The translations under genes and the position numbers were made by a program. A stretch of DNA of 64,000 bases from a virus (lineage: Duplodnaviria; Heunggongvirae; Uroviricota; Caudoviricetes), in the IMG/VR virus record IMGVR_UViG_3300028586_000764; one strand, given 5' to 3'. Shown here piece after piece: positions 1 to 64,000 of the stretch. Under the pieces are notes generated by a model. That model was not told where the DNA came from and did no database searches. It saw only the letters and a list, made by a program, of their open reading frames with translations. Numbering within the stretch: the stretch's first letter is position 1; the number at the start of each line of letters is the position of its first letter.

Positions 1-1164
1 TTACGGATTAGGGAACGGCGCCTGTGGCACGGTGAAGTTGCCGGTATAACGGGCGGCACCGTTGGTGATGCGTACCTCGTCAATGTAGCCAGGGAAGTCG
101 TGGTCCCATCCGCCGTAACGACGCTCTGACCCTACCGACAGGTATCCCGTGGAAACATTTTGTCCGGTGAAGGTGCTAGAGCGCAAAGGCAGGCTCATAC
201 CATTGACGTAGATGGCATTTGTCGTGCCATTTCGCACGATTGCAACGTGGGTCCACTGGTTAAGCGGCATGGAGTAAGCCGCCTGAAGTTGCCCTGAACC
301 ACTGCCGTACCCGCTTAAGCCGATGAGGCCTGTGTTGTGGCAGTAGTACATTTGCCAGCCGGTGCCGTCGCCTGCCACTACCATGCTTCCGCAGGTTTCA
401 CCGCGAGGATTTGGTGGAGGAGCCGTTCGTAGATTGACCCAGGCCTCCACGGTAAATGAACCGGTCAACGAATACGAGGCTTTCCAGGGGAAGGTTGCAT
501 ATCCGCCGGTACCCGTGGCCAAACTGCTCGAACCGAATTTGGCCACTGCGCTTGTGAGTACAGCGCCATTGACAGAGGTACCCGATACCGACGGAGAGCT
601 GCTGTCAGCAAAGGTTGCAGCACCTGACGTTCCGTCGAAGTGCAGCAGCATCCCCAGATTTGCCCGTTGCGGGTCGACCGGCGCCGTAGCAGACCCTGCA
701 AGGGTTAGGTTAGCCGGTGCACTGGTAACATTGGCGGCGGATACTCCAATACTGCCGCTTGCGAGCGCACCTTCAGCCACGGGCGCCCATTGCACATTCA
801 CCGTGCACGACGCGCCGGCCGCTAGGCTACCTGGACTTTGAGAGGTGCCACAGTTATTGGCGGTGGTAGTCAGCCCCGCGCCGGCGAGGCTTACAGTCAA
901 GCCAGTAGCCCCCTCCTTGCCGCTATTTTGAACAACAAAGCCCAGCTGCCCTGCCTGGCCAACGCTGAGCGTACCAAAGCTCAAACCCTGCGAGGGAGAT
1001 AGCTGCAGCTGCGCTCGTGTAGCAGGGGCAGTGCCCGGCGCCGCCTGCACAACTAGCGTCTGTTTTGCGACCCTCATCTGGTAAGGCCCGGCTTGCGCGA
1101 TACTTGCCATAGCCAGCACTCCCAATAGAATGCCCGTCAGGCGCGGTAGAGAGGGGTATTTCAC
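1..1164 (-). CDS. secreted protein with Ig-like (choice-of-anchor-D-like) beta-sandwich region and C-terminal LamG/concanavalin-A-like lectin domain
   Basis: ORF 1..1266(-) is complete with its stop at 1-3. The preferred start is GTG at 1164, with GGAG 7 nt upstream, giving the signal peptide MKYPSLPRLTGILLGVLAMASIAQA. The protein has a G/S/T-rich region with ASCTVNVQWAP and a LamG-like WTHVAIVRNG...YVNG segment. The alternative start is at 1266. Confidence 0.7.
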   Translation of the reverse strand: MKYPSLPRLTGILLGVLAMASIAQAGPYQMRVAKQTLVVQAAPGTAPATRAQLQLSPSQGLSFGTLSVGQAGQLGFVVQNSGKEGATGLTVSLAGAGLTTTANNCGTSQSPGSLAAGASCTVNVQWAPVAEGALASGSIGVSAANVTSAPANLTLAGSATAPVDPQRANLGMLLHFDGTSGAATFADSSSPSVSGTSVNGAVLTSAVAKFGSSSLATGTGGYATFPWKASYSLTGSFTVEAWVNLRTAPPPNPRGETCGSMVVAGDGTGWQMYYCHNTGLIGLSGYGSGSGQLQAAYSMPLNQWTHVAIVRNGTTNAIYVNGMSLPLRSSTFTGQNVSTGYLSVGSERRYGGWDHDFPGYIDEVRITNGAARYTGNFTVPQAPFPNP

Positions 1165-1277
1165 TTTCAAACTCCGTGAGAATAATCCAAGTGTAGGGAT
1201 AGCGTTTAGCAGTGCGGCACCCCTTGTACGTCGACATCCAGTAACGTGCAGCCATGTTTCGAGCATTACCGTTCTTT

Positions 1278-1320
1278 GCTACACCTCATAGGAAAGAACA
1301 ACTTTTTTAAAAGGACACAA
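1278..1320 (+). promoter_or_regulatory. variant of recurrent upstream element (GCTACAC-N5-AGGAAAGAACAAC, then AAGGACACAAC RBS) for the 1322 gene
   Basis: The sequence is ttGCTACACctcatAGGAAAGAACAACttttttaaAAGGACACAACATG. It belongs to the motif family described in the findings. Confidence 0.4.
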
Positions 1321-1321
1321 C

Positions 1322-2773
1322 ATGACTGAAACGATGGACGCGCCGGAAGCTCTTGGTTTTCGTATCGAAGGCGAGTATTTCACGTCGCTGATGCGCGACA
1401 TGGTTCGTGAAGGCCGGTGGCGAAAAGCCTATGACATCCTGATGGACGGCCTGGAGGGTATTGGTGCTGGCGCCGTGCTGGATGTCCTTCGCGGTGCAAA
1501 GAAGCTCGTTGGGGTCAACAACCTCGACCTGGCAAGCGACGACGCGGAGCCAACTATCAAGGCATGGCTGGACTATCAGTTCCGGAACTGTTTCTCGTTC
1601 CGAGGCCACCTTTACCGTCCCTACGGCTACGTAGGAGGTTCCCAACAAAAGGACTACACGCTGGCGCAGCAGATTTTCCGCGGCGAAGATGAGCAAATGA
1701 GGCGGAATCGGATGTGGCGAAAAGCTGATTCGGAACTGTCGGAGCAATCCCAAATCAAGAGCTTCAATCCGTGGAAAGAGAATTACGAGTCAGTGCTGCA
1801 GCATCGCCCTGCATACTATGCAAGCGACCGTAGCCGAGACATCTGTATTATGGTCAACCTGAGCCCGGGCGAATATCGCCCAGTGATGTGCGAAGAAGTG
1901 GAAGCTGACGTGCCGCTCTGGTATGTCATGCCGACAAAAGCTGCTGATGTCATCCGTCAGGCCCATGCGAACTATCCACTTCCGGACCTGTTCGACGGTA
2001 CGATGGACCCGCCGGCGCCGCCCCGTCCGAAACCACAGGTCTCCGAAGAGACTCGGCGAGCACGCGCTGCAGCTGAAGACGCTCGAGCACAGGAAGTACA
2101 GGAAGCCCAAGCTGCCCGTATTGCCCGAATGCGCGATGACGTCGTGGCGTTTGCGGATGCTGACAGCGAGTTTGGTTGGCTAGAGCTGTCTGCCTATGAC
2201 GACCAGGCAAAACGTAACGTCCAGCTACGTGTCCCACATCGCGCGTTCATTTGCGCTGCGCTGGACCGAGCCCAGGCACAGCACCTGATGCCCGAGTACG
2301 CGCCCCGGTGCCCCACTGGCTTGAAACTGATGAATGACGACCCATACCACTCGGACGCCTGGCTTGGCGCCGGCATGGAGGTGGAGACCGCATATAATCG
2401 CGAACTGCCGGAGCAGCGCCTGTTCATGGACAAGCTCTACGAGCTGCAGCGTAAGCGCCTGGGCTTTGCGTTTGACGTGCTGGCGCGCGGCAAGGAAGAT
2501 TACGTGACAGGCACCGTCATTCATGACCCTGAGCTGGCATCCGAGGAGTCCATTCTGGTCGTGAAAACCGCTGCGCCGGAATACGCTCCTGCAGCGGTCA
2601 AATGCAAGGCGGTCATTGTCGAAACCGGCTCCAAGCTGGCGCACCTGGTGGTGGTTAGCCGAGAAGAAGCCATCTCGGTAATTCGCACGGAAAACGCTGT
2701 CGAGAAATTCCCGCAAGGTCACCAGGTCAGCATCAACTTCTCCGCCGGCACGGTATCCTTGCTGGCGCGTTAA
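1322..2773 (+). CDS. hypothetical protein with C-terminal PEP-utilising-enzyme mobile (swivel) domain-like segment
   Basis: The ATG has an AAGGA RBS. The C-terminus AVIVETGSKLAHLVVVSREEAISVIRTENA...GHQVSINFSAGTV resembles the GGRTSHAAIIARE swivel-domain pattern. A terminator follows. Confidence 0.75.
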   Translation: MTETMDAPEALGFRIEGEYFTSLMRDMVREGRWRKAYDILMDGLEGIGAGAVLDVLRGAKKLVGVNNLDLASDDAEPTIKAWLDYQFRNCFSFRGHLYRPYGYVGGSQQKDYTLAQQIFRGEDEQMRRNRMWRKADSELSEQSQIKSFNPWKENYESVLQHRPAYYASDRSRDICIMVNLSPGEYRPVMCEEVEADVPLWYVMPTKAADVIRQAHANYPLPDLFDGTMDPPAPPRPKPQVSEETRRARAAAEDARAQEVQEAQAARIARMRDDVVAFADADSEFGWLELSAYDDQAKRNVQLRVPHRAFICAALDRAQAQHLMPEYAPRCPTGLKLMNDDPYHSDAWLGAGMEVETAYNRELPEQRLFMDKLYELQRKRLGFAFDVLARGKEDYVTGTVIHDPELASEESILVVKTAAPEYAPAAVKCKAVIVETGSKLAHLVVVSREEAISVIRTENAVEKFPQGHQVSINFSAGTVSLLAR

Positions 2774-2794
2774 GGACCAAAAGCTGTATTTTCA

Positions 2795-2818
2795 CTGCCC
2801 TCCTCGGAGGGCAGTTTT
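2795..2818 (+). terminator. rho-independent terminator
   Basis: The hairpin ctgccctcc-tcgg-ggagggcag is followed by TTTTC. Confidence 0.8.
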
Positions 2819-2845
2819 CATTCTAGCCGCCAGACTTGCGCAAAT

Positions 2846-2877
2846 GAAAAACCCGCCAGACTTGCGTCTGACGGGTT
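2846..2877 (-). terminator. rho-independent terminator of the flotillin operon
   Basis: The minus strand reads cccgtcagac-gcaa-gtctggcggg followed by TTTTT. Confidence 0.8.
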
Positions 2878-2917
2878 GGAATGGATTGGTGAGCCGTGTG
2901 GGCCTCACCTGTAGTGC

Positions 2918-4651
2918 TTAGTTTGCTTCTTGCGGTGCTTCTGGAGCCGGAGCCGAGGCTTCGGCAGCCGAGGCGTTCAGCACGCCGCTCATGCCGACAG
3001 CCGATGCCACCAGAGCGTCCATGTTGCCGCCACCTTTCAGACCGACTTCAGCGAGCAGGCCGTCGACGACGGGCTGGCTGGTGCGATACCGCAGTGCAGC
3101 GGTGACCACTTCGTTGCCCAGGCCACCACCGGCAGCACCGTTGCCAGCAGCGGTACCAGCTGCGCCGGCACCACCAGTCAGGCCACCGACTTCCGCGATG
3201 CGGATGGAGTCGATGTTTTCCAGCGGCTTGACGCTCTGCTCGATGATTGCCGGCAGGACTGCCAGCAGCTGCATCTTGACTTGCTGAGCGATGACTTCCG
3301 GCGACAGCGCGTTTTGAGCTTCGTTTTTCTCGCGCAGTGCGGTTGCAACTGCGTTACCTTCGGCGATGGTCGCTTCGGCGCGCAGCAGTGCTGCGTCCTT
3401 GTCACCTTCGGCACGGGTACGTGCGGCGTTTGCCAGGTCTTCTGCAGCGTTGCGTTCGGCTTCAGCAGCCACCAGCACGGCAGTCGATTCCTTGCGAGCT
3501 TCTTCTTCAGCGCGGACCAGGGTCACGGCCTTGCTACGATTGGCGATTTCCACCTCACGTGCAGTGGTGACCTGTTCTTCAGCAGCGACAGCCAGGGCGC
3601 GAGCCTTAGCAGCTTCCGCTTCAGCAGCAGCTTCCTGCTCGCTCTTCTTCGCCACGGTGATGGCCTGGTCTTGGGCCGCCAGGCGAATCGTCGTTTCGGC
3701 GTCGATTTGCGCAGTTTCCACCGCTTTCTTCTTGGTCGCTTCCGACTGGGCAACGGCACGCTCGGTGTCGATGCGCTTCTGGGCGATGTTCTGGTTGGCG
3801 TCCAGGTCGGCCGATTCCGCACGTTGGCGACCTTCGGCTTTCACGCGTGCGACTTCGGCTTCTTGGGTTGCCGTCATCGTTGCGATTTCCTGTTCGTTCT
3901 GCAGTTCGGCTTCCGACTGGCTACGCTTCAGGGCCAGGGTCTGCTGGGTTGCAGCCAGGTCCTTCTCGGCGATTGCCACGCGGGTATCTTGCTTGGTAGC
4001 GTTGATATCGCGACGACGGGCTTCGGTCTGACGGGTCAGCTGGGCCAGACCTTCGGCGTCGAACGCGTTGTTCGCATCGAAGTACTGGGCTTCGGTCTGG
4101 TTGAGAGCGGTCAGCGAGACCGATTCCAGTTCCAGACCGTTGGTCAGCAGGTCTTCCTTGACGCTGTTCTTCACGGCTTGCGTGAATTCAGCGCGCTTTT
4201 CGTGCAGCTCGTGCATCGACATGGTTCCTGCGACAGCACGCAATGCGGCGACGAACTTCGCTTCGACCTGCGCCTTGAGCTTGACAGGGTCATTGGTCAT
4301 GGCGCCCAGGGTCGTTGCGGCCGTAGAAATGGACGCAGCGTCGGCCTTCACTCGAACGAAGAAGTCCACCTTGACGTCGACTCGCATCTTGTCGCCAGCA
4401 ACGAGAGCATCGTGCTTGCTGCGTTCGACAGACAGCGGCAGCGTCTTCATGTTGACGTACGTTGCCGTATGCAGTCGTGGCAGAACGAAAGCGCCACCGT
4501 TGAGCACCACCTTTTCGCCGCCCACGCCGGTGCGGATGAACGCACGTTCTTTGGACGAGATGATGTAGAACTTCATCACCACCATGCCAACGACGGCCAG
4601 TGCGATGAGAATGCCGATGATAACGCCGGCGGTCGACAGAATTGCGCTCAT
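2918..4651 (-). CDS. yqiK: flotillin / SPFH (band-7) family protein, YqiK-like
   Basis: The 577-aa protein has an N-terminal TM segment and an SPFH domain. It has a long Ala/Glu/Gln-rich coiled coil and a Gly/Ala-rich C-terminus. There is an AGGAG RBS 5 nt from the ATG. Confidence 0.9.
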   Translation of the reverse strand: MSAILSTAGVIIGILIALAVVGMVVMKFYIISSKERAFIRTGVGGEKVVLNGGAFVLPRLHTATYVNMKTLPLSVERSKHDALVAGDKMRVDVKVDFFVRVKADAASISTAATTLGAMTNDPVKLKAQVEAKFVAALRAVAGTMSMHELHEKRAEFTQAVKNSVKEDLLTNGLELESVSLTALNQTEAQYFDANNAFDAEGLAQLTRQTEARRRDINATKQDTRVAIAEKDLAATQQTLALKRSQSEAELQNEQEIATMTATQEAEVARVKAEGRQRAESADLDANQNIAQKRIDTERAVAQSEATKKKAVETAQIDAETTIRLAAQDQAITVAKKSEQEAAAEAEAAKARALAVAAEEQVTTAREVEIANRSKAVTLVRAEEEARKESTAVLVAAEAERNAAEDLANAARTRAEGDKDAALLRAEATIAEGNAVATALREKNEAQNALSPEVIAQQVKMQLLAVLPAIIEQSVKPLENIDSIRIAEVGGLTGGAGAAGTAAGNGAAGGGLGNEVVTAALRYRTSQPVVDGLLAEVGLKGGGNMDALVASAVGMSGVLNASAAEASAPAPEAPQEAN

Positions 4652-4711
4652 AAAAACTCCTAGATGTGGTATTGAACTGTTGTAAAAAACTTGTGCCCGA
4701 AAGCGTATGCG

Positions 4712-5317
4712 TTAGGTGCCGAGTCGAGTGGCGATGTAGCCACCTGCAGTCGGTTCCAGTAACTTGACGGTTTCCCCTAGAGCGAAAGCTCCGTCGTCCG
4801 ACGGGCAAATCATCACGTAGTGGGTTTGACCGTGGCGGTCAGTGAATTTGGCTTCGCCAAAGAGTTGCTTGGTCGCGCAGGGGCTTAGCAGCTCCACTTC
4901 TTGACCAATGAACTCATGGGGCTCGAGTGCAGTGGTGTGAACCACTTTCCACTGCTTGAACGACTTGGCAATCATTCGCAACAGGACGACTGCGCCAGCG
5001 ATTGCGAGCAGCAGGGCCACCACCAATGGCACACTGGTACCCGATGCGAGTTGCCCCACACCTTGCACAGCGACACCGGTGGCGCCAAAGCCGAGCAGCA
5101 ATAACGTGATTGCCGACGACAAGGGCATTTCGCGGATGAATAGCCAGTTCAGCACCGGAGAGTCTGGCAACGCACTGGTGTCGACTATTGAGTCGACCAG
5201 CGGGGATACTCCCGCACCGACCAACATCGATGCCAGGAGCTCGAACACACAAAAGCCGAGCATTGCGACCAGAACGCCAGAAAACACAGCCACGTCTGGG
5301 CTTAGAAAAAATTCCAT
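4712..5317 (-). CDS. yqiJ: NfeD-like membrane protein (YqiJ-like), upstream partner of the flotillin
   Basis: The 201-aa protein has several TM helices plus a C-terminal OB-like segment. It has the classic yqiJ-yqiK operon arrangement and an AGGAA RBS. Confidence 0.8.
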   Translation of the reverse strand: MEFFLSPDVAVFSGVLVAMLGFCVFELLASMLVGAGVSPLVDSIVDTSALPDSPVLNWLFIREMPLSSAITLLLLGFGATGVAVQGVGQLASGTSVPLVVALLLAIAGAVVLLRMIAKSFKQWKVVHTTALEPHEFIGQEVELLSPCATKQLFGEAKFTDRHGQTHYVMICPSDDGAFALGETVKLLEPTAGGYIATRLGT

Positions 5318-5373
5318 GTCTTCGTTTCCTAAAAAGATTCTTACTTGAACAAGTACGCTCTGACTGAGCGTCT

Positions 5374-5396
5374 GTTGGCCTTCTCATACATGTAGC
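5374..5396 (-). promoter_or_regulatory. variant recurrent upstream element (GCTACAT-N5-AGAAGGCCAAC) for the yqiJK-like operon
   Basis: The coding strand reads ttGCTACATgtatgagAAGGCCAACagacg, about 60 nt upstream of the ATG. Confidence 0.35.
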
Positions 5397-5503
5397 AACT
5401 GACTTTATGAAATTCACACAGGAGGTTTTTAGAACCTCAGCATACGTGTCTAAAACGCATCGCTAAATTCCCGTCAATTCTTCCTTCGCGATGGTTTCAA
5501 CTT

Positions 5504-5725
5504 ATGCTGTCTATGTGTCTTGCGGTATTCGGCGTCGTCCTTCTTGGCTCTTGCGCTGTTTTTGCCTTTAAGCGAATTTACTCAAAGAAATCCAACCCCT
5601 CGCCGCGCGTGGACAGCCGATTCTGGTTGGACGTCGCCTTGTATGGCGGAGGCTTCTTGTTGATGTTTTACTTCTTCTTCGGAAAAGCTCTCGCCATCTA
5701 CCTGGGATATGGCGATTTGACCTAA
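5504..5725 (+). CDS. small hydrophobic membrane protein (73 aa)
   Basis: The ORF has two predicted TM segments and a terminator immediately downstream. The RBS is weak. Confidence 0.3.
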   Translation: MLSMCLAVFGVVLLGSCAVFAFKRIYSKKSNPSPRVDSRFWLDVALYGGGFLLMFYFFFGKALAIYLGYGDLT

Positions 5726-5743
5726 GAACGCATTCTCGATAAC

Positions 5744-5772
5744 AAAAAGCCCGGCACGAATGCCGGGCTTTC
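5744..5772. terminator. bidirectional rho-independent terminator
   Basis: The hairpin gcccggca-cgaa-tgccgggc has an A-run on one side and a T-run on the other. It serves the CDF gene on the minus strand. Confidence 0.8.
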
Positions 5773-5774
5773 AA

Positions 5775-6704
5775 TCATGCTGCTTGTCGTTCGCCTACGT
5801 CAGGCTCGAAGAACGAGAATCGCAACTGCGGCACCGTGAATCGGCTTTGCATGCGCTCTTCGACTTCATTGATGGCAAAAACTAATGCCAGGTCCGACGG
5901 CATACGTCGCATTTGCACCTTGAGCGCGACCATGATGTAGGTCACGTAATCCTGGGTAATCATGTTGATGACGTGCTCGACTTCCGGCTGGGATTCGACG
6001 AAAGCGCGAATTTCCGCTTCGAGTACCGGATTAACGGACTCGCCGGCGTTCATACTTTTCACTTCCAACACCACCAGCATCGCGACCACGCACAGCAGCA
6101 CACCTACGCCTATGGTGCCGAGGGCATCGAACACCGGGTTGCCGGTGATGGCCGTCGCCACAAGAGCGAGAAGCGCTATAGCCAGGCCAGCAAGGGCCGC
6201 CACGTCTTCGCTTACGCAAACCAGCAGTGTTGACTGGCGCGTACTACGGAACCATTGCCAGAGTGTCTGAGTGCCACGTTCTTTTGCGGCCGCACGAAGC
6301 GCACCACGAAGAGCGTAACCTTCAGCTGCGACAGCAACAGCCAGTACGACAATCGAGTAGCCCAGGTATTTCACGGGTTCAGGATGCTTGAGCGCTTCCC
6401 AGCCGTGGTGGATAGAGAAGGCGCCGCCTACGCTGAAAAGTAGGAGTGCGACCATCAGCGCCCAGAAGTGCGCGTCACGGCCAAAGCCCATGGGGTGAGC
6501 CTTGGTAGGTGCTTTGCGAGCTTGTTTGATGCCGATGAGCAGTAACACCTGATTGCCGCAGTCAGCAAAGCTATGCAGCGACTCTGCCAGCAGCGAGCTG
6601 CTGCCGGTCATGACGGCCGCGACAGTTTTTGCCACAGCGATGCCGAGGTTAGCGCCAAGCGCAGTCAGAATTGGTTTCAGGGAATTGCCTGAGCTAAGGT
6701 CCAT
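5775..6704 (-). CDS. cation diffusion facilitator (CDF) family metal efflux transporter
   Basis: The 309-aa protein has 6 TM segments, an HSFADCGNQ motif and a C-terminal cytoplasmic domain. Confidence 0.9.
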   Translation of the reverse strand: MDLSSGNSLKPILTALGANLGIAVAKTVAAVMTGSSSLLAESLHSFADCGNQVLLLIGIKQARKAPTKAHPMGFGRDAHFWALMVALLLFSVGGAFSIHHGWEALKHPEPVKYLGYSIVVLAVAVAAEGYALRGALRAAAKERGTQTLWQWFRSTRQSTLLVCVSEDVAALAGLAIALLALVATAITGNPVFDALGTIGVGVLLCVVAMLVVLEVKSMNAGESVNPVLEAEIRAFVESQPEVEHVINMITQDYVTYIMVALKVQMRRMPSDLALVFAINEVEERMQSRFTVPQLRFSFFEPDVGERQAA

Positions 6705-6710
6705 GTAGGA

Positions 6711-6732
6711 GTTGTCCTGGAGATAATAGAGC
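6711..6732 (-). promoter_or_regulatory. recurrent upstream element (CTCTATTAT-N4-AGGACAAC) next to the CDF start
   Basis: The coding strand reads gctCTATTATctccAGGACAACtcctacATG. Confidence 0.4.
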
Positions 6733-6804
6733 TACGTGTAGCGAAGTGCGATTACAAAGAAAAACGCCTCAACCGAAGTTGAGGCGTTGAAATATGGTGC
6801 GAGA

Positions 6805-7926
6805 TTATGCAGCCTTGGCCGTTTCCTCGATAGGGCGCCAGATACGCCACTTTGCGGGGAAGCCGTTAATGCCCTGGGTCAGGAGAACATCCAGCCAGTC
6901 GACGCCCTTCTCACCTTCCGGAATCGGACCGGTTGGCAGATAGATTTCGACAATCTTACCTTCTGCTTCGAGTCGTTCAGCAAGCTTTTCAGCTGCCTGC
7001 AGACCACGCTTGCTGACGTCCAAGTCGGCCCAGATGACGACACGTTTGACGCTATCCGGGATGTGCACCTGCTCGAGCAGCACTGCCGACACACACGACC
7101 AGACTGGCATGCGAGAGATTGCGTGTGCCGCCAGGGCGGTTTCGATACCTTCGGCCAGGCCCAGCGTTTCACCCGCCTGGAACAGCTTGATGGCTGCGCC
7201 GCGCAGCTCACCACAGCGGCTCATCATCTTCTTGGCATCCGGAACCGGAGCCTTGGCGCCTTCCGGCGTCAGGAAGATGCGATGGATGGAGACGATACGA
7301 CCGTCTTTGTCCTTGATGGGGGCCAGAAGACACGGGAATTTTCCGTAGTTCTTCTTCTCCTTACCATGCATGTAAGTCAGGCCTTCGTGCGAGCGCAGTG
7401 TCTTAGGCATGTTATCTTTCCAGATGCCACGCGATGCCAGGTAGGACTCCGCGGCCGAACCCTTCAGGTCTTTGGACGTGGTCCAGACCTTGCGGATGCG
7501 GTCGTAAGCTCCGGCGAAGTCCACTGGCGGTGCGACGACGGTAACAGGCTTTCGAGGCACGGGAGCAGGAACACTGCTCTCGCCATCCAGCCAGGCTGCA
7601 ACTTCACGGATGGCATCTTTGATGTCATAGCCGCGAATCCAGGCCAGCATGCCAAAACCGCTTGGCTGAGCGCCGCACGAGTTGCAAATACCGCCGCCAG
7701 ACTCCGGATAGTCCTTAAACAGCCGAAAGCCGTTGCCGGTCTTGCCGCCATGGATGGGACAGGTTACGTGGTGTGGAGCCTTGGCCATCGCTTCGGACAG
7801 CTCGGGGGCCAGGTCTTCGAAGATGTACGGCCACTTTCCCGCTGCGTCTGCACGCAGCTGCGGAAAGGGCTTGTATTGCTTGTATGTTGAGGTTGGTTGG
7901 GTCACGGTGCGTCCGTTTCTAAACAA
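6805..7926 (-). CDS. DNA primase (CHC2 zinc finger + Toprim domains), phage/plasmid type, no helicase domain
   Basis: The zinc finger is CPIHGGKTGNGFRLF...GGGICNSCG. Toprim-like LGLAEGIETALAA and VVIWADLD follow. The TTG start is tentative. Confidence 0.8.
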   Translation of the reverse strand: MFRNGRTVTQPTSTYKQYKPFPQLRADAAGKWPYIFEDLAPELSEAMAKAPHHVTCPIHGGKTGNGFRLFKDYPESGGGICNSCGAQPSGFGMLAWIRGYDIKDAIREVAAWLDGESSVPAPVPRKPVTVVAPPVDFAGAYDRIRKVWTTSKDLKGSAAESYLASRGIWKDNMPKTLRSHEGLTYMHGKEKKNYGKFPCLLAPIKDKDGRIVSIHRIFLTPEGAKAPVPDAKKMMSRCGELRGAAIKLFQAGETLGLAEGIETALAAHAISRMPVWSCVSAVLLEQVHIPDSVKRVVIWADLDVSKRGLQAAEKLAERLEAEGKIVEIYLPTGPIPEGEKGVDWLDVLLTQGINGFPAKWRIWRPIEETAKAA

Positions 7927-7950
7927 GTTGTCCTACCGTATATAGAAACC
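7927..7950 (-). promoter_or_regulatory. recurrent upstream element (GGTTTCTATATAC-N3-AGGACAAC) for primase
   Basis: The coding strand reads gcGGTTTCTATATACggtAGGACAACttg. It shares GGTTTCTATAC with the element at 58156-58190. Confidence 0.45.
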
Positions 7951-8019
7951 GCTTCATAAATTCCATGAGGGGCTTTGCAGCACATCTTTTGCTCAGCCTA
8001 GCCTACCCATACCCCTAAA

Positions 8020-8454
8020 ATGACAAGGCATGTCTTCCCTATGCATACTTTAAAATCGTACACACAGCCGGTTAAGCGCCGCTGCACCTTCAAAACTTTC
8101 TGGGTCGGCTTCACCGACTGGTATGCTGCGCGATGCGCGCCAGGAGGCGCCTCTCGTGAACACGACAAACCCAAAGCTAACCGGGGCCTGCAGACAATGC
8201 TGCTCGTTGGCCTGCTTGTAGGTGCGCCGGCCGTGGCAGCGCTCATTGGGCCCATGGCGGCCGGTACGATGAGTGCGATGGGCACTAGCGCCGTCGCGGC
8301 CGGCACACAGGTGCTCTCCGTGATTATCGGGCTAGGCTTCTTTATTGGCCTGCCGGCATGGGCCGGCTATCGAACCTACCAATTCTGCCGCTCCATGTGC
8401 GACCGCGGCCAAGATATCCTGGACGGGCGCCGCACGCGAGTGCGGTTGCTATAA
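8020..8454 (+). CDS. hypothetical small membrane protein (start uncertain)
   Basis: Two hydrophobic helices are present (LLVGLLVGAPAVAALIG and VLSVIIGLGFFIGLPAWAGY). There is no clear RBS and there is a competing minus-strand ORF. Confidence 0.25.
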   Translation: MTRHVFPMHTLKSYTQPVKRRCTFKTFWVGFTDWYAARCAPGGASREHDKPKANRGLQTMLLVGLLVGAPAVAALIGPMAAGTMSAMGTSAVAAGTQVLSVIIGLGFFIGLPAWAGYRTYQFCRSMCDRGQDILDGRRTRVRLL

Positions 8455-8488
8455 GACCCAGGTCAACTACATTTTTCCTGGTGCAACC

Positions 8489-8662
8489 ATGATGAAAATC
8501 GAAATCAAGCTTTCGCAATCCACCATCCGCCGCAACGCAATGGTCGAGAGCGGCCTCAATCCCCAACTGATGGCCGTCAAGCGTGCCTCGCAACGTCAGC
8601 GTGACCGTAAGGCCGCTCTGCGTTCCGGGCATATGAAGCACAAGGGCCGCTCGTTCGACTGA
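8489..8662 (+). CDS. small basic protein (58 aa)
   Basis: The sequence is MMKIEIKLSQSTIRRN...KRASQRQRDRKAALRSGHMKHKGRSFD. It is followed by a structured T-rich region. Confidence 0.3.
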   Translation: MMKIEIKLSQSTIRRNAMVESGLNPQLMAVKRASQRQRDRKAALRSGHMKHKGRSFD

Positions 8663-8687
8663 ACAATGCCGGCTTGCCACACCATTC

Positions 8688-8740
8688 TGACGGCGTAGAC
8701 GTGACCAGGGCTTCCCACCCTGCCACGCTACGCCGTTTTT
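8688..8740 (+). terminator. possible terminator (long imperfect hairpin + T-run)
   Basis: The hairpin ggcgtag...ctacgcc with inner cagggcttcccaccctg is followed by gtttttctttc. Confidence 0.4.
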
Positions 8741-8782
8741 CTTTCTTACTGCCTTGAACCCTTCCTCCCGCTCCTCTCTGTC

Positions 8783-9568
8783 ATGCTCGCTGTAACCCAC
8801 GTTGTACGGGCCCACCGCGCCTTCTTACCAGTTGCCAGCGAACTACACCGTGCCCAACGTCTGCACGCCGGACAGCGGCAGGCATTTTGGCGCGCCTACC
8901 GCGGTGCTCGCCTGGCAATGCGCCAACCACATCAACCGCACCTGCTAGGACAAGCCCTGGCCGACCTAGTACGTGCGGGCTGTGCCTACGAAGCGGTGGC
9001 ACACGGCTTGAGGCTAGCCCGAGCGGCTACGCTGGCGCAGTTACGGGCGCAAGGCGCTGAAGGACGCGTACAGCGCGCCCTGGTCACAGAGGCGTTTCAT
9101 CTGGCACGTCAGACGTTCCGGGCACAGTTGGGTTTGCGCGAAGACCCCGTCAATCCAAAATTGCAATTCGGTCAAGTAGAGCCGGAGGCGGACTGGGTAG
9201 CATTCAGCGATGGGAGCTACCGTCCGGGCCGGGCGGCAGTGGGCGTATCACTCACGCAAACGCAGGGAGAAGGTAGCGCAGAAGTGAGCTTGACTCTGAA
9301 GGCGTCTTGCCCGCTCGAAACCGAATTGGCGGCTGCAATTGTCGCATTACAAACACTTTGCGCACTTGGAGCTCGAAAAATCGACCTGAATGTCGATTCG
9401 CTGGGAGTATTTCGTGCATTCGAGTCACGATTACCTCTAAAATACTGCGTGCAAGAAGCCGAAATGACAAGATTAGTGGAGCGGTTTGAAGGCGTAACAG
9501 TGACACTGGTACCTCGTCTCCACAATCATGCGGCAGACCGGCTAGCAGCAAAATCAGGACTGTTGTAA
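8783..9568 (+). CDS. protein with C-terminal RNase H-like (reverse-transcriptase-like RNase HI) domain
   Basis: The RNase H-like pattern is FSDGSY...AAVGV...ETELAAAIVALQ...IDLNVDS...HNHAADRLA. The N-terminal 140 aa are Ala/Arg-rich and the start is uncertain. Confidence 0.6.
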   Translation: MLAVTHVVRAHRAFLPVASELHRAQRLHAGQRQAFWRAYRGARLAMRQPHQPHLLGQALADLVRAGCAYEAVAHGLRLARAATLAQLRAQGAEGRVQRALVTEAFHLARQTFRAQLGLREDPVNPKLQFGQVEPEADWVAFSDGSYRPGRAAVGVSLTQTQGEGSAEVSLTLKASCPLETELAAAIVALQTLCALGARKIDLNVDSLGVFRAFESRLPLKYCVQEAEMTRLVERFEGVTVTLVPRLHNHAADRLAAKSGLL

Positions 9569-9581
9569 ATTTTTTAGCATT

Positions 9582-9613
9582 TTATACTTAAATGTGTTAT
9601 ACTTTTTAAATCA
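9582..9613 (+). promoter_or_regulatory. AT-rich promoter-like element with duplicated TTATACTT and 23-nt block shared with 27978-28000
   Basis: The sequence is tTTATACTTaaatgtgTTATACTTTTTAAATCA. It lies 20-50 nt upstream of the 9633 ATG. Confidence 0.5.
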
Positions 9614-9632
9614 CTTCGCAATTTAGAACACA

Positions 9633-10688
9633 ATGCCAGTTACCACTACCTCTCAGCTGCCTATCTTCGAGCTCGCCCTGGATGAAGCCTTGGAAGCGCC
9701 CAATGCGCATCACTTTCTGAACGGTGTGCGCAGCGGATACAAGGCGCTGTACGAATCGATTGTGGCAAACTCAGGCAATCGCAAGCGTGGACTTGACGCG
9801 CTTGACGCGTTCTTTGCCGCGAACAATGCCAACGTTCGTCGCCGTCGTGTTGCCGAACTGTGCGCTTGGTCGATTTTCGACAAGCCGTCGCTGCCTACGG
9901 AGCAAGACGCACTACCAGAATTTCTGTGGCTGTTTGCCATGCCCTTCCTGGTGACGTTCACTGCCGAGCAGTTGACGCGCCCGATTCTGCTGGAAGGCCC
10001 GGTCTTCGACGCTGATGCGCTGCTGACCTGTGCCGAAGATGCGGAAGTATTCAATGACGACGGGTTCATCCGGGCATTTTCCACGATGCTGCGTCGTGAT
10101 GACCTGCATGCCTACGGCCCGCGGGGCCTGGCCAGCACGTTTGTGACAGCCGAACTCGGTGGTGACGAAGTGCCGCAGCCGCTGCCACTGCTGATGGACG
10201 AAGACATCGAATCGCATCGCACGGTGGTCTATTTCGTACCCTGCGCGGCTCGTCTGCCAGTTGGCACCCGGCACCTCATGAACAAGGATGCTGTATGGTG
10301 CGAGCAAGAAGCTGCCCGGGTCATCCGTGAAGGCCTGGAAATGCAGGGGCTGGAAATCGATAACGTGCGCAGTCTGCCGCCCTGCCCCATGTCCGAAATC
10401 ATGCTCTATTGCTCGGGCTCCGGCCTGGCTGAGCTGGAATCGAATCTCGCCCGTGCAAAACAAATCTATGGAGAACTCAAAGTGGTCATCAAATATCCGA
10501 TGGAAGGCTTTGCCGAAATCAACGCACTGAACAACGAAGGCCAAGAAATCATGTTGCTGCCGGCTTTTGCGTTCGTCGAACCGCAGGCTGAGCTACGCCA
10601 AGTCGTCAATGCCATCTGTGAACAGCACGATATCCCGTTCAAGGGCTCGTTCACGCCGGCATTCACCGGCAGCCGCCTCATTCACTGA
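9633..10688 (+). CDS. hypothetical protein (351 aa)
   Basis: The long ORF has protein-like composition and an AT-rich promoter region upstream. Confidence 0.7.
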   Translation: MPVTTTSQLPIFELALDEALEAPNAHHFLNGVRSGYKALYESIVANSGNRKRGLDALDAFFAANNANVRRRRVAELCAWSIFDKPSLPTEQDALPEFLWLFAMPFLVTFTAEQLTRPILLEGPVFDADALLTCAEDAEVFNDDGFIRAFSTMLRRDDLHAYGPRGLASTFVTAELGGDEVPQPLPLLMDEDIESHRTVVYFVPCAARLPVGTRHLMNKDAVWCEQEAARVIREGLEMQGLEIDNVRSLPPCPMSEIMLYCSGSGLAELESNLARAKQIYGELKVVIKYPMEGFAEINALNNEGQEIMLLPAFAFVEPQAELRQVVNAICEQHDIPFKGSFTPAFTGSRLIH

Positions 10689-11046
10689 GCCACACGACGG
10701 TCGGAATGTCGACCGGCACCCAGCGCGCGTAGTGGTATTGCCCTTCGCGTATTGTCAGGTGTACCTCTTGCATCCTGGCCGGGGCGCTCACTCGGCCATT
10801 GTCAAACGCCGGCAGGTAGTGGAAAAACCGCACCGGCCGGTGCTGTAACCCCTTCATGGTCAGTTCGACCGTAATCAGGTTGGCAACTTGTTCAAAGCGG
10901 GCCGTCAGCACGCCGAACTGACGTTGGCCCTGCGGCTCCCGCAATATCACGAAAGTCACGCCATCGTGGTCCTCAATGCGCATATCGCATTCCAGGCTCT
11001 CTTCCGCCCCAAGCGAAAAGCGTCTACGCACATACTCCGTCACCAC
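10678..11046 (-). CDS. hypothetical protein (122 aa)
   Basis: A GTG start sits 5 nt after GGAG. The gene is convergent with the 9633 gene. Confidence 0.5.
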   Translation of the reverse strand: MVTEYVRRRFSLGAEESLECDMRIEDHDGVTFVILREPQGQRQFGVLTARFEQVANLITVELTMKGLQHRPVRFFHYLPAFDNGRVSAPARMQEVHLTIREGQYHYARWVPVDIPTVVWLSE

Positions 11047-11206
11047 CGATTCTCCTTATCAAAGCGCCATCTTTCGAGATGATACCGCACCTGGTGTCGC
11101 TTGAGGCTCCCATTTGAAAACACTGTTGCTATAGGTCTTGTGTCTAGCGGGCTCCCAACCCCACAGGCGCTCTTAGGAACCATATTTTTCTTTTAGGAGC
11201 CATACC

Positions 11207-11467
11207 ATGAATACCCAAGTCAATACCCAAGCATCCCAAGCTTACAACGCACGTACCGGTGCAGTTTTCGTCAAAGGCGAACCTGTGCTGATTGCACGTG
11301 AAAGCGACTTCCGGGATTTCATGGAAGAGGCGCCTGCGGAAAAAGTGCACAGCCTGCGTGCATCCCTCGAACTCGCTATCAGCCAATTCGGCGAAGCACG
11401 TTCGGTGGCCTGTGACCTGCTGCGTCAGCGACTGCGTGAAGTTCGCAGTCACATCCAAAGCGCCTGA
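11207..11467 (+). CDS. hypothetical small protein (86 aa)
   Basis: There is an AGGAG RBS 7 nt from the ATG and a terminator directly downstream. Confidence 0.65.
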   Translation: MNTQVNTQASQAYNARTGAVFVKGEPVLIARESDFRDFMEEAPAEKVHSLRASLELAISQFGEARSVACDLLRQRLREVRSHIQSA

Positions 11468-11484
11468 CCGCGTTGATTCAATTA

Positions 11485-11516
11485 GCCGTCTCGATTCTTC
11501 GAGACGGCTTTTTCTT
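11485..11516 (+). terminator. rho-independent terminator
   Basis: The hairpin gccgtctcga-ttctt-cgagacggc is followed by TTTTTC. Confidence 0.85.
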
Positions 11517-11585
11517 TGGCTAAATCGAACCGCTACACCAGCCACAAAGACAGAGACAACTCGAAAACGCATATTCGCCGTGAAG

Positions 11586-12158
11586 ATGCAAACAAAACAA
11601 ATGAAAAACGGTACTGTACCGTCGCACCTGCGTAAGGCGGGCGCCTATCTGATGTCAGCCACATTGCTTGCGGCACTCTCCGCCTGCACGCCGGACCGCC
11701 CCCAGCCCACCGCCCCCACCCTCAATCTGGTTACAGGCTGCTTCGAGTCAATGAACGGATTCGGTGAGCCATACCTGTACGTAGGGTGTCTGACCAAGCC
11801 GGAGTTGGACAGCCTGAATGACCATCAGCCCGACGGCTTCGTGACAAACAACGTGGCCGTATTCAAAGCAGAATATGCAAGTGCCGTTCGCCAGGGCGCA
11901 AGCAATGTCCGCCAGCCAGCGTTGAACCTGATAACGGGTTGTTTTGAAGGTCAGAACCGCATACTGCTGGGCTTGCACAAGCAATGCCCTGTCGGGTTCG
12001 ACACCCTTCAAGAAAAGTTCTTTTCGGCTGGCGTGCTGCGAAAGATTGGCCTGGCGAGGGACACTTACTTCAATCAAGGGGTCGCCGACCTTGAAGTAAG
12101 TCGGCCACGCTATGTTCCGCCCGTCGACTACACCTACCATCCAATCATTATTCTCTGA
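11586..12158 (+). CDS. lipoprotein with internal tandem repeat
   Basis: The lipobox is LLAALSAC. The internal duplication is PTLNLVTGCFE...C and PALNLITGCFE...C. The start could be at 11586, 11601 or a later ATG. Confidence 0.6.
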   Translation: MQTKQMKNGTVPSHLRKAGAYLMSATLLAALSACTPDRPQPTAPTLNLVTGCFESMNGFGEPYLYVGCLTKPELDSLNDHQPDGFVTNNVAVFKAEYASAVRQGASNVRQPALNLITGCFEGQNRILLGLHKQCPVGFDTLQEKFFSAGVLRKIGLARDTYFNQGVADLEVSRPRYVPPVDYTYHPIIIL

Positions 12159-12250
12159 GTTAAAGACAAGCTGGCGCAGGCCGGCTTTTTCTTTTCAGGC
12201 ACTAGTAGGCCGCGTCGTGAGCGGCTCTTCGTTGTCCACTACAATGGCAC

Positions 12251-12280
12251 AAAAAAACCCGCAGACTACGCTGCGGGTTG
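12251..12280 (-). terminator. rho-independent terminator
   Basis: The minus strand reads cccgcag-cgtagt-ctgcggg followed by TTTTTTT. Confidence 0.8.
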
Positions 12281-12291
12281 GAAAAAACATT

Positions 12292-12624
12292 TTAAGCATG
12301 CTCGGGTGCCTCCGTTGGCACTCGCACCAAGGCGCTCCCTACGGAGGTGGCCAACTGTACTTCACCGTTGCTGCGCACGAATTTGAGCGATGTGCCCATA
12401 TCAATGGCCTTCGGGTCGCCAAATAACTCGGCACTGACGTCCTGCAGTCGCAATGGGAATTGCTCTACCGGGATGCCATGTCCTGACAGTTCTCGGAACA
12501 GAACGAGCACAGAACGTGTTGCGGCCAAATGCAGCGGTTGGTTGCCAACCCACAATTCATGTGAGGCTCCGCATACCGCTGCCATAGGAGGTTCAGCTAC
12601 TGGGGAAGCAGCAAGATTTACCAT
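12292..12624 (-). CDS. hypothetical protein (110 aa)
   Basis: There is an AAGGA RBS 7 nt from the ATG at 12624 and a terminator downstream. Confidence 0.6.
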   Translation of the reverse strand: MVNLAASPVAEPPMAAVCGASHELWVGNQPLHLAATRSVLVLFRELSGHGIPVEQFPLRLQDVSAELFGDPKAIDMGTSLKFVRSNGEVQLATSVGSALVRVPTEAPEHA

Positions 12625-12639
12625 CGATATTTCCTTAAA

Positions 12640-12663
12640 GTTGTCCTTTCTCATATAGATAGA
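12640..12663 (-). promoter_or_regulatory. recurrent upstream element (TCTATATG-N4-AGGACAAC)
   Basis: The coding strand reads tctaTCTATATGagaaAGGACAACtttAAGGAaatatcgATG. Confidence 0.45.
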
Positions 12664-12843
12664 CCCAATAAATCGGTATTCCCCAAAAATGACTGACGTT
12701 CCTGTCAGAACTAATTTCGTTCAAGATATTATCGACAACTCACGGTAGTGTCAGCAAATTTTTGAACAAGCAACACATATTTATGAAACATTATCAAGTT
12801 ACTACTCGCTAGACCTATTAGGTCAACTATTTGGAGCACTTCT

Positions 12844-13281
12844 ATGAAGGTCGCTGTCTCGGCTGTCAACGCCAACAATGAAATCGTGCAACTCATCCTT
12901 ACTCCCTCGGACGAACTGCTCGCTGAACAAGCGCGCGTCGTTGCGACTTGCCCCAACCAGCTGCCTTTCCAGGAACTGCACGTCACCTTAGCGACGTCGC
13001 CTTTCCTGCACGAGAACCTGCCCTTACCTGCGCATCCCCCGCACATCGAGCTGGTCGACGTAGCCTCGAAGGTTGAGCGTGACGATAAGACTTCGGTCTA
13101 TCTGCGCGTATCGGACGCTTCACAGAAAGCACTGGAACAATACGTACACGCTATCGCGGCAATGGTGAATCTGAGCCTGCACGACGTGGAACGTGTATTT
13201 CACGTAAGCCTGTCAAACCTGACCGGCGCACCCCGCGGCTCCATCGCAAAGGTCTGGAACCATATTCCGACGTCGGTGTAA
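12844..13281 (+). CDS. hypothetical protein (145 aa)
   Basis: There is a GGAG RBS 7 nt from the ATG, an AT-rich upstream region and a strong terminator downstream. Confidence 0.7.
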   Translation: MKVAVSAVNANNEIVQLILTPSDELLAEQARVVATCPNQLPFQELHVTLATSPFLHENLPLPAHPPHIELVDVASKVERDDKTSVYLRVSDASQKALEQYVHAIAAMVNLSLHDVERVFHVSLSNLTGAPRGSIAKVWNHIPTSV

Positions 13282-13303
13282 GCCGGCACTGCAATACCCT
13301 TCA

Positions 13304-13335
13304 ACCCGTGAGCCAACTTGGTCACGGGTTTTTTC
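13304..13335 (+). terminator. rho-independent terminator
   Basis: The hairpin acccgtgagcc-aactt-ggtcacgggt is followed by TTTTTT. Confidence 0.85.
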
Positions 13336-13350
13336 TTCAACCGGGTAAAG

Positions 13351-13374
13351 AAAAACGCCTCCCGAGGGAGGCGT
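13351..13374 (-). terminator. rho-independent terminator of the Nudix gene
   Basis: The minus strand reads cgcctccc-tcg-ggaggcg followed by TTTTT. Confidence 0.8.
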
Positions 13375-13380
13375 GTGTAA

Positions 13381-13833
13381 TTAGGCAGCGGCAGGGGTGG
13401 CCGGTGCGCAGCGTTGGGCTTCGCGCAGCGCTTCGATGGCGCTGGCCAGCAGGCTCATGAAGTCCGGACAGAACAGTTCAGGGAACTGCCACGCATCGAC
13501 GATAGTTGGAAGCGCCATGCGAATCTCGATGACCTCGTCCGTCATGCTACGCGCGGAGAAAATGTCAGCCGAAACAGCGCAGTATGTGTAGAGCTCTGCC
13601 GTACTGCCGAAACGACGATAGCGTGCCAGAATCCAGGCGTCCAACGAGATGGTGATGTCTGCTTCTTCCTTGCATTCGCGGCTTGCCGCTTCTTCAGGCG
13701 ACTCGCCTTCTTCGATATGGCCCCCGGGGAAGTTAAGCCTGCCGAGCAAGAACTCTGGGCCATGGCGCTTGGTCAGGACCATGACATGGCTGAAGTCTGG
13801 GGAGAATACGATGGATTGAGCGTAACGCTTCAT
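13381..13833 (-). CDS. NUDIX hydrolase
   Basis: The Nudix box is GRLNFPGGHIEEGESPEEAASRECKEEADI. The start at 13833 (MKRYAQ) has an AAAGG RBS. Confidence 0.85.
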   Translation of the reverse strand: MKRYAQSIVFSPDFSHVMVLTKRHGPEFLLGRLNFPGGHIEEGESPEEAASRECKEEADITISLDAWILARYRRFGSTAELYTYCAVSADIFSARSMTDEVIEIRMALPTIVDAWQFPELFCPDFMSLLASAIEALREAQRCAPATPAAA

Positions 13834-13852
13834 GACTACCTTTCGATGTTGA

Positions 13853-13873
13853 ATTGACCTGCAAGGTATAGCC
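13853..13873 (-). promoter_or_regulatory. recurrent upstream element (GGCTATAC-N5-AGGTCAAT)
   Basis: The coding strand reads gtGGCTATACcttgcAGGTCAATtcaacatcgAAAGGtagtcATG. Confidence 0.5.
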
Positions 13874-14112
13874 ACACCGCGCTTTAAGCGTACGGGCATC
13901 TTCCTGCCTTTAACGGATTACCTGTCTCGAGTAGCGGTGTTGTGACACGCTCCTTAGGCCCTGGCTCATCTGCGCTTACCAAGCCCCAGTGTTGCTGGCG
14001 TCGTCTAGCAGCCCATTTGAATAGCGCCAGCGCCTCAAGAGTGATGTCGGCCGCGAGTTGGTCGTCAATGGTAAGCAGGACGCGCTAGAACATCCTCGGA
14101 CATTCGAAAAGA

Positions 14113-14138
14113 AAAACCGCATGGCAGAGCATGCGGTT
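14113..14138 (-). terminator. rho-independent terminator
   Basis: The minus strand reads aaccgcatg-ctctgc-catgcggtt followed by TTTTC. Confidence 0.8.
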
Positions 14139-14159
14139 CTTGAATGAAATTGCGACTGC

Positions 14160-14390
14160 TCACATGCTGTCGACGTAATCCTTTGCCTCGCGCAGGCCGA
14201 CGCCCATCTTGTCGCGATACAGCTTGATTGCCTGCATCTCTTTGTTGGCACGCTTGAGAACGCGGCACTGTTCGATGATGGTTTGCTGGTGAGCGTCCTT
14301 CTCAGCCAGCTCTTGTTGACGCAGCTCGGCCAGCTCTTGCTCGAGTTGAACAATACGAGCACGTCGCGCTTCAGGAGTCATTTGTTCCAT
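14160..14390 (-). CDS. small coiled-coil protein with ribosomal L7/L12 C-terminal-domain-like segment
   Basis: AIKLYRDKMGVGLREAKDYVDSM resembles L7/L12 [21 protein letters not shown]. The N-terminus is a coiled coil ARRARIVQLEQELAELRQQ. Confidence 0.55.
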   Translation of the reverse strand: MEQMTPEARRARIVQLEQELAELRQQELAEKDAHQQTIIEQCRVLKRANKEMQAIKLYRDKMGVGLREAKDYVDSM

Positions 14391-14413
14391 ATTCTCATAC
14401 CTTAAAAGTAAAA

Positions 14414-14433
14414 ACTGTCCTGATTACAAATTA
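14414..14433 (-). promoter_or_regulatory. variant upstream element (TAATTTGTAATC-AGGACAGT)
   Basis: The coding strand reads cagTAATTTGTAATcAGGACAGTttttacttttAAGGtatgagaatATG. Confidence 0.35.
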
Positions 14434-14482
14434 CTGCCCGACTTCCAGGCTACTGCTGAAAGTCGGGACGCGGACGCACCGC

Positions 14483-14710
14483 TTAGGTCGGGCTGAGGGG
14501 GCTGATGAGACCCCAGTCGATGACACCGGGCTTGCTGTCCGGGGCCGCCACCACGCCAGGCACTTCGCCGACGTATTTCGGTTCTTCATCGTCACGCTCG
14601 AAGGTGTCACGCCACATCTGGGTGGCAGCTTCAGCGCTTTCGGCAAGGACCAGTGCATCTTGGTCCATCGATGGGTCATTGTCTCGGACGTAGAACAGTT
14701 TCAGATTCAT
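14483..14710 (-). CDS. hypothetical acidic small protein (75 aa)
   Basis: There is a GAGG RBS 6 nt from the ATG at 14710. Confidence 0.5.
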   Translation of the reverse strand: MNLKLFYVRDNDPSMDQDALVLAESAEAATQMWRDTFERDDEEPKYVGEVPGVVAAPDSKPGVIDWGLISPLSPT

Positions 14711-14724
14711 GCGTTTCCTCTCAT

Positions 14725-14758
14725 GTTGGCCTGTTGGCAAATAGCATGAGGTATAGCC
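14725..14758 (-). promoter_or_regulatory. recurrent upstream element (GGCTATAC-N18-AGGCCAAC)
   Basis: The coding strand reads ttGGCTATACctcatgctatttgccaacAGGCCAACatGAGAGGAAAcgcATG. Confidence 0.45.
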
Positions 14759-14774
14759 AAATGCCTTTCGGCTG

Positions 14775-15143
14775 TTAGCGTGTCACAAGTGCGATGTCCC
14801 GCGGATTCTTTTTCTGCAGGTCAGCGATGGTCTTGGCGATTTGCTCATAGCGCACTTCACGGTCCACCGACAACTCGATAGACGTATCCGGCTTAATGCG
14901 GCGTGCCAGGTCGTCCATCGACACCGGGCTCATTTCCACCATTAGCTGGCCGCTTTCTAGCAGCGAAACCGACAACGTCTTGGCGACCACGGGCGCGCCG
15001 GCTAAGTCAGTCTGCGGCAAGTCGACCGGCAGTCGCTTGACGAACATCGGCATGGCCAGGAGCACGACGACTAGCAGAATCAGCAGGACGTCGACCAGCG
15101 GGGTGATATTAACGGCGGCCAGGGGCTTGCGTTGGTTGTCCAT
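14775..15143 (-). CDS. exbD: ExbD/TolR family biopolymer transport protein
   Basis: AVNITPLVDVLLILLVVVLL is the typical ExbD/TolR N-terminal TM segment, followed by a periplasmic domain. Confidence 0.85.
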   Translation of the reverse strand: MDNQRKPLAAVNITPLVDVLLILLVVVLLAMPMFVKRLPVDLPQTDLAGAPVVAKTLSVSLLESGQLMVEMSPVSMDDLARRIKPDTSIELSVDREVRYEQIAKTIADLQKKNPRDIALVTR

Positions 15144-15516
15144 CGAAGGGCTCCGGAAGGAAGTATTGAGACAGCGCGGCGTCCAGCTCAGGGAACGTAT
15201 GCTTATCGAAAAATTCGTTTTTTAGTCGGGTGACCGCTGCGGACGCTGCCGCAGGACGGGAATGCCGGCGAAGCGCCTGGCGAAAGCGTTGCATGGCAAC
15301 GTCGTACCAAGCGTCTTCCGTATTAACGCCCTGCTCCATCAGCGCTTCGACCTGGGCTGGTGCCATGTCGGACAACTCAAGCCATGCTGTCATCGCCGCG
15401 AGCAACTCCTCGATGCCCTGCGGGCGCGTGAGGTCACAAAAGATGTTCAGGCTCTGGCCACCGATGTTCAGCGGCGGCAGCACGGCCGTATGGGCGAAGG
15501 TGGCTGGGCTCTTCAT
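15109..15516 (-). CDS. hypothetical protein (135 aa) inserted between exbB-like and exbD-like genes
   Basis: The ORF overlaps the exbB-like stop and the exbD-like start. No family is recognised. Confidence 0.5.
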   Translation of the reverse strand: MKSPATFAHTAVLPPLNIGGQSLNIFCDLTRPQGIEELLAAMTAWLELSDMAPAQVEALMEQGVNTEDAWYDVAMQRFRQALRRHSRPAAASAAVTRLKNEFFDKHTFPELDAALSQYFLPEPFDGQPTQAPGRR

Positions 15517-15953
15517 TTGAACGACCTCAGCGCACGATTGTGCATCAGCTGTAGCTTGCGCTGCATTAGGTTGTACGCTACAGCGGCGGGCACAGCAGAA
15601 GCGAGGCCGACTAGCGTAGAATTCAGGGCGGTCGCAATTGGGCCTGAGATGAGCGTGATATCGACACCGCTACCAGACATGGCGCGCAGCGCTTCGATAA
15701 TGTGCATCACAGTGCCCGCCAAGCCTACGAATGGCGCGGTCGATGCGATGACAGCCAACATGGGAATACCCGCTTCAAGTTTCTCAATGACTTCGTCCAG
15801 TTTGCTCTGGTCGACGCCCACCTGCTCTTGCAAGCTGCGACGGAAGACAAGCTTCGGCGCCCACAGCTCCAGCGCTTTGTAGAGGATGAGTCCGATGGTC
15901 AGTGCGACAAGCGCCACCAGGAGATAATCGACGTAAATTGCAAGGTCTTTCAT
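15513..15953 (-). CDS. exbB: MotA/TolQ/ExbB proton-channel family protein
   Basis: The 146-aa protein has 3 TM segments and a GLAGTV...ALNSTLVGLASAVPAAVAYN pattern. Confidence 0.8.
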   Translation of the reverse strand: MKDLAIYVDYLLVALVALTIGLILYKALELWAPKLVFRRSLQEQVGVDQSKLDEVIEKLEAGIPMLAVIASTAPFVGLAGTVMHIIEALRAMSGSGVDITLISGPIATALNSTLVGLASAVPAAVAYNLMQRKLQLMHNRALRSFK

Positions 15954-15989
15954 TGTCAGTCTCGTTGAATGTGAAGTGAAAAAGTGAAA

Positions 15990-16721
15990 TCAAGGCAAGT
16001 CGAGGGTGTCCGGCTTGCTCTTACCATCGTCATACGGCACCCGAATTTCGAGCTTGCGCTGCTCTCCAGGTACCAACGGTGGAACCAGGTTGGTCCAGCG
16101 CTGACCTTTGGAGGCCAGTGCTAGTGCCAAGTCCCCTAATGCATTACTCGAAGGGACCAGGATGCGTGTGTCGATGACAATGCCCTGGTCATTGACCGTC
16201 AGCTCCAGCACCAGCACGGACCCTCCCGGCTGCTCGGGGTACGTCTTTGCTGGTTCCTCGGGTGGTGCTGGAGGAACTTCCGAACTCGGGATGGGCGGCA
16301 GGGGCATCGCGGCTACTTGCGAGGGCATGACAATCGCCGGTTGCTCGAGCGTAGGCAGCGGGGGTTGCGGCGCTATTGGCATATTCGGAGTCACCGACGT
16401 AGCGGGAACTGCCGGAGTGTTCAAAGGCGCAGCCGCTGCTACTGGCACGTTCGGGGCCACGACAGGCCGAGGTGGCTTAGGCTTGACCGGCGCCTTGTCA
16501 ACCTTCAGCGGCAAAACCTGACGCGGTGCGACAGCTGCCGGAGTAGGCGTCGGCGCTGGCTTTGCCACAGCCCGAACTGCCACTCGCACGGGCTTAGGCT
16601 TAGCAGGAGGAGTCCACTGCAGCTGCGGTTTCAGCCCTTGTGTTAGGGCCATCGCCAGCCAGACACCCGCACCAAGGCAGACAGTGCGACTGGCCAGATT
16701 GCCCCAGGCGTTGACTGCCAT
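15990..16721 (-). CDS. TonB/TolA-like energy transducer (N-terminal TM, Pro-rich spacer, TonB C-terminal domain)
   Basis: There are long PxP repeats. The C-terminus VLVLELTVNDQGIVIDTRILVPSSNALGDLALALASKG is TonB_C-like. There is an AGGAG RBS. Confidence 0.8.
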   Translation of the reverse strand: MAVNAWGNLASRTVCLGAGVWLAMALTQGLKPQLQWTPPAKPKPVRVAVRAVAKPAPTPTPAAVAPRQVLPLKVDKAPVKPKPPRPVVAPNVPVAAAAPLNTPAVPATSVTPNMPIAPQPPLPTLEQPAIVMPSQVAAMPLPPIPSSEVPPAPPEEPAKTYPEQPGGSVLVLELTVNDQGIVIDTRILVPSSNALGDLALALASKGQRWTNLVPPLVPGEQRKLEIRVPYDDGKSKPDTLDLP

Positions 16722-16724
16722 CGA

Positions 16725-17336
16725 TTACTCCTGCGAGTTACGGCGTGCGCGGAAGCGAATCACGCCGAAGCCCAAGACCAGCATGCCTAATGCCAGCAGT
16801 CCGGTCTTCATGGCCTGGTCTCGATGAGACTGTACCCAAGAAAGCCAGCTCGCCGGATTTTTCAGGTCAAAGCCGACCGCGACGACAGGCGCAGCTGGGG
16901 CAGCTGCAGGCGTAGTGGTGGGCGCGCTTTTTTGCTCGTTGAGCGGGTCGACACCTGCCTTGGCAGCCTGTGCCATCGTGGCGTATGTCATAACGGGCTG
17001 GCCTGCAACGGGAGTGCTGGTCGAGGGGGTCCCGGCCGGGTTGGATGCGGCAGCTTTATTAGTCGGGTCCGAGGCAGGAATCATCGGCATTCCCGAAGGG
17101 GACGTTGCAGTGCCTGTCGTGGTCGTGGCCGTAGGCGTCGAAGCCGCGGCCGGGGCCGAAGTTGGCGCGGGCCGCTCTTTCACCAGAAGGGGCATTTGAA
17201 CGTCGGCGCGCTTAGCCGGCAGCGCATCTGGCGTGGGCACGTCGAACTTTTTCACATAGGGTTGAGCCTGGTCGGCGGCGCTGGCGCTTACGCACGTCGC
17301 AAGCAGCGCGGTCAACAAAAGGTTTCGCATTGGCAA
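16725..17336 (-). CDS. secreted Pro/Thr/Ala-rich protein with C-terminal TM anchor and basic tail
   Basis: The signal peptide is MRNLLLTALLATCVSASA. The protein is low complexity and ends in ...TGLLALGMLVLGFGVIRFRARRNSQE. Confidence 0.65.
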   Translation of the reverse strand: MPMRNLLLTALLATCVSASAADQAQPYVKKFDVPTPDALPAKRADVQMPLLVKERPAPTSAPAAASTPTATTTTGTATSPSGMPMIPASDPTNKAAASNPAGTPSTSTPVAGQPVMTYATMAQAAKAGVDPLNEQKSAPTTTPAAAPAAPVVAVGFDLKNPASWLSWVQSHRDQAMKTGLLALGMLVLGFGVIRFRARRNSQE

Positions 17337-17406
17337 ACTACTCCAGAAAGGGACATATCAGCCCTGTATAGGAGGTAGTCTTTAGCCGCTTTTTAGGGCA
17401 CCAATG

Positions 17407-17450
17407 AAAAAGTCGCCTTCGTATGCTGGGGAAGCATACGAAAGCGACTT
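17407..17450 (-). terminator. rho-independent terminator (15-bp stem)
   Basis: The minus strand reads gtcgctttcgtatgc-ttcccca-gcatacgaaggcgac followed by TTTTTC. Confidence 0.8.
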
Positions 17451-17470
17451 GGAATCACATCGAGCGTAGG

Positions 17471-18436
17471 TTAGCGGTAGGTACGCTCGAGACGGTCACG
17501 ACGGGACGTGAAACGCGAGAAGGCGTCGATTCGGTCCACCGGCACGGAGAACGAGCGATTGCCGAAGGCATTCGCGCGCAGCCAGGCCATTTCATCCTCG
17601 AACTGTTCCAGAGGTACTTCAATCCACCATGCCTTTTCCGAGTTGGGCTTGGTGCCATCCGACCAGCGGTACCCACGGTCCTTCAGGGCGTCCTTGACGT
17701 CATACGACGCACCGACTGCCCAGATGCGGCGGGCCTCCGTCTGGAAGTTGGACAGCACGTGCGCCAGCGGCGTACGGCCGTCACCGTCAACCAGTGGCTG
17801 GTCCAGTGCATGCAGCAGTGCCAGGCAGTCGGCATCAGCGCGGTGGGCTTCATAGTAGAAGCCCATGCGGAACGCGATGAATTCCAGCTTCGCACTGGCC
17901 ATGCCCGAGCTTTCCCAGTCAACCTGCGACAGCGAGCAAGCCCAAGGCTTACCTTTCATAAAGGGGAAGCGGCGCTCGCAGACTTCACGGTCAAAACGCG
18001 AATTGTGCGCAATGATGAAGTCCGACATTTCGACGGTCAACTGGACGGCGTCGTCGTTGATGCGCTTACCCTTGACCATGTCGTCGGTGATTCCGTTGAC
18101 ACGGGAGGCAGCTTCCGGAATCGGCATGCCGGGGTCTTCCAGTTCATTGAAGCGGTCCAGGGCGCTCAGCACACGGCCGGTAATGCGGTCGTAAGCAAAC
18201 GTCACCATGCCCAATTCGACAATGAGGTCGACCGAAGCGTCTTTGCCGGTTGTTTCGGTGTCAAGCACCGTAGCGATGCCAACGTCGGCACTGACCGGCA
18301 CGCGGTCGGGGCGGAACAGGGTTTCGGCGTCGAAACGGCGCAACACACGGAACTGCTGGCTGTCCTCAAGGGCTTTTGCCATCTGTTCCAGCGAAGTCGT
18401 AGGGGCTGCAACAGGGGCGTCCAGTAAATCTTGCAT
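17471..18436 (-). CDS. DEDDh 3'-5' exonuclease (DnaQ-like) with C-terminal extension
   Basis: The exonuclease motifs are VLDTETTG, IIAHNSRFD and HRADADCLALLHAL. The start at 18436 has an AAGGA RBS. The upstream part of the long ORF has non-protein-like composition. Confidence 0.85.
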   Translation of the reverse strand: MQDLLDAPVAAPTTSLEQMAKALEDSQQFRVLRRFDAETLFRPDRVPVSADVGIATVLDTETTGKDASVDLIVELGMVTFAYDRITGRVLSALDRFNELEDPGMPIPEAASRVNGITDDMVKGKRINDDAVQLTVEMSDFIIAHNSRFDREVCERRFPFMKGKPWACSLSQVDWESSGMASAKLEFIAFRMGFYYEAHRADADCLALLHALDQPLVDGDGRTPLAHVLSNFQTEARRIWAVGASYDVKDALKDRGYRWSDGTKPNSEKAWWIEVPLEQFEDEMAWLRANAFGNRSFSVPVDRIDAFSRFTSRRDRLERTYR

Positions 18437-18455
18437 GAAAAATTCCTTTTCTGTT

Positions 18456-18477
18456 AATGGTCTCATGCGGTATAGCC
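18456..18477 (-). promoter_or_regulatory. recurrent upstream element (GGCTATAC-N6-AGACCATT)
   Basis: The coding strand reads gtGGCTATACcgcatgAGACCATTaacagAAAAGGAAtttttcATG. Confidence 0.45.
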
Positions 18478-18607
18478 ACCCACACAAGTCGCACAGGTAG
18501 CCATTAAACCACGTTTTAGATGGGTTACTCAATTTATCGATTGGAACGTAGCATTTGTATCTGTTACACTGCGCTACGTTATAGACAATTTCCTTGTGGA
18601 CACTTTC

Positions 18608-19165
18608 ATGCAAACCGCCCTGTCGGCTCAATCGGCCGCTTACGCTCCGCCCGTCAGCCAGAATCCGATTGCCGAGCTTCCCGTGCCGAGCCACTCCCGC
18701 GCTGTCGCACACCTCTACGATGGCTGCCCTAACCCGGCGTTCGAGCTGCCTGGCATGATTCCGGAGTTCCTCCGTGGTCAAGTTTGCAAGACTCCACTTC
18801 GCGCGACGGTAGCTGTGCAGCAGGACGAGACACTGGCTGGAGCCGCTCTCGCCTATGGCGCCGTGTCGGCACATTTCATGGTCTCGCCGGACGCGCAGTA
18901 CGTGCAAGTATCGCTGGCCTGGCCCCATGTGCGCGCGTGGGGGCATGGCCAGTGCGACTTCCTGAAGGAACGCGCCCGCGCTCGCTGTATTCAGCAATAC
19001 GCTCAAGCGGCCCTGGCGCTGGCTCGGGAAATCGAGTTGGCTGTCCCAGGCGCGTGTGCGGTCCTGACGTTCGTAGGCGAGTGGGACGAGCAAAGTGTCC
19101 CTCTGCGTCGCAAATTGGCAGCAAAATTCGTAGAAATGCAGTTTGGGAGTGCAGTGCGCCACTAA
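18608..19165 (+). CDS. hypothetical protein (about 186 aa)
   Basis: The composition is protein-like and a terminator follows. It is preferred over the antisense N-terminal extension of ORF 17471..19180. An alternative GTG start is at 18596. Confidence 0.5.
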   Translation: MQTALSAQSAAYAPPVSQNPIAELPVPSHSRAVAHLYDGCPNPAFELPGMIPEFLRGQVCKTPLRATVAVQQDETLAGAALAYGAVSAHFMVSPDAQYVQVSLAWPHVRAWGHGQCDFLKERARARCIQQYAQAALALAREIELAVPGACAVLTFVGEWDEQSVPLRRKLAAKFVEMQFGSAVRH

Positions 19166-19191
19166 CTCAATCTGTTGCAATATCCTTAAAA

Positions 19192-19223
19192 GCCCGCCGG
19201 CATTTGCTGTGCGGGCTTTTTTG
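19192..19223 (+). terminator. rho-independent terminator
   Basis: The hairpin gcccgc-cggcatttgctgt-gcgggc is followed by TTTTTT. Confidence 0.75.
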
Positions 19224-19284
19224 TTAGAAGGATGTACTTTTAGTGGCGAGCCTTAAAAAGTGGCCGGGGATACAAGTCGTCAGT

Positions 19285-19330
19285 GGCTATACGAGGCAGT
19301 AGGACACAAATTCAACCCCCGTAGGACACA
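19285..19330 (+). promoter_or_regulatory. recurrent upstream element (GGCTATAC-N8-AGGACACA ... AGGACACA) for rIIA
   Basis: The sequence is gtGGCTATACgaggcagtAGGACACAaattcaacccccgtAGGACACAgacaatATG. Confidence 0.5.
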
Positions 19331-19336
19331 GACAAT

Positions 19337-21838
19337 ATGAAACTCGCAAATAGCCACGCTTCCGGAAATATCGTTGCCAGTGAGGGCATTCAGACCACGA
19401 GCGCGTTCGGCATCGCCCGCACGCCGCACATGTTCAACATCCTCTCCAGCGGCCTGTATTCCGATAAGATTGCGGCGGTACTACGCGAAATTAGCTGTAA
19501 CGCGATGGACGCCCACATCATGGGCGGTACTCCCGACAGACCTTTCCAGGTAAAGCTGCCAACGTCGCTCGACCGTTCCTTCCACGTGAAGGATTGGGGC
19601 CCAGGCCTGAACGACCAGGAGGTGCGCGAACTGTACACCACCTATGGCTGGTCGAGTAAGCAAAACAGTGACGACGTTACCGGTGCCTTCGGCCTGGGCT
19701 CGAAATCGCCGTTTGCGTACACGACGCAAAACGAAGAAGACAGCGATGGCTTCACCATCGTCTCGACAAAAGATGGCTTCAAGCGCATCTACACCTGCCA
19801 CATCGGTGAAGATGGTGCGCCGGCTATCAGCCGCCTGCACGAAGGCCCGGCCGACGCCGACTGGCCGCATGGCGTGATGGTCACCTTCCCGGTGCAGACG
19901 CGCGATATCGCTGAATTCCATCAGAAAGCCGTGGAAATCTATCAGTGGTTCCGCATCAAGCCGGAAATGCTCGGCCTGAATGGCCAGCTGTCGGCGCCCG
20001 AGTTCGACTTCCAGGGTTCGTTCTTCTCGATGAAACGCAAAGACAACGGTTCCGACCGTGGCGCTAGCGTCATCACCGGCAACGTGCGCTACCCCATCGA
20101 ACAGAGCCGCCTGGGCAGCCTGACGCCTATCGAAGAAGCGTTGCTGACGTCGAGCATCCACATGCACTTGCCAATCGGCCAAGTCATGATGACGCCGTCG
20201 CGTGAAACGCTGCAGTACACCGAGCAGACCAAGAGCAACCTGAAGCGACACCTCGCGGCCGCGGCCAACGAAGTTGCTGAACGCGTGCGTGAATACGTGA
20301 TGACGCCGGAGCCGACCCGATGGGCATGGTTCAAGAAGATTCACTCGTACCACGCATCCCTGCCTCACGGCATTCAGTATCGTATCGAGAAGTTCCTGGA
20401 AGCTGCCGGCGTGCCTGAAGAAGAAATCAAGATGGTGTCGCAAGCGGTGAAAGAGAACACCATCGAAGTACCCGGCTGGGTCGGCGATGGCATCGGCGGT
20501 CCGGCCGTGGAGTTCGAGTTCAACGAAGACGGCACGTACAAGCGTGACGCTCAGGGCATGCGTGTTGTGGTGCCGCGAGAACACAACTTCGGCGCCCGTG
20601 TCTATCTGTACGGATATGACAAGGCTCGTGATGCCGTCAGCCGCCGTGAGTTCATCAACGGCCGTGTGGCCAAAGGTGGCGACAAGCATGGCCGCGTGCA
20701 GCTGAGTTTCCTGTCGAGCATCCACGTGTACTACGCGGACGACAAACTGGCTGACCAGCGCGTGCGCGCGGCGGTGCGTGATGGCGAATGCAACTACGCA
20801 ATGTTGGTCACACCTTGTAAAGGCACGCCTCAAGCATATGCGGCAGAGTACGCCGCACGTCTCGTGGGCAAAAAAGGCCTGGACGGTGTACCCTCGTTCG
20901 GCGTCTCCACACTGGAGATTCCGAGTGCGGTCGAAGAAGCGCGTGAGCGTCGCCGTCGTTTCAAGGAACTGGGCCCACGCGCTACCTTTGCAGACCACGA
21001 AGTGCACTACCTGAGCCTGAACGGCAACATGGCCCGCACCACCCTGGGCGAACTGGAGGACAGCGACCTGTTCTACATGACGGCTACCAAGCTCAACGAA
21101 ATTCGTAAAGGCACTGTTCGCAACAAAGCCGACACGTACGACCACAGCTTCCCCGGCAGCTATCTCGGCGAAGTCGTGCGCAGTATCCGCATCATCGTAG
21201 AGGAACTGGGCTTGCCGGTCTCCGGAATGGTGTTGATGCCAACGGAAGGCGCTGCCCGCCGACTGAAACTGCCGGAACAGGGCTTCAAGCCCTTCCTGCC
21301 GTATTTCGTCGGGGAGCTGAAGGCCAACCGTACGCGCTGGGAAGCACTGACCGCGACGGTCGACCGTACACCACGTGTGGACATGTCGTCGCAGTACAGC
21401 GCCAAGCAGTATGGCTGGCTCGGTACGCTGGGTCATGAGATGCATCGCAACAGCGAGTTCTGGCAGCACTTCGAGGCCGAATTCTCGACCTCGCCGGTAA
21501 CGCATGCCGTTCGGGAATTCGTCAAGAACTCGGACAGCAGCAAGGAAAAGGAGGCAGTGCCGGCCAATCCTGTGTTGCAGGCACTGCAGCTGGTGGCCAC
21601 TCACCTGACCAATCACGGTCTGCCTGAAACGTCGGTGAAGCCGCTGTCGTACTACCAAGTGCGCAACGTGTTCGAGGAGATGGCACCTAGCTTCGAGATT
21701 ATCAACCAGGACGCCATGTGCAACTGGATGCGCGACAGTGACAACCATGAGCACGCCCTGTCGACGTTCCGCATGGTTCTGCAGCTGGACGGGCTGACGG
21801 ACGAAACGAGCGGTCGCACGCTTCGCCTCGTCGCATAA
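19337..21838 (+). CDS. rIIA: rIIA-like protein (N-terminal GHKL/Hsp90-like ATPase domain)
   Basis: FNILSSGLYSDKIAAVLREISCNAMDAH...KDWGPGLND...GAFGLGSKSPFAYTT aligns with T4 rIIA [28 protein letters not shown]...RDFGPGMSD...GGFGLGSKSPFSYTD. Confidence 0.9.
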   Translation: MKLANSHASGNIVASEGIQTTSAFGIARTPHMFNILSSGLYSDKIAAVLREISCNAMDAHIMGGTPDRPFQVKLPTSLDRSFHVKDWGPGLNDQEVRELYTTYGWSSKQNSDDVTGAFGLGSKSPFAYTTQNEEDSDGFTIVSTKDGFKRIYTCHIGEDGAPAISRLHEGPADADWPHGVMVTFPVQTRDIAEFHQKAVEIYQWFRIKPEMLGLNGQLSAPEFDFQGSFFSMKRKDNGSDRGASVITGNVRYPIEQSRLGSLTPIEEALLTSSIHMHLPIGQVMMTPSRETLQYTEQTKSNLKRHLAAAANEVAERVREYVMTPEPTRWAWFKKIHSYHASLPHGIQYRIEKFLEAAGVPEEEIKMVSQAVKENTIEVPGWVGDGIGGPAVEFEFNEDGTYKRDAQGMRVVVPREHNFGARVYLYGYDKARDAVSRREFINGRVAKGGDKHGRVQLSFLSSIHVYYADDKLADQRVRAAVRDGECNYAMLVTPCKGTPQAYAAEYAARLVGKKGLDGVPSFGVSTLEIPSAVEEARERRRRFKELGPRATFADHEVHYLSLNGNMARTTLGELEDSDLFYMTATKLNEIRKGTVRNKADTYDHSFPGSYLGEVVRSIRIIVEELGLPVSGMVLMPTEGAARRLKLPEQGFKPFLPYFVGELKANRTRWEALTATVDRTPRVDMSSQYSAKQYGWLGTLGHEMHRNSEFWQHFEAEFSTSPVTHAVREFVKNSDSSKEKEAVPANPVLQALQLVATHLTNHGLPETSVKPLSYYQVRNVFEEMAPSFEIINQDAMCNWMRDSDNHEHALSTFRMVLQLDGLTDETSGRTLRLVA

Positions 21839-21858
21839 CGAAACTACCGCAATTCTTC

Positions 21859-21887
21859 AGCCCCGGGGACTTCCTCGGGGCTTTTTT
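21859..21887 (+). terminator. rho-independent terminator
   Basis: The hairpin gccccg-gggacttcct-cggggc is followed by TTTTTT. Confidence 0.85.
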
Positions 21888-21952
21888 CGTCGCACGAGTC
21901 GTCAGCACCCTGCATTTTAGAAGGAATCCAGGCGCTGCATGTAAATCTCGTT

Positions 21953-21994
21953 GCTATAGGTTAAGCGGGACTGTACTGGCCCCGCTAGGCACAT
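21953..21994 (+). promoter_or_regulatory. variant upstream element (GCTATAG ... AGGCACAT) for rIIB
   Basis: The sequence is ttGCTATAGgttaagcgggactgtactggccccgctAGGCACATttcAAGGAGaagaatcaATG. Confidence 0.35.
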
Positions 21995-22011
21995 TTCAAG
22001 GAGAAGAATCA

Positions 22012-23151
22012 ATGAGCTATATCCGCACCCTCGGTGGTATTCACATGGTCATCGACGGCAAGCCCATCGCGGTTGCCCAAAGTGACAAGCATTTCCAATC
22101 GGTCCTCGAGGCGCTCAAGCGCAAAGCGACGGATGCGGAAATTCTCGACATTCTCGACTCCGAGAAACGTCGCATGGAAGCCGCGGTGCAGGTCGCGCCG
22201 GGTATCGAAATCAAAGGCGGACAGCTGTACTACCAGAACGAGCCGGTTGCCGGCGTGCTGGGCGAGCGCATGATGCAGATGGTCGATGAAGGCTTCGACC
22301 TGACGCCAATGGCAGCCTTCCTGCGAAACCTGATGGAAAACCCGTCCAAGCGCGTGGTCGACCACCTGTACGGTTTCCTGGAATACGGCAAGAACGCCAT
22401 CACCGAAGACGGCTGCTTCCTGGCTTACAAGGCGGTTACCGCCGAATACAAGGACATCTACACCGAAACGTTCGACAACTCGGTCGGTCAGGTCGTCAAG
22501 ATGCCACGCAACCGCGTCAACGAAGACCCTAACCAGACCTGCAGCGACGGCCTGCACGTGTGCAGCTTCGAGTACCTGGATTCGGCGTATGCCCGCAACA
22601 GCGGCCACGTGATGATTTGCAAAATCAATCCGGCCCACGTCGTTGCAGTCCCGACGGACTACAACAACACCAAGATGCGCGTGTGCGAATACGAAGTCAT
22701 GGGTGAGCACGTCGACTACTACCAAAGCAAGAACGACACGCTGTCGGCAACCTCGGTGGCCACCAGCACCAACTCGAACTTCCGCGTCGACGTCGACTAT
22801 GGCAGCGGCTATGGCCATGAAGACGACTTTGAACGCCTGTCGGAAGCTGCGGACCACATGGAATCGCTGCTGGACCGTGACGACGTCAAATCGGTGCGCG
22901 TGGTCAACATCAAGACGGACGCTGTGGTGGACGAGCAGGACAACCCTGACTACGACGATGGCGAAGGCAGCGACGACGACGAGTCGTACACCATCTTCGG
23001 CATCCAGTCGGGTGGCGGTCGCATCCAACTGGAAGATGGCTTCGACAGCGTCAACGATGCTGTCATGGAAGCACTGGAATACGAGAACGGCGTCTACGTC
23101 CGTATCGAAATCGTCGACCAGGACGACAAGGTCGTCAAGACCCTGAGCTGA
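22012..23151 (+). CDS. rIIB: rIIB-like protein
   Basis: IKGGQLYYQN...MENPSKRVVDHLYGFL...ITEDGCFLAYKAV...TFDNSVGQVVKMPRNRVNEDPNQTCSDGLHVCS...KMRVCEYEV aligns with T4 rIIB. The C-terminal half is acidic. Confidence 0.9.
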   Translation: MSYIRTLGGIHMVIDGKPIAVAQSDKHFQSVLEALKRKATDAEILDILDSEKRRMEAAVQVAPGIEIKGGQLYYQNEPVAGVLGERMMQMVDEGFDLTPMAAFLRNLMENPSKRVVDHLYGFLEYGKNAITEDGCFLAYKAVTAEYKDIYTETFDNSVGQVVKMPRNRVNEDPNQTCSDGLHVCSFEYLDSAYARNSGHVMICKINPAHVVAVPTDYNNTKMRVCEYEVMGEHVDYYQSKNDTLSATSVATSTNSNFRVDVDYGSGYGHEDDFERLSEAADHMESLLDRDDVKSVRVVNIKTDAVVDEQDNPDYDDGEGSDDDESYTIFGIQSGGGRIQLEDGFDSVNDAVMEALEYENGVYVRIEIVDQDDKVVKTLS

Positions 23152-23157
23152 TGGCTT

Positions 23158-23192
23158 GGCCGGCGACTGGAGGTATCTCCATGTCGCCGGCC
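23158..23192. repeat. perfect inverted repeat (10-bp arms) immediately after rIIB stop
   Basis: The repeat is GGCCGGCGAC-tggaggtatctccat-GTCGCCGGCC. The T-run lies 8 nt away, so it may be an operator or a weak terminator. Confidence 0.5.
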
Positions 23193-23209
23193 AGAACCTG
23201 ATTTTCCAA

Positions 23210-23240
23210 GGCTTCGTCTCCGGACGAAGCCTTTTTCTTT
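23210..23240 (+). terminator. rho-independent terminator
   Basis: The hairpin ggcttcgtc-tccg-gacgaagcc is followed by TTTTTCTTT. Confidence 0.85.
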
Positions 23241-23261
23241 GCCTGTGTTGAGTTCCCCATG

Positions 23262-23288
23262 AAAAAACGCGCCAGATGGCGCGTTTTC
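23262..23288 (-). terminator. rho-independent terminator for the minus-strand gene cluster
   Basis: The minus strand reads aacgcgcca-tct-ggcgcgtt followed by TTTTTT. Confidence 0.8.
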
Positions 23289-23314
23289 AGCTAATGGGCT
23301 AGCCGCCCTATCGT

Positions 23315-23602
23315 TCATAGACCGTAGTATCGACCTGCCGACGGCTCATGCGAATCTTTCGCACGCCACCATTGCCACCAGGCGGGAGGCGCCCACTTAG
23401 CTGCTTTAGCCGCCTCGTTGCAAAGACGGATAGCCTCCTCTTCGTTGGGTGCGAATGCGTGAATTACGTCCGGCCTGCTGAACGGGGTCCTTGTGAACAG
23501 GATGCAGGCGTCGTAACCTTTTCTATTTGGTGCTAGAGACAAGGCTAGAGGGCTCCACGAGCTTTTTCTGGGCAGGGCGTAACTTGTTGGCGATTTTGAC
23601 AA
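23315..23602 (-). CDS. hypothetical protein (95 aa)
   Basis: The ORF has a dedicated terminator. It overlaps the 3' end of the DUF4031 gene by about 80 nt and the start is uncertain. Confidence 0.4.
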   Translation of the reverse strand: MSKSPTSYALPRKSSWSPLALSLAPNRKGYDACILFTRTPFSRPDVIHAFAPNEEEAIRLCNEAAKAAKWAPPAWWQWWRAKDSHEPSAGRYYGL

Positions 23603-23822
23603 TGTCTCGGGGCCTCACCGCATGTGCCCCGGCTGCCAAAACTTTCTCTCGCTGCTCGTCCGTTACGTCGTAGTGAGGGTGTCGGGCACCGCGATGAAAC
23701 GACGACCTCGCAATGCCCTGCGCCTGGGCGAACGTGTGCAGCTCTTCAAGGCTGTCCGCGGTCATGTGGAAGCGAGGCGTACCCCTTAAGATGATTGCCG
23801 CGTCATCGACATATACCGCCAT
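23523..23822 (-). CDS. DUF4031 family protein
   Basis: The DUF4031-like pattern is MAVYVDDAAIILRGTPRFHMTADSLEELHTFAQAQGI...FHRGARHPHYDVT. There is an AAGGAG RBS 7 nt from the ATG at 23822. Confidence 0.7.
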   Translation of the reverse strand: MAVYVDDAAIILRGTPRFHMTADSLEELHTFAQAQGIARSSFHRGARHPHYDVTDEQREKVLAAGAHAVRPRDIVKIANKLRPAQKKLVEPSSLVSSTK

Positions 23823-23826
23823 ACTT

Positions 23827-24687
23827 TCACTCCTTTTCCAATAGCCTGCCACGGGGCACATCATACCGCTGCCAGAAGCCTCGGAAGATTTCTTGTTCTG
23901 CCGTGACGCGCTTCATCATCGGGCAAGCGAATCGAATAACCAGCGTATGCGACTTCGAGTCCGTCGACTGCCACAGGACTTTTGGCTGCGAACTTGGAAG
24001 GTCCACGAATTCCACACCTTCAATACGTTCGAGGTGGGCATCGGCTTTAACCTGCCAGCCGGACGTCGCGGCTTCAGCCGCATCGAGAGCAGCTTTCTCA
24101 GCTTTCTCGAAGTCTACGTCGTAAGGGACCACGATAGGCAGAAGGTCGACGATGTACTCGCCGGTGGCACTGGAATTACGCACCGGCTGATTGAGCACTG
24201 CACTATTGGGCATGGACAGAGTCTTGCCCGTCAGTTGGTGAGCAGTACCAGTCTCTGCCAGCGTAGTGGTAAAGACATCGATGTCGATGACTCGCCCCTC
24301 TTTCCCTGCGATTTCGATGAAGTCACCCACTCGGTAACTGCGCGAAGTCGTAATCATCACGTAGCCCAGGATGCACATCAAAAGCTCTTTGGACACAAGA
24401 AGGATGGCGCCACCAACTGCAGCCAGGGACAGCATCAGGCCTGCCAGCTTGGTGGCCCAAATAGCAATGACGATGAACACCATCGTGACCCAAACGATGT
24501 TCTTGGCGTGTACGAGCTTTTCACGAGTACGCGATGCGTCCTGGCCGTTACTCGTGCGCAGGAGGAATCGGCCCCAGAGGCGAGTAATCATCACGGCCAG
24601 GCCGATGGTGATAGCCGTGGCAACGATGCGGCCGAGTTCGGTCGCATAATAGTTCTGTAAGACTGCCAGGATGGATTTCAGAGTCAT
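23827..24687 (-). CDS. small-conductance mechanosensitive channel (MscS family)
   Basis: Three TM segments are followed by the MscS beta domain GDFIEIAGKEGRVIDIDVFTTTL...LSMPNSAVLNQPVRN. Confidence 0.85.
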   Translation of the reverse strand: MTLKSILAVLQNYYATELGRIVATAITIGLAVMITRLWGRFLLRTSNGQDASRTREKLVHAKNIVWVTMVFIVIAIWATKLAGLMLSLAAVGGAILLVSKELLMCILGYVMITTSRSYRVGDFIEIAGKEGRVIDIDVFTTTLAETGTAHQLTGKTLSMPNSAVLNQPVRNSSATGEYIVDLLPIVVPYDVDFEKAEKAALDAAEAATSGWQVKADAHLERIEGVEFVDLPSSQPKVLWQSTDSKSHTLVIRFACPMMKRVTAEQEIFRGFWQRYDVPRGRLLEKE

Positions 24688-24696
24688 GGATTGCGG

Positions 24697-25218
24697 TTAG
24701 AAGGTAGGAACAGTAAAGCCTTGAGCAGCAAAAAGCGCGCGGTCAGCTACGACAACGGCGGCAACGCGCGGACAAAGCTCGCGCCAGTGGCATGCGAAAT
24801 GCTCTTTGTGTCTGGGAAGGTCGGCGAAAGACCGGTGCACTTCGGCTTCGAGGAAGTGACGGTCATGCACAGCCCAATGTTCAACACAGATGTACTCGCC
24901 GACCACGGCCTCGTTATTGAGGCGCTTGAGACGTTTGTCCGGCGCCAGGCGCGTCATGCCAACCTTGAGAAAGTCCGGTGTCACCGGGTTGGCGACAACG
25001 TACAGATGGCCGTGATTTTTCTTCCAGAGGGCTGCCAGTGACGCGTGCGCAAAATCCGTCCATTCGTCGGCTAGAACGTGTTCTCGGATAGCACGGGCGA
25101 CGTCAGTTTTGCCGGCGCGGATGGCTCGAGCGAGCAATCGGCCATGGGCGAGCGTGTCCTGTGCTGTAAAGGCACTGAACAGGCGCGTAAGGGTTTGATT
25201 GGATACAGAGGGTTGCAT
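24697..25218 (-). CDS. T5orf172 (GIY-YIG-like) domain protein
   Basis: GHLYVVANPVTPDFLKVGMTRLAPDKRLKRLNNEAVVGEY...EAEVHRSFAD is T5orf172-like. The start at 25218 has a weak RBS. Confidence 0.65.
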   Translation of the reverse strand: MQPSVSNQTLTRLFSAFTAQDTLAHGRLLARAIRAGKTDVARAIREHVLADEWTDFAHASLAALWKKNHGHLYVVANPVTPDFLKVGMTRLAPDKRLKRLNNEAVVGEYICVEHWAVHDRHFLEAEVHRSFADLPRHKEHFACHWRELCPRVAAVVVADRALFAAQGFTVPTF

Positions 25219-25334
25219 CCAATTATGTAGCAAGTTGACTTTATCCCAAAGCACTGGCTAACCGATTGCTGCTGCGGACGAGTCGGCGTTGCCTAGACAA
25301 CGTTGAAGATACTTTAATGAGTATAAAGCGCCAC

Positions 25335-25362
25335 GCTATACCGGGAGGACCGCGGACTATAC
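25335..25362 (+). promoter_or_regulatory. recurrent upstream element (GCTATAC-N4-AGGACCGC, then CTATAC)
   Basis: The sequence is cacGCTATACcgggAGGACCGCggaCTATACgtcg, about 50 nt upstream of 25413. Confidence 0.4.
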
Positions 25363-25412
25363 GTCGTATGACCGTCTCGGCATATCACTATTCACACGAA
25401 TCAAGAGGCGCC

Positions 25413-26768
25413 ATGAATCAAGAACTGCAAGAGTTGCTGCGAACTCCCCGCGAGGACCTGGATATCGAGCTTAAACAGTGGATGGACCCGGAAGACAAAT
25501 CGGTTCAAGCAAAATTTGCAAAAGAGTTGTTGGCACTCAGGAATCATGGAGGGGGCTATCTGGTTGTAGGGTTCTTGGATGAGCACCCTCCTTCGGAGGA
25601 CCCTGCACGCCCTGAAAATTTGTCTGCGTTCAGTACGGACTACTTCAATAACATCATTAAAAAATATGCCGAGCCTCCATTTCACTGTAACTCCCGAGTA
25701 ATTGTCCACCCGGTAAGTGGCAAAGAGTACCCTATTGTCGTGGTCCCAGGCGGAGCAACCCATCCCGTTCGATGCAAGGCGGATTCTCCTGATATGGGAA
25801 AAAGTGCCAAAATTAACAGCTATTACATTCGTCGCCCGGGCCCGGAAAGCAATACTCCACAGTCGGGCGCTGAATGGGACGAACTGATTAAGCGGTGTAT
25901 GTTGGCACAAAAAGAATCCATGCTTTCTGCCATTGCAACGCTAATGGGGCTAAACCGTGGCAGTGTCTCGGCCTATGTCCCTGCTGAGCCAATTCATCCT
26001 CTTTCGGAACTTCGGAAGTTCCGAGACGAAGCAATTGCAGCACTGGAGACCTTACAGCAAACGAAATTGCCAGCAAACGACGCTGCCCGCTTTCCAAACG
26101 GTCGATATGTCCTGTCTGCTCGAATTGTCGGACAGCTACAGAACCTTACGCAAAAAGAAATGCTTGACCGACTCACACGGCTGCGCCGCTACACGGGTTG
26201 GTCTCCTCTGTACGTATTTTCGCGCCCCGAACTTGCCCCCTATCCTGTGGATGAAAGGCAGGTGGAGTGCTGGTTAGGTCAGGGAGAGGACAGGGACGTG
26301 GGCCACGCCGATTTTTGGCGAATGTCTACCGATGGCTTCGTGACGCTGATTAGGGGCCATCAGGAAGATGGCCATGAAGCGGCAACTACCGGCATCCACC
26401 CTGGAAAAGGACTGGAGCTCACATTGCCCGCATGGCGTATCGCAGAGTTTCTGCTTCGGGTACGAGAATACGGAGCAGCGGTCACCGAAGGAGACTTTAC
26501 CATTCAACTAATCGTACAGTGGGAAGGCCTTGAAGGTCGACAGCTGTTCAGTTATGGAAACCGGCGTTGGCTTCCTGAGGGCTTTGAGGCAAAAGTCCAA
26601 AACTACCAAAAGGAAGTGGAGTTAACGCCGGCGGAAATTGATGTGGCACTTCCGACAGTATTGAATACTCTGGTAACTCCGCTCCTACGCCACTTTTCAT
26701 TTTTTGAACCCCCAGCGGATTTCTACGAGGGGGAACTAGGAGCGCTACAGAATCGAGGCAGCTTGTAA
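25413..26768 (+). CDS. AlbA_2 (Schlafen-like putative DNA-binding) domain protein with about 300-aa C-terminal domain
   Basis: LDIELKQWMDPEDKSVQAKFAKELLALRNHGGGYLVVGF is AlbA_2-like. There is an AGAGG RBS. Confidence 0.7.
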   Translation: MNQELQELLRTPREDLDIELKQWMDPEDKSVQAKFAKELLALRNHGGGYLVVGFLDEHPPSEDPARPENLSAFSTDYFNNIIKKYAEPPFHCNSRVIVHPVSGKEYPIVVVPGGATHPVRCKADSPDMGKSAKINSYYIRRPGPESNTPQSGAEWDELIKRCMLAQKESMLSAIATLMGLNRGSVSAYVPAEPIHPLSELRKFRDEAIAALETLQQTKLPANDAARFPNGRYVLSARIVGQLQNLTQKEMLDRLTRLRRYTGWSPLYVFSRPELAPYPVDERQVECWLGQGEDRDVGHADFWRMSTDGFVTLIRGHQEDGHEAATTGIHPGKGLELTLPAWRIAEFLLRVREYGAAVTEGDFTIQLIVQWEGLEGRQLFSYGNRRWLPEGFEAKVQNYQKEVELTPAEIDVALPTVLNTLVTPLLRHFSFFEPPADFYEGELGALQNRGSL

Positions 26769-26821
26769 TTCGTTCCTGGCTGTGCAGTAGATACGCCAAG
26801 CGAGTCTGGTATGTCTTGTCG

Positions 26822-26847
26822 AAAAAGCGCAACCTTTGGGTTGCGCT
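26822..26847 (-). terminator. rho-independent terminator
   Basis: The minus strand reads agcgcaacc-caaa-ggttgcgct followed by TTTTTC. Confidence 0.75.
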
Positions 26848-26941
26848 ATCTTTCAATCTAGACAGAAAAAACGTCCCGGAATCCGGAACTCACGCGTATT
26901 ACGCACGTGAGCCCAAATTTCGGGACGTAGAAATGCTGGAG

Positions 26942-27193
26942 TCAGAGGTCCAGTGTCATGTTTCGAGCACGGGTGGCCTGGTCATGGCGGAGCATTAGCT
27001 GCCGTTCGCCGTCGCAAAGGAGACGCTTGAGCTGACGAAGCTTGAACAGGTAAAGCTCGACTGGTTGGCCGTCGACGGTGAGTTGGACGGTAAAGTCCTT
27101 CACCTTTTCGAGCGCCGTTGTGTCAGGAACGCGTTCTTCGATGTAAAGCAGTTTGCCGCTGGCTTCGAGACTGCCTAGTTTTACGATTTTCAT
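26942..27193 (-). CDS. hypothetical small protein (83 aa)
   Basis: The ORF is contiguous with the 27190 gene (4-nt overlap) and the RBS is weak. Confidence 0.5.
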   Translation of the reverse strand: MKIVKLGSLEASGKLLYIEERVPDTTALEKVKDFTVQLTVDGQPVELYLFKLRQLKRLLCDGERQLMLRHDQATRARNMTLDL

Positions 27194-27834
27194 CGGATTT
27201 CTCGCACTACGCGTGGACCGACCTGACGGTCTGTGTAGTCGACCAGTCGAACCACTTTGATGTCGGCACGCTTGAGCAACGTCAGCGCGGTCGTTTTTGC
27301 TTCTTTCATCGTTGGCAGCCAGGTGAACAGCCGCTCGCCGGCTTCCGATGGAAGCGCGTCGGTAGCGTTGTCGGTGGCATATGCATGCACCTCAAAACCG
27401 CCGCGCGGCGCCTTAGCGCGTAGCACCACGATGCCAAATTCGTCGATGACCTGCGAGCTACCATACTCGCAGTCAGGTTCGAGAACGCGTTCTGCCTGCT
27501 CTTTTGCGTCGCCGAACGGCAGCCGCGAGATTTCCTTGACGGGGTCACGTGCTTCGAGGCCTGCGAATAGCTCGACGCGATAGCGACCCGAGGCTTCGAG
27601 AGGATTCGGTGGCGCGTCCGGCGTCGACTCCATCCGCTCGAAAGCAACGTTACTTGCCTGGGCCAGTGACAGTGAGACCACCATAGCCTGGCTGGGCAGC
27701 GCCTGATGAATCAAGTCGTGTGCTGTCACCAGACCGTCTTGCTGATTCGCTGCGTCGACTTCGATTTCGATGCGAACGATTGCCGGTACCTCGAAGGTAG
27801 CCTTATATTTGTTGGTCGTGTTGTCAGTTGTCAT
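27190..27834 (-). CDS. hypothetical protein (214 aa)
   Basis: AGGACACC lies 2-6 nt before the ATG and acts as the RBS. The upstream element is at 27839-27872. Confidence 0.65.
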   Translation of the reverse strand: MTTDNTTNKYKATFEVPAIVRIEIEVDAANQQDGLVTAHDLIHQALPSQAMVVSLSLAQASNVAFERMESTPDAPPNPLEASGRYRVELFAGLEARDPVKEISRLPFGDAKEQAERVLEPDCEYGSSQVIDEFGIVVLRAKAPRGGFEVHAYATDNATDALPSEAGERLFTWLPTMKEAKTTALTLLKRADIKVVRLVDYTDRQVGPRVVREIR

Positions 27835-27838
27835 GTTG

Positions 27839-27872
27839 GTGTCCTGTGAAACAAATGCATGCGGCGTATAGG
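27839..27872 (-). promoter_or_regulatory. recurrent upstream element (GCCTATAC-N20-AGGACACC)
   Basis: The coding strand reads gtgCCTATACgccgcatgcatttgtttcacAGGACACCaaATG. Confidence 0.4.
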
Positions 27873-27955
27873 CACGCGCTTTCTTAGTCTTTCACGTTCA
27901 AAAATCTTTGGCACGCGTTCCCGTTTTAGCCACTAACTTATCCAGAATTTAGATG

Positions 27956-28000
27956 CAATACTTTCTAAAATGATGCGAATGTAATATACTTTTTACATCA
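27956..28000 (+). promoter_or_regulatory. AT-rich promoter-like element with 23-nt block shared with 9591-9613
   Basis: The sequence is gcAATACTTTctaaaatgatgcgAATGTAATATACTTTTTACATCA. Compare AATGTGTTATACTTTTTAAATCA at 9591-9613. Confidence 0.5.
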
Positions 28001-28093
28001 AATAGTCTCCTGGAAGTCCCGTGTGCTCGACAGCCACGGATTTCTTGCATATGCAGCTTGGCTTTCAAGCTTCCCTAACCTACTTGAACGAAC

Positions 28094-28507
28094 ATGCCCC
28101 AACGATACGCCCTGGTTTGCTGCGGCAAGCAGAAGTCAACACACACGGCGAGCGCGAAAGAGCTCTATCAGTCGACCCTCTTTCGGAAAACACGTTCTTA
28201 TGCGGAACGCCAGTACGACGGCTGGTTTGTGCTCTCAGCCCTGCATCATGTGCTCCACCCTGACCAGGTCGTGATGCCTTACGAGTTCAAGCTGAACCGT
28301 CGTGATGCGAGCACGTGGGCCGATATCGTCGCGGAACAACTGGCTGCGCTAGTGCCTCCTGGATGCGAGCTGGACTATTTCGGTGGGGCCACCTATGGCC
28401 TGGTCGTGTCGAAATTGGAAGCAAGGGGCTATCTGGTGGGACAGCCCTTAGCCGGCCTACAGGTTGGCCAACGACTGCACTGGTTGACGGCGCGCGAATC
28501 CAAATAA
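28094..28507 (+). CDS. hypothetical protein (137 aa)
   Basis: Motifs ALVCCGKQK and WFVLSALHHVLHPDQVVMPYEF are present. There is no clear RBS. Confidence 0.5.
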   Translation: MPQRYALVCCGKQKSTHTASAKELYQSTLFRKTRSYAERQYDGWFVLSALHHVLHPDQVVMPYEFKLNRRDASTWADIVAEQLAALVPPGCELDYFGGATYGLVVSKLEARGYLVGQPLAGLQVGQRLHWLTARESK

Positions 28508-28574
28508 ACGGGCAAAAGAAGGCGCCCCTGAACCTGTCGGTACAAGGGCGCTAAATCATGCGGGAAGCGTCGGC

Positions 28575-29318
28575 TTAGTTAAGCGTCGCGCCGGTCGGAA
28601 CCAGGTAGCGCGTTGCAAAGGCGATGCGGATTTCAGTGTAAGAGCCACGGAAGTCCTCGTCGAACGCGGCACTACGTACTTTAGCCAGGCGCTGGATGAT
28701 GCGGTCTTGCAGGGGCGTCAGCACGGCAGTGGACGCCGCGCGGGCCACCGGGTAGACGTGCGCATCGTAGTAACGGCAACGTTCTTCATTGTCGAAAGGC
28801 TTCCACGCCGGGGCACCCTTCTCCGCTTTTTCATAAGCAGCCGAGTAGGCCGCTTCCGATTTCTTGCGGAAGCGCGAGTAGTGCGAGGGCACACTTCGTT
28901 CCAGGCGACGGTCCATCTGAGCAGCCTTGAACATCTTGCTTGCCAGGTTTTCTTCGATGGCCTTCAGCAGCGCAGGCATCTCGGGAGAATCTGCCGGCAG
29001 CGTGAAGTTACCAATGAAGTTGGTCACGCGATGGAACTGCAGCGCGAAGTAGACGTCACCGGGGGCGGTATTACTGCCCTTGATGAGCGCGCCGCGGAAT
29101 GGCGTGTGGTCGTCCACGGTAGCACCTCGCTGAGGGTCCAGGGCCATGTGGCGCAGGAGCGCGATGGTCAGGCGAGCCAGCTGGTCCGAGTCACGCTCCA
29201 TGGCCTCGAGCCGCGCGCGGTAATCGAGACTACGGAAGTGCCCTTCTGCTTCACCAGCCAGATGAGGCCGGTCGGAGAAGTGCGGATGCAATGCTTTCAG
29301 GTCGTACAGTGCGTTCAT
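28575..29318 (-). CDS. hypothetical protein (about 248 aa)
   Basis: The start is at MNALYDLK with a GAGG RBS 6 nt upstream. There is a promoter-like element upstream. Confidence 0.7.
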   Translation of the reverse strand: MNALYDLKALHPHFSDRPHLAGEAEGHFRSLDYRARLEAMERDSDQLARLTIALLRHMALDPQRGATVDDHTPFRGALIKGSNTAPGDVYFALQFHRVTNFIGNFTLPADSPEMPALLKAIEENLASKMFKAAQMDRRLERSVPSHYSRFRKKSEAAYSAAYEKAEKGAPAWKPFDNEERCRYYDAHVYPVARAASTAVLTPLQDRIIQRLAKVRSAAFDEDFRGSYTEIRIAFATRYLVPTGATLN

Positions 29319-29339
29319 GAATTTCCTCGTAAATAAGTA

Positions 29340-29380
29340 GTTGTCCTGCGTGCGTATAGCCAACCTGCGAGGGTAGTCAA
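29340..29380 (-). promoter_or_regulatory. sigma70-like promoter carrying the recurrent element (TTGACT-N16-TATACG ... AGGACAAC)
   Basis: The coding strand reads TTGACTaccctcgcaggttgGCTATACgcacgcAGGACAACtacttatttacGAGGaaattcATG. Confidence 0.55.
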
Positions 29381-29394
29381 AAAACACGTTCTAA

Positions 29395-29427
29395 AAAAGA
29401 AAAGGCCCCTTCAACCGAAGGGGCCTG
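29395..29427 (-). terminator. rho-independent terminator
   Basis: The minus strand reads aggcccctt-cggttg-aaggggcct followed by TTTCTTTTTT. Confidence 0.85.
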
Positions 29428-29443
29428 TACGACGTGCGAAGAC

Positions 29444-29908
29444 TTAGCGCATCCCAGTGCCCGGCACCCACGGCAAGGTATTGGCCTCAAAGAAGCCCAT
29501 GCTGCAGGTCTTGATGCTGCCACCCTGAGTGGTGAATTCCACCATCTCATGCGGCCCTTGCGTGTGCGTCGTGCCCGATGGCTTGACGAGTTCACGCTCC
29601 AGCGACTCCGGATGCGTCAGCCAGAACCAGCGTTCTGGCTGCTTCCAGTGGGGCGTGCCGCGCCCGCCAGCTTTCTTGACCACGACAACAGTCGGTGTGC
29701 TGGCAGGCCTGCCGGCCGGCAGGCGCGGTGGGGCAGCCTCTCGTGGACGGGGCTCCCCTTGGCGAGGAGCTGCCTGCAACAAAGCGGCGCGTGGTGCAGA
29801 ATGTGCCGGTTTGGCCGGTGGCGCTGTTCGGGCCGGCAACGCCGGGCGGGTGGCGATGGGCGCGCTGGCTGGGGAGGCGGCTTGACGACGATTACGGGTG
29901 AGGCTCAT
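29444..29908 (-). CDS. hypothetical protein with Pro/Ala-rich low-complexity N-terminus (154 aa)
   Basis: The ORF is in an operon with the dUTPase-like gene and has a terminator downstream. The RBS is weak. Confidence 0.5.
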   Translation of the reverse strand: MSLTRNRRQAASPASAPIATRPALPARTAPPAKPAHSAPRAALLQAAPRQGEPRPREAAPPRLPAGRPASTPTVVVVKKAGGRGTPHWKQPERWFWLTHPESLERELVKPSGTTHTQGPHEMVEFTTQGGSIKTCSMGFFEANTLPWVPGTGMR

Positions 29909-29921
29909 CTAGAAAAGGCTT

Positions 29922-30770
29922 TCAGGATTCGAGAATCGGTAGGGTTCGCAGGGCAGACGGCTCGACGATGCGATGCACGATGCCAATGCCGTTTTGCAGC
30001 GCTGGGGCACCCTCATGCTCGGTCATTTTGCCGATAAAAGGGCCTGTGTTCGTTTCAAGACAATGCCATCCGCCCGCGGCACAGGCGTCCGTGTAGCGAG
30101 ACAGGAGCCCCTGGCTGATGGCGTCCTCCAGCTCTTGGCCCGTGACGCCCAGCTGCTGTGCCATCAGCTCTTCCAGTGCCACGTTGTCTTCGACGCCATT
30201 CCAGTCTTTCACGTAGCGGCCGGTTTTGTAGCCGTAGCGCTGACGGAATACGTTGAGAAGATTCTTACCCAGATATTGGGCGTACAGCTGCTCGAACGAC
30301 AGGTCCACTTGCGCGCACAGCACAAAGAAAGCGTCGGTGTCGAAAAGGCCCTGCGCAGCAGCACCAACGAGTGCTTCGACTCCGCGGTTGAACGCTTCGT
30401 CGGATTTTTCGACGGTACCCGCCTGCTCTCGTGCTTTTTCAACACGGCGCATGATGGCCTCGTTGAGGACCCAGTCCGCAGCGTCGGCGCTGCCAAAGCG
30501 CACCATCCACAGCGACAGCGCGAAGTGCCAGATGTCTACCAGCTCAAGCTGGCACTGGCCGAGGTCTGGCTGGGTGTTTTTCTTCCACCATTTCCAGCGG
30601 TTGTAGTGCTCCAGAAGCTCCACCCCTTCAACCAGGATGGCGCGGCTCCAGGAGTAGCCGGCCTGCGCCCAGTCCGGGTTGACCACGCGATTCATGCGGT
30701 CCTGCAGCGAGAGCATGTGCGAGAGCATACGGCGGTCAGCAGTAGCGTTGATATCGTATCGAGTTGTCAT
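29922..30770 (-). CDS. dimeric dUTPase-like (all-alpha NTP pyrophosphatase) protein with C-terminal extension
   Basis: SLQDRMNRVVNPDWAQAGYSWSRAILVEGVELLEHYNRWKWWKK matches the dimeric dUTPase/dCTPase family signature. Confidence 0.7.
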   Translation of the reverse strand: MTTRYDINATADRRMLSHMLSLQDRMNRVVNPDWAQAGYSWSRAILVEGVELLEHYNRWKWWKKNTQPDLGQCQLELVDIWHFALSLWMVRFGSADAADWVLNEAIMRRVEKAREQAGTVEKSDEAFNRGVEALVGAAAQGLFDTDAFFVLCAQVDLSFEQLYAQYLGKNLLNVFRQRYGYKTGRYVKDWNGVEDNVALEELMAQQLGVTGQELEDAISQGLLSRYTDACAAGGWHCLETNTGPFIGKMTEHEGAPALQNGIGIVHRIVEPSALRTLPILES

Positions 30771-30814
30771 GATTTGAGGTCTTTCGTCAGTTGAAAATCG
30801 GTCGGCGCCGGCGC

Positions 30815-31582
30815 TTATGCTTCGCTGTCAATAGGCCAGAGCAACTGCGCCTTGCTGCGGGGGCTACGCAGGAGCGCCAGAAACCAGCACCAGGCGTCTG
30901 GGTTGTCCCGGACAAATCGCTGCCAGGCTTGGGCTTGCACGCGCGTGAAGCGCCGACGGGTTTCGCGTGTTCGCATGCGCGCGGCATGGTGGAACGCGTG
31001 GGTAAGTTCATGCAGGACGATGACAGCCAGGTGCCGTCCAATCAGCTCCTCGTGGAGCCGAACGCAGCGACGACGAATGAGGTAGTACCCCCAGACGCCC
31101 TCTTGGTCACCCTTCTCGCCTGCCATGGCGGCCAGGTCGACCAAATGCGGCCCAACCCATACTTCCTGCGGCGCTCGCGCGCGCCAACGGCTTTGGCCAG
31201 TGGCATAGGCGGCGTAGTTGTGGGCCCCGCGACGCCGGGAAGTCAACTGGCTATTGAGCCATTTCCAGGCGGCGGGGTTGCGGCTGGCGAATTCGAGTAC
31301 GCCAGCGGCGAAGCTGTGCGTGAAATGCTCCTCGGTAGAAGCATCGTCCAGCCCGTGCGTGTAGTGGATGGCCTCAATCAGGCGTACAACAAATGCCTCA
31401 AGGAGCGCCCTCCCTGTTAAATGCTCGGCAATACGGATACAGCCGGCGTTGTAGTCGTTCACTGAATTCTCGTTCCCACGCCCTAGCACTGCCTTGGGCA
31501 GACGTTCTACTCGTAACTGGTACGGGCCCAGTTCGAGCAGAAAAAGCAAACTTGCCCCGGAGGGCACGTGAGAGTTGGGCAT
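30815..31582 (-). CDS. putative zinc metallopeptidase (HExxH motif)
   Basis: The motif is LAVIVLHELTHAFHHA. The family is unclear (SprT/ImmA/WLM-like) and the start is uncertain. Confidence 0.55.
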   Translation of the reverse strand: MPNSHVPSGASLLFLLELGPYQLRVERLPKAVLGRGNENSVNDYNAGCIRIAEHLTGRALLEAFVVRLIEAIHYTHGLDDASTEEHFTHSFAAGVLEFASRNPAAWKWLNSQLTSRRRGAHNYAAYATGQSRWRARAPQEVWVGPHLVDLAAMAGEKGDQEGVWGYYLIRRRCVRLHEELIGRHLAVIVLHELTHAFHHAARMRTRETRRRFTRVQAQAWQRFVRDNPDAWCWFLALLRSPRSKAQLLWPIDSEA

Positions 31583-31719
31583 CGCAGTGAGGAACGAGAG
31601 AACGTCGAACGGTGCCTGCGAAGAGCTGCAGGAGTCTTCTTGTTTAGCACCTGGACCTTAAATGTCGGAGTCTCCTAAAAAGATATTTTCAAATGTTCGT
31701 TTGCGTATGGAGTCCGCTA

Positions 31720-31739
31720 GCTATAGGTGAGAGGACATG
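31720..31739 (+). promoter_or_regulatory. recurrent upstream element (GCTATAG-N5-AGGACATG) for DNA polymerase
   Basis: The sequence is ctaGCTATAGgtgagAGGACATGgg, about 55 nt upstream of 31793. Confidence 0.45.
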
Positions 31740-31792
31740 GGACGTGGATATACGTCCTTTCAATTTTTAGCAACGAGAGGAGATTTACCTTT

Positions 31793-34700
31793 ATGCAACT
31801 CGGATTCGATTTGGTCTATACCGACCCGAACACGCACGAAATCGTGCCTTGGGCAATGCCTGACACGAAGCTGTTTGCCCGTATCGAAGCGGCACCATGG
31901 AAAGTGGTCGACGTGGAGACTACCGGCCTGAATCCTGCAAGCAAGGAACAGAAGTTCTCCGGCAAGGAACTGCGTCGGGGTATCAACCCGGTGCTGCGCC
32001 TACGCATTCTGTCGGTGCTGTACCCGATGATTGGTACGGCCAAAGGCTACGACGTCGTCGCTTTCGACTTCGACCAGATGACCCAGAAGGAACGTGAACA
32101 AGCGGCTACGGCTTCGATGAACAATGTCGTCATCGCACACAACGCCGGCTTCGACGCGTACTGGATTCGCCAGTTCACGAAAGTGACGCCGAAGCTGTTG
32201 CTGGACTCGATGCTGATGGCCCGCGTGCTGCGCCCTGAACACCCGCTGGTCATGGCGCGCATCTGCAACGACGAGAACGAGGACCCGGACATCAAGGCGG
32301 AAGCCGAAGCGATGTTCATGCAGGGCCGCTCGGGCTGGTCGCTTGCCGACCTGTCGGTAGGCGTTCTGCGTCGTATTCTGCCTAAGGGCCTGCAAGGTCC
32401 TAAAAACTGGGCAGAGCCGTTCCTGACGCAAGCGAACTACAACTACGCCACCGATGACGTCCGGGTGCTGCACGACCTGCTGCTGGACCTGTTCGAAATC
32501 GACAGTTGTGACCAGCTGCTGGAGCGCTACTATGAGCTGCGCGCAGAGAATCGCGTGCTGCGCATCATTGAGCCCCAGGTGCTGGACATCGTGATGATGC
32601 GGGAACACGGCATGCCGTGGGACCAAGCTGAAGCTGCGAAGTACATCGAAGTCCAGTGGGACAAGGTGCGTCAGTTTGCAAAGCGCATGGTGGAACTCGA
32701 ACCGGCCCTGGCCAAGTTCGAGCGCGACCTGGGCGATGCCGGCAAAGGCATTACGGCCAACCTCAAAACCGCTATCGGCGAAGCATTTGCCGCCCGCGGC
32801 CTCGAGCTGGAGATGACGGAGAAATCCAACACCTTCAAGATTGGCGAGAAAGACTTGCGTCGTGCTCGCGCACAGGTCAGCGACGATGCCCGGGAACTGT
32901 TTGACACCTGGGTCGGCCTGAACCGTGCAAAGAAAGCTGGCGGTATGGCCATGGAAGTGACGGGCTACGCGGTACGCTCTCCTCAACGGGATAGCCGTCT
33001 GCATCCGAACACGGGCCACGGTCCGGTGACGGGCCGTCTGTCGTCATCCGAGCCGAACTGCTTCACCGGCGACACCGAAATCCTCACGCTTCAAGGCTGG
33101 GTGCGTTTCGACGAGCTGGACGATGATGCCAAAGTCGCGCAGTACGTCGACGGCCGTATCGAGTTCGTGAGCACGCTCGACGTGATTCGCGAAGACTGGG
33201 AAGGCACCCTGGTGCACAACCAGACCTCGAGCACTGACCTGCTGACGACGCCGATGCACCGCTGCCTGCTGATTGACCCCGTGTCGAAAAAGCAACGCGT
33301 GGTGATGGCCGAGGACTATCCGGAAGGCTATCGCCAGCTGCACGGCGGTATGTACGCGGGCGGCGAAGGCTTGGGCGTGAACGAAGCAGAACTGCGCTTC
33401 CTCGTCATGGGCCACGCTGCCGGCAGCTGGGAAGAAGACGGTTCGTTCACGCTGCGCTTCTCGCGTGCGCGTAAAGCAGAACGTTTCCTGAAGCTGTTTG
33501 CCAACCTGGACCCGATGGCCAACGTGCTGTCGACCGATGCACGCAGCTTCCGTTTCGGACCGACGCACGAACTCACCGAGCTGGCTGAGCTGTACCTGGG
33601 ACACGACTACGAATTCGGTTTCGGCGAATGGGTATTCTCCCTGAGCCGTGAGCAAATCGAGGTGTTCTTCGACGAGCTGACCCGTACGGATGCGACCCAC
33701 GCGAAGCCGACCAAGGCCTATCGTGCCCAGTATGTGGCTACTCGCAAGAGCGACGCAGACATGGTTCAAGCCCTGTATGCGGTGTCGGGTGCAATGGCCC
33801 GCGTGCAGTCGAATCTGGACAAGAAGACCGGAGAACAAACCTGGACCGTCAAGGCGGTGCAACGCGACTACACGTTCACCACTAACCGCACGCAAGAGCT
33901 CAAGCCTTACAAGGGCAAGGTTTACTGCGTGACGGTGCCGAGCAGCTTTATCGTGGTTCGCCACGGTGACAGCCTGCCGATGGTGACGGGTCAGTGCCAG
34001 CAGTTCCCGCGTGACCAGGGCTTCCGTAACTGTGTGATGGCGCCGGAAGGCTACAAAATCATGGCATCGGACTATTCCGCACTGGACATGCGTGTGGGTG
34101 CTGCACTGGCAATTCGTGCGCAGCGACATATCTTCGAGGCGTACATGGGCGACCGGGCAGTACATCCGGACGCAGCACGTGTGATTGCCCGGGTGTATGA
34201 AGGCAAGATTTCGATGGAAGCCGCTCGCGCCGAGGAAGCTCGTGCCGTTAAGGCCTTCGGTGACTGGAAAGCTCGTCGTGAAGACGTCGCTGACGCAATG
34301 GACGCTCGCAAGCGTTACTGGGAAGAGTACCGCAAACGTGCTCGCACCCAGCTGCTCGCCGGCTTCCAGCGCTGCCTGAAGGAAGTTCGACTGAAGGCCG
34401 ACTCCGAGGGCACCTCGGAGTGGGGTTCGCTGCGCGATGCGTTCAACATCGAAGGCATGGACATCCACACCTGGACCGCGCTGGGCATGGTGGGTGAAGA
34501 CCCGAAAGCGCTGTTCTCGGGCCTGTCCGGAGAAGACGTCGCCAAGTCGCTCAAAGAGTGGAAGAAGAAGCTCGGCGACAAGCGTCAAACCGGTAAGGTC
34601 GGTAACTTGTCGCTGCTGTATGCGATGAAGACCCAGGGCCTGATGGATGCTGCAGCTAAAAACTACAACATCCACTGGACTTACGAGGAAGCCGACAAGG

Positions 34701-35149
34701 TGCGCAACGATTGGCTGGCCGCTTACGTCGAAATCGACCTGTGGCACAAGTGGACCGAGCTCAACCCGGCAGAACAAGTGTATGTGCCAGACTTCGACCG
34801 CGGCGGCAAGTTCGCCAAGAAAGAGGTTTACGCATCGTACACGCTGGGTGACCGCCTCATCTACGCCTTCGGCCTGAACGCTGCTCTGTCGTACGAGGAC
34901 CAATCGACCGGCGCTGACATTCTGGGCCTGGTGATGCAAACGCTGCGGGAGTTCCATCCGGACATCTTCGATAGCGTCATCAACCAGGTGCACGATGAAT
35001 TGGTGTTCATGCTGCCTGACGAGAAAGTCGAGGAATGGACCGAGATTGTTCAGCGGGTCATGACTGAGTGCGCTGAGCACTTCCTGATGCAGTTCGGCGT
35101 GCGTGGTGAATGCTCTCCGGCTACGGGTCAGGTCTGGCTCAAGGACTGA
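31793..35149 (+). CDS. family-A DNA polymerase with N-terminal 3'-5' exonuclease domain, interrupted by an intein
   Basis: The exonuclease motifs are VVDVETTG, VIAHNAGFDAYW and YATDDVRVLHDL. The polymerase motifs are RLSSSEPN|intein|CQQFPRD, DYSALDMR (A), KRQTGKVGNLSLLYAM (B) and VHDELVF (C). There is a GAGGAG RBS. Confidence 0.95.
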   Translation: MQLGFDLVYTDPNTHEIVPWAMPDTKLFARIEAAPWKVVDVETTGLNPASKEQKFSGKELRRGINPVLRLRILSVLYPMIGTAKGYDVVAFDFDQMTQKEREQAATASMNNVVIAHNAGFDAYWIRQFTKVTPKLLLDSMLMARVLRPEHPLVMARICNDENEDPDIKAEAEAMFMQGRSGWSLADLSVGVLRRILPKGLQGPKNWAEPFLTQANYNYATDDVRVLHDLLLDLFEIDSCDQLLERYYELRAENRVLRIIEPQVLDIVMMREHGMPWDQAEAAKYIEVQWDKVRQFAKRMVELEPALAKFERDLGDAGKGITANLKTAIGEAFAARGLELEMTEKSNTFKIGEKDLRRARAQVSDDARELFDTWVGLNRAKKAGGMAMEVTGYAVRSPQRDSRLHPNTGHGPVTGRLSSSEPNCFTGDTEILTLQGWVRFDELDDDAKVAQYVDGRIEFVSTLDVIREDWEGTLVHNQTSSTDLLTTPMHRCLLIDPVSKKQRVVMAEDYPEGYRQLHGGMYAGGEGLGVNEAELRFLVMGHAAGSWEEDGSFTLRFSRARKAERFLKLFANLDPMANVLSTDARSFRFGPTHELTELAELYLGHDYEFGFGEWVFSLSREQIEVFFDELTRTDATHAKPTKAYRAQYVATRKSDADMVQALYAVSGAMARVQSNLDKKTGEQTWTVKAVQRDYTFTTNRTQELKPYKGKVYCVTVPSSFIVVRHGDSLPMVTGQCQQFPRDQGFRNCVMAPEGYKIMASDYSALDMRVGAALAIRAQRHIFEAYMGDRAVHPDAARVIARVYEGKISMEAARAEEARAVKAFGDWKARREDVADAMDARKRYWEEYRKRARTQLLAGFQRCLKEVRLKADSEGTSEWGSLRDAFNIEGMDIHTWTALGMVGEDPKALFSGLSGEDVAKSLKEWKKKLGDKRQTGKVGNLSLLYAMKTQGLMDAAAKNYNIHWTYEEADKVRNDWLAAYVEIDLWHKWTELNPAEQVYVPDFDRGGKFAKKEVYASYTLGDRLIYAFGLNAALSYEDQSTGADILGLVMQTLREFHPDIFDSVINQVHDELVFMLPDEKVEEWTEIVQRVMTECAEHFLMQFGVRGECSPATGQVWLKD
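33059..33994 (+). other. intein (312 aa) inserted in polymerase motif between SSSEPN and CQQFPRD
   Basis: The intein starts CFTGDTEILT and ends ...VVRHGDSLPMVTGQ before +1 Cys. Degenerate LAGLIDADG-like segments are present (LVMGHAAGSWEEDGSF). It is in-frame with both exteins. Confidence 0.75.
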
Positions 35150-35205
35150 CACAACTGGATTGGCAGGTGGCCCTTCGGCTTCCTGCTCAACACCCTGCTT
35201 TATTG

Positions 35206-35233
35206 GCCTGCGGATTTTTCCGCAGGCTTTTTC
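35206..35233 (+). terminator. rho-independent terminator
   Basis: The hairpin gcctgcgga-ttttt-ccgcaggc is followed by TTTTTC. Confidence 0.85.
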
Positions 35234-35347
35234 TTTGGCGGAGTCAAAACACGGTCCCACTGTCCGACCGCTAAACAGCGCGGCTACACGCTGACAGTGC
35301 CCGGCATAGTGCCGGGGTTTTTCCTGACAGTTCAAGAGGCTCCGCTA

Positions 35348-35806
35348 ATGACTATGCCCGTTCACCTCCTGCTTCCCCGTTCTGATGCCAAACAAATTCA
35401 GGCCGGGCGCCCTACCCGCCTCCTCTTCCCCATCGAAGACGCTATCAGTACGCCCGACCACCCGTTTCGCTCGCTCGCCGACTCCGATGCACAGTTTCCT
35501 GCCCGCACCGAGCAAGCTGGATTGCCTGTTCGAGATGGCCGTCCCGCTTGGGTAACCTGTCCAGTCAGCGAGCACGGGTATGTGGACGTGAACAACGCCG
35601 GCCGTCTCTGGAACTTTCTCGGTGACGCCACTCACTGCACGCAGTTACTGCAGACGCCGCACGGCCTGGTCGAGGGCCAAGAACTGACCATCGAGAACCG
35701 CTACAACGTGCCAGCGACTTGGGCTCGGGTTACTCGCATCGAACTGCTGCGCGGACAGCTCAATGGTCCCTGGATGTGGCTGGTGGAACTGGTCGCCATC
35801 GGCTAA
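35348..35806 (+). CDS. hypothetical protein (153 aa)
   Basis: There is an AAGAGG RBS 8 nt from the ATG. Confidence 0.55.
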   Translation: MTMPVHLLLPRSDAKQIQAGRPTRLLFPIEDAISTPDHPFRSLADSDAQFPARTEQAGLPVRDGRPAWVTCPVSEHGYVDVNNAGRLWNFLGDATHCTQLLQTPHGLVEGQELTIENRYNVPATWARVTRIELLRGQLNGPWMWLVELVAIG

Positions 35807-35870
35807 ACGCGGGACTTATACGGTGTTTATGCCTGTGTTCCAGGCGTTTTGTTGAACCAATAGACTATCC

Positions 35871-36320
35871 ATGGACAAACTTCTTCGCATTTTCGTCGCA
35901 CTCGACTGGCTCGTCGGTGGCCTTTCCATTCTTGTTGGACTGTACCTCCAGAACTACTGGGTCGTCGCCGGCGGCGCGCTGGGCCTTCTGGCTGCGTACT
36001 TCAAGCCTGCTGTCATCATCAAAAACAAAATGGAGAAGAAGTTTCTCCGCAAGAAAGTGAAGACGGAAGACTCTGACGTCGCGCTTGCAGAAGACACCTT
36101 CTATGCTCAAGTGCTGGGGGCGGAAGCTGGTGATGAAGTAGCACCGGCGCCTGTCGTGCCCCAGGTGCCACGCGCCTACCCCGACCCACTGCCCCCTTAC
36201 GCAGGCGTGTTCCTGTCAAAGAACCGACATAACCAGGTTCTCCCGCAGCACATCCACCTGCTGGCAGCACCTACGGAATCGGAAACCGTACAGAAAAAAC
36301 TCCCGCCAAGCTTCTATTGA
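35871..36320 (+). CDS. hypothetical membrane protein (2 TM) with Pro-rich C-terminus
   Basis: The sequence includes LDWLVGGLSILVGLYLQNYWVVAGGALGLLAAYF. The RBS is weak. Confidence 0.55.
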   Translation: MDKLLRIFVALDWLVGGLSILVGLYLQNYWVVAGGALGLLAAYFKPAVIIKNKMEKKFLRKKVKTEDSDVALAEDTFYAQVLGAEAGDEVAPAPVVPQVPRAYPDPLPPYAGVFLSKNRHNQVLPQHIHLLAAPTESETVQKKLPPSFY

Positions 36321-36423
36321 TGCAGCTCTAGTGAAAAGTCGGGCGCGTTGCTCGCAAAAACGACAACGCGTTGCTACACACTGAACTACTTTTGAACCAC
36401 CCCGAACTTTTCCCCTCCCAATC

Positions 36424-36534
36424 ATGATACGTTTTCTGAGAACCCATGCGGAAATCATCACTGGCGTTTGCGTAGTCCTGTCTCTCGCACTCTTCGGCCT
36501 GTTGGTTTATCTGCTCAAAGGCAGTGTCTGGTAA
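36424..36534 (+). CDS. possible small hydrophobic peptide (36 aa), not in ORF track
   Basis: The peptide is MIRFLRTHAEIITGVCVVLSLALFGLLVYLLKGSVW. It has no strong RBS and is preceded by an inverted repeat GCGTTG...CAACGC. Confidence 0.3.
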   Translation: MIRFLRTHAEIITGVCVVLSLALFGLLVYLLKGSVW

Positions 36535-36618
36535 TCCCACCAAACTGTTTTTGTCTGAACGCCTTGCTCCCAAGGCGTTTTGCATTTGGTGCTCAACGCA
36601 GGACGCGTCAGCACCAAT

Positions 36619-36659
36619 AAAAAGCCCCTGTGAAGCATGAAGCTGCACAGGGGCTTTTT
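36619..36659. terminator. bidirectional rho-independent terminator
   Basis: The hairpin cccctgtg-13 nt-cacagggg is flanked by AAAAA and TTTTT. Confidence 0.75.
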
Positions 36660-36670
36660 CTCAGGCGCAG

Positions 36671-37108
36671 TTAAGCCGCGGCCGGACGGATACGCACTAC
36701 CAGGCCAGTCACAGGGAGCCTAGTGATGGTGACTTCTTGGCCGGGGCTCAACGGCGCTTCGGCTGGCGTGTCGAGCCAGTAGTGTTCGCCACTGGAGCAC
36801 GCAAGGCGCTCGAATCGGTGTGCAGGGACGGTGGCCACCTCGCAGCGAGACTCGACGAGCGCTTGCGGGTCTTGTGCGTCAAGCTGCCAGGTATCGACGA
36901 ATAGTCCGATGCTCCATAACGTCAGGAGCAAAGCACTCAGCGAACAAACCCGATGCACTTCTGCCCAAGGGCGCGCGCGGATGTTACGTTTGGTAAGGCG
37001 GCACCAGAGCTGCGCGGAAGCTCCGATACTTACAATGAAAAACCAGCGCCAGGCCCACGCTGATTGCAGCAGGGTCCAGGCGCTGGCTACCGCGATGGTG
37101 TCGTTCAT
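36671..37108 (-). CDS. hypothetical membrane protein (145 aa)
   Basis: Two or three TM segments are followed by a C-terminal soluble domain with distant NfeD-like character. Confidence 0.55.
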   Translation of the reverse strand: MNDTIAVASAWTLLQSAWAWRWFFIVSIGASAQLWCRLTKRNIRARPWAEVHRVCSLSALLLTLWSIGLFVDTWQLDAQDPQALVESRCEVATVPAHRFERLACSSGEHYWLDTPAEAPLSPGQEVTITRLPVTGLVVRIRPAAA

Positions 37109-37132
37109 CGCAGAAAATAGCTCATGTCGGCG

Positions 37133-37348
37133 TTACGCGCGGGCGCGGGCCGGACGTTCCCAGAAGTAGAGCACCAGGATGCCCTCGCTGGAGACGCACG
37201 AGGTCGAGCTAGCCAGCTGCCAGTCCTCGCCTTTTGGCGGCTTTGGCGAGATACGGGACAGGTCGTCAGAAATACGCTGATGATTCGGGAAGTCCGGCGG
37301 CACGACGGTAAAGGTGGTTCGGTATTCGTAAGCTGGGTTAAAGTCCAT
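37133..37348 (-). CDS. hypothetical small protein (71 aa)
   Basis: The ORF is upstream of and overlapping the 36671 gene start. The RBS is weak. Confidence 0.3.
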   Translation of the reverse strand: MDFNPAYEYRTTFTVVPPDFPNHQRISDDLSRISPKPPKGEDWQLASSTSCVSSEGILVLYFWERPARARA

Positions 37349-37732
37349 TGCAAAATCTCACATAGTGATGTTCGGGTGTCGCAGGCTGGCAGTGCGTTAC
37401 CTCGATGAAGAACTGGTGGTCAAGCAGGACAGCAGTGGTCTCAGTACGCCAAGCGCAAAAATTGAGAATTGCTATTGCCCGTGTATGGCTGACACAGCGA
37501 ACAGGCTCGATATCGGAAACGGTAAATTGTAAATTCGCAACTGGCCTGAAAAATTGTGAATGCCTGGTGGCATCTGAGATGTTTAGGTCGCCAGCTTTAT
37601 ATCCCGCCCTCTGTAGCCTCGTAAAAATCGGCACAAACAGAAAAACTTTTCTATTGGTTTTGATGTGAGAAAGTGTGACTTTTCTGCGTAACTCACAACC
37701 CCCTGAAATCGCGGGATAGTTGTTTCAAAGAA

Positions 37733-37759
37733 AGAAAAACTCCGGCAAGCTGCCGGAGT
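37733..37759 (-). terminator. rho-independent terminator
   Basis: The minus strand reads ctccggca-gct-tgccggag followed by TTTTTCTTTC. Confidence 0.8.
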
Positions 37760-37768
37760 TCGAATTGA

Positions 37769-38032
37769 TTATGTACGTAGCACTGCGAGCGTAGCAGCAC
37801 TGATAAGCGGGAAGGCCTGCGATTCGAGGACGGTGTAACGGGTGCCGTATGGCGATTCAGCCGTGGACAGCGCTTCGTAATGCTGGGCCAGCAGACTGTA
37901 GGCTTGGCTCTCGGTCTGCGCCTGCACGGGATGGATGACCGACAGGGTCGATTCAGCGTCGTCGTACAGCCCGACCTCCACCTTGCGCACCTGCGCTGTC
38001 ACCATGAAGAGCATCTCGGGGTCGTTTGACAT
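37769..38032 (-). CDS. hypothetical protein (87 aa)
   Basis: The start is at MSNDPEM with an AAGGA RBS 9 nt upstream. Confidence 0.55.
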   Translation of the reverse strand: MSNDPEMLFMVTAQVRKVEVGLYDDAESTLSVIHPVQAQTESQAYSLLAQHYEALSTAESPYGTRYTVLESQAFPLISAATLAVLRT

Positions 38033-38050
38033 AGCTTTGTGTCCTTTCAA

Positions 38051-38070
38051 GTTGTCCTGACTCGTATAGC
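38051..38070 (-). promoter_or_regulatory. recurrent upstream element (GCTATAC-N5-AGGACAAC)
   Basis: The coding strand reads gcgCTATACgagtcAGGACAACttgaAAGGAcacaaagctATG. Confidence 0.5.
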
Positions 38071-38094
38071 GCCGGCGCCGGTGGTAAGTGGGTC

Positions 38095-38128
38095 GCTATA
38101 CGTGTTTTCTAATTTGGATTTGAGGACA
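38095..38128 (+). promoter_or_regulatory. recurrent upstream element (GCTATAC-N21-AGGACA as RBS) for 38133 gene, divergent with 38051-38070
   Basis: The sequence is gtcGCTATACgtgttttctaatttggatttgAGGACAcatcATG. Confidence 0.45.
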
Positions 38129-38132
38129 CATC

Positions 38133-38420
38133 ATGCAAGCATATTGGATTGGCTACTCGGTTCTGTTCGGTCTCTGGCTCGCCCTGGCTGACGGAATTGC
38201 CGTCGATGTGAAGATGAAACACGGTCAGCGTCCCGGTCTGGCCATGTGGTTCTTCGCAGTGCTGGTGCCACTGGCCTATGTGTTCTACCTCTCCCCAAAG
38301 GTAGGATTCGGCGCAGTCGTATTCGGCACGGTCATGTCGTTGGCATTGAAATGGCTGAAACAGCAAGTCGAAAAGGAACACCGCGGCGAGCCCACCTCCC
38401 CGTTGCTGCACCTTTTCTAA
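38133..38420 (+). CDS. hypothetical membrane protein (95 aa)
   Basis: There are 3 hydrophobic helices and a terminator immediately downstream. Confidence 0.6.
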   Translation: MQAYWIGYSVLFGLWLALADGIAVDVKMKHGQRPGLAMWFFAVLVPLAYVFYLSPKVGFGAVVFGTVMSLALKWLKQQVEKEHRGEPTSPLLHLF

Positions 38421-38435
38421 GACAGCACCTACTTC

Positions 38436-38466
38436 AAGCCCATCTTCGGATGGGCTTTTTCTTTTT
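38436..38466 (+). terminator. rho-independent terminator
   Basis: The hairpin aagcccatc-ttcg-gatgggctt is followed by TTTTCTTTTT. Confidence 0.85.
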
Positions 38467-38618
38467 CGAATAAACTGCTGCTGGTGCGGTGAACAGCAGA
38501 TGTTGTTCATTTTACGAGAAGCTTCACAGTTGCAAGCTACTAATTGTTACATTTCTGCAGAAAACGTATATTGTCGACGCGGTACAATTGTGTCCGTGTA
38601 ATCAACAATGTGAAGTTT

Positions 38619-38653
38619 TCGACGGGCAAGAAAAATGCCGCTTCGTCGTAGAC
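38619..38653 (-). terminator. rho-independent terminator
   Basis: The minus strand reads aatgccgc-tatcgtctacgacgaa-gcggcatt followed by TTTTC. Confidence 0.75.
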
Positions 38654-38687
38654 GATAGCGGCATTGAATGATGTCGGCGTAGTAGCG

Positions 38688-39011
38688 TCAGGCCGCGCGT
38701 GCGTGCTTGCGCTGCAGTGCGGCGATTCCTTGCGAAAGTGCCCGTTCCGTGATGGGCTGACCTTGTTCGCGCAGAGCGTCACGTAGTGCGAGCTCACGGC
38801 GGTACTGGGTCAGACGCTCACTCATTGCGTTACGAACGCGCTCACTTTTGACGCCGTGTTCGTGTTCGCCCGGGATGGCCAGGACCGTTTCCAGCATACG
38901 AATGTGCAGCTTCATCTCGGTGGTAGGAAGTCGCATCCCGCGGTCGACCGAAGCCGAAGGCTTGGCGTTGGTGTGGTGACGGCGGAAGTTGGCGTGCATG
39001 ATGTTCGACAT
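38688..39011 (-). CDS. hypothetical Arg/His-rich protein (107 aa)
   Basis: The start is at MSNIMHANF with an AGAGG RBS 5 nt upstream. Confidence 0.55.
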   Translation of the reverse strand: MSNIMHANFRRHHTNAKPSASVDRGMRLPTTEMKLHIRMLETVLAIPGEHEHGVKSERVRNAMSERLTQYRRELALRDALREQGQPITERALSQGIAALQRKHARAA

Positions 39012-39032
39012 GGTGACCTCTTGAAAATTGTA

Positions 39033-39053
39033 ATTGACCAGCCATGTATAGCA
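39033..39053 (-). promoter_or_regulatory. recurrent upstream element (TGCTATAC-N5-TGGTCAAT)
   Basis: The coding strand reads ttGCTATACatggcTGGTCAATtacaattttcAAGAGGtcaccATG. Confidence 0.45.
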
Positions 39054-39139
39054 AGTATGAATCCGCCCGTTTAACAATCGTGCGCCAAAGAATTGTCAAA
39101 TCTACATAATGCTAAAAAGTGCATCATGAGGAGAAAGTT

Positions 39140-39451
39140 ATGAGTGGCCCAGAACTGCTTAAAAGTGCTGAATACAATCCGAACAACCTGCTGGACCAAC
39201 TGCTTGAGCAGATGCGGCTGAAGAATGATGCCGCCTTGGCTCGTGCTTTGGAGGTGGCTCCGCCGGTCATCAGCAAGATTCGACATCGTCGATTGCCAGT
39301 GGGTGCATCTCTGCTCATTCGCATGCACGAGGTGAGTGACTTGTCGATTCGAGACCTGCGATACCTGATGGGTGACCGACGCGGCAAGCATCGCATCAGT
39401 AACGCACAGGGGAACCCTAACCGAGGCATGCCGGACCAAAGTTACAATTGA
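39140..39451 (+). CDS. putative HTH DNA-binding regulator (Cro/CI- or Ner-like)
   Basis: There is an AGGAG RBS. The HTH-like segment is NDAALARALEVAPPVISKIRHRRLPVGASLLIRMHEVSDLSIRDLRYL. AATTGT repeats lie upstream. Confidence 0.6.
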   Translation: MSGPELLKSAEYNPNNLLDQLLEQMRLKNDAALARALEVAPPVISKIRHRRLPVGASLLIRMHEVSDLSIRDLRYLMGDRRGKHRISNAQGNPNRGMPDQSYN

Positions 39452-39551
39452 GGAAAAAGGCTACCGCGTGCTAAGCAACGCGGTAGCAAATGCCATCTCC
39501 TGTGAGAGGCACAGCCTATCATCGGTACGGCAACTTGGAGCGCATAATAGA

Positions 39552-39581
39552 AAACCGCCAGCAGGACGCCGGCGGTTTTGT
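39552..39581. terminator. bidirectional rho-independent terminator
   Basis: The hairpin accgccagc-aggac-gccggcggt is flanked by AAAA and TTTT. Confidence 0.7.
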
Positions 39582-39591
39582 AAATCAGCAG

Positions 39592-40605
39592 TTACCAGGC
39601 AGACAAGGCGCGCTTGCGCTGCTCTTCTGGCAGGAAGCTAGCCAAAGCCCCCTGCCGCATCATCTCAGCACATTCCTTCCCGTCGAACCCGAACAATTCG
39701 CCAACCAGGGCCAGTTCCTGTGAGTGCGTTGTCGCGCTCATCAATCGGTTGTCCGTGCACGGCACGAGCTTGAGACCAAAGTCGTGCAGGGCGCGGAACG
39801 GATGTTCCGTTGCGGACGAAATCGCGCCTGTATGTACATTTGACGAGACGCAGGCCTCGATGACGATACCTCGCTCGCGGACCATTTCGATAAGAATACG
39901 GTCGCCATTCAGGCTGTCAATCAACCGGGTGCCATGGCCCAGGCGCTTGGCACCGTGGGTGACGGCCTCCCAGATACTGTCCAGCCCTGCGGCTTCGCCG
40001 GCATGCAGCGTGATGGGGGCATGCGGCATTTCTTCATAAAGGTCCAGTAGTGCCGGATGCTTCGAGGGTGGAAATCCCGCTTCAGGCCCGGCCAGGTCGA
40101 CGCCGACAACCAAGCTGTTTGGCTGGCGGTGCCGTTGCTCGAACAGCGCGCGAACTTGTGCGAACTCGTCAATGTGACGAAGGCCGCACAGCAGCAGGCC
40201 TGCTTCGATACGGTTACCTGTCTCTTCTCGGCCTTCTCGCACACCCTGCTCCACTGCAGCGATAACCGCGTCAGGCGACAGACCACCGGCGGTGCAGAGC
40301 ATAGGGCCGAATCGCAGCTCGGCCAGCACGACGCCATCGGCCGCCAGGTCGATGACTGCTTCACGCGCGACGCGCACGAGGCTCGACTCCGTTTGCATGA
40401 CACCGACGGTCCATCCGAAGGCTTCCAGGTAGCCCGGAAGGCTGCCGGCTGCCGCGCGTGCTGCCACCAAAGCAGCCAGGCGCGCCGGGTCCCGTTCAGG
40501 CAAAGGCATACCAACCGCGTCTGCCAGTTCGATGAGCGTTTGTGGGCGAAGACCGCCGTCCAGGTGGTCGTGAAGTGCAACCTTGGGAATAGCTTGTGTG
40601 TTCAT
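39592..40605 (-). CDS. add: adenosine/adenine deaminase family protein
   Basis: The motifs are VALHDHLDGGL, TLHAGEAAG and LVPCTDNRL. The start is at MNTQAIPK (40605). Confidence 0.85.
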   Translation of the reverse strand: MNTQAIPKVALHDHLDGGLRPQTLIELADAVGMPLPERDPARLAALVAARAAAGSLPGYLEAFGWTVGVMQTESSLVRVAREAVIDLAADGVVLAELRFGPMLCTAGGLSPDAVIAAVEQGVREGREETGNRIEAGLLLCGLRHIDEFAQVRALFEQRHRQPNSLVVGVDLAGPEAGFPPSKHPALLDLYEEMPHAPITLHAGEAAGLDSIWEAVTHGAKRLGHGTRLIDSLNGDRILIEMVRERGIVIEACVSSNVHTGAISSATEHPFRALHDFGLKLVPCTDNRLMSATTHSQELALVGELFGFDGKECAEMMRQGALASFLPEEQRKRALSAW

Positions 40606-40736
40606 GGTTCTTCCAGCGTCGATGCGCCGGCTCCTAGTAAGTGGGCCGAAGCCAATGTTTAATGTCCTATGTCCTGTAGCGAAACGCAATGGTTGAACAA
40701 TCCCTATATGAGTTTTAGGTCATCTAGGAGTTGTTC

Positions 40737-41114
40737 ATGAGTCACCTTGACATTCAATGGCGCGCCCTCGGCCAGCACTTTGGTTATCCAACTTGCTGCG
40801 TCGAAGAGTTCCTCAAGGACTGTTGCCAAGTCACGAAAGACCGCTATCCCAGCGCTCCGTGGCTCGGCACGGGGTATATCCCTTGTCCGTGCTGCGCCGA
40901 GAAAGCCATCGGTGACTTCGACGACTTCGTCACGACGGTGATTGCGCCAGTACGCTGTGCCAACACGGTCTTTCCGGAAGAAGGTCCGGATGAAGACATC
41001 GACGCAGTCATCGAAGCAGCATGGTACGCAGCACCGCAAATGCAGAAACCGGCCCTGAACACGTTCAGCCCCCGCCGTCTTCCGCAGTGGATGTTCGGCC
41101 TGCTGCGCCTATAG
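40737..41114 (+). CDS. hypothetical Cys-rich protein (125 aa)
   Basis: There is an AGGAG RBS 6 nt from the ATG. Motifs GYPTCCVEEF and CPCCAEKA are present. A terminator follows. Confidence 0.55.
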   Translation: MSHLDIQWRALGQHFGYPTCCVEEFLKDCCQVTKDRYPSAPWLGTGYIPCPCCAEKAIGDFDDFVTTVIAPVRCANTVFPEEGPDEDIDAVIEAAWYAAPQMQKPALNTFSPRRLPQWMFGLLRL

Positions 41115-41123
41115 CAGTAATTC

Positions 41124-41153
41124 ACGCCTCCTTCCTGGAGGCGTTTTTCTTTT
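41124..41153 (+). terminator. rho-independent terminator
   Basis: The hairpin acgcctcc-ttcct-ggaggcgt is followed by TTTTTCTTTT. Confidence 0.85.
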
Positions 41154-41251
41154 GAGCGAGCACAGAAAGTAAAAACCCAATCGCAAAAATGCGATTGGGC
41201 TTCTTGAGAAATCATCTGGTCGAACGACAGCGAAATGTCGTCCGGGATGTA

Positions 41252-42670
41252 TTAACGCCTGACCTTACGCAGACCTGCAGCGGTGGTGACCGGGGTGATG
41301 ATACGGTTGGTTTCCGGTTCCAGAGGGTCACCGTACACCGGCAGGTGACCGGTGATGCCGTATTCCGGGTGGGTGACCCACAGAGCTTGCTGAGCACGCT
41401 CCCACTCGAAGTTCATCTTGTAGACCCATTCGTCGTAACCCTTCAGGGAGCCGTTGACGATGACGTTGGCCACGTTGCCGTACTTGTGGAAGTGACCGCA
41501 GACCATGTAGTCGAAACCACCGGCGCCGCTCTTGACCGCGCGTTGTTGCTTGCGGTGAGCCACTTTCATCATTGCCGGCCAGAAGCCGCCAAGACCACCA
41601 CCACCGCCAATCTGGTCACCGTGGGTGAGCAGGTAGCGGGTGCTGTACAGGTTGAACGGCAGGTCCAGCGCGGTCGAGATGTCGAATTCCACGTTGCACT
41701 TGTCGCCCAGGCGGCCACGCACCAGCATGGCGACCATGTTGTACAGCAGCCAGTCGTAGTTGTCCTTGACGGCAAACTTCGCGGTCGGCTTGCGGTCGAT
41801 ACGACCGTGGTTACCCACGACGCCGGCCACATAAAGCCACGGGAACTCTTTCGCCATCACCACCAGGTTCTGGGCCAGCTTTTCAGCCAGGCTCAGCAGG
41901 CAGTCATGAATCGGCGCATCGTTGGTGATACGCAGTTCTTCGTGAATATTGCCCGAGAACATGTCACCACCCAGCAGAACGGCCATGCCGTCGTAGGTCT
42001 GGCCCGATTGACGCTGATGCAGCAGCTGCAGCGTGGTCGAGAACACACGGTCAGCGCGACGGTTCGCGATTTCCAGGTTGAACTCGTTCAGGCCTTCGAT
42101 TTGGTCCGGGTCCACGACCTCGCCCCAGTGCCAGTCCGACAGCATCAGGGTGGGGATACCCGCGAGGGCTTCCTTCTTCGATGCCTTGGTGCGGTCGAAC
42201 TTCAGCGGCGCACCGGTTGGCTTGATGCGGAAAGCATCCGCCATCTGGTTGATGAGGCCTGCCATGGCCAGGTCGGCTGCGCTTTCGTCGCGGGCCGCCT
42301 TCAGCTGGCGTTCCAGGTCCTTGACCTTGCGGTTCATGATTTGAACTTGCGAAGCGTCACGTTCGGTCGAGCGAACCTTCTTCTTCATTTCGCTGATGCG
42401 AACACCGATTGCCAGTTCCGAGGAACGACCGGCTTTCAGCTTCATGGCTTCGCCGTCGTTTTCCAGCAGGCCGGCGTCGTTCAGCTCTGCGAGCTGGTCT
42501 TCGTCCAGGAAGTTTTCAACTTCTGCCTGCTTAATCCACAGAATGTTGGTACCAGCTTCGTCGGTGTCGTCGATGATGACGGCGCCCGAGGACCAACGCG
42601 TGACGTTCTCGCCTTGTGCTTCCAGTGCTTCTTGCAGCGACAGCAGAATTGGGGAGAGAGTGTTCTTCAT
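41252..42670 (-). CDS. SbcD/Mre11-like calcineurin-type metallophosphoesterase with N-terminal coiled-coil extension
   Basis: The motifs are LSDWHWGE (I), GGDMFSG (II), GNHGR (III) and GHFHK (V). The first roughly 170 aa are coiled-coil. The start at 42670 has an AAAGGAA RBS. Confidence 0.8.
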   Translation of the reverse strand: MKNTLSPILLSLQEALEAQGENVTRWSSGAVIIDDTDEAGTNILWIKQAEVENFLDEDQLAELNDAGLLENDGEAMKLKAGRSSELAIGVRISEMKKKVRSTERDASQVQIMNRKVKDLERQLKAARDESAADLAMAGLINQMADAFRIKPTGAPLKFDRTKASKKEALAGIPTLMLSDWHWGEVVDPDQIEGLNEFNLEIANRRADRVFSTTLQLLHQRQSGQTYDGMAVLLGGDMFSGNIHEELRITNDAPIHDCLLSLAEKLAQNLVVMAKEFPWLYVAGVVGNHGRIDRKPTAKFAVKDNYDWLLYNMVAMLVRGRLGDKCNVEFDISTALDLPFNLYSTRYLLTHGDQIGGGGGLGGFWPAMMKVAHRKQQRAVKSGAGGFDYMVCGHFHKYGNVANVIVNGSLKGYDEWVYKMNFEWERAQQALWVTHPEYGITGHLPVYGDPLEPETNRIITPVTTAAGLRKVRR

Positions 42671-42960
42671 TGCAATTTCCTTTTCGTAGACCCGTTGAAA
42701 CAAACGTTTCGTATTTGAATTCTCAAAATTCAACGGGCATGGTGTTAACTTTTTTGTGTCCTGGAGGGCCCTGCAGAGTCTGCGGGGGCTACCGGCCAAC
42801 GTTCCTATGGCTTGGCGCCGATAACTCTTCATATAGCAACTGCCTTTCCATTTTTGGGAACACGTTTTCGGCTGAAGGAGGACGAGCGCCGACCGCCGGC
42901 GAAGGCCCGCGGCAGGAGGTTTTTAGAAGAACTAGCGGAAATTGTGAAAGAAAGCGTCTT

Positions 42961-42980
42961 GCTATACGAAATAAGGAAAC
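42961..42980 (+). promoter_or_regulatory. recurrent upstream element (GCTATAC-N5-AAGGAAAC)
   Basis: The sequence is ttGCTATACgaaatAAGGAAACcactctacagaagaacaatATG. Confidence 0.4.
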
Positions 42981-42999
42981 CACTCTACAGAAGAACAAT

Positions 43000-43776
43000 A
43001 TGAAACCGTACTTCTTTGTGCTCGGCGCTCCCGACCACGAAATGCAGGAAATCGAGCGCGTCTGTAAGGAGCGCGGCATCAATCACGGGTATGCGACCGT
43101 CAACTGCGGGAACATCGTGCACACGCACGAAGCCTACCGCGCGACAAGTGTTCAGCGCCTCGTACCGCCGGGCTCTCACGTCGTCATGGTCGAATGCTCT
43201 GTCATGGGACTCCCTGCCCACGACGTCGTCGACCACCACCAACCAGGTGACCCAGGCTACGGCATGCCTCCGGAGCGTTTCTTCGAAGGCAGCTCCCTGG
43301 GCCAATTTCTCACGATGCTGGGTCTGGAACCCACGCAGCGCCAACGCGTTATCGCAGCGGCGGACCACTGCCTGACCGCGGCCTACAAGGGCCTGTGCCC
43401 GGGTGTGACGCCCGACGAATTGCGAGCGTTTCGTGAAGAAACCCGCAGCCGCGCGCGCAACGTCTCGCGCGAAGAACTCGCTCGTCAAATCGAAGAGGCC
43501 ATAAAGGCGCTGAAATGCGCACCCCGAATTCGCCTCGCCGACACCGACGTGGCATGGTTCGAGGAAATGGATACGGCACCAGCCGAAGTATCCGAAGCCA
43601 GTGCTCGCATGGGTATGCCGTATGTGTACTTGAGCCGTCAAGATGACGGCCGAGTCAAAGCCGGTATCCGCAGCGCGCCGGCCGACGTTGTCCGCATCTG
43701 GCTCGACCAGTGCGGCCTGTCCAGCACCTATGGCGACCCTCAACGCGGTTTCGCCGGCGGCTATTTCGCTTTCTAA
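43000..43776 (+). CDS. hypothetical protein (258 aa)
   Basis: The long ORF has protein-like composition. No family is recognised. Confidence 0.6.
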   Translation: MKPYFFVLGAPDHEMQEIERVCKERGINHGYATVNCGNIVHTHEAYRATSVQRLVPPGSHVVMVECSVMGLPAHDVVDHHQPGDPGYGMPPERFFEGSSLGQFLTMLGLEPTQRQRVIAAADHCLTAAYKGLCPGVTPDELRAFREETRSRARNVSREELARQIEEAIKALKCAPRIRLADTDVAWFEEMDTAPAEVSEASARMGMPYVYLSRQDDGRVKAGIRSAPADVVRIWLDQCGLSSTYGDPQRGFAGGYFAF

Positions 43777-43908
43777 GCTAAGCCGTACGTGTCTTTGCAC
43801 ACAAAATCATTACCAAACTCCGAAGCGCCTCCCCGGCCTTCGGAGTTTTTCATTTGGGCGGCGGTTTCACCCCAAAGAAAAACGCCCCGAGAGGGGGCGT
43901 TGAGTGAA

Positions 43909-44358
43909 TCAGGCTACCGAGATATAGCCTGGGAGTTCGTCGAGGCGATAGATGCCCGGAACGTGGGGGAACTGCGGCACCTCGAGGTCTTCCCAGCCGT
44001 TGATTTCCCGGCCTTCAACTTCGCGTGCGTCCAGGAACAGACGCATGTCACACGAAGTTTCGAGGTAGTAGAACTTGTCGTCCAGATACGAAAAGCGCGA
44101 GATGCGATTCGTGAGCTTGAGGCGAGTGATTTCGTCCTTCGGTACGCGCAGCCACGAGTGTCGCGGCGATTCGATGCGGACCAGCTCCAGCTTCGAGTCT
44201 TCCAGTTCGATTTCGGTATCGTGAATCCACCGTTCCAGCAGTTCAACGGCGAAGGTGCACTGCAGGGGCAGTGGGAGTGCCTTCAGCTTGACGATTTCGG
44301 CCTTCGCTTTCGCGTGGGCCACTCGCAGTTGCTCGAGGGTGACAGGTGCCTGGGTCAT
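43909..44358 (-). CDS. hypothetical protein (149 aa)
   Basis: The start is at MTQAPVTLEQ with a GGAG RBS 6 nt upstream. Confidence 0.55.
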   Translation of the reverse strand: MTQAPVTLEQLRVAHAKAKAEIVKLKALPLPLQCTFAVELLERWIHDTEIELEDSKLELVRIESPRHSWLRVPKDEITRLKLTNRISRFSYLDDKFYYLETSCDMRLFLDAREVEGREINGWEDLEVPQFPHVPGIYRLDELPGYISVA

Positions 44359-44377
44359 GCTGTTCTCCGTAAATGTG

Positions 44378-44397
44378 ATTGTCCTATTCAGGATAGC
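44378..44397 (-). promoter_or_regulatory. recurrent upstream element (GCTATCC-N5-AGGACAAT)
   Basis: The coding strand reads tcGCTATCCtgaatAGGACAATcacatttacGGAGaacagcATG. Confidence 0.5.
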
Positions 44398-44470
44398 GAA
44401 TTGCACGCCGGCTACCAAGGCTGGCCGGGAACCGTGCGAATGTTATGCTCTACTCCGGCAGCCGCCGGCA

Positions 44471-44498
44471 AAAAAAAGACCCCGCACGAAGCGGGGTC
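44471..44498 (-). terminator. rho-independent terminator
   Basis: The minus strand reads gaccccgc-ttcgt-gcggggtc followed by TTTTTTTT. The palindrome GCCGGCagccGCCGGC is adjacent. Confidence 0.85.
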
Positions 44499-44514
44499 TA
44501 GAAATCAAGCTAGG

Positions 44515-45135
44515 TTACTCTGCGAACAGGTCCTTGAGGGCTTGAGCGATGTCATCTGGAACCCAGATGAGGAAATGGTCCTTGCTAGCACCATCGTCAG
44601 CACGGTCGGAGACGTAGACCTTCACGCCTTCGGCTGCAACTCGGAAGTAGAAGTGCTCCAGAATCCAGGCGTTCACGGTTTTTTCATGAGCACCATCGTG
44701 CAGCCCGTACTTGCTGATGTTGCTCACTTCAGCGAAGTTTTCCAGCACAACACTGGCATTGAGAGACACGTCATCCGGAACCTTGATGGCCGAATCGTTC
44801 AGGTCGCACAACTTGCGCCAGTCGCGAGTTGCGATGTCGTCGATGCCAGTGCCTGGCGGATAGACCACGAGGTCTTCTCCGTCACTGTCCACGTCGTAGA
44901 CCCAGCTAATGACGAAGAGGTTGCCCGGCTGGTGGTACAGCGGCGCTCCAAGGATTACCCGGGAGGCGTCGAGCTTGAGCATTCCGTTCATTGCAGCCAG
45001 GTTCTTGTAACCATACGAGATGGCCAAGGACTCCTGCACATCCGACAGCTTCAAAGCGATATCGCGGTCCTTCAGGGCGGCGAACAGCTTCTTAGCCTGG
45101 GATTTGAATGACTCGAGGGTGATGTGGTTTTCCAT
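44515..45135 (-). CDS. hypothetical protein (206 aa)
   Basis: The start is at MENHITLESF with a GGAGA RBS 6 nt upstream and a terminator downstream. Confidence 0.65.
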   Translation of the reverse strand: MENHITLESFKSQAKKLFAALKDRDIALKLSDVQESLAISYGYKNLAAMNGMLKLDASRVILGAPLYHQPGNLFVISWVYDVDSDGEDLVVYPPGTGIDDIATRDWRKLCDLNDSAIKVPDDVSLNASVVLENFAEVSNISKYGLHDGAHEKTVNAWILEHFYFRVAAEGVKVYVSDRADDGASKDHFLIWVPDDIAQALKDLFAE

Positions 45136-45380
45136 GTGGATTCTCCAAATATGCGCGAGGCACATGGTTCAAGTGGAGCTGCCTTTGCCAGATTTGATGT
45201 GCCTCGCGTACATTTGCGAGGGTTCAAAAGGTGGGTACTACCCGCATTCAACATATTCGATTTCTCGAACGGCAGCGATAGGCTGCGGTGGCCTGAACAT
45301 CGTGTAGGTAACGCATCGGTGTGCCAGCTTGCGGCACTGCTGGCTATACCCGCCAAGGACCACTACTTAAAGGAGCGAGC

Positions 45381-45677
45381 ATGGCAAAGAAAATCATCTC
45401 CCTGTCGGGAAAAATCAAGCGTATCCACGCGAACGAAGGGGACATCCACACGACGGTAATGTTCACTCTGGAAGGTGACACCGTGATTCGCACAATGCTG
45501 GTCAACTACGAGGTGTACACAAATAGCCTGCGCTTGACCGCACCGGGCGACGTCGTCCAAATCGAGGCCCGGGAAGACACCGGCTTTCTCTCCATGGCAT
45601 ACCCGACCGTCTTCAGCTGGACCAACGTCACGCTCAATGCCGAGCTGGGCCGTTCGCAGCCCAACAGCAAGTCCTGA
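45381..45677 (+). CDS. small OB-fold-like protein, paralogue A (98 aa)
   Basis: There is an AGGAG RBS. GKIKRIHANEGDIHTTVMFTLEGDTVI...LTAPGDVVQIEAREDTG is paralogous to the next gene. Confidence 0.65.
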   Translation: MAKKIISLSGKIKRIHANEGDIHTTVMFTLEGDTVIRTMLVNYEVYTNSLRLTAPGDVVQIEAREDTGFLSMAYPTVFSWTNVTLNAELGRSQPNSKS

Positions 45678-45687
45678 AGGCTCGAAC

Positions 45688-45963
45688 ATGCCAAACAAAG
45701 TCACCCAAGGCACGGGCAAAGTCAAACGCATCCACGTCGAGTCAGCAGAAATTACTTGCTACGCCAGGTTCACCCTGGAAGGTCAGACGGACATCTTTCG
45801 CTTCGGGACCACCGACCCTGACTTGCGCGCGAAACTGGAGCTAACCTCGCCTGGCGATGAAATCAGCTTCGAGTACGAAGAGATGGGCTGGATTCTGAAG
45901 GCAAATGAACTCTGCAGTTTCACGAACGACACCCTGGACGATGAGTTGAAGCTGGGTACCTGA
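45688..45963 (+). CDS. small OB-fold-like protein, paralogue B (91 aa)
   Basis: The sequence is GKVKRIHVESAEITCYARFTLEGQTDI...LTSPGDEISFEYEEMG. A terminator follows. Confidence 0.65.
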   Translation: MPNKVTQGTGKVKRIHVESAEITCYARFTLEGQTDIFRFGTTDPDLRAKLELTSPGDEISFEYEEMGWILKANELCSFTNDTLDDELKLGT

Positions 45964-45987
45964 CGCGACCAACTATACCCCATGATT

Positions 45988-46016
45988 TCCCGGAGCTGAC
46001 CCTCCGGGATTTTTTT
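45988..46016 (+). terminator. rho-independent terminator
   Basis: The hairpin tcccggag-ctgaccc-tccggga is followed by TTTTTTT. Confidence 0.85.
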
Positions 46017-46120
46017 GTGACTCGTCACAAGAAATCATGCCCACGGTTGAATATCGGAAGCCGGCTGCAAATAATATGGGGCGCTACACCTGGCCAGACA
46101 AGAGAACAGGAGCGCTACTG

Positions 46121-46696
46121 ATGCAAACGATTCACGTCCAGGCAACCCTCGGAACCGGCGACTGCGAAGACTGCGGTTTTTATGACTACGGCCACTTCCA
46201 GATTACTTTCGCTGATGGCAGCGTTGTCGCCGGCGGCTACGACGGCCACCTAGGAGGCGGCCCGTGGGACGGTCAAATGAGCACGTTGTATCAGTGGTGC
46301 CTGGCGAAGCTCGGCTACGTTGTCCAGGTCGACGGGGTCACCAACATCGTGTCAGTACTCTATCAGTACAAGCCGGCGCCCGAGTATGGGACGGAGGCAG
46401 TAGCGTTGTTCGATGGGCCGCTGGAACCTCTCAACCTTCGGACTACACGGGTTCCGAGCCCGGAGTATCCCGAATATGACATCGAAGCAGCGTTGGACTT
46501 CCCTGCAGTGACATCAGGGGGCGCACTGCGCCTTGCCACCGTTCATGCGCCGGTTAATCTCCCGCCTGCGCAGGTCCTTGACTGGGACGGCGATTGGGAC
46601 CGGGTCTACCGGCTACTACTCGAGCAGCGCTGTCATTTGACGGTTGAAGAACATCGAGAAGCCGATGACGAGACAGGCGATGACGGTGATTATTGA
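46121..46696 (+). CDS. hypothetical protein (191 aa)
   Basis: There is an AGGAG RBS 8 nt from the ATG at 46121. Confidence 0.55.
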   Translation: MQTIHVQATLGTGDCEDCGFYDYGHFQITFADGSVVAGGYDGHLGGGPWDGQMSTLYQWCLAKLGYVVQVDGVTNIVSVLYQYKPAPEYGTEAVALFDGPLEPLNLRTTRVPSPEYPEYDIEAALDFPAVTSGGALRLATVHAPVNLPPAQVLDWDGDWDRVYRLLLEQRCHLTVEEHREADDETGDDGDY

Positions 46697-46747
46697 AGGA
46701 ACGAGAGCTCTCGGCCGACTACATTAAACATCTCGCAAGGAGTCTGT

Positions 46748-47185
46748 ATGCCTCGAAAAAAAGAAGATTTCGCAAACCACCCTTGGGACGTAGCGACAGC
46801 AACGCCGCTGAGGCGGCAGTCCACCCCACTGAGTAAGATGCAGGACATCGACCCTGGTGTGAACTTTTTCGTCCTCGCCCTCGAGGCACTGGGCGCCACG
46901 CCCCATTTTTCTTGCGAGGGTCATACAAGAGGTTTTTACGTGTTGTTCTCGGCACCTTATGAGCTTGCCTTGGACATTCGGAAGGCCGGCTATTTCTCAG
47001 TCCAAATTGAAGACCAGGGAACCTGGTCGATTCGGAAGACGTCCGCAGAATACGTAGAATACGCTGAAGCCCCCTACACCGAGAAAGCCAAGGTCTGGTT
47101 ATTGCGCGCTGCGGCTGACGCCTGGCTACGCCACTTCGGAAACCGTCTCGCGACCCTGAATCCCTCGTCGCAGCTATTGGCGTAA
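46748..47185 (+). CDS. hypothetical protein (145 aa)
   Basis: There is an AGGAG RBS 5 nt from the ATG. Confidence 0.65.
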   Translation: MPRKKEDFANHPWDVATATPLRRQSTPLSKMQDIDPGVNFFVLALEALGATPHFSCEGHTRGFYVLFSAPYELALDIRKAGYFSVQIEDQGTWSIRKTSAEYVEYAEAPYTEKAKVWLLRAAADAWLRHFGNRLATLNPSSQLLA

Positions 47186-47217
47186 CGCGTCACGATAATT
47201 CAAAAACCAACTTCACG

Positions 47218-47559
47218 ATGCCAAACAAAACTGCAGCTGCAGCATCCAGCCTCTTCCAAGAGAAAAAACGAACCTACGTAGATGCACTTCATGTAGAGCT
47301 GAGCCTGAGTCATCGGATTCAGGTAGGCTTTTTCGTCACCGAGTTCCTGCTCAATGCCAGTGCGCTGCAGGCCGCCTATCCGAAGTCACGGAGTCGCTCG
47401 CACATGGACCAATACTTCGAGCGCCGCCAGGCGTCACTAGTGGCGGACGTCGGAACCGGCCATTGGAAGGCCGCTTGCCATCAAGCTTTGTGCAGGGACT
47501 ATCTTGCGGGCCAACTTGACTGGGTGATATCCCACTATCGGACGGATGCTACCTGCTGA
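47218..47559 (+). CDS. hypothetical protein (113 aa)
   Basis: The ORF follows the 46748 gene in an operon. The RBS is weak. Confidence 0.45.
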   Translation: MPNKTAAAASSLFQEKKRTYVDALHVELSLSHRIQVGFFVTEFLLNASALQAAYPKSRSRSHMDQYFERRQASLVADVGTGHWKAACHQALCRDYLAGQLDWVISHYRTDATC

Positions 47560-47586
47560 ATTGTACTGGCAAGGGAAACTTCCGAC

Positions 47587-47623
47587 AAAAAAGCCCTCCT
47601 TGCATCACTGCGAGGAGGGCTTT
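47587..47623 (-). terminator. rho-independent terminator
   Basis: The minus strand reads gccctcctcgc-agtgatgca-aggagggc followed by TTTTTT. Confidence 0.75.
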
Positions 47624-47636
47624 GTCAATCAGTACA

Positions 47637-48323
47637 TCAGCCTTGGTTGAACAGCACCCAAGGGCAGTCGGCTTTCTTGGCTTGCGCGAAGAATACCTTC
47701 AGCTCGGCCGGGCAAGTCGAGTCTTCCAGCGCTCGGCTGGTGTAGACCATGAATTCCCAGACACCAGGTTCCTTGTCATTGCCGCGGTGCGCGAAGCTAC
47801 CGTTGGCTTGAATCCAGGCCCAAGCCGGCAGCTGGTCTGGGGTGTCATACTCGAAGTTATCGGTCATGTCGACTTCGAACACGTGTACGACCCGGTCTTG
47901 GTACATCGGCGTCGGAACCACCTTTGCTTCCAGTTCTCCAAGGGAGAGCGTCAGCGTCTGGGTGTCTCGGCCGAGGACCTCGAACCATTCGTCATACTCA
48001 GGTTCATAGCCGCCGCCGTCCGCGTTGATGATGGCGATTGCCTCTTCATCACTTGGCGCGTCATCACGGTAGACGTTGAACACGTCCTGGCCATGCTTGT
48101 GGTGATGCACGATACTCCACGATACGACTTGCACCGTGATGCGGCGCTCCTCGTTAGGACTCGCAGCTTGCCGTTGTGCGGCGGAAGCAGCATTCCAGGA
48201 CGCGTAGCCGTGCATCTTGGCCACGAGTTCGAGCGATTCACCAACGGCCAGGCTTGCGCCCTTTTGCGCATAAGCTTCGCGCAGCATGCGGGCCTGTTCT
48301 TTCAGTTGCGGAGTGCGATGCAT
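47637..48323 (-). CDS. hypothetical protein (228 aa)
   Basis: There is an AAAGGAA RBS 5 nt from the ATG. It lies immediately downstream of the group II intron. Confidence 0.65.
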   Translation of the reverse strand: MHRTPQLKEQARMLREAYAQKGASLAVGESLELVAKMHGYASWNAASAAQRQAASPNEERRITVQVVSWSIVHHHKHGQDVFNVYRDDAPSDEEAIAIINADGGGYEPEYDEWFEVLGRDTQTLTLSLGELEAKVVPTPMYQDRVVHVFEVDMTDNFEYDTPDQLPAWAWIQANGSFAHRGNDKEPGVWEFMVYTSRALEDSTCPAELKVFFAQAKKADCPWVLFNQG

Positions 48324-48389
48324 GAGTCTTTCCTTTCACAATCGCGAAGGTTCCGAGCTCCCAATACGTATTGGGTCCGGAATGCGGTG

Positions 48390-50724
48390 GTGGGTAGGAG
48401 CACTGTCTCGCGACAAACACTCCCCCCTATAAACCGTACGTGCGAGTTTCCCCGCATACGGCTTCAATCAACGGAAAGTCGGGCGGGCCCGACCGGCAAT
48501 AGAAACTTGAAACCTGTGGCATGGCCCCTCGTGTGACAGAGGGGGTGAAGTAGAGCGAGGTTTTCCGAGGTGTTGGGACCCTTATCGACCCGGCGAACCA
48601 GGTGATGAGTGTGCCAACGAGTAAGCCTCGTGATAGCCTCGGCACAGACGGGGCAAAGCCCTTTCTGTCGCCTCCACAAATACAGCAGCCGGCGTCGGCC
48701 TTGAAGATTGTTCTCCATTTGCACGGAGAATCGCTCCTCGAAGTAGGTTTCGAACGCTGGGTTGAACGGTTGAGCCTCCTCTCGAATCTTCACATGGCGA
48801 CGGATGACCGTCTCCAGTGCGTATCTCAAGGTTAGCAGTTTCCGTTCACCATTCTTCTGTATTTCCGTGGTGCTGAAGCGGAAGGTACGGGCGCCGACAG
48901 GTTTGAAGTACCTGGAGAGTATCCAGGGCCTCGACTTGTTCGGATGCCGTCTCTTCGCCCAGCGCCAAAGCGCTTGCCATATTTCTTTGTCGACGTTGTT
49001 GTAAGTGTCTTTCGACACCACGTGCTGATGGTAGTTAGCCCAGCCCCGAATCTTTGGATTCAAGACCTTAATCAGCAGACTTTGTGGCGACGTACGATGT
49101 TTCCGTATTGTCGTCCTGACCGCGTCGAGGAACGTTTTCACGTTCTTCTTGGCCGGCTTGATGAGCAGTTTTTCCTTAGATGTACCATGGTGGTACTTCC
49201 GGACGTTCTGCCCCAGGAAGTCAAAGCCTGTTCCAACGTGGGTCACCTTAGTCTTCTCCTCGGAGAGGGTCAGACCTCGGCTTGCCAGGAAGTCGCGCAC
49301 GAGCGGTTTGACCTTGTCTTCGAGCAGCTCTTTCGAGCTACCCGTGATGACGAAGTCGTCCGCGTACCGGACCACTTGAACTTGTGACTTGGCGGCGATA
49401 TGATGCTTGACGCGCTTCAGACCGTGGGAACGACCGAAGTGTTCAATCAGCAAATCTTCCAGCCCGTCGAGAGCCAAGTTGGCCAAGATGGGAGAGATGA
49501 GTCCCCCTTGTGGCGTACCTTCCGTTGTTGGATACAACGAACCTTTGTCGACAAACCCCGCCTTCAGCCATTTTTCCAACACGCTAGTGTCGGTGCAGAT
49601 GTTTTTCAACATCCAGCCGTGACTGATATGGTCGAAGCAACCCTTGATATCGCCTTCTAACACCCATGCCGCGGATTTCTTGTGCGAGAGGAGTGAGAAG
49701 AGTTTGGCGATAGCGTCCGCGGTCGAGCGTGCAGGTCGGAACCCGTAGCTGTTCCAGTCGGCCGTGGTCTCCGAGACGGGTTCCAGCGCCAGCGCGTGCA
49801 GAGCCTGCATTGCGCGGTCCTTCATCGTCGGGATTCCCAGGGGACGTTTCTTTCCATTGGCTTTGGGGATGTACACGCGTCGTAGCGGTTTCGGCTGGTA
49901 GCCTTTGCGCACGAGCGTCCCAATAGCTTTTGCTTTGGCCTGCGGAGAGTCCCAGGTTACCCCGTCGACTCCCGCAGTCCGTTTGCCTTGATTTTCAGTT
50001 ACTCGTCGAACTGCCAAGGCTTTGGCAGAATACGAGTGCGTCAGCAACCATTGCAGGGCTTTCACCTTGCGCCAGTGCTTCAGCTCAGTTGCCTTCGCGA
50101 TGCGTACTTGCAGCTTCCTTACCTCCAGATGACAACGTGCCCAGTCGATGCTGTGCCAGTCGATACCTGTAGTGGGAGCCGCATCCGCACCGAATGCTAC
50201 TTTCGTAGCGTCTAATGCAGTCATTTGCTTGTCCCCCTAAAGAGAAGTTCCGCGAGTTATTTCGCGATGTTGACAAGAACTAAGTCAGCCGGCTTTCACC
50301 GCGGTGCAAAGCACCTATCACACCGATTACAGGTGCGCGTTCGCTTCTTAGTTCATCCTCTACCCTCTAAGCCATGGGCGTTCCTTGCGGTCAGCTTGCT
50401 CGCCTTGCGGAGAGCGACTTATAGGGCTTACCCCGGTCTCGTTGATGCAACACTACTGGGTTAGGTCCCACCTATACACCGTGCGCTTGAATGTCCGTGC
50501 AGTCCCAATTCCTAGGGGATTTGCCAGCGCGTGCCTTTTGGCTTGAGTCTGTCAGCTTTTTTGACTCATTCGCAGTAACGGCGATTATCAGTGGTTCACG
50601 TGAGTTGACCATACCAGTAAGCCTAGTCCTATCCCAGATAAAGCTTCCAGGTTCACTTCGTGCCTCACGGCCCGACTTGTGACACTCTTTCGAGTTTCGG
50701 TACATTGTCCTCCGAGCTTCACAC
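48390..50724 (-). mobile_element. group II intron (ORF-containing, with domain V/VI); boundaries approximate
   Basis: Domain V, GAGCCGTATGCGGGGAAACTCGCACGTACGGTT, lies on the minus strand at about 48416-48450. Domain VI-like GGGGGAGUG...GCUCCUACCC with a bulged UA follows, and the 3' end is at about 48390. The candidate 5' GUGUG is at about 50724. The protein ORF sits in domain IV. Confidence 0.8.
48464..50224 (-). CDS. group II intron-encoded protein: reverse transcriptase / maturase / HNH endonuclease
   Basis: The RT motifs are RPLGIPT and YADDFVI. The maturase domain is RGWANYH. The C-terminal zinc finger/HNH is CPVCAEAI...WHTHHLV...CHTRGH. It ends just before domain V. Confidence 0.9.
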
Positions 50725-50816
50725 CCCGCAGTTACCCGCGACGCATGTCAGAGTAGGCTACTCTCGACGGAACGAGAGGTTTCCCTAACCAAAAAGATGG
50801 CCTGAAACAATTGCAA

Positions 50817-50840
50817 AAACGACCTTGCGGGTCGCACAAG
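50817..50840 (-). terminator. rho-independent terminator upstream of the intron
   Basis: The minus strand reads cgacccgc-aag-gtcg followed by TTTTTG. It lies inside the weak ORF 50748..50942. Confidence 0.6.
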
Positions 50841-50961
50841 AATGCCTGCGTTATCGACCAAAAACCCTCGCGGTGAGCGGATAGGCTTGGTTGAAGTAGA
50901 TATTTTCCTGTCTTTACCGTATGAGATGCATTCGCACCTCACTGCAGGCAGCGGGCGGTCA

Positions 50962-50984
50962 GGTGGCCTAGAACACGTATAGCG
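50962..50984 (-). promoter_or_regulatory. recurrent upstream element (CGCTATAC-N7-AGGCCACC), minus orientation
   Basis: The coding strand reads ctgCGCTATACgtgttctAGGCCACCtgacc. Confidence 0.4.
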
Positions 50985-51016
50985 CAGCAGCGTTTAATAA
51001 GCCGTAGTCCGTTTTT

Positions 51017-51036
51017 GCTATACGTGCAAGGTCATT
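51017..51036 (+). promoter_or_regulatory. recurrent upstream element (TGCTATAC-N5-AGGTCATT)
   Basis: The sequence is tttTGCTATACgtgcaAGGTCATTattAAAGGAtatttATG. Confidence 0.5.
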
Positions 51037-51050
51037 ATTAAAGGATATTT

Positions 51051-51671
51051 ATGAGCAAAACATCACAAGGCATTCCGGCATATCCGGCCACCATGACATT
51101 TACGTTACCGGACAGCTCTATCGTCGAGTTCCCTGTGGAGTGGACTCCTTGTGGAACCTTGTTCTACCAGCTTTCTGCGGCAGAGTTCCAGTCCAAGGTA
51201 GGCGCGCGGATGGAAGCGCTTGGCGAAGAACTCGTGAGCGCGCGTGTCACATTGAACGAAGACCCAAGTGTTCTCGCGGAGATAGACTTAAACCCCAAAT
51301 GGGGCCTAGTGCCCGTAGGAGACGCCTTAGCCCAGTGGGCTCGCAAAATGCATCCAGAAGACTGTGCTTACCTCGATGAGGTGCTCTATCCTGCTACGTT
51401 ACTCTGGAGGATGCCGGATGGTGGCCTTTTGCGTATGCCAGCCCAATGGGTCAACACAGGCGAAGTCCGCCCGCGTCCAAAGAATCGGCTTCTATCAGAG
51501 CTGATGAAGGCTCGGTGGGCACTCGAACCCGGTGCGACTGGTTTTGCACACATCATCCTGCGTGCTGACCCTACCATCGTCGCTGCCGTCAAAATTAGCG
51601 AAGACAATGAAGTCATGGCGCCATCACTGGCCTTCGAGACTTGGGTTTCCAAGAACCCTAAGCCTGACTGA
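51051..51671 (+). CDS. hypothetical protein (206 aa)
   Basis: There is an AAAGGA RBS and a terminator downstream. Confidence 0.7.
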   Translation: MSKTSQGIPAYPATMTFTLPDSSIVEFPVEWTPCGTLFYQLSAAEFQSKVGARMEALGEELVSARVTLNEDPSVLAEIDLNPKWGLVPVGDALAQWARKMHPEDCAYLDEVLYPATLLWRMPDGGLLRMPAQWVNTGEVRPRPKNRLLSELMKARWALEPGATGFAHIILRADPTIVAAVKISEDNEVMAPSLAFETWVSKNPKPD

Positions 51672-51681
51672 TTACATTCAG

Positions 51682-51709
51682 CCCACGGCACCCTGCCGTG
51701 GGTTTTTTT
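51682..51709 (+). terminator. rho-independent terminator
   Basis: The hairpin cccacggca-ccc-tgccgtggg is followed by TTTTTTT. Confidence 0.85.
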
Positions 51710-51863
51710 ATTACAAGCACATTAGAGGCGTTCGAGCAGGTTCAGCAAATGGGGCCGCAGCCGTTAGGTTAGTTTTAAGAAGAGTTCCCAGGCTCAAAGG
51801 GCTAAACCATAGTTCATATTTTATGAAGATACGCAGCTTTCTTGACCGATTTAAGCCTCCAAT

Positions 51864-52145
51864 ATGACCAAACAACACCTCTCCATGCTGCTGGCGCTGG
51901 CCGTACTGGCAGGCTGCTCGGCACAAGATAAACCGGCGGCGCCACCAACCGCTAAACCGCCTGCTAGCACGGCCCCGGTCGCGGTCATTGTAGACGTCCC
52001 GGCTAGCCCTGCCCCTGTAGTGCCACCAGCCCCCCGCGTGGTGGCGCCAAAGCCGAAAGTTCAAAAGCAAGGTAATGCGATGCCTGAACTCACCCCGCAG
52101 GAGTTCGCTGCGTTAAAGGCTCGTTTGTCCGCGCCAGGCCGCTAA
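51864..52145 (+). CDS. small Pro/Ala-rich lipoprotein (93 aa)
   Basis: The signal peptide is MTKQHLSMLLALAVLAGC with an LAGC lipobox. The RBS is weak. Confidence 0.6.
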   Translation: MTKQHLSMLLALAVLAGCSAQDKPAAPPTAKPPASTAPVAVIVDVPASPAPVVPPAPRVVAPKPKVQKQGNAMPELTPQEFAALKARLSAPGR

Positions 52146-52270
52146 TTGTTAGCAAAAGATGGGACCCGCTCCTGTTCAGCAGACAGTTCGCTAGACAACC
52201 TATGGAGCGTGTCTATCAAAGCTGACTGCACATCGACCGCCCTCACCAACTTCTCGGCTCCACTACACGA

Positions 52271-54106
52271 ATGAAAAAAATCTCCTCTCTTATCATGGGA
52301 GTCGCGCTCACTGCTTCAAGCCTGTCGGCTGTTGCAGCTCAATACGAAACGCGAATTCTCATCAAAACTCTGAAGGTTACGGGCAGCCCGCAACCTGGCA
52401 CCGGCACGCCGGGAACCGGAACGACGCCTGGCACCGGTGGCACGGGTGGCTCCGGTACAGGAGGCACGGGCGACACGTCTACGCCGTCCTCGAAAGCCGT
52501 GACCCTGACTCCGGGCTCTACGGACTTTGGTGCGCTTCAAGTGGGCGAGACTTCCACCGTCCGCGCTTTCCTGTTGAGCAATCCGGACACCGTCGACAAG
52601 GCGATTTCGGACATTCATGTCAATGGTGCTGACTTCAAACTGTCCGGCAACCAATGCGGCACAACGCTGGCCGCGGGTAGTACCTGCAACATCGGCGTGG
52701 TGATGACTGCCGGCGGCCTGGGAGCCTCCTCGGGCTCGTTGTCGGCAACGGTTGCTGGTCAAGTGCTAACCGCGTCCCTGACGGGCACGGGCAAGTCGGT
52801 TGACGCCGCTCTGCAGGCGTCCCCTGCTTCCGTCGACTTCGGCGCCGGTGTAACTGGCCAATCGTCGGAGGTGAAGACAGTTTCACTTCACAACTCGAAC
52901 GATGTCGCTGTCCAGTTCAGTGGTTTCTCGATGGATAGCGCCACCAAAGCGAATTTCAATGTGGACCCCGCTGGCTGCGGGACCTCGCTTGCAGCTGGTG
53001 CGTCGTGCAACCTGTACGTAATGATGACCCCCTCGCAGGCGGGCGCTCTTTCGGGTAGTATCTCGATTGTCGCGGGCGGTCGTCTAACGAACGTGGCGCT
53101 GAGCGGTAGCGCTGTAGCCGCGACCAAATCCATCGCCAACTCAGGCTGGACCACTTTGACCGCCGAGCCTGGCCGTCCGAGCACTGGCTCTGTTGCCCTC
53201 AGCAACACAGGCAACTCGACAATCCGCCTGGGCGCGATTTCCACCGGAACGCCATACTTCTCGATTACCAGCAATGAATGCGGTACCGAGTTGGCTCCTG
53301 AAGGCTATTGCACGGTCACCGTTCAGTTCTCGCCTAACAAGGCCGGCGACTTCGCGGACACGCTGACCATTGAGAGCGATGCGACAAACAACGCTTCACT
53401 CCAGCTAACGGGTACAGGTATCGCCCCGCAGCCGCACCTGGACCAGATTTCTGGCGGCTACTTCGGCACTCCGTACGTGAACACCACGGACTCGACCACT
53501 GTCGTATTCCAGAACACCGGCCAAGTTCTCACGAAAGTGGGCACCATCAGCTACCAGGGTACTGGCGGCACTACCGCGCCGGCATCCACTGTGTTTAACG
53601 TGACTTCCGACACCTGTACTGGCGCGTCGCTCGCACCAGGTGCTACCTGTAATGTGGTCGTGGCTTTGACCGGTAAGCAAGAACCAACCAGCTATTCGAT
53701 GTCCATCTACCCGAAATACGGTGAGACTGGCACGGAAGCGACGAGCTATGGCTATGTGGGTGGTAATTTCCACTACATGTACACCGCGATGACGGCTACG
53801 AACTTTGGCGGCACGTTCAACTCGACCACCCCGGACAGCACTCCAATTGCGTTCCAGACTTCTGGTGGCACTTCGCAGCGCACCTTCACGCTGACCAGCC
53901 GCGACTCTGCTCCTGGCACCGTGACCGTGGCGAGCTCTAACGCACCTGAGTTTGTCATCAGCTCGAACACCTGCCTTGGTACCCTGGCGCCGAACCGCAG
54001 CTGCACGTTTGTGGTCACCTTCAAATCAGCCGGCTCCGGACAACGCGCTGGCAACATCAACATCGGTGGCGCCACCAAGATGTCAGTCAGCCTGACGGGC
54101 AACTAA
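52271..54106 (+). CDS. large secreted protein built from about 5 Ig-like (choice-of-anchor-D-like/ASH-like) repeats
   Basis: The signal peptide is MKKISSLIMGVALTASSLSAVAAQ. A repeating pattern L.P...FG...VG..S......N.G...I.I..I...G..F......CG..LA.G.SC...V.F.P is present. There is an N-terminal G/T-rich linker. Confidence 0.8.
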   Translation: MKKISSLIMGVALTASSLSAVAAQYETRILIKTLKVTGSPQPGTGTPGTGTTPGTGGTGGSGTGGTGDTSTPSSKAVTLTPGSTDFGALQVGETSTVRAFLLSNPDTVDKAISDIHVNGADFKLSGNQCGTTLAAGSTCNIGVVMTAGGLGASSGSLSATVAGQVLTASLTGTGKSVDAALQASPASVDFGAGVTGQSSEVKTVSLHNSNDVAVQFSGFSMDSATKANFNVDPAGCGTSLAAGASCNLYVMMTPSQAGALSGSISIVAGGRLTNVALSGSAVAATKSIANSGWTTLTAEPGRPSTGSVALSNTGNSTIRLGAISTGTPYFSITSNECGTELAPEGYCTVTVQFSPNKAGDFADTLTIESDATNNASLQLTGTGIAPQPHLDQISGGYFGTPYVNTTDSTTVVFQNTGQVLTKVGTISYQGTGGTTAPASTVFNVTSDTCTGASLAPGATCNVVVALTGKQEPTSYSMSIYPKYGETGTEATSYGYVGGNFHYMYTAMTATNFGGTFNSTTPDSTPIAFQTSGGTSQRTFTLTSRDSAPGTVTVASSNAPEFVISSNTCLGTLAPNRSCTFVVTFKSAGSGQRAGNINIGGATKMSVSLTGN

Positions 54107-54128
54107 GCTAACGCGAGTTGCTTGATGA

Positions 54129-54158
54129 GCCCTGCTTCTACGGAAGCAGGGCTTTTTT
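54129..54158 (+). terminator. rho-independent terminator
   Basis: The hairpin gccctgcttc-tacg-gaagcagggc is followed by TTTTTT. Confidence 0.85.
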
Positions 54159-54308
54159 ATCGGAGTTTCTGTAAAACCTGTCTTTAGGACTACTAGGGCT
54201 TCAATGGTAAGCACAGAACAGGCCGTAGTTTAAAATAGTAGGTCCGGGCTTATAGAGCGCAGGCTCACTGTTTGGGAACTAGGTTAGCCGTATTTTTTAG
54301 AATGGATT

Positions 54309-54337
54309 TTGGCAAATGCTTATCGCTGTGCTATAAT
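54309..54337 (+). promoter_or_regulatory. canonical sigma70 promoter (TTGGCA-N17-TATAAT) for the TerD gene
   Basis: The sequence is TTGGCAaatgcttatcgctgtgcTATAAT. It contrasts with the GCTATAC-type elements elsewhere. Confidence 0.6.
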
Positions 54338-54413
54338 GTGCGCACTCGATGTTCTCAGAAGCATTGAAATAATCCACCTCCCCCGTAAGCCAATTATTCT
54401 AGGAGAAGTACGC

Positions 54414-54989
54414 ATGGCAATCAGTCTGCAAAAAGGCGGCAACGTCAACCTGAGCAAAGAGGCCCCTGGCCTGACCAAACTGACCATCGGCCTCGGCTGG
54501 GACCCGCGCCCGACCGATGGTGCCGCCTTCGACCTGGACGCTTCGGTTTTCGTGCAAAATGCTTCGGGCAAAGTTCGCAGCGACGCCGACTTCATCTTCT
54601 ACAACAACCTCAAATCGGCCGACGGCTCGATTATCCACAACGGGGACAACCGTGACGGCGGCGCCGTCGGCGACGACGAAACCGTCAGCATCGACCTGAG
54701 CAAGGTTCCGGCTGACGTCGACAAGCTGTCGTTCTGCGTTACCATCCACGAAGCAACCGCCCGTAAGCAAAACTTCGGTGGCGTTCCAAAGGCGCACGTG
54801 CGAGCTATCAACGGTGACACGAACGTCGAAGTTGCTCGTTACGACCTGTCGGAAGATAGCTCGACCGAAACTGCGATGATTTTCGGAGAACTGTACCGTA
54901 ACGGCGCAGACTGGAAATTCAAAGCCGTCGGCCAAGGCTTCAATGGCGGCCTGGGCCCGCTGGCACGTTCGTTCGGCGTCAACGTCTGA
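54414..54989 (+). CDS. terD: TerD-family stress protein (TerD/TerE/TerZ-like)
   Basis: There is an [38 protein letters not shown]...FDLDASVF...GDNRDG is typical of TerD. Confidence 0.9.
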
Positions 54990-55089
54990 GCAACTAAGCG
55001 CCCGCGCTAACCAATGCCGGCTAGCATCTGCTAAGCCGGCATTTTCCTATTTAAGGCCCTGCGTCCAACTCACACTTAACGGTTAAATC

Positions 55090-56394
55090 ATGCGACAAAT
55101 CAATCGCGGCGAACGCCTCAAATTGCAAGACCTGCTTCGTGGAGGGAACCGATTCAACATCGTAGTAAATGCCTTCGGTCCCGGCCTGACGCTTGATTTC
55201 GCATGTTTCGGAATCGACGCATCGGGAAAGCTGTCTGACGACAGATATATGACCTTCTTCAATCAACCGACGTCGCCCTGTGGTGGCGTGTCCCTGGCAA
55301 GCGGGAATCAGTTCGCCTTTGACCTGGACCGTATTCCTGCCGGTATCGACCGGCTGGTGCTCACTGCTGCGTTGGACGGCCCAGGTACAATGGGTAAGCT
55401 CAATGCCAGCAGCATTGTGCTAAAAGAAGCCGGCCAAGACGTTGGGCGATTCAATTTTTCCGGAACCGATTTTCAAGAAGAGCGCGCGCTAATGCTTATT
55501 GAAATTTACCGCAAGGACGGTAAATGGCGAATGAGCGCAACAGCACAAGGCTTCAACGGTGGCCTTGACGCGCTGGTACGTCACTTCGGTGGCGAAGTGT
55601 CAGATTCGGGCCCAGGCCCTGCAGCCCCGCCGGTGCCGGCGTCCAATAGCGTCAACCTAACAAAGCGCATTGCACTGGAAAAGCGTATGGCGACAGAAGC
55701 CCCTCAGCTCCTGAGCCTCACAAAGAGTGCAAACGTCTCGCTGGAGAAAGTTGGGCTTGGAACGCATAAAGCTCGATTCTGCGCGGTTTTCGACATCTCG
55801 TGGTCGATGGAAGACCTCTACGACACAGGTGAAGTTCAGGCATTTGCTGAGCGCGCGCTGGCGATGGGGTGTCGATTCGATGATGACGGCGAAATGGACA
55901 TCTTCCTGTTTGGTGCGAATGTTCACCAAGTGATGACCATGAACATCGGCAATTATAAGGTCCACTTGCGTACAGTGCTCAAACAAGTAGGCATGGAGGG
56001 GGACACCCAATACGGGAAGGCGGTCCAAGCGATTCGACGTTTCTACTTCCCGGAGAACGACGGGTCGGAGGAGCCGAAGAAAGCTCGAGCGGACACTCCG
56101 GTATACGTTGTGTTCCAAACCGATGGTGACACGGCACGTAAAGATTTCACCGAACGGCAGATTCGTGCGTCGAGCTATGAACCAATCTACTGGCAGTTTG
56201 TCGGCCTGGGCAGGGACCGAAATTTCAGCTTTCTCCGAAAACTCGACGACCTGAAAGGTCGTTTGCTGGACAATACGGGCTTCTTCGAGGTGAGCAATGT
56301 GTCTGGCTACTCAGACGACGTCTTCTTCGATAAGATGGTCGCAGAGTACTCGCAGTGGGTGATTCAGGCCAAGCACAAGGGCCTAATCGTTTAA
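55090..56394 (+). CDS. TerD-domain protein with C-terminal von Willebrand factor A (vWA) domain (TerF-like)
   Basis: The N-terminal TerD-like segment includes GERLKLQDLL...FNIVVNAFG...FDLD. The C-terminal vWA-like region is FCAVFDISWSM...DIFLFG...VFQTDGDT. Confidence 0.75.
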   Translation: MRQINRGERLKLQDLLRGGNRFNIVVNAFGPGLTLDFACFGIDASGKLSDDRYMTFFNQPTSPCGGVSLASGNQFAFDLDRIPAGIDRLVLTAALDGPGTMGKLNASSIVLKEAGQDVGRFNFSGTDFQEERALMLIEIYRKDGKWRMSATAQGFNGGLDALVRHFGGEVSDSGPGPAAPPVPASNSVNLTKRIALEKRMATEAPQLLSLTKSANVSLEKVGLGTHKARFCAVFDISWSMEDLYDTGEVQAFAERALAMGCRFDDDGEMDIFLFGANVHQVMTMNIGNYKVHLRTVLKQVGMEGDTQYGKAVQAIRRFYFPENDGSEEPKKARADTPVYVVFQTDGDTARKDFTERQIRASSYEPIYWQFVGLGRDRNFSFLRKLDDLKGRLLDNTGFFEVSNVSGYSDDVFFDKMVAEYSQWVIQAKHKGLIV

Positions 56395-56437
56395 GAATAC
56401 AAGAGAGCCTTCTCTACGAAGGTCTCTAAATTTTGAA

Positions 56438-56477
56438 AACCGAAGCGCGACACTTGTTGCCCTTCGGTTTTATTTTG
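56438..56477 (+). terminator. probable rho-independent terminator
   Basis: The hairpin ccgaag-16 nt-cttcgg is followed by TTTTATTTT. A second hairpin lies at 56404-56426. Confidence 0.5.
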
Positions 56478-56515
56478 GTCGTCGCAAAACCCCATGGCCC
56501 CGGGCGGGGCGGATG

Positions 56516-56995
56516 TCAAGTGACGACTAGCAGCTCTCCATTCGGATGGCGCATCAGGCCCACGCGGCAGCCAGAGTACGCACGCTGCGGGCACGTCGGA
56601 GTAACCTTGATGAGTCCACTGCCGTCATGCGCCAACCACACCGAACGATTGGCTGTGTGCGGACGCACCAGCAGAACGAACGTCGTAGGCTTGGCCTGTG
56701 CTTCTTCCTTGCGCATAACTTCATCGAGCAACATAGCGTCGGCCAGTTTGCCAAGGACAGGCGCCGGTTTCGGAGGGCGAAGCTCCTTGGCGATTGCCAG
56801 GGTGCCTGCAAAGGCCATCAAAGGAAATACTATCTTCGCACCGAGAGCGCCGCCCGTGAAGTCGAGAACGATGCCAATCAGGCTAGCCAGCGCCAAGGCA
56901 AAGGACAGTGGCCGCGGCCAATATACGCACATCACGAGGCTGAGCGCTGCAAGTGCAATCCAGGTGAAACCAATGACAAGAGAAAGTTCGGGCAT
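56516..56995 (-). CDS. hypothetical membrane protein (159 aa)
   Basis: There are three N-terminal hydrophobic helices and no clear SD. Confidence 0.45.
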   Translation of the reverse strand: MPELSLVIGFTWIALAALSLVMCVYWPRPLSFALALASLIGIVLDFTGGALGAKIVFPLMAFAGTLAIAKELRPPKPAPVLGKLADAMLLDEVMRKEEAQAKPTTFVLLVRPHTANRSVWLAHDGSGLIKVTPTCPQRAYSGCRVGLMRHPNGELLVVT

Positions 56996-57246
56996 GTGAC
57001 AGAGAGAGTGATTGATTCGAGAAAGATTTGCCCTCCTCGCCGTCGACCACAGCGTCCCTGTGCAGGGCTAATGTTAGCCCCTAAAATGTAATAACCTTGT
57101 ATGGCAGGATTGGCAACACATTATAGCCTCACCTTGTGCAAAAAATACAATACTTTAAGTGAAAAATTGATAATTATTTTTTTAGCTAGTTTCCTATGGG
57201 ACTTGACGTTCTAAAATGGAGGTCACCCCTATAGCAACCCCCTCTA

Positions 57247-57284
57247 TAAAAAACCCGGCTGCAAGAGCAACCGGGTGAAAAAAG
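57247..57284 (-). terminator. rho-independent terminator
   Basis: The minus strand reads acccgg-ttgctcttgcag-ccgggt followed by TTTTTT. Confidence 0.75.
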
Positions 57285-57296
57285 AATGCGAAAGCG

Positions 57297-58139
57297 TTAT
57301 TTGTGGCGCACGTACATCGCGCTGCTGCCCTTGCGATATGGCGCCAGGTCGACGCCGGCCAGGTGGTCCTTGGTGACACGCTCCCAGTTCGTCGAGTTGC
57401 GCTCGGCAAATTCGACCGTATAGAAGTCGCCTTCTTGTGGGAGACCAACCACCTTTTTCTTGATGGCGTCAGTGCGCGCGTTCTGCTCGCTCTCGAGAAG
57501 CTTGATGAGCTCGGCCATTTGGAGATGCTGAAGGACCAGGTCGTCCAGCGTAGCCGGCAGCGGCGCATCGATATTGAAAGGCAGCACACCGTTAAGCTGC
57601 TCGCGCAGGCCACGCACTTCGTGCATGAGCTTCGGATATACCGCGGCGAGCATCTCGCAGTCGATAAGCGCGCCGTGCAGGGTACGCTTGGAGCGGTCAA
57701 CGCTGTAGCGGTCGCACAGCGCATCCAGGGTGTGTACTTTGGCACGCACGTGTCGGCGCGATTGAGCCAGCGTATCGGTCAGCGCGCCAACAGTCTTGAC
57801 GAGCGACTTGCGTTTGGCGCTTTTGAGCTCGGCTTCCAGGAAGCCTACGTCGAACGGCGCGTTGTGGATGACCACGTGTGCACCTTCGACGAATGTCAGC
57901 AGGTCGTCGGCGATGTCGGCAAACAGCGGTGCGTCTTTCAGGTCTTCCAGCGACTTGCCGTGGACGGCAGTCGCTTCGGCCGGCACTTCACGTTCCGGAT
58001 TGAGGAGCGTGTAGTACGTGTTGCCTGTCGGAAGGCCGGACTCTGGGTCGAATTCGATTGCTGCGATTTCGATAAGACGGTGAATTCCTGGTCCGATGCC
58101 GGTGGTTTCGGTGTCCAGTGCGATATGCTTCTGGGTCAT
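57297..58139 (-). CDS. DnaQ-like DEDDh 3'-5' exonuclease (DNA pol III epsilon-like) with C-terminal extension
   Basis: The exonuclease motifs are IALDTETTG, VIHNAPFDVGFL and HGALIDCEMLAAVY. The start is at MTQKHIALD with an AAGGA RBS. Confidence 0.85.
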   Translation of the reverse strand: MTQKHIALDTETTGIGPGIHRLIEIAAIEFDPESGLPTGNTYYTLLNPEREVPAEATAVHGKSLEDLKDAPLFADIADDLLTFVEGAHVVIHNAPFDVGFLEAELKSAKRKSLVKTVGALTDTLAQSRRHVRAKVHTLDALCDRYSVDRSKRTLHGALIDCEMLAAVYPKLMHEVRGLREQLNGVLPFNIDAPLPATLDDLVLQHLQMAELIKLLESEQNARTDAIKKKVVGLPQEGDFYTVEFAERNSTNWERVTKDHLAGVDLAPYRKGSSAMYVRHK

Positions 58140-58155
58140 TGTTATGTTCCTTGAT

Positions 58156-58190
58156 GTTGTCCTAGGTGATGCAGCTTTGTATAGAAACCC
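58156..58190 (-). promoter_or_regulatory. recurrent upstream element (GGTTTCTATAC-N15-AGGACAAC)
   Basis: The coding strand reads cgGGTTTCTATACaaagctgcatcacctAGGACAACatcAAGGAacataacaATG. Confidence 0.5.
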
Positions 58191-58237
58191 GCCGCCCATA
58201 AAGTCTCGAGGGTTCCGCATCGCTTGTTCGACAACTC

Positions 58238-58257
58238 GCTATCCTTAGTAGGTCAAC
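58238..58257 (+). promoter_or_regulatory. recurrent upstream element (GCTATCC-N5-AGGTCAAC), divergent from 58156-58190
   Basis: The sequence is tcGCTATCCttagtAGGTCAACtatcAAGGAAtcccaATG. Confidence 0.5.
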
Positions 58258-58272
58258 TATCAAGGAATCCCA

Positions 58273-58620
58273 ATGTTCATGCTCACCAACGAACGCATTC
58301 TTTCGCGCATACCTCCGCACCAGGCGAACCTCCCCTTCCAACCTGGTGAACTCTATGTGATGAAGTACATGGGCTTGCCCAGCGTCGTCACTGTGCTCGC
58401 GCGTACTCCGGATGCGGTAACCCTATGGTTTGGCACCCTCGAGGTTGAGGAGCTGAATCAACGCGTGCTCTTCCGCTTAGGGCGCCGCTGCAAGTTTCTC
58501 GGAATATGGCTGCCCTGGGCTCGCTGCAAGCCCGAGCGCGTCATTGAACTGGGCTTGGACGACAGCCTCGGCACGAATAATCAGTTCTGGAACCAAAAGA
58601 ACACCGCGCTGGTAAGTTAA
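58273..58620 (+). CDS. hypothetical protein (115 aa)
   Basis: There is an AAGGAA RBS 5 nt from the ATG and a terminator downstream. Confidence 0.65.
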   Translation: MFMLTNERILSRIPPHQANLPFQPGELYVMKYMGLPSVVTVLARTPDAVTLWFGTLEVEELNQRVLFRLGRRCKFLGIWLPWARCKPERVIELGLDDSLGTNNQFWNQKNTALVS

Positions 58621-58639
58621 GCCGACATCCCGTGATTAA

Positions 58640-58675
58640 GAGCTCCCCGGTTCACCCCGGCGGAGCTTTTTCTTT
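58640..58675 (+). terminator. rho-independent terminator
   Basis: The hairpin gagctcc-ccggttcaccccggc-ggagct is followed by TTTTTCTTT. Confidence 0.8.
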
Positions 58676-58723
58676 GTCGTACAATGAGGAACGCCACCCG
58701 AGGGTGGCGTCCATGGTTAGCTG

Positions 58724-60295
58724 TTACCAGCCTTGATTGCTCAGGTCCGTCTCCAAGGGAGCAAATGGCCATTGCCCTGCGATGCCCTGTGTAACCTTCA
58801 TGTCTTCGCGCTCGTCGATATCATGCCCAATAGCGCCAACCGCGAGCGGCTCATTACTATTGCCGTTCCGTGCGTGGATAGTAATATGGTAGTTGTCGAT
58901 ATCGCGGCCCGCTTCGTATGTACCCCAATTCTGCCAATTGACGGTGTATGCCGGATTGGTATCGAGGATAGCGTCGCCGCCGACCCAGACATAGTCATAG
59001 AACACTGTCCAAGATGCGACACCCGTGTACTCGATAGTCTGGCATTTTTCGCCATTGACTTGCAGGAACCCACGGCGGGCAATCATATCTTGCTTAACTA
59101 CTGCACAGTCGATACCCATCTTGCCGTGTTTGGTAACGAACGAAGGATAGTCAGTAGTGAACGTATACTCGTACGTCGTCCCATATTTGTTGCTTTCGGA
59201 AATCGTGTACACGTGATTGCCGTCGGCGTCTTGAATGCTGAAGCCATACTCGTTCTTATTCCACCAGCTTAGCCGACCATCGGTCGCTTGGGCATCCGTA
59301 CTGCGGTATGTATCGTCAGCAGGGGCCCATTGCCACGTACGCAGCTTGCTGTGGAAAACCGGCAGGCACATATTGCCTTGCGTGTTGGCGTACGAGCAGT
59401 CCGATACAGCTGTGAATGTTGTCGTCCAAGGGAAGCCTTGGACGACCAGTGCGGTGTATCCAGAGGCGTCACATTCAGTCGCCGACGGGTTATCCAGGCA
59501 GTACTGTTCATCCGGCACTGTTTCGGTCGGGGCGCAGCCGTCGAGCCACGGCATGTCGGAGCACGTAGAGTCCGGTGGTGGGTCGTCTGTTGTGGGCAGT
59601 CCCGGAAGCTCGTCTATCGGGAGTATCGGCGTCATGCCGTCTCCAATGTCTTCGGCAGGTTCGGAGTCGTTACCTGATGGGGCTACGGTGTCGCTGGAGC
59701 ACACTCCGTCATAAATGACCGAGGTGTCAGGGCACTGCCGAGGGTAGCCTGGCATATCCGTGTCGCCCTCCTGGAGGGACTGGTCGAGTGCCGCTTCGGT
59801 TTGCTCCGGATTCCCGGGTGGTGGGTCGTAGAAGAACGTGTAAGCGCCGGACTCGCCTGAGCCAAAGCACTGAATCATCGAAGTGCCGTCCCATGCCGCG
59901 GGGATGCCTTCCATGCCCATTTCATGATTTACCGCCATGCAGACGTCCCGCGAAATTTTGTTGCGCAGGACAAAATGGCGTGACGCATCCTCGGGCATGT
60001 AGTATTCCCAATCGGATGGCTTAGGCTGCGAACCGTCCACGTAGGACGAGTTTGGCGGCGTAGGCATCGCAGTAAGGTATTTGGAGGGGAAGGCAGGTGT
60101 GCCCGTCGGCCAACCTACTCCGTCAGCGGTGGCCAAGGCACCGGCGGCCGCGATTTGGTTTGACTGCGCGATGAGCGTGACTGCTGCCGCCCGGGTAGAG
60201 CCTTTATGAAGGCTGGTACCCCCATAGTAAATTGCTGCCAGGGCCAGGGCGGCCACCAGTGCAATTGCGATAATCGTGATGATGAGGGAGAACAT
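58724..60295 (-). CDS. large Cys-rich extracytoplasmic protein with N-terminal signal-anchor (523 aa)
   Basis: The start is at MFSLIITIIAIALVAALALAAIYYGG. There are more than 20 Cys, Asp/Pro-rich linker segments and Trp/Tyr-rich beta-like repeats. Confidence 0.7.
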   Translation of the reverse strand: MFSLIITIIAIALVAALALAAIYYGGTSLHKGSTRAAAVTLIAQSNQIAAAGALATADGVGWPTGTPAFPSKYLTAMPTPPNSSYVDGSQPKPSDWEYYMPEDASRHFVLRNKISRDVCMAVNHEMGMEGIPAAWDGTSMIQCFGSGESGAYTFFYDPPPGNPEQTEAALDQSLQEGDTDMPGYPRQCPDTSVIYDGVCSSDTVAPSGNDSEPAEDIGDGMTPILPIDELPGLPTTDDPPPDSTCSDMPWLDGCAPTETVPDEQYCLDNPSATECDASGYTALVVQGFPWTTTFTAVSDCSYANTQGNMCLPVFHSKLRTWQWAPADDTYRSTDAQATDGRLSWWNKNEYGFSIQDADGNHVYTISESNKYGTTYEYTFTTDYPSFVTKHGKMGIDCAVVKQDMIARRGFLQVNGEKCQTIEYTGVASWTVFYDYVWVGGDAILDTNPAYTVNWQNWGTYEAGRDIDNYHITIHARNGNSNEPLAVGAIGHDIDEREDMKVTQGIAGQWPFAPLETDLSNQGW

Positions 60296-60344
60296 TGAGC
60301 ACCTTATGTAGAGTGTGCTGTGTAGGAACCTCCCTCTTCTCCAG

Positions 60345-61121
60345 TTACTTCCGCGCAGCTCCTTTTTCGGTGCCTGTGCACACAAGGCTCAGGTCTTCAC
60401 CATCTTGACGGACGCCGCAGCCTCGGGCCCACGGATGCTGACCCTGGTAGAACTGATGCATCTCTTGAGCGTAGCGGACGAACGCCGCTTTGCCGTTGTC
60501 CTTGTCGCAGGCAGGGGTCGAATCTGCCGGCATCAGGAGGTTCACACGCTCAAGCAGCTTATCAGCCGCGGTCTGCGCAACTTTCGGTTCACCAATATCA
60601 GCCTGGATGCCCAATACAGCGATAGCAAAGGGCAGGTCGAGTCGGCCAACCACTTGAACAGCATGGGGCTCTACGACACCGCAGGATAGGCCAAGCAGGG
60701 TGGCTCGGCGCGCTTCATCCAGGAAGCTGCCCAGCTTTCCGATGACCACTTGCTGCTTTTTGGAGAACTGTGTGCCGAACGTCGCCGCGTACATGCCCTC
60801 ACGAGCCGCTGGCGCTTTACGAAGTTCCGCGCCCATCGCAGGTTCGATTGCGTCGCGGTACGCCGGCGACAGCGCAACGCCCCAGCGCCCTTCTCCACAC
60901 TCCCAGGCATCTGTGCGGGCAACTCCAGAGACTTCGGTCATGGCGTAGGTTTCGCCCATTACACGCAACCGTTCGGGGCTAGCGTGCGAAACGATACATG
61001 CGGCGACCGTGTCTGCCTGTGCAGTGGTCGGCTTGTCAGCACACCCGGTGAGTAGCGGGCTCGCCATCCCGGCGATTAGAATCAGCGCCAACGACTTAAA
61101 GCGCGAAGAGTACGAGGTCAT
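60345..61121 (-). CDS. lipoprotein (258 aa)
   Basis: The start at 61121 has a GGAAGGAA RBS. The signal peptide is MTSYSSRFKSLALILIAGMASPLLTGC with an LTGC lipobox. Confidence 0.65.
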   Translation of the reverse strand: MTSYSSRFKSLALILIAGMASPLLTGCADKPTTAQADTVAACIVSHASPERLRVMGETYAMTEVSGVARTDAWECGEGRWGVALSPAYRDAIEPAMGAELRKAPAAREGMYAATFGTQFSKKQQVVIGKLGSFLDEARRATLLGLSCGVVEPHAVQVVGRLDLPFAIAVLGIQADIGEPKVAQTAADKLLERVNLLMPADSTPACDKDNGKAAFVRYAQEMHQFYQGQHPWARGCGVRQDGEDLSLVCTGTEKGAARK

Positions 61122-61921
61122 GAAGGCGTTCCTTCCATTGCAAATTTTGTAGAGGTCTGTTTGGCTGGTTCGCGGTTGCCCTTGTCGTCGACGAAGATTT
61201 CGCGGAACGCGACGTACATAAGGGCTGGCAAGAAGCACAGCAGTAGAGGTGTGATACCTGGCAGCCCCCATATGGCAACCAGAATCAGAAGGCGGACCGC
61301 TAATGCGAATTCCACTCCTAGCCTGGAATTCTTGTGTGTCGCCTGGCGCAGCAGCAGCTGTACTTGTGATTCGTCGAGCCCGAACTCTCGGCGCAAAGGA
61401 TGTCGCAGCCCTGCCAGGTCGAGCACGGTATATCTTTGCAACGAGGCCGCCAAAATCAACATCATGCTTGCCGGCGTGAAGGGCGACGCATCTGAAAAGA
61501 GCCATACCAGCGGATTAGACAGGTCAGGCGCTGCCAGCTTTTGTGCCGCCGACTCCGGCTGCATGGCCGACCACGCACACAGCGTTGCAGCGATTATTCC
61601 GATAATCAGAATAGCTCGCGCGGATACTCGGATTTCGTAGACCAGCTCCCGTGTGGCCGCATGGAAAATACCGGGCAAGTCAGCCATGCGAAGTACGTGA
61701 TTGTCGGAGACGCTGACAATTTCCAGCCCTACGCCCAAGCACCACGCCAGGAAAAACGGCGTCAGTAAAACGAGGTGCGCTTGCTCCAGCGCCCAAGTTA
61801 TGCCGCACATGGCGAGTGCGAGTGCAAATAAGGTGTGAAAAGACCGTCCCATCAGCTCCAAGGCCTGGCGGGCCCACCTGCGGGCATATCCCGGCGCCAC
61901 TTGGCGAGGCTCAATTACCAT
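61118..61921 (-). CDS. polytopic membrane protein, paralogue 1 (267 aa)
   Basis: The protein runs MVIEPRQVAPGYARRW... to ...LPALMYVAFREIFVDDKGNREPAKQ. It is about 40% identical to the next gene. There is a GAGG RBS. Confidence 0.7.
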   Translation of the reverse strand: MVIEPRQVAPGYARRWARQALELMGRSFHTLFALALAMCGITWALEQAHLVLLTPFFLAWCLGVGLEIVSVSDNHVLRMADLPGIFHAATRELVYEIRVSARAILIIGIIAATLCAWSAMQPESAAQKLAAPDLSNPLVWLFSDASPFTPASMMLILAASLQRYTVLDLAGLRHPLRREFGLDESQVQLLLRQATHKNSRLGVEFALAVRLLILVAIWGLPGITPLLLCFLPALMYVAFREIFVDDKGNREPAKQTSTKFAMEGTPS

Positions 61922-61936
61922 AGCTGAGACCTCGCA

Positions 61937-62734
61937 TCAGGCCGTGCCGCCCTGGGCGGCAGTGCTGGTCGCGACCTGCTTTGCAGGCTCTCGGTTACCC
62001 TTATCGTCGACGAACATCTCGCGGAACGCGACGTAGCTTAGGGCCGGCAGTAGGCACACCAAGAAGGGTGCCAGGATTGGTAAGAACATGCTCGCTGCGA
62101 TTATCAAACCCAGCGGAACAAGCTGCATAAACGCAGTCGCCGGCAGGTTTTTGAACATCGCGCGATGAAGCAGCGTCCTGACTTGGCCCTCGGGAACATC
62201 ATAGGTGCGTTGCAGTGGGTGCGCCAACGTACCCAGGGCTGCGGTATGCCCTTGGAGCATCTGACCACAAAGCAGAACCAGCATCGACTTAAAGAACGGA
62301 GAGTCAGTCGTTGCAATCCAAGTCCACAAACTGGTGAGGTCTGGCGTAGGTGCTTCACGAACGGCCGTCGGTTTCGGCATGTTCCCCAGATAGAACTGGA
62401 CCAACAGGTAGACAGCCACGATAAGAAGCACCCAGCGTTTTTGCCAGACATCTCGAACGGTGCCTACCGCTGCGGTATGCAAAATAGTAGGAAGGTCCGA
62501 CAACTTGACAACCTGATTGTCGGCCGTTGCGGCGAACTCAATGGAAACGATACAGGCATACAGCCCGAACGGAATTGCGGCCAGTTCGGACAGCCATCCG
62601 AGGCCCATCGTGAGGAGACAAAACACCATGGCAAAGCCAAACCAGATGTGAAACGCACGTCCAATGAGTTCAAACGACTGCGAGAACCACCTAAGCACGA
62701 AGCCCGGTTCGATTTTGCGAGGTTCGATGACCAT
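61937..62734 (-). CDS. polytopic membrane protein, paralogue 2 (265 aa)
   Basis: The protein runs MVIEPRKIEPGFVLRW... to ...LPALSYVAFREMFVDDKGNREPAKQ. There is an AGGAA RBS 6 nt upstream. Confidence 0.7.
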   Translation of the reverse strand: MVIEPRKIEPGFVLRWFSQSFELIGRAFHIWFGFAMVFCLLTMGLGWLSELAAIPFGLYACIVSIEFAATADNQVVKLSDLPTILHTAAVGTVRDVWQKRWVLLIVAVYLLVQFYLGNMPKPTAVREAPTPDLTSLWTWIATTDSPFFKSMLVLLCGQMLQGHTAALGTLAHPLQRTYDVPEGQVRTLLHRAMFKNLPATAFMQLVPLGLIIAASMFLPILAPFLVCLLPALSYVAFREMFVDDKGNREPAKQVATSTAAQGGTA

Positions 62735-62819
62735 AATTTTTTCCTGAAATGTGCCTGGAGGACGACGCAAACGGACCCCAGGGCATACCATGAGGTCCGT
62801 CGTATTCCGGGCGGACGTA

Positions 62820-63188
62820 TTAGTGCGTAGGAGCAGGCGCTTGCACAGCCGGCGCTTGTGTTGCTTGGAATTGCTGTGCCTGCGCGGCTTGCAGTGCGCT
62901 CGGAGCCTGGCCAGCTGCAGCTGCTTGTTGCGCGGCTTGCAGCTCAGCCTGGATTCGGGCTTGGTGGGCTTCCCACTCTGCCTTCTTTTCCGGGCTATCC
63001 CAGACGATTTCGGCAGGTTTCAGGTTCGGGTCATACGTGGCCGGACGCGGTGCTTCCTGCTCCGGCGCGGCGGTGACGGCTGCCGGGGCGGCAGCCTTTG
63101 GCGCTTCGGGGGTTGCTTGCTTCGAGCAAGCGCTCATCAAGGCAGTGGCGACCAGGATGCTGGTAATGGTGGCAATTCGTTTCATCAT
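62820..63188 (-). CDS. Ala/Gln/Pro-rich lipoprotein (122 aa)
   Basis: The signal peptide is MMKRIATITSILVATALMSAC with an LMSAC lipobox. The mature part is low complexity. Confidence 0.65.
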   Translation of the reverse strand: MMKRIATITSILVATALMSACSKQATPEAPKAAAPAAVTAAPEQEAPRPATYDPNLKPAEIVWDSPEKKAEWEAHQARIQAELQAAQQAAAAGQAPSALQAAQAQQFQATQAPAVQAPAPTH

Positions 63189-63244
63189 GGTGAGATGTCG
63201 ACAGAAATAGGAACGTGCGACATCTAGCCACCGGGTTTATGCCT

Positions 63245-63574
63245 TCACGCAGATGCCTTCTGGTGGGCAGTTCCGACTAGCACCATGAGCGTCACCGGCA
63301 CCAGCGCAAGGGGAACTATCAAGAAATCGGACCAAGCATGTGCGGCGCCAAACGCGGCAGCGCCCATCGCGCTAAGGCAGGTGCCTGTCATCAACAGCTG
63401 GCCAAGCATACGCTCGGCCATGTGCCGCTTGAAGGTCTGGTCAACGGAACAGCCCTGTTTGCTCGCGCGGACCTGCACCTGCGCCAACACCTGGCGATAG
63501 TCAGTCCGCGGGCCGAAAAGCTGAACCGAAGCCGCGCCGGCGAGAATATTGGAGACGGCCCAGCGGTTACGCAT
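63245..63574 (-). CDS. hypothetical membrane protein (about 109 aa)
   Basis: There is an AAGGGG RBS before the triple ATG. The C-terminus has hydrophobic helices. Confidence 0.5.
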   Translation of the reverse strand: MRNRWAVSNILAGAASVQLFGPRTDYRQVLAQVQVRASKQGCSVDQTFKRHMAERMLGQLLMTGTCLSAMGAAAFGAAHAWSDFLIVPLALVPVTLMVLVGTAHQKASA

Positions 63575-63584
63575 CATCATCCCC

Positions 63585-63953
63585 TTATTTTTTCGAGGTA
63601 CCACGAGAGAAAATCGAAGCCGCTGCAGCACGCAGTTTACCGGCCACGAACTGGACGGCACCGCCGATGGCCCGTACTACTGGTCGCATTGCGAGTACGA
63701 TGCCAAGCGAAACAAACAGAGACGGTCCATACTCGAGCGTCATGGCAGCTCGCTCGGCCGGCAAGGCCCAGTTTTGAATGCTGCTGAGGTCCGCGGCGAG
63801 CCAAGCAGATGCCATCGTGAAAACCATGGTGTAGGCAGTCGCCCACACATATTCGTGCAGCCCCTGGTTACGCCGCTTGATGCAGCCGAGTAGGCGCATA
63901 AGGCTGGCCATGAACAGAACGCTTGGCAGCGCAATCGACAAAAATAGAGCCAT
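63585..63953 (-). CDS. hypothetical membrane protein (122 aa)
   Basis: The protein has 3-4 hydrophobic helices and the RBS is weak. Confidence 0.5.
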   Translation of the reverse strand: MALFLSIALPSVLFMASLMRLLGCIKRRNQGLHEYVWATAYTMVFTMASAWLAADLSSIQNWALPAERAAMTLEYGPSLFVSLGIVLAMRPVVRAIGGAVQFVAGKLRAAAASIFSRGTSKK

Positions 63954-64000
63954 TTTTCACCAATACTGGATAGGTCCGCGCCGCTCTTCCAAAGGAGCTT

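Follow-up and report, generated by a model that had tools for sequence, protein, structure and literature searches.

T4-type rIIA and rIIB genes in a phage-type replication block that probably belongs to a giant plasmid distantly related to the Variovorax megaplasmids

The window (the whole 64-kb stretch of DNA that was analysed) contains a rIIA homologue and a rIIB homologue, adjacent on the same strand and separated by a spacer of 173 nt (Table 1). These are textbook phage genes, and the claim of the initial annotation that both align with the conserved cores of their counterparts in T4 (Tequatrovirus T4, NC_000866), where they are likewise neighbouring and co-oriented, was borne out with one restriction: rIIB is 39% identical to T4 rIIB over 226 aa (E=2e-51), and rIIA is 32% identical to T4 rIIA over 312 aa (E=4e-40), only its N-terminal GHKL-type domain being alignable. 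The GHKL/Bergerat-type ATPase boxes of rIIA, as read from the sequence, are intact in N (EISCNAMDAH), G1 (DWGPGL) and G2 (GAFGLGSKS). Over its last ~500 aa, rIIA has no alignment to T4, and conservation of this part is confined to a family of plasmids: full-length homologues are encoded by Variovorax megaplasmids (39.9% identity, 97% coverage), and the best phage match, LR756511.1 (an uncultured phage of 595 kb), covers the N-terminal 342 aa with 36% identity.

The neighbours of the rII pair are also conserved, and T4 lacks two of them, MscS and ExbBD. The MscS-like gene adjoins rIIB in every relative examined, with 47% identity to that of the Variovorax plasmid pWDL1-1 and 80% to that of an 846-kb relative. 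The ExbD/ExbB cluster, in which the 243-aa protein is proline-rich and TonB-like by eye, accompanies the rII genes in each of the relatives examined (58-61% identity to pWDL1-1, 77-79% to the relative L009), and the small ORFs of 83 and 214 aa are syntenic in all of them. The called ORF of the exonuclease that is divergent from rIIA (17471 to 19093 or 19180) is probably over-extended, judging from homology that begins at aa ~236-252.

Every other gene named in the initial annotation was found where it had been placed, by Pfam and PHROG matches, and the repertoire is phage-type as described there, with PolA, primase, two DEDDh exonucleases, Nudix, dUTPase-like, SbcD-like, DUF4031 and T5orf172 proteins. 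PolA probably starts at MQLG (31793), and its exteins match the 809-aa PolA of Variovorax with 63% and 69% identity. The 312-aa insert in PolA corresponds to an exact gap in an intein-free orthologue, interrupts a conserved motif between SSSEPN and CQQFP, and has Cys at its first position and at +1, but it ends in Gly-Gln whereas the criterion for an intein C-terminus is His-Asn. The insert matches intein-bearing PHROGs, matches TIGR01445 weakly and below the cut-off (E=0.0011), and has no match in PDB; it is considered a candidate intein. A group II intron sits in the leader of a glyoxalase-family gene (47637-48323).

Table 1. Positions of genes and other features in the window, with the matches that identify them
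Feature	Position	Strand	Evidence or remark
Stand-alone primase (Zn-ribbon, DUF7146, Toprim_3)	6805..7926	-	62% identity to pWDL1-1 toprim protein
RNase H-like (RVT_3) protein	8783..9568	+	PF13456; syntenic in relatives
Nudix hydrolase	13381..13833	-	PF00293
ExbD–135 aa–ExbB–243 aa–201 aa cluster	14775..17330	-	PF02472, PF01618
DEDDh (RNase_T) 3'-5' exonuclease	17471..18436	-	PF00929; upstream element at 18476; divergent from rIIA
rIIA homologue, 833 aa	19337..21838	+	phrog_612 E=1e-103
rIIB homologue, 379 aa	22012..23151	+	phrog_609 E=6e-70; PF26926 Phage_T4_rIIB
DUF4031 protein	23523..23822	-	PF13223
MscS-like mechanosensitive channel	23827..24687	-	PF00924 E=3.8e-10
T5orf172/MUG113 (GIY-YIG-like) domain protein	24697..25218	-	PF10544, PF13455; PADLOC PDC-S57
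Schlafen (SLFN)/AlbA_2 domain protein	25413..26768	+	PF04326; phrog_38563; upstream element at 25335
Two conserved small ORFs (83, 214 aa), no assigned function	26942..27834	-	tblastn to relatives L011, L009
DUF6884 protein	28094..28507	+	PF21818 E=2e-36; PADLOC PDC-M57A
Upstream element, example	29342..29360	-	GCTATAC(G)-N4-6-(C)AGGACAA
Upstream element, further starts	8448+, 13872-, 18476-, 19286+, 21953+, 25335+, 31720+, 38070-, 39052-, 45343+, 50983-, 51017+		
Dimeric dUTPase (dUTPase_2)-like / all-alpha NTP pyrophosphohydrolase	29922..30770	-	PF08761 E=2.7e-25; phrog_173
Family-A DNA polymerase (PolA) with 3'-5' exonuclease domain	31793..35149	+	PF00476, PF01612
Candidate PolA intein, 312 aa	33059..33994	+	…SSSEPN / CFTGDTEIL … VTGQ / CQQFP…
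SbcD-like metallophosphoesterase/exonuclease	41252..42832	-	phrog_284 E=2.6e-45
Group II intron	48385..50937 (ends approximate)	-	Rfam RF02012 113.5 bits, RF00029 58.3 bits
Group II intron RT/maturase/HNH ORF (RVT_N, RVT_1, GIIM, HNH)	48464-50224		PF13655, PF00078, PF08388, PF01844
Second DEDDh (RNase_T) exonuclease	57297..58139	-	PF00929 E=1e-28; 50% to pWDL1-1

Many genes of the window are preceded, about 35-50 nt ahead of the start codon, by a recurrent element that the initial annotation had noticed and that withstands a count: GCTATA-N6-9-GGWCM is present in 9 copies compared to 0.14 expected, and 9 copies were reached in 0 of 100 shuffles. The element is conserved in L009 and along the backbone of pWDL1-1. 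As a family-specific element of the form GCTATAC-N4-6-AGGACAA, it may mark these genes as one regulon apart from the tra operon and accessory islands, and it may be a promoter or operator whose recognition would involve a plasmid-specific factor.

The remark of the initial annotation that the 64 kb lack structural genes is upheld: when practically all ORFs were compared with Pfam and PHROG, no family of capsid, portal, terminase or tail proteins was found; the sole 'structural' PHROG matches ('baseplate wedge', 'virion structural') came from the LamG lectin domain of the protein at 1-1266. Apart from these LamG-domain matches, the searches of the window and of pWDL1-1 found no tail, baseplate or lysis genes, and none of the 814 annotated products of pWDL1-1 is named capsid, portal, terminase or tail. 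With eleven T4 packaging and virion proteins (gp14-gp24) as tblastn queries, the best E value against the 816-kb pWDL1-1 and the window was no lower than 0.17; T4 rIIA and rIIB gave E = 1e-34 to 1e-46 against pWDL1-1 and 1e-34 to 1e-53 against pWDL1-1 and the window. By an uncounted reading of the product table, well over half of the pWDL1-1 products are called 'hypothetical protein', and these could conceal virion genes of strongly divergent sequence.

Axenic isolates of four cultured Variovorax strains house 'tRNA-carrying megaplasmids' of 801-839 kb that are 99% identical and carry no essential genes (Öztürk et al. 2020, PMC7313664), namely pWDL1-1 (NZ_LR594690.1), pSRS16-1 (NZ_LR594667.1), pPBL-E5-1 (NZ_LR594672.1) and pPBL-H6-1 (NZ_LR594660.1). 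Twenty-four proteins of the window are collinear with the 698-741 kb region of pWDL1-1, with 32-63% identity: PolA N-extein 63%, primase 62%, ExbD 61%, ExbB 58%, rIIB 51%, MscS 47% and rIIA 40%. To the left of the window are genes for a RecD2-like helicase, a 5'-3' exonuclease, RarA and YbaB, and this flank (RecD-like, YbaB, 5'-3' exonuclease) is syntenic with pWDL1-1 too. The collinear block exceeds 60 kb, starting with the RecD-like helicase, YbaB, FEN, primase, RNase H-like protein and ExbD/ExbB and continuing with the DEDDh exonuclease, rIIA, rIIB, MscS, PolA, the second exonuclease, the glyoxalase-family protein and a vWA protein; the GCTATAC-AGGACAA upstream element is common to both. 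The gene order is also kept on the 846-kb contig, with 40-80% identity. Unlike the Variovorax megaplasmids, the window has the candidate PolA intein, the group II intron and cargo of its own (flotillin/YqiJ/CDF, adenosine deaminase, the SbcD-like protein and a TerD pair), and it is without LigD at the syntenic site. Its GC content is 57% compared to 62.5%, and this difference together with the low protein identities indicates that the replicon of the window is probably from another genus.

The parent genome is much bigger than the window, as the initial annotation had supposed: a contig of 810,191 bp carries the exact rIIA, rIIB, PEP-swivel protein, TerD-vWA and flotillin of the window, and a TraC homologue 69% identical to that of pWDL1-1 is on a contig of identical length. 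The tra context, on ena:ERZ27250812:k141_543633, comprises KfrA, helicase, OmpA, SLT, TraL, TraE, TraB, TraV, TraC, TraF, TraH and TraG, which qualifies as an F-type tra operon (defined by TraL, E, K, B, V, C, F, H and G on the same replicon) and has the same gene order as in the Variovorax megaplasmids; these tra genes are also present in SRR8466249, the sample from which the short contigs of the window come. The linkage of the window to the tra genes consists of the same 810,191-bp size, the same sources and the same sample, rather than continuous sequence. At least ten contigs, matched on size, are shared between the match lists of the rIIA and TraC homologues. pWDL1-1 itself encodes a RepB initiator along with two ParAB pairs and a full F-type T4SS with coupling protein. 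A relaxase was not found on the Variovorax megaplasmids, which PLSDB types as non-mobilizable, so conjugation, as predicted from the tra genes, is putative. Because of the 810-kb contig with its tra operon, the Variovorax collinearity and the lack of detectable virion genes in the window and in pWDL1-1, the window is very probably a block of phage-type replication and repair genes and rII genes, conserved in the backbone of a plasmid-type replicon of ~0.8 Mb, which is a new, distant member of an already known megaplasmid family. The initial annotation did not consider a plasmid.

A giant temperate phage-plasmid, combining plasmid maintenance with a virion that has diverged beyond the reach of sequence methods, would account for the mixture of rII, PolA, a tRNA array, aminoacyl-tRNA ligases, SmpB and a release-factor-like protein with plasmid genes, for the S49 peptidase of pWDL1-1 and its mostly hypothetical genes, and for the resemblance of the LamG protein to virion-protein domains. 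It is nevertheless improbable, since PGAP names and T4 queries reveal no capsid, portal, terminase, sheath, tube or baseplate in 816 kb, with Pfam and PHROGs likewise negative for virion genes in the window; the F-type T4SS offers an alternative route of transfer; and BF3, a real phage of similar size (841 kb), is easily recognised by its capsid and portal. Known phage-plasmids are far smaller. The huge phages LR756511.1 and BF3 do resemble the family of the window in size class, rII, own polymerase and nucleases, ORFans, inteins or introns and, in the case of the Variovorax relatives, tRNA arrays and translation-related genes, but BF3 lacks conjugation genes and has a capsid and a portal with T4-like folds, which is the reverse of the plasmid family.

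There is a similarly slight chance that the replicon is part of a chromosome (as an island or integrated copy) or an essential secondary replicon (a chromid). Close relatives of rIIA are on two contigs that measure 1.23 and 1.46 Mb; at the syntenic position the 1.46-Mb relative is without the parAB-repB segment, so there may be chromids or integrated copies in the family; and a search for the pWDL1-1 RepB gave, at its sensitivity, no homologue on the 810-kb contig. Against this, the window has no tRNA gene and no integrase, and genes for rRNA, tRNA, ribosomal proteins and core metabolism are absent from the window and its flanks (~76 kb) taken together, as are an integrase and any att-like boundary. 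Flanking housekeeping genes, att repeats and an integrase are what the initial annotation had named as signs of a prophage or island, and the evidence points instead to a plasmid: the 810-kb size matches that of the free Variovorax plasmids, which are without essential genes (PMC7313664), and a KfrA-like gene precedes the helicase and tra operon as in pWDL1-1.

The large virulent phage of the initial annotation, of which the window would be the early/replication region with virion genes elsewhere on the 810-kb genome, fits the T4-type rIIA/rIIB, the many PHROG matches (polymerase, exonuclease, NTP-PPase), the many ORFans, the candidate intein and the group II intron with HNH, both types being frequent in large phages, the 595-kb uncultured phage as top phage match of rIIA and the existence of true phages above 800 kb such as BF3, but it is already largely refuted and very unlikely, given the F-type T4SS operon on the 810,191-bp contig, collinear plasmids stably kept in pure cultures of Variovorax (impossible for a virulent phage), a relative, pWDL1-1, without annotated virion genes and negative in T4 packaging and virion queries, at most one or two of the proteins of the window in any single phage, and a comparison with 50,697 phage records that showed no similarity at the DNA level.

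As a giant plasmid, the replicon would move or maintain itself by plasmid machinery, with the F-type type IV secretion operon and, in cultured relatives, repB-parAB, and the window would supply a self-encoded phage-type set for DNA replication, repair and nucleotide sanitation, made up of PolA, the primase, the RNase H-like protein, both DEDDh exonucleases, the SbcD-like nuclease, the Nudix hydrolase and the dUTPase-like enzyme, of which the polymerase set may make replication and repair of so large a plasmid less host-dependent. The T4-type rIIA-rIIB pair, which unlike that of T4 is on a plasmid-type replicon without T4-like virion and packaging genes, is embedded among membrane proteins, the MscS-like channel and the ExbB/ExbD/TonB-like motor. 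By analogy to T4, rIIA and rIIB might shield membrane energetics from Rex-type abortive infection, conceivably triggered by phage-like replication intermediates while the plasmid is entering a lysogen or replicating inside one. It is tentatively suggested that rII, MscS and ExbB/ExbD/TonB-like proteins form a plasmid-borne module for anti-abortive-infection and membrane protection, in a hybrid family with jumbo-phage-type replication, repair and translation genes whose virion was lost or never existed and which is propagated through partition and F-type conjugation. In that case rII, PolA and tRNA arrays would be unreliable phage markers in metagenomes, and rII function would be open to study in culturable, non-lytic Variovorax with pWDL1-1.

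rIIA and rIIB are here conserved backbone genes of giant plasmid-type replicons in culturable bacteria and on many metagenome contigs, with homologues of both rIIA and TraC on at least 11 contigs. Sequence-based virus callers and human readers can take such megaplasmids for huge phages, which bears on phage genome-size records, and Variovorax strains with pWDL1-1-type plasmids are a non-lytic genetic system for asking what rII does. The literature searched contained no mention of rII genes on plasmids; the description of the pWDL1-1-type plasmids labels them just 'ATP-binding protein' and 'hypothetical protein' (PMC7313664).

The window, which has a GC content of approximately 57% and lacks tRNA, carries genes on both strands. 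Scans of essentially all open reading frames from a self-trained gene call against Pfam and PHROGs confirm every gene of the repertoire named in the initial annotation. The predicted rIIA has 32% identity to T4 rIIA over 312 amino acids (E=4e-40), confined to the N-terminal GHKL-type domain, and rIIB has 39% identity to T4 rIIB over 226 amino acids (E=2e-51), in agreement with the likeness to T4 that had been claimed for both. The reported absence of structural genes also stands: Pfam and PHROGs revealed no family of capsid, portal, terminase or tail proteins in the window, and the sole matches to 'structural' PHROGs are to the LamG lectin domain of a secreted protein (1-1266). The conclusion that had been drawn, that the window belongs to a large virulent phage, is not borne out, because a tra operon is tied to the 810,191-bp contig (ENA ERZ27250812 k141_543633) to which the window proteins map, and the block is collinear with plasmids of cultured strains. 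Gene content and context indicate that the window belongs to a giant plasmid-type replicon, of which it forms the rII and phage-type replication/repair block; phage identity does not follow from the presence of rIIA, rIIB and PolA without structural genes.

Genes of the named repertoire confirmed in the window
Feature	Coordinates	Strand	Family match
Stand-alone primase	6805-7926		
Nudix	13381-13833		
RNase_T/DEDDh exonuclease, first	17471-18436	-	
rIIA	19337-21838		phrog_612 E=1e-103
rIIB	22012-23151		phrog_609 E=6e-70; PF26926 on identical public gene call
DUF4031	23523-23822		
T5orf172	24697-25218		
Dimeric dUTPase-like	29922-30770		
Family-A polymerase with 3'-5' exonuclease domain	31793-35149		
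SbcD-like nuclease	41252-42832		phrog_284 E=2.6e-45
RNase_T/DEDDh exonuclease, second	57297-58139		

The window proteins map by exact sequence to short-read contigs of sample SRR8466249 and to the single 810,191-bp contig, and to the left of the window the replicon encodes a RecD2-like helicase, YqeY, RarA, YbaB, a 5'-3' exonuclease and an acetyltransferase. Full-length homologs of rIIA are encoded by contigs of 0.85-1.46 Mb (62-68% identity), by a 667-kb compost contig (44%) and by cultured Variovorax (40%), in which the protein is annotated just as 'ATP-binding protein'. The rIIAB genes of Variovorax have the locus tags E5P1_RS35985 and E5P1_RS35980. The Variovorax rIIA gene is carried by four plasmids in PLSDB, 801-839 kb in size and named 'tRNA-carrying megaplasmids' by Öztürk et al. 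(PMC7313664), which are 99% identical across independently isolated strains, have 62.5% GC compared to 67% for the chromosome, and carry approximately 44 tRNA genes in a single array, a type I-E CRISPR-Cas system, repB-parAB, and F-type tra genes for which no relaxase was found (PMC7313664). By local tblastn, 24 window proteins are collinear with 698-741 kb of one of these megaplasmids, pWDL1-1 (32-63% identity), and 20 are collinear with an 846-kb metagenomic contig (40-80% identity); the order common to the window and its relatives is RNase H-like protein, ExbD/ExbB, DEDDh exonuclease, rIIA, rIIB, MscS, PolA and second exonuclease. The megaplasmid family has been known since 2020, and the window is a new, distant member of it; the literature searched, PMC7313664 included, contains no mention of a T4-type rII or phage-type replication block as megaplasmid backbone. 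The N-terminal third of rIIA also matches proteins of ~117-kb plasmids of Methylobacterium, Sinorhizobium, Shinella and Pararhizobium and of 150-280-kb mycobacterial plasmids (24-33% identity in each case); rIIA-like GHKL proteins may have a wider distribution among plasmids.

The TraC protein of pWDL1-1, used as a query, retrieves a 69%-identical protein for which the longest contig is again that of 810,191 bp, where the gene context (SLT, TraL, TraE, TraB, TraV, TraC, TraF, TraH, TraG) is a complete F-type transfer operon with the gene order of pWDL1-1; the same operon was also found in sample SRR8466249. At least ten further contigs, paired by identical size in bp, are common to the rIIA and TraC match lists, so the association of rIIA with tra genes is family-wide. 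A RepB query had no match on the 810-kb contig at the sensitivity of the search. Some family members may be chromids or integrated elements: positions 1-12139 of the 1,463,929-bp contig Ga0308158_10000004, a close relative with an 83% identical helicase, have the same order as pWDL1-1 (Topo IV-B, SLT, metallophosphoesterase, SbcC-like, DUF2726, RecJ, helicase) except that RecJ and the helicase are not separated by the ~8-kb parA-parB-repB segment; replication and partition genes are therefore variable in the family.

The annotation of pWDL1-1, examined in full (814 features), includes a RepB initiator, ParAB pairs, a T4SS with coupling protein, type IV pilus genes, defence systems, and catabolic and metal-resistance islands. 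Its very large replication, repair and translation set comprises PolA, primase, LigA, LigD/Ku, Topo IV, RecA, RecJ, RadA, Rad52, SSB, RNase HI/HII, ExoVII, ImuAB/DnaE2, ThyA, DHFR, SecA/SecB, SmpB, Pth and two aminoacyl-tRNA ligases; no capsid, portal, terminase, tail or baseplate is among the 814 product names. Very divergent virion genes could go unrecognised among its numerous hypothetical proteins. Searched against the whole of pWDL1-1, the window and the other loci, eleven packaging and virion proteins of T4 did no better than E=0.17; T4 rIIA and rIIB, which calibrate the search, score 1e-34 to 1e-53 on the same targets. Megablast of 19337-35149 had no match and no DNA similarity among 50,697 phage records, exact 42-mers of the window had no match in IMG/VR or GTDB genomes, and in a tblastn of concatenated proteins any single phage shares at most one or two window genes. 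The '841-kb largest phage' BF3 resembles the megaplasmids in size and GC but was rejected as a family member, because its supplementary table reports structural matches to a T4-like capsid and portal and has no entry for conjugation; BF3 is a real phage outside the pWDL1-1-like family.

A self-encoded set of polymerase, primase and nucleases would lower the dependence of a very large replicon on the host replisome. The rIIA protein, whose GHKL motifs are intact, and rIIB may act as in T4, maintaining membrane energisation in the face of Rex-type abortive-infection systems, a role that fits the conserved neighbors, MscS and a cluster resembling ExbB/ExbD/TonB. No defence-system model matches rIIA or rIIB, and PADLOC likewise had no match for the TerD proteins or flotillin. 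The cluster (14775-17330, minus strand) consists of five genes, for ExbD, a 135-aa protein, ExbB, a proline-rich 243-aa protein and a 201-aa protein; it adjoins the rII pair in all relatives examined, with 58-79% identity for ExbB and ExbD, and may serve the plasmid as its own Ton/Tol-like motor. The syntenic Variovorax block lacks the membrane cargo encoded at 2918-6704 (minus strand), which consists of flotillin YqiK, the NfeD-like YqiJ and a transporter of the cation-diffusion-facilitator type. At 54414-56394 (plus strand), two genes of tellurite-resistance/stress type encode first a TerD protein and then a TerF-like protein that combines TerD and vWA. Two secreted proteins (1-1266, minus strand; 52271-54106, plus strand) have Ig-like HYDIN/ASH ('choice-of-anchor D') repeats and a LamG domain, and pWDL1-1 encodes giant counterparts of more than 3,000 aa. 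The 483-aa product of 1322-2773 (plus strand), which ends in a PEP-utilizers 'swivelling' phosphohistidine domain, matches phrog_11532 (E=2.7e-51) and has homologs in phiCbK-like Caulobacter phages.

The recurrent upstream element, from which a single transcriptional regime had been proposed, has the core GCTATAC(G)-N4-6-(C)AGGACAA and occurs in 13 window copies, every one oriented with a gene, most of them 34-51 nt, and in a few cases as much as ~80 nt, ahead of the start codon; the strict form occurs 9 times versus 0.14 expected. It precedes rIIA, rIIB, PolA, exonuclease, Nudix and several unknown genes, and two back-to-back pairs on opposite strands (38053-38100, 50964-51034) serve divergent genes. 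The pattern is too degenerate for searching the metagenome collection. The element is conserved in the 846-kb relative as well as on the Variovorax backbone, where 816 kb contain 17 copies, and was not found in tra operons or accessory islands. Thus the element marks one backbone regulon but not the whole replicon. A sigma-70 -35/-10 pair was rejected because the Variovorax AGGACAAC box is too near the ribosome-binding site and no -35 is conserved, TTGnnn being at that spacing in just 2 of the 13 window copies; the element is a candidate promoter, operator or leader element. Recurrent GGC[GC]TTTTTCTTT tails resemble terminators. The long open reading frame of the first exonuclease (17471-19180, minus strand) is probably over-extended, because homology to relatives begins at about residue 236-252 of the 569-aa call, and a start at 18436 is favored by the upstream element at 18476; the 18.5-19.2 kb stretch may contain a separate small gene, as in relatives (186-209 aa, plus strand).

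A candidate intein in PolA (33059-33994, plus strand) is a clean 312-aa insert in the conserved SSSEPN|CQQFP motif, starting with CFTGDTEIL and ending with Gly-Gln, not His-Asn; its score on the model for intein N termini is below cut-off, and a PDB sequence search with it gave no match. It is absent from the Variovorax ortholog (809 aa), and the length of PolA in the 846-kb relative (1115 aa) suggests an insert there too. A group II intron at ~48385-50937 (minus strand), with Rfam D1-D4 and D5/6 matches and an RT/maturase/HNH open reading frame (48464-50224), lies in a leader, between the upstream element at 50983 and a glyoxalase-family gene starting at 48323, with a candidate 5' splice site, GTGCG, ~40 nt past the element. 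As a multi-copy probe, its RT retrieves the same site only, and the short-read assembly breaks exactly at the intron.

What the first reader, a model, noticed from the sequence alone, without database searches (positions are those of the whole stretch)
33059..33994. DNA polymerase intein inserted inside the SSSxPN(L/C)QxIP motif, ending in Gln instead of Asn
The 312-aa insertion starts with Cys (CFTGDTEI, block A) directly after RLSSSEPN and ends ...HGDSLPMVTGQ before the +1 Cys of CQQFPRD. Excising it restores the conserved family-A motif (SSSEPNCQQFPRD, compared with SSSDPNLQNIP). The C-terminal residue appears to be Gln and not the canonical His-Asn. Only degenerate LAGLIDADG-like segments are visible, suggesting a possibly decayed homing endonuclease. 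Inteins with C-terminal Gln are rare.
Basis: partly seen in the sequence, partly recalled or inferred. Interest (0 to 1): 0.6.

Follow-up and report, generated by a model that had tools for sequence, protein, structure and literature searches.

The report
Gln-ended intein in phage DNA polymerase

Summary
Window 33059-33994 encodes a 312-aa in-frame insertion (CFTGDTEI...MVTGQ) in a family A DNA polymerase. More than 80 insertion-free homologues read SSSEPN|CQQ[FM]PRD without a break, so both boundaries are exact and the last residue is Gln.

The insert is a real two-domain intein, HINT plus LAGLIDADG (AlphaFold pLDDT 90; best PDB matches are endonuclease-containing inteins). It belongs to a very large phage intein family of 4018 representative clusters. 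Family signature: Cys1, T-x-x-H-R-C in block B, an invariant Cys where standard inteins have Asp (block F position 4), and a Thr-Gly-(Asn/Gln) end.

Within this family Gln is not rare:
- 61 of 155 close representatives end in Gln.
- 59 of 108 copies at this same polymerase site end in Gln.
- Asn and Gln are interspersed across the tree.

The endonuclease has lost the catalytic Asp of its first motif (QADG to HAAG), so it is probably inactive. The whole intein is still under purifying selection, and every splicing residue is intact.

The most likely mechanism is standard splicing with Gln cyclisation. The invariant block F Cys, and a class 3 intein as the nearest solved relative, leave a hybrid mechanism open. 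Verdict: a new member of a known kind, of modest interest.

The parts
31793..33058 (+). N-extein of the family A DNA polymerase (3'-5' exonuclease domain and N-terminal part of the polymerase domain), ending ...TGRLSSSEPN. The ORF opens at GTG 31727, but homologues start at the Met of MQLGFD (31793).
33059..33994 (+). Intein, 312 aa, from Cys1 (TGC 33059-33061) to Gln312 (CAG 33992-33994).
33059..33097 (+). Block A (CFTGDTEILTLQG). Cys1 is invariant in 155/155 family members.
33236..33274 (+). Block B (DLLTTPMHRCLLI): Thr64 (B:7), His67 (B:10), Arg68 (B:11), Cys69 (B:12).
33344..33868 (+). LAGLIDADG-type homing endonuclease domain (about aa 96-270). It is predicted to fold, but catalytic residues are degenerate.
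33392..33430 (+). LAGLIDADG motif 1, degenerate: LRFLVMGHAAGSW against family L.VA.QADGS. The catalytic Asp is kept in 147/155 members and is Ala here.
33662..33697 (+). LAGLIDADG motif 2, partly degenerate: VFFDELTRTDAT against family E...WDG. Asp211 is kept. Trp is replaced by Thr (Trp in 151/155) and Gly by Ala.
33917..33964 (+). Block F (KVYCVTVPSSFIVVRH). Cys290 at F:4 (33926-33928) is invariant in 155/155 members, where standard inteins have Asp. Pro294 and Arg301 are nearly invariant.
33974..33994 (+). Block G (LPMVTGQ): Thr310 (G:5), Gly311 (penultimate, G:6), Gln312 (C-terminal, G:7).
33995..33997 (+). Cys+1 (TGC), first C-extein residue. It is native to the polymerase and present in most intein-less homologues.
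33995..35149 (+). C-extein (CQQFPRD...), stop codon included. The polymerase motif A (DYSALDMR) lies at 34070-34093, 26 residues after the splice site.

Best explanation
The insert is a splicing-competent intein with a nested LAGLIDADG domain. It sits inside the TGRLSS-x-PN|(L/C)-QNIP active-site motif of a phage family A DNA polymerase.

Inferred mechanism (none of these steps is shown here):
1. The gene is translated as a 1118-aa precursor that cannot polymerise.
2. Cys1 forms a thioester at the N-terminal junction, helped by Thr64 and His67.
3. The N-extein is passed to Cys+1.
4. The C-terminal Gln312 cyclises to a glutarimide and releases the intein. With no penultimate His, this step is probably helped by Arg68 (B:11), as in the related AceL NrdHF intein.
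5. An S-to-N shift restores SSSEPN-CQQFPRD.

Gln is a normal, selectively maintained alternative to Asn in this intein family. The homing endonuclease of this copy has lost a catalytic Asp and is most likely inactive. The intein is therefore an old, vertically inherited resident of this phage lineage and is no longer actively homing.
For: Boundaries and site:
- They are exact against more than 80 intein-less homologues.
- Seven homologues carry an intein at the same site, four ending VTGQ and four ending V[TS]GN when the window is counted.

Family membership:
- An exhaustive HMMER search finds 4018 representatives at E<=1e-3 and 1160 at E<=1e-10. The best 150 align over the full 312 aa.
- All family-invariant splicing residues are present: Cys1 155/155, Thr64 153, His67 155, Arg68 135, Cys290 155, Pro294 152, Gly311 144.
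- The AF2 model has pLDDT 90.4 and pTM 0.89. Its best PDB matches are HEN-containing inteins: TliVMA 5.5e-16, PhoVMA, PI-SceI, PI-PfuI.

Gln is functional and not a lesion:
- It is kept in P0001, P0002 and P0007, across a dS of about 1.
- 61/155 family representatives end in Gln, and 59/108 at this same polymerase site.

Selection and residence time:
- dN/dS of the intein is 0.12-0.26, against 0.05-0.115 for the exteins.
- GC3 of the intein (0.77) matches the exteins (0.72-0.74).

Experimental support from relatives:
- The mycobacteriophage A1-cluster RDF intein splices completely with its native Gly-Asn end, and G316H slows it (PMC5050341). It was tested as Bethlehem gp51. The family profile matches the 317-aa Museum gp52 copy, which has Cys1, a block F Cys and an LTGN|S end, at E 5e-37.
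- The AceL NrdHF intein has the same block F/G signature and splices fast without either His (PMC7891396).
- Native C-terminal Gln supports splicing in the Pab, Pho and Mma PolII inteins and the CIV RNR intein (PMC4031507).

Endonuclease decay:
- QADG has become HAAG, and WDG has become TDA.
- The closest relative with intact motifs is P0133, at 50% identity.
- More distant same-site copies have deletions in this domain.
Against: - No splicing experiment exists for this protein or for any polymerase site-a copy.
- Pfam's Intein_splicing model scores only E 0.09, so the family is divergent from curated inteins.
- The invariant Cys at F:4 and the class 3 nature of the nearest solved relative mean that the first nucleophile is not settled.
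- The endonuclease domain evolves under as much constraint as the splicing domain (dN/dS 0.09-0.28). A dead domain does not obviously predict this.
- Splicing with Gln is slow in some studied inteins (PMC4031507).
Confidence: 0.72

Rival explanations
1. Class 3-like or hybrid mechanism. The invariant block F Cys290 attacks the N-terminal junction or relays the N-extein (Cys1 to Cys290 to Cys+1), as in class 3 inteins. Cys1 would then be accessory or would act only in the first hand-over.
For: - Cys at F:4 is invariant in 155/155 members, and Thr/Ser at G:5 is present in 141/155. These are two of the three WCT positions (PMC2807308).
- The only significant PDB sequence match of the family profile is the AceL NrdHF intein (6zgq, E 4.9e-7). 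Its experimentally essential class 3 nucleophile Cys124 aligns with Cys290, and its ...VTGN end aligns with VTGQ (PMC7891396).
- 6zgq is also the best mini-intein structural match (TM 0.76-0.78 normalised to the target).
- AceL has Ala1, which shows that this lineage can splice through the F:4 Cys alone.
Against: - Cys1 is equally invariant (155/155). Class 3 is defined by the absence of an N-terminal nucleophile, and Trp at B:12 is absent (Cys in 119/155).
- The authors who tested the mycobacteriophage RDF intein grouped penultimate-His-lacking inteins like it under class 1 (PMC5050341).
- No canonical WCT class 3 intein (Msm or Mch DnaB1) was matched by the profile at E<1.
Confidence: 0.18
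2. The insert is a dead intein or an unspliced domain insertion. The Gln end and the missing penultimate His would block C-terminal cleavage, so the polymerase is either non-functional (a pseudogene) or works with the insert in place.
For: Gln, Gly at G:6 and Cys at F:4 all depart from the textbook His-Asn/Asp intein. Pfam recognition is weak. The endonuclease has lost catalytic residues.
Against: - Exteins are under strong purifying selection (dN/dS 0.05-0.115), and the intein is too (0.12-0.26), over a dS of about 1.
- The same departures are the family norm in thousands of clusters, including members shown to splice (PMC5050341, PMC7891396).
- The insertion lies 26 residues before the motif A catalytic Asp, in a strictly conserved motif. 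A 312-aa insert there is unlikely to be tolerated.
Confidence: 0.06
3. The intein is still mobile. The endonuclease keeps activity despite the Asp-to-Ala change in motif 1, for example as a nickase or with a compensating acidic residue, and still homes into intein-less polymerase alleles.
For: - The domain is predicted to fold with high confidence.
- dN/dS of the HEN part is 0.09-0.28.
- Asp211 of motif 2, the K-x-R-K-x-x-R segment and Gln237 are kept.
- Intein-less relatives keep an identical 23-nt core at the site.
Against: - Asp at motif 1 is kept in 147/155 family members and is Ala in WIN, P0001 and P0002. Trp210 (151/155), Gln119 (141/155) and Asn232 (134/155) are also replaced.
- In established knowledge of LAGLIDADG enzymes, each motif supplies one metal-binding acidic residue, and loss of either abolishes double-strand cleavage.
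- GC3 is fully ameliorated to the host gene.
Confidence: 0.15

Closest known systems
Mycobacteriophage cluster A1 RDF (metallophosphoesterase) intein. It was tested as Bethlehem gp51 (Kelley et al. 2016, PMC5050341), and Museum gp52 was read here.
   Same: - It has the same family profile (E 5e-37, full length).
- It has Cys1, a block F Cys (VWCLRVP), a Thr-Gly penultimate pair and a nested LAGLIDADG domain.
- It splices completely with native Gly at the penultimate position, and Gly-to-His slows it.
   Different: - It ends in Asn, with Ser at +1.
- Its host protein and insertion site are different.
- Its endonuclease is active (toxic in E. coli).
- It is only about 23% identical.
AceL NrdHF split intein (PDB 6zgq; Hoffmann et al. 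2020, PMC7891396)
   Same: - It is the only solved structure matched significantly by the family profile (E 4.9e-7).
- It shares the F:4 Cys, the Pro kink in block F, Arg at B:11, and a Thr-Gly-Asn end lacking both helper histidines.
   Different: - It is naturally split, with no nested endonuclease.
- It has Ala1, not Cys1, and is experimentally class 3.
- It has Met at B:12, Asn at the end and Ser at +1.
[quoted passage not shown]
   Same: The last residue is Gln with Cys at +1, and release is by Gln cyclisation. The CIV intein is reported to splice better with Gln than with Asn.
   Different: - The archaeal PolII inteins are unrelated mini-inteins in a family D polymerase, and no significant match was found.
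- I could not retrieve the CIV sequence. A sequence recalled from memory found only 58-66% identical metagenomic RNR inteins. Those do share the TYCF...TG(Q/N)|C signature, but the CIV link itself is unverified.
Canonical class 3 (WCT) inteins, for example MP-Be DnaB and Msm or Mch DnaB1 (PMC2807308, PMC7664689)
   Same: Cys at F:4 and Thr at G:5, and a proposed phage origin.
   Different: This intein has Cys1, whereas class 3 inteins lack an N-terminal nucleophile. It has Cys, not Trp, at B:12, and Gly, not His, at G:6. The profile finds no sequence match at E<1.

Membership tests
Intein (HINT-domain protein-splicing element) | In-frame insertion in a conserved host-protein site, absent from homologues, whose removal restores the host motif | tested here: met
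   More than 80 homologues read SSSEPN-CQQ[FM]PRD uninterrupted. The insert has no stop codon.
Intein (HINT-domain protein-splicing element) | Nucleophile at residue 1, TxxH in block B, a cyclisable C-terminal residue (Asn, Gln or Asp) and a nucleophile at +1 | tested here: met
   Cys1, Thr64-x-x-His67, Gln312 and Cys+1 are all present.
Intein (HINT-domain protein-splicing element) | HINT fold | tested here: met
   The AF2 model has pLDDT 90.4. Foldseek matches TliVMA, PhoVMA, PI-SceI, PI-PfuI, hedgehog Hint and mini-inteins. This is a prediction and not a solved structure.
Intein (HINT-domain protein-splicing element) | Actual excision with ligation of the exteins | not testable with these tools
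   It is inferred only from purifying selection and from relatives that splice (PMC5050341, PMC7891396).
Phage Cys1 / Cys-F:4 / Thr-Gly-(Asn|Gln) intein family (informal name; it includes mycobacteriophage RDF, NT and primase inteins, and Staphylococcus phage RNR and NAMPT inteins) | Full-length sequence homology, including the nested endonuclease | tested here: met
   phmmer finds 1160 representatives at E<=1e-10, and the best 150 align over residues 1-312. Cultured-phage members score E 1e-31 to 1e-63 against the family profile.
Phage Cys1 / Cys-F:4 / Thr-Gly-(Asn|Gln) intein family | Signature residues: C1, T(B7), H(B10), R(B11), C(B12), C(F4), P(F8), T/S(G5), G(G6), N/Q(G7) | tested here: met
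   All are present in the window copy. Family frequencies out of 155 are 155, 153, 155, 135, 119, 155, 152, 141 and 144, with Asn 94 and Gln 61 at G7.
Class 1 inteins | N-terminal Cys, Ser or Thr that forms the linear (thio)ester | tested here: inconclusive
   Cys1 is present and invariant. Whether it is the first nucleophile cannot be tested here.
Class 1 inteins | Usual helper residues: Asp at F:4 and His at G:6 (typical, not strictly defining) | tested here: not met
   Cys290 is at F:4 and Gly311 at G:6.
Class 3 (WCT) inteins | No nucleophile at residue 1 | tested here: not met
   Cys1 is present in 155/155 members.
Class 3 (WCT) inteins | Trp B:12 - Cys F:4 - Thr G:5 triplet | tested here: not met
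   The triplet here is Cys69 - Cys290 - Thr310, so two of the three positions match and Trp is absent.
Class 3 (WCT) inteins | Block F branched thioester intermediate | not testable with these tools
   This needs biochemistry (C1A, C290A and Q312A mutants).
Active LAGLIDADG homing endonuclease | Two LAGLIDADG motifs, each with its metal-binding acidic residue | tested here: not met
   In motif 1 the Asp is replaced by Ala (HAAG against QADG, where Asp is kept in 147/155). Motif 2 keeps Asp211 but loses Trp and Gly.
Active LAGLIDADG homing endonuclease | LAGLIDADG alpha-beta-beta-alpha-beta-beta-alpha fold nested between blocks B and F | tested here: met
   The model matches the endonuclease domains of the TliVMA, PI-SceI and PI-PfuI inteins, and I-Tsp061I.

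The most novel reading that the evidence does not exclude
This very large phage intein family may be a distinct mechanistic group between class 1 and class 3. Both Cys1 and the block F Cys would be obligatory, forming a thioester relay Cys1 to Cys-F:4 to Cys+1. Alternatively, the three or four active-site cysteines could form a redox or metal switch that gates maturation of the polymerase. A C-terminal chemistry without either helper histidine would then let Asn and Gln substitute for each other freely. That would explain why more than half of the copies at this polymerase site end in Gln, and why the state has changed dozens of times even though the switch needs two base changes.
Probability: 0.15. 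Interest if true: 0.6.

Novelty: new member of a known kind. Interest (0 to 1): 0.33.

Why it matters
For this window the result is an annotation. The polymerase gene is intact and its product is an 806-aa enzyme after splicing. The 1140-codon ORF should not be read as a fusion or a pseudogene.

More generally, C-terminal Gln is treated in the literature as a rare intein variant known from a handful of cases. Here it is the majority state at one insertion site of an abundant family of phage polymerase inteins, and it alternates freely with Asn.

The family also has an invariant block F Cys alongside Cys1, and a class 3 intein as its nearest solved relative. That makes it a convenient natural series for testing two questions:
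- How is C-terminal cyclisation catalysed without the helper histidines?
- How did class 3 splicing arise?

Fast, traceless, His-independent inteins of this kind are also of practical interest as protein-engineering tools.

Tried and rejected
- Pfam on the insert alone gave only Intein_splicing at E 0.09. phmmer of the single sequence against PDB gave nothing meaningful. Family recognition needed tblastn, exhaustive HMMER and a profile.
- Megablast of the gene against cultured phages found no match. The spliced polymerase has only weak partial matches, so no named phage can be given as the source.
- The word-indexed protein search with the insert alone returned just 12 hits. It was superseded by the exhaustive search.
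- I tried to confirm from memory that the Chilo iridescent virus RNR intein belongs to this family. The recalled sequence retrieved only 58-66% identical metagenomic RNR inteins, none named as iridovirus, and BFVD did not list it in the top 50. The CIV link is therefore left unverified. The real RNR inteins retrieved do show TYCF...TG(Q/N)|(C/S), with Gln in 74 of 88.
- Three papers could not be read because they are not held: Amitai 2004, Tori & Perler 2011 and Nicastri 2013. A search for literature on inteins in family A polymerases found nothing relevant.
- I looked for a residue that co-varies with Asn or Gln at the terminus. Only weak signals appeared (maximum MI 0.26 bit), mostly in the C-terminal hairpin.
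- The idea of an alternative C-terminus with His-Asn is rejected. Intein-less homologues fix the boundary.
- A split polymerase is rejected, because there is one continuous ORF with no stop codon.
- A second intein of this family in the window is rejected. A six-frame profile search finds only this one.
Full report
**1. The observation**

The ORF 31727..35149 (+) encodes 1140 codons. Pfam finds DNA_pol_A (1.2e-21, in two stretches) and the 3'-5' exonuclease domain. Translation of 33059-33994 gives 312 codons without a stop. They run from CFTGDTEILT to VVRHGDSLPMVTGQ, are preceded by RLSSSEPN and are followed by CQQFPRD.

Of the 120 best homologues in a 5.8-billion-protein collection, most are 800-815 aa, and more than 80 read HGPVTGRLSSSEPN-CQQ[FMA]PRD without interruption. 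This fixes both boundaries to the residue. It also shows that the +1 Cys belongs to the polymerase, and it leaves no room for a different C-terminus with His-Asn. The homologues also show that the real start is the Met of MQLGFD (31793). That gives a 1118-aa precursor and an 806-aa spliced enzyme.

The splice site lies 26 residues upstream of the motif A sequence DYSALDMR, so the unspliced precursor should be inactive. This last point is an inference from established knowledge of family A polymerases.

**2. What the insert is**

Seven homologues carry an insertion at the same point. P0001 (96% identical over the whole protein), P0002 and P0007 end in VTGQ. P0076, P0078, P0083 and P0086 end in V(T/S)GN. 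All have a Cys in block F (VYCVTVP) and Gly as the penultimate residue.

The search results were as follows:
- tblastn against 50,697 phage records finds 406 records at about 23-28% identity over the full length. The matches lie in ribonucleotide reductases, NAMPT, primases, nucleotidyltransferases, phosphoesterases, PhoH and polymerases.
- An exhaustive HMMER search of 1.84 billion representatives finds 4018 proteins at E<=1e-3 and 1160 at E<=1e-10. The best 150 align from residue 1 to about 305-312, central domain included.
- An AlphaFold model built on a 26-sequence alignment (A1) has pLDDT 90.4 and pTM 0.89.
- The best PDB matches of that model are endonuclease-containing inteins: TliVMA (5.5e-16), PhoVMA, PI-SceI and PI-PfuI. 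Hedgehog Hint, BIL domains and mini-inteins follow.
- BFVD gives 225 viral proteins at E<=1e-3, many annotated as Hint or DOD homing endonuclease.

The insert is therefore a bona fide two-domain intein.

**3. The family signature and the Gln**

In 155 family copies taken from the best hits, the key positions are conserved as follows:

| Position | Residue | Count out of 155 |
|---|---|---|
| 1 | Cys | 155 |
| B:7 | Thr | 153 |
| B:10 | His | 155 |
| B:11 | Arg | 135 |
| B:12 | Cys | 119 |
| F:4 | Cys | 155 |
| block F | Pro294 | 152 |
| block F | Arg301 | 152 |
| G:5 | Thr or Ser | 141 |
| G:6 (penultimate) | Gly | 144 |

The C-terminal residue is Asn in 94 copies and Gln in 61. No Asp, Glu, His or Lys was seen at that position.

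Sorting the copies by their flanks shows that 108 of the 155 sit in family A polymerases at exactly this site (xPN|[C/S/T]-Q-N). There, Gln (59) outnumbers Asn (49). Two neighbouring sites in the same motif are occupied by the same family but end only in Asn: LQN|x with 16 copies and QNI|x with 11 copies. Of 20 copies in other hosts, 18 end in Asn.

Several results indicate that Asn and Gln are interchangeable:
- On a neighbour-joining tree built without the last two residues, at least 35 Asn/Gln changes are needed. Shuffled tip states need a mean of 48 and a minimum of 40.
- Pairs of copies with the same end are no more similar to each other than pairs with different ends (0.368 against 0.366).
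- No alignment column co-varies strongly with the state (maximum 0.26 bit).

A second, related group of real metagenomic RNR inteins ends in TG(Q/N)|(C/S), with Gln in 74 of 88, and also has TYCF in block F.

So 'C-terminal Gln is rare' is true of the classical literature. There it is known from the Pab, Pho and Mma PolII inteins and the CIV RNR intein (PMC4031507, PMC8175363). It is not true of this intein's own family.

**4. Is it functional?**

- All family-invariant splicing residues are intact in the window copy.
- Between the window and P0002, where dS is about 0.7-1.1, dN/dS is 0.09-0.115 for the exteins and 0.26 for the intein. Within the intein it is 0.20 for the N-terminal splicing part, 0.28 for the endonuclease part and 0.30 for the C-terminal splicing part.
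- Against P0001 the intein gives 0.12.
- GC3 of the intein (0.77) equals that of the exteins (0.72-0.74).

The Gln has thus been kept through long divergence in a gene under strong constraint. That argues it supports splicing.

Two relatives have been tested by others:
- The mycobacteriophage RDF intein was tested as Bethlehem gp51. The Museum gp52 copy read here is 317 aa, has Cys1 and VWCLRVP, and ends LTGN|S (E 5e-37 to the family profile). The tested intein splices completely, and replacing its penultimate Gly with His slows it (PMC5050341).
- The AceL NrdHF intein splices in minutes without either helper histidine. Its Arg at B:11 contacts the C-terminal scissile carbonyl, and a Gly-to-His change abolishes activity (PMC7891396). 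The window copy has the equivalent Arg68.

**5. The endonuclease**

The family motifs are L.VA.QADGS and E...WDG. The changes in the window copy are:
- Motif 1 reads LVMGHAAGS, so the Asp kept in 147/155 copies is Ala here, and the Gln kept in 141/155 is His.
- Motif 2 reads ELTRTDAT. Asp211 is kept, but the Trp kept in 151/155 is Thr and the Gly is Ala.
- The Asn kept in 134/155 at position 232 is Asp.

P0001 and P0002 share the loss. The closest relative with intact motifs, P0133 (50% identical, same polymerase clade), ends in ITGN. More distant same-site copies have deletions of 50-80 residues in this domain.

From established knowledge of LAGLIDADG enzymes, each motif contributes one metal-binding acidic residue. 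This copy is therefore most likely unable to make a double-strand cut. The domain is nevertheless predicted to fold and is not evolving neutrally. Possible reasons are that it must fold for the splicing domain to assemble, or that it keeps DNA binding. This remains unexplained.

Intein-less relatives keep an identical 23-nt core around the site, TCCGAGCCGAAC|TGCCAGCAGTT.

**6. Mechanism**

The best-supported reading is canonical four-step splicing: a Cys1 thioester, transfer to Cys+1, Gln312 cyclisation to a glutarimide, and an S-to-N shift.

The main rival is a class 3-like or relay mechanism through Cys290. A profile of the family matches only one solved protein significantly, the AceL NrdHF intein (6zgq, E 4.9e-7). 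In that alignment its essential class 3 nucleophile Cys124 falls on Cys290, and its VTGN end falls on VTGQ. It is also the best mini-intein structural match.

AceL has Ala1 and an M-C-T triplet, and it is experimentally class 3 (PMC7891396). The window intein has a C-C-T triplet plus Cys1. It therefore fails two defining features of class 3, which are the lack of an N-terminal nucleophile and Trp at B:12 (PMC2807308). It also lacks the Asp at F:4 that is typical of class 1. Which cysteine attacks first cannot be decided by sequence.

**7. Context**

The window looks like part of a large lytic-type phage genome:
- It has rIIA-like and rIIB-like genes and an exonuclease.
- Syntenic loci from metagenomes carry rIIB, dUTPase, T5orf172 and adenosine deaminase genes.
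- There is no close cultured relative.
- Only one intein of this family is present in the 64 kb.

**8. Verdict**

It is a new member of a known kind: a phage intein of the Cys1 / Cys-F:4 / Thr-Gly-(Asn|Gln) family, at a polymerase site I could not find described in the searchable literature but which is abundant in metagenomes.

Its Gln terminus is typical of its family. The features of more general interest belong to the family as a whole, not to this copy:
- the free alternation of Asn and Gln despite a two-step codon path;
- the joint invariance of Cys1 and the block F Cys;
- the kinship with an atypical class 3 intein.

Noticed in passing
window 48389-50779 (- strand): A complete group II intron. 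Rfam matches the D1-D4 model at 50626-50779 (113 bits) and the domain 5/6 model at 48389-48466 (58 bits). Between them lies a reverse transcriptase / maturase / HNH ORF at 48464..50224. The interrupted host gene was not identified. The phage region therefore carries a second kind of self-splicing mobile element besides the intein.
   Followed up: partly
family A polymerase motif TGRLSS-x-PN-L-QNIP (window 33041-33058 and 33995-34009; related proteins P0133-P0281): The motif is an intein hot spot. Three adjacent insertion points are occupied by the same intein family: PN|x with 108 representatives, LQN|x with 16 and QNI|x with 11. A Gln terminus occurs only at the first.
   Followed up: yes
window 19337-23151 (+), 41252-42832 (-): There are rIIA-like and rIIB-like genes and a phage exonuclease. 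The window appears to come from a large lytic-type phage with no close cultured relative. The spliced polymerase matches cultured phages at only 24-48% identity over at most 26% of its length.
   Followed up: partly
L003 / L004 (homologous locus of P0002): The syntenic polymerase locus of the 81%-identical homologue lies on metagenomic contigs of 846 kb, and the longest contig recorded is 1.46 Mb. This could be a prophage in a bacterial chromosome, a chimeric assembly or a very large phage. Other homologues are named from Variovorax, Paraburkholderia and Agitococcus assemblies.
   Followed up: no
window 1322-4651, 52271-56394: Several genes here are unusual for a phage replication region: a PEP-utilising mobile-domain protein, a flotillin/SPFH protein, a 611-aa protein with Ig-like (HYDIN/ASH) repeats, and a TerD plus vWA (TerF-like) protein.
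   Followed up: no
window 33044-35335 (- strand): [quoted passage not shown] It is most likely an artefact of high GC3 on the coding strand and not a gene.
   Followed up: no
window 31727-31793: The mechanical ORF starts at GTG 31727, but all close homologues begin at the Met of MQLGFD (31793). The first 22 codons are probably not translated.
   Followed up: partly
window 1-64000: ARAGORN finds no tRNA or tmRNA gene in the 64 kb.
   Followed up: yes
L006 (Escherichia phage VB-EcoM-WM, DNA polymerase CDS 488-3886): A cultured coliphage polymerase carries an intein of the same family at a different site (GDAH|C ... VCGN|CNNAKAY), with an HNH endonuclease gene just downstream.
   Followed up: partly

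Follow-up and report, generated by a model that had tools for sequence, protein, structure and literature searches.

A huge-phage genome carries, with high confidence, a complete, full-length group II intron on its minus strand, placed inside a conserved non-coding leader that runs up to the start codon of a gene for a 228-residue protein; this confidence extends jointly to the identity of the element, its boundaries, its class and its position within the leader. All coordinates refer to the window, that is, the whole 64,000-nucleotide stretch of DNA that was analysed (Table 1). Group II introns of phages were already described in 2025, and what is new here is the leader, riboswitch-like and split in two.

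Identity and boundaries of the intron

A first-pass annotation had proposed a minus-strand group II intron with a reverse transcriptase/maturase/HNH protein in this phage, and had suggested Rfam covariance searches and a comparison with intron-less homologs as checks; both bear the proposal out. Domain I is matched by RF02012 (group-II-D1D4-7) over the full model (1–151, positions 50779–50626, 113.5 bits), and domains V and VI by RF00029 (positions 48466–48389, 58.3 bits, gathering threshold 40), in whose alignment they read AAGCCGUAUGCGGGGAAACUCGCACGUACGGUU, while Pfam recognises the domains of the protein. The end of the RF00029 match at 48389 agrees with the 3' limit formerly placed near 48390. 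At the opposite end, alignment with related introns sets the first bases at GUGCG (50837–50833). In 45 aligned related loci the motif GTGCGA..GTCG precedes the Rfam match by about 55 nt, and GUGCGA forms the first bases in 35 of 37 non-redundant related introns. The GUGUG at 50724, previously taken for the 5' end, falls within the Rfam domain-I match, and the length is 2,449 nt instead of some 2.3 kb.

Intron-less alleles in related phages, in which GCAGGCAUUCCU is followed directly by ACCGC, define the insertion site. Specifically, the sequences of two such loci, L112 and L113 (GCAGGCATTCCT abutting ACCGCAC, with UAACGCAGGCAUUCCU abutting ACCGCAC as the target site of L112), are colinear with exon 1 and exon 2 and thus fix both junctions to a single base, and seven further intron-less leaders uphold the colinearity of the flanks. 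Splicing is predicted to join 50838 to 48388, bringing GGCAUUCUU up against ACCGCAUUCC (CAUUCUU before the junction, ACCGCA after it).

The 3' end departs from the canonical AY with its penultimate A: the intron closes with CCCACC (48389), whereas its relatives end in CCCGAC or CCCGAU, a family-invariant CCCGAY. The penultimate A of such introns contacts G1. One conserved nucleotide has changed here, and the class-defining architecture is unaffected. An alternative 3' splice site between 48390 and 48389, which would give a canonical AC end, was set aside: the extra base that it requires is missing in all intron-less alleles, and EBS3 would be mispaired.

Table 1. Coordinates of the intron, the leader it interrupts and the neighbouring elements (positions in the window)
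Feature	Position	Strand	Basis or remark
Divergent copy of the GCTATACGTG box	51017..51026	+	Exact match; 24 nt upstream of a 206-aa gene (ATG 51051)
Promoter-like box GCTATACGTG	50974..50983	-	Its end lies 5 nt before AGGCC, the invariant start of the leader
5' exon, first 132 nt of the leader	50838..50969	-	nhmmer profile match 50972-50838, alignments, covariation
5' exon contents: P1, P2 5' strand, hairpin P3, anti-sequestor GCGAGGG, P2 3' strand	GCGAGGG 50871-50865; P2 3' strand 50849-50844	-	
5' part of the target: IBS2a A, IBS2 CGCAG, IBS1 AUUCUU	50838..50851 (IBS2a 50851; IBS2 50850-50846; IBS1 50843-50838)	-	Complementarity to EBS2a/EBS2/EBS1
Group II intron, IIB1 with probable CL1-type protein	48389..50837	-	2,449 nt; Rfam, aligned relatives, intron-less alleles
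Intron hairpin, intron positions 3-19 (GCGACC/GGUCGU, then UUUUU)	50815..50835	-	Consensus scan; relatives
Domain I core with the four-base AAGC bulge characteristic of IIB	50626..50779	-	RF02012
EBS2a U and EBS2 CUGCG	50571..50577 (EBS2a 50577; EBS2 50575-50571)	-	Column register identical to EcI5 UUA-ACCAG
EBS1 AGGAAU	50508..50513	-	Complementary alignment column
EBS3 (U)	50474	-	Pairs with A48388 = IBS3
Intron-encoded protein, 586 aa: RVT_N, RVT_1 (RT, YADD), GIIM (maturase X), HNH	48464-50224	-	Pfam
Domain V with AGC triad	~48464-48431	-	RF00029 alignment; RF04356 D5 match
Domain VI, bulged branch-point A at 48395	48427-48392	-	RF00029 alignment
3' exon, final 65 nt of the leader	48324..48388	-	nhmmer match 48389-48318, P4 compensatory changes, pairing tables
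3' exon contents: IBS3 A, P4, anti-SD CCUUCGC, SD region GUGAAAGG	IBS3 48388; P4 48382-48351; anti-SD 48350-48344; SD region 48339-48332	-	
Downstream gene, 228 aa, N-terminal Glyoxalase_8-like segment	47637..48323	-	Pfam PF20066, residues 4-55; homologs P0001-P0012

Exon-binding sites, encoded protein and class

Each of the exon-binding elements EBS1, EBS2, EBS2a and EBS3 is complementary to the flanking exons. For EBS1, the alignment column can pair along its whole length with exon positions -6 to -1 in 20 of 37 related introns, the runner-up column reaching 2. For EBS3, 17 of 19 relatives have a column base able to pair with the opening base of the 3' exon, which in this phage means U50474 with A48388. 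The IIB1 rule is a 5-bp EBS2-IBS2 helix together with a Watson-Crick EBS2a-IBS2a pair at -14, EBS2a sitting two nucleotides 5' of EBS2 and being followed by an A (PMC8643678). Indeed, the EBS2 region G-U-[U]-A-CUGCG faces a target A(-14)-CGCAG(-13 to -9), in the register seen for UUA-ACCAG and A-CUGGU in EcI5. The IBS1 of this phage, AUUCUU, forms one G·U pair with EBS1, and that of L112 and L113, AUUCCU, is fully Watson-Crick paired to it.

Subgroup IIB is recognised by a four-nucleotide AARC bulge at the epsilon' region (PMC12350094), which is present as GUGUG-AAGC-UCGGAG, the AAGC being bulged in the RF02012 consensus structure; the EBS3 pairing with the 3' exon and the EBS2a contact of IIB1 are found as well. 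The intron protein is 57% identical to that of EcI5 over 565 aa without a frameshift, and its YADD and HNH motifs are intact. Its best match among solved structures is the T.el4h reverse transcriptase (6ME0, E=4e-187, residues 18–570), with a bit score of 626 against 139 for LtrA and 100–109 for the reverse transcriptases of class IIC, and EcI5 and T.el4h are both classed as IIB1/CL1 (PMC8643678). By these identities and bit scores the protein probably belongs to the chloroplast-like-1 lineage, and the intron is, with the high confidence stated above, a member of subgroup IIB1. Class IIC introns insert after intrinsic terminators and lack an endonuclease domain. A hairpin and U-run beside the 5' splice site lend the present intron a superficial likeness to them, but class IIC was rejected because that hairpin is part of the intron, an HNH endonuclease domain is present, domain I is of full size with an EBS2 and a six-nucleotide EBS1, the protein is probably of CL1 type, no terminator occurs in intron-less alleles, and the target is recognised by sequence through specific EBS/IBS pairing.

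The interrupted leader RNA

An nhmmer profile of the leader matches the window precisely on either side of the intron, which places the intron within the leader RNA and not behind it. After splicing the leader would measure about 197 nt, the insertion lying 132 nt from its start and 65 nt ahead of the start codon. It is found directly upstream of every homolog of the downstream gene examined (10 loci, down to 38–39% protein identity) and, by profile search, once per genome. Between the window and L112 identity is 91.9% in the leader, 78.2% in the coding sequence and 53.5% in the DNA upstream of the box. Behind the promoter-like box the stretch is non-coding, as proposed earlier, and its function resides in the nucleotides themselves. 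Box and hairpin enclose no convincing ORF. A spliced ORF starting at GTG 50942 (64 aa when read across the correct junction) was rejected: it has no Shine-Dalgarno (SD) sequence, its start is not conserved, its substitutions are mostly non-synonymous, and the variation in hairpin length is out of frame.

Compensatory changes occur in 16 of 28 nested leader pairs, and 90.2% of cells are paired against 75.5% in shuffles (none of 500 reaching the observed value) and 34–42% with slid partners, figures that pertain to a covariance-model alignment fitted to the tested structure and comprising 10 sequences from about six lineages. P2 covaries from GCCUGC/GCAGGC through GCUCAC/GUGAGC to GCUCGC/GCGAGC, and GCGARGG:CCUUCGC forms seven pairs in each of the 10 loci, L236 keeping them through a double compensatory change. 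Both the window and L112 carry a C·A mismatch in P1, and single-sequence folds of the leader are no more stable than shuffles (z of -1.22 and -1.49). Importantly, CCUUCGC has a second complement besides the upstream GCGARGG, namely the SD region, G(U/C)GAAAGG; the GG of this segment stands 6–9 nt ahead of the AUG at the nine loci that were scored correctly, and a minimum-free-energy fold is in agreement. Since CCUUCGC can pair with either partner, the two pairings would be mutually exclusive, leaving the ribosome-binding site hidden or exposed; the predicted structure also includes a pseudoknot. No Rfam family was detected in the leader region of L113–L116 (E<=5) or in the exon parts of the window (E<=1).

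The leader is thus fairly likely to be a structured translational regulator, probably acting through the pairing of CCUUCGC with either the ribosome-binding site or the upstream GCGARGG. A more specific reading, put forward tentatively, sees in it an undescribed pseudoknotted riboswitch or protein-responsive translational switch of a huge-phage clade, which might serve as the homing site of the intron, so that assembly of the functional regulator, and with it expression of the gene, would hinge on splicing. Transcription would begin a few bases past the GCTATAC box, the intron protein would aid splicing, and the rejoining of the two leader halves would restore regulated translation of the 228-aa gene. 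In co-infection, the excised intron-protein particle would be able to invade intron-less relatives by reverse splicing at their perfectly matching site (retrohoming). The intron itself is judged likely to be splicing-competent and mobile.

Alternative interpretations

The hairpin at 50817–50840 had been annotated as a terminator, with the promoter-to-terminator unit (about 50985–50817) possibly yielding a separate small RNA some 150 nt long and the intron lying some 90 nt behind it, an arrangement that would recall class IIC. The segment does have the shape of a terminator, with a hairpin of six pairs (-8.1 kcal/mol) followed by UUUUU (50835–50815), and the unit combines strong conservation behind a promoter-like box with the lack of a credible ORF. 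However, only the presence of the hairpin and U-run has stood, and not their position upstream of the intron, since the segment straddles the 5' splice site and the hairpin corresponds to intron positions 3–19. Of about 40 related introns, nearly all begin with a GUGCGAC-N5-GUCG hairpin, which is predicted in 35 of the 37 non-redundant ones, in unrelated genomic contexts, a tail with at least five T following it in only three. Terminator-like matches are not enriched in the region (5 observed, 3.4 ± 1.8 expected), and the intron-less alleles have no hairpin, CATTCCT running directly into ACCGC. Being inside the intron and missing from intron-less alleles, the hairpin cannot terminate a host small RNA. 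Furthermore, the Rfam domain-I match starts at 50779, upstream of the 5' end proposed at 50724, the conserved RNA does not stop at the hairpin but resumes past the intron and reaches the 228-aa gene at its start codon, and the HNH-bearing, probably CL1-type protein is not that of a IIC intron, all of which renders an independent small RNA extremely improbable. The U-run behind the 5' hairpin could lower read-through into the intron. Caution is warranted more generally, as the conserved 5' hairpin of EcI5-like introns mimics a terminator and GUGUGAAGC in domain I mimics a 5' splice site.

The intron might also be a remnant, whether decaying, immobile or poor at splicing, that the phage tolerates in untranslated sequence, as its non-canonical ACC end (GAY in relatives, the penultimate A being lost), the G·U pair in IBS1-EBS1 and the U-run unusual among relatives would suggest, and insertion into non-coding sequence would remove strong selection for splicing. 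Yet the 586-aa ORF is unbroken and encodes the YADD and HNH motifs along with all four domains, and the domain V triad, the bulged branch-point A, the full-length domain-I match and all four exon-intron pairings are retained. A protein 96% identical to that of the intron exists elsewhere (P0014) and a related phage, L110, has the identical 3' junction, indicating that this copy persisted across phage divergence, while the strong constraint on the interrupted leader implies that splicing should be selected; a remnant is therefore unlikely. With regard to the conserved stretch, action as DNA (an operator, extended promoter or packaging-type site) or as the coding sequence of a small protein would fit the near-invariance of AGGCCNCCUGASCGCCCGCU and GGUCGAKAACGC, which yields no covariation information, and the unremarkable thermodynamic z-scores. 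Neither DNA sites nor ORFs, however, predict that P2, P3, P4 and GCGARGG:CCUUCGC remain paired through two-sided changes. In addition, P3 and P4 vary in length by amounts not divisible by three, the loci share neither a start codon nor a frame, most of the substitutions that separate L112 from the window in the only ORF alter the amino acid, and a single copy per genome disagrees with a general promoter, so that this explanation is quite improbable in comparison with a structured leader RNA.

Relation to known systems

A close counterpart is EcI5, from plasmid pO157 of E. coli O157:H7, which shares the GUGCGAC-N5-GUCG start, the register of EBS2a (U), EBS2, EBS1 and EBS3, the A at -14 and the RT-X-D-HNH layout of the protein, and is of similar length (2,406 nt, compared with 2,449 nt here; PMC8643678). 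In contrast, identity across the first 640 nt amounts to only about 56%, the two introns have different target sequences, and EcI5 is plasmid-borne and ends in CCCGAU, unlike the present intron with its CCCACC end and its location in the untranslated leader of a huge phage. T.el4h, or Th.e.I3, of Thermosynechococcus (RNP structures 6ME0 and 6MEC) is likewise IIB1/CL1 and provides the closest solved relative of the protein, but it resides in a cyanobacterial chromosome, and the comparison made here is one of proteins. Its structures underlie the EBS2a-IBS2a and EBS3-IBS3 contacts applied here (PMC8643678).

Merk, Jones and Eddy (NAR 2025) described 20 phage introns, 14 of them in protein-coding genes and two intergenic, in a set that includes jumbophages and RT-encoding IIB introns (PMC12350094). 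Those introns are similarly rare and were detected by the same Rfam D1-D4 and D5/D6 signature, but none is described within a conserved structured leader RNA (PMC12350094). The present element lengthens the still short list of phage group II introns by a well-delimited IIB1/CL1 retroelement that appears intact. Huge phages have hardly been surveyed for cis-regulatory RNAs, and the leader, having no Rfam match, is a candidate for a new one; the intron inside it raises the question of whether gene regulation is gated by splicing.

An arrangement of this kind is reportedly known from C. difficile, where a c-di-GMP-II riboswitch is said (by Lee et al. in Science in 2010) to adjoin a group I self-splicing intron that is controlled by the aptamer, a case cited as "allosteric self-splicing". 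In both cases an intron and a regulatory leader share one 5' UTR, and splicing would decide whether a functional translation-initiation region is put together. The C. difficile intron, however, belongs to group I and lies behind the aptamer, whereas here a mobile group II intron lies inside the leader, the coupling is putative, and the leader is shown by intron-less alleles to work on its own. If expression of the 228-aa gene does depend on splicing, the present case would be the group II equivalent of the C. difficile arrangement.

Flanking elements and distribution

The GCTATACGTG box upstream of the leader is a putative promoter for the minus-strand unit. It has seven matches in the window at no more than one mismatch, against 2.3 expected and with no shuffle reaching seven, and its sites, including looser GCTATA variants, are intergenic and ahead of ORFs. 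A GCTA(T/C/G)AC box stands 5–10 nt upstream of AGGCC, or a variant of it, in all homologous loci. The recurrent element previously assigned to 50962–50984 thus survives in its core, GCTATAC, which alone recurs; the full 23-nt element is unrepeated in the window even with three mismatches. For the 228-aa protein downstream, neither a PHROGs family nor a record in an exact look-up was found, and its AlphaFold model (pLDDT 70, pTM 0.49) had no PDB match at E<=0.001.

The stated rarity of group II introns in phages is corroborated by the occurrence of a related reverse transcriptase (E<=1e-20) in 36 of 50,697 phage records; published estimates put such introns in 0.06–0.07% of phage genomes (PMC12350094). 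Neither megablast of positions 47000–52500 nor tblastn of the two flanking proteins gave a match in the INPHARED phage collection, and scans of IMG/VR with the flanking proteins and with two leader blocks found nothing. A metagenome scan with the pattern CCTGASCGCCCGCTNCCTGC returned 119 loci, 118 of which are chance matches in GC-rich coding DNA (e.g., encoding LTARYL), and the remaining one, L168, is genuine.

Intron identity and class

The minus-strand group II intron proposed in the first-pass annotation is confirmed by the Rfam domain I and domain V/VI matches and by the domains of its protein. A covariance-model search returned a full-model match to RF02012 (group-II-D1D4-7, 113.5 bits) and one to RF00029 (domains V/VI, 58.3 bits), the only gathering-level Rfam matches in the 64 kb. 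The intron-encoded protein is 57% identical to that of the reference intron EcI5 over 565 residues, retains intact YADD and HNH motifs, and has the T.el4h maturase-RT as its best solved relative (626 bits, versus 139 bits for LtrA and 100–109 bits for IIC enzymes). The Rfam consensus structure line contains a 4-nt AAGC bulge in domain I; such a bulge marks IIB introns (PMC12350094), and both EcI5 and T.el4h are IIB1 introns that encode CL1 proteins (PMC8643678). Judged by sequence, the intron belongs with the IIB type and its protein with the EcI5/T.el4h IIB1/CL1 relatives. It is not a class IIC intron, nor did it insert behind a terminator.

Group II introns occur in 0.06–0.07% of phage genomes according to the same Rfam models, in a set with jumbophages among the carriers, and with RT-encoding IIB introns, two intergenic introns and a single IIC-like one behind a terminator (Merk, Jones and Eddy, NAR 2025, PMC12350094). 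Their presumed rarity is upheld by tblastn, a related RT appearing in 36 of 50,697 phage records. The intron itself is ordinary and of a type known in phages; no description of a group II intron within a structured leader RNA was found in the literature.

Coordinates of the intron, its elements and the recurrent box
Feature	Coordinates	Strand	Description
Intron-encoded protein ORF, 586 aa	48464-50224	minus	RVT_N, RVT_1, GIIM, HNH domains
RF02012 match	50779-50626	minus	domain I
RF00029 match	48466-48389	minus	domains V/VI
EBS1	50513-50508	minus	AGGAAU
EBS2	50575-50571	minus	CUGCG
EBS2a	50577	minus	U
EBS3	50474	minus	U
Box GCTATA(C/G)G, often after GTT	19286-19295, 31720-31729, 38095-38104, 51017-51026	plus	intergenic, just upstream of ORFs
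Box GCTATA(C/G)G, often after GTT	38061-38070, 39043-39052, 50974-50983	minus	intergenic, just upstream of ORFs
Box variants	11128(+), 21953(+), 57235(-), 41115(-), 29360(-), 7946(-)	both	

Boundaries and target-site pairings

The DNA preceding the ORF was compared among loci whose proteins are 47–61% identical to that of the intron, 80 of them in bacterial genomes and 27 in IMG/VR. Every relative that could be aligned opens with GTGCGAC-N4-6-GTCG-..TAAGTAATTGTTT.., some 55 nt before the part matched by the Rfam domain-I model, and the counterpart in the window is GTGCGACCCGCAAGGTCGTTTTTGCAATTGTTT, beginning at 50837. In a set of 37 non-redundant introns, which counts the window's own, 35 start with GUGCGA and 35 form a local hairpin at positions 3–19. 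The first-pass annotation had placed the 5' end at GUGUG (50724), behind a terminator at 50817–50840. Its protein, hairpin with U-run, recurrent box and lack of an ORF all stand, but its boundary and its placing of the hairpin upstream of the intron do not: the GUGUG is part of a GUGUG-AAGC element within domain I, inside the Rfam match, and the "terminator" is the intron's own conserved hairpin, straddling the 5' splice site. Directly 3' of this hairpin the window has UUUUU (50815–50819, minus strand), where relatives mostly have YAUAAG and 3 of the 37 introns have at least five T; from its sequence, this run might attenuate transcription into the intron.

Exon-binding sites offered an independent test of the 5' boundary, for which the 37 introns were aligned over their first 640 nt and each column scored for complementarity to the intron's own 5' exon. 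At one column, EBS1, 20 introns show full complementarity to positions -6..-1; no other column does so in more than 2. In the window, EBS1 pairs with AUUCUU (50843–50838) with one G.U pair, EBS2 with CGCAG (-13..-9), and EBS2a, a U two positions 5' of EBS2 and followed by A, with the A at -14. The same alignment columns hold the experimentally defined UUA-ACCAG / A-CUGGU pairing of EcI5 (pO157), and the EBS2a–IBS2a pair is required for retrohoming of IIB1/IIB2 introns (Monachello et al., PMC8643678). A further column, EBS3, complements the opening base of the 3' exon in 17 of 19 relatives, and its U in the window predicts a 3' exon beginning with A.

The comparison with intron-less loci that the first-pass annotation had called for fixes the insertion site at both junctions. 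Contigs encoding homologs of the downstream 228-aa protein (93–47% identity) were compared, and two of them, L112 (a 35-kb ENA contig) and L113, lack the intron but retain the divergent gene pair, separated by a spacer of 273 nt, and read ...GGTCGATAACGCAGGCATTCCT|ACCGCACTCCG... without interruption. Since these are colinear with exon 1 of the window, whose last base is 50838, and with exon 2 from A48388, the intron spans exactly 50837..48389 (2,449 nt), and the C at 48389 is an intron base, in line with the EBS3 prediction. The empty-site AUUCCU is a perfect Watson–Crick partner of EBS1. Locus L110, whose flanking protein is 93% identical, has the same intron 3' end and junction as the window. 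That end reads ...ACCCACC in both copies, versus ...ACCCGAY in all relatives, and lacks the penultimate A; aligned over 48389–48395 (minus strand) and L110 about 58–64, the two phage copies end ...UACCCACC as against ...UACCCGAY, with C replacing that A. The L110 contig (SRR23882335) breaks inside intron domain V (positions 1–64) and the L111 contig (SRR25478833) exactly at the first exon-2 base (position 1), which may mean that genomes with and without the intron, or several related introns, were mixed in the samples.

A conserved leader RNA split by the intron

After intron removal, 197 nt separate the GCTATAC box from the start codon of the 228-aa gene. This leader is conserved in every homologous locus reached (L112/L113, L114, L115, L116, L168), and a protein profile search added more distant loci (L236, L238, L239, L240/L241; proteins 38–49% identical). 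Identity between the window and L112 is 91.9% in the leader, 78.2% in the coding sequence and 53.5% in the DNA upstream of the box. A leader profile matches the window in two pieces abutting the intron (50972–50838 and 48389–48318) and nowhere else in it; no Rfam family was found for the leader at E<=5 on the intron-less loci or E<=1 on the window, and it may have been described outside Rfam. The first-pass annotation had read this promoter-box unit as a small terminated RNA. The unit is indeed non-coding and functional, the 64-aa ORF being present as described and alignments of homologous loci revealing no conserved start codon, frame or ORF, but it forms the 5' portion of a leader split by the intron, not a terminated RNA with the intron behind it.

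Nested helices P2, P3 and P4 and a helix near the Shine–Dalgarno (SD) region are supported by RNAalifold and by a covariance-model alignment. In nine intron-less sequences 90.2% of cells are paired, versus 75.5% in column shuffles (0 of 500 reaching the observed value) and 34–42% in slid-partner controls, with both-side changes in 16 of 28 pairs, counts that come from a covariance-model alignment fitted to the tested structure; six sequences aligned earlier with MAFFT lead to a matching result. Hand tables illustrate P2, where GCCUGC/GCAGGC becomes GCUCAC/GUGAGC or GCUCGC/GCGAGC. Helix P1 (CCUG-A-GC with GC-CAGG) crosses P2 to form a pseudoknot; it shows one compensatory change and a single C.A exception. 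CCUUCGC complements GCGARGG in 10 of 10 loci, both having changed together in L236, and it likewise complements the SD region G(U/C)GAAAGG, whose GG lies 6–9 nt before the AUG in the nine loci scored correctly. The two pairings of CCUUCGC exclude each other, an arrangement typical of translational riboswitches and protein-controlled leaders. Because single-sequence folding energies are unremarkable against shuffles (z -1.2 and -1.5), the case for the leader rests on comparative evidence from about six lineages.

Near the leader–gene unit of the distant relative L241 (about 1.4 kb away) lies a 112-aa ORF (4587–4925) with a Cas12f1-like TNB domain; this TnpB-like ORF is another mobile-element trace in the leader neighbourhood.

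Proposed mechanism

From the observed anatomy and junctions, target pairings, empty and occupied alleles, and leader conservation and covariation, the following course can be proposed. Transcription would start a few bases after GCTATAC, giving a pre-mRNA in which the intron lies 6 nt downstream of the P2 3' strand, which IBS2 would overlap. The intron protein, with its own putative SD (AGGGGGA) before the ATG at 50224, would assist splicing, and ligation would restore the leader, so that the 228-aa protein would again be translated under its control. Empty sites in co-infecting relatives could then be invaded by the lariat RNP through reverse splicing, with reverse transcription primed by HNH cleavage, and a highly conserved regulatory RNA would make a durable homing site. 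The same logic accounts for introns of groups I and II residing in rRNA, tRNA and conserved catalytic motifs. What merits follow-up is the conserved, riboswitch-like leader split by the intron, of which natural alleles exist with and without the intron.

Host phage and its promoter-like box

The recurrent box ahead of the unit is real, as first proposed. Its copies sometimes form divergent pairs, homologous loci keep GCTA(T/C/G)AC 5–10 nt before the leader, and the box probably serves as the -10-like core of promoters in this phage.

The window (56.9% G+C) encodes phage proteins including RIIA, a family-A DNA polymerase and several PHROG families of unknown function. As megablast of 47000–52500 found no match among 50,697 phage records, the best match of RIIA (35.6% identity) is in a 595-kb uncultured huge phage, and a contig of the 0.2–1 Mb class is on record for one of the window's proteins, the window is part of a huge (jumbo) phage absent from reference collections. 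Intron proteins about 70% identical to that of the window (P0015, P0016) lie on contigs of 623,534 and 219,825 nt, and an intron-less copy of leader and gene (L168) on a metagenome contig of 1,463,929 nt (JGI Ga0308158_10000004); these contigs are possibly other huge phages. In the polymerase ORF (31727–35149, plus strand, 1,140 aa) the exonuclease domain occupies residues 127–252 and the C-terminal part of the polymerase 950–1138; the roughly 700 residues between them, with partial PHROG matches to ribonucleotide reductase (537–751) and thymidylate synthase (441–516) families, may be an intein or other inserted mobile element. Two adjacent minus-strand ORFs (61118–61921 and 61937–62791) share a 95-nt stretch at 78% identity (61157–61251 versus 61976–62070), which points to a tandem gene duplication.
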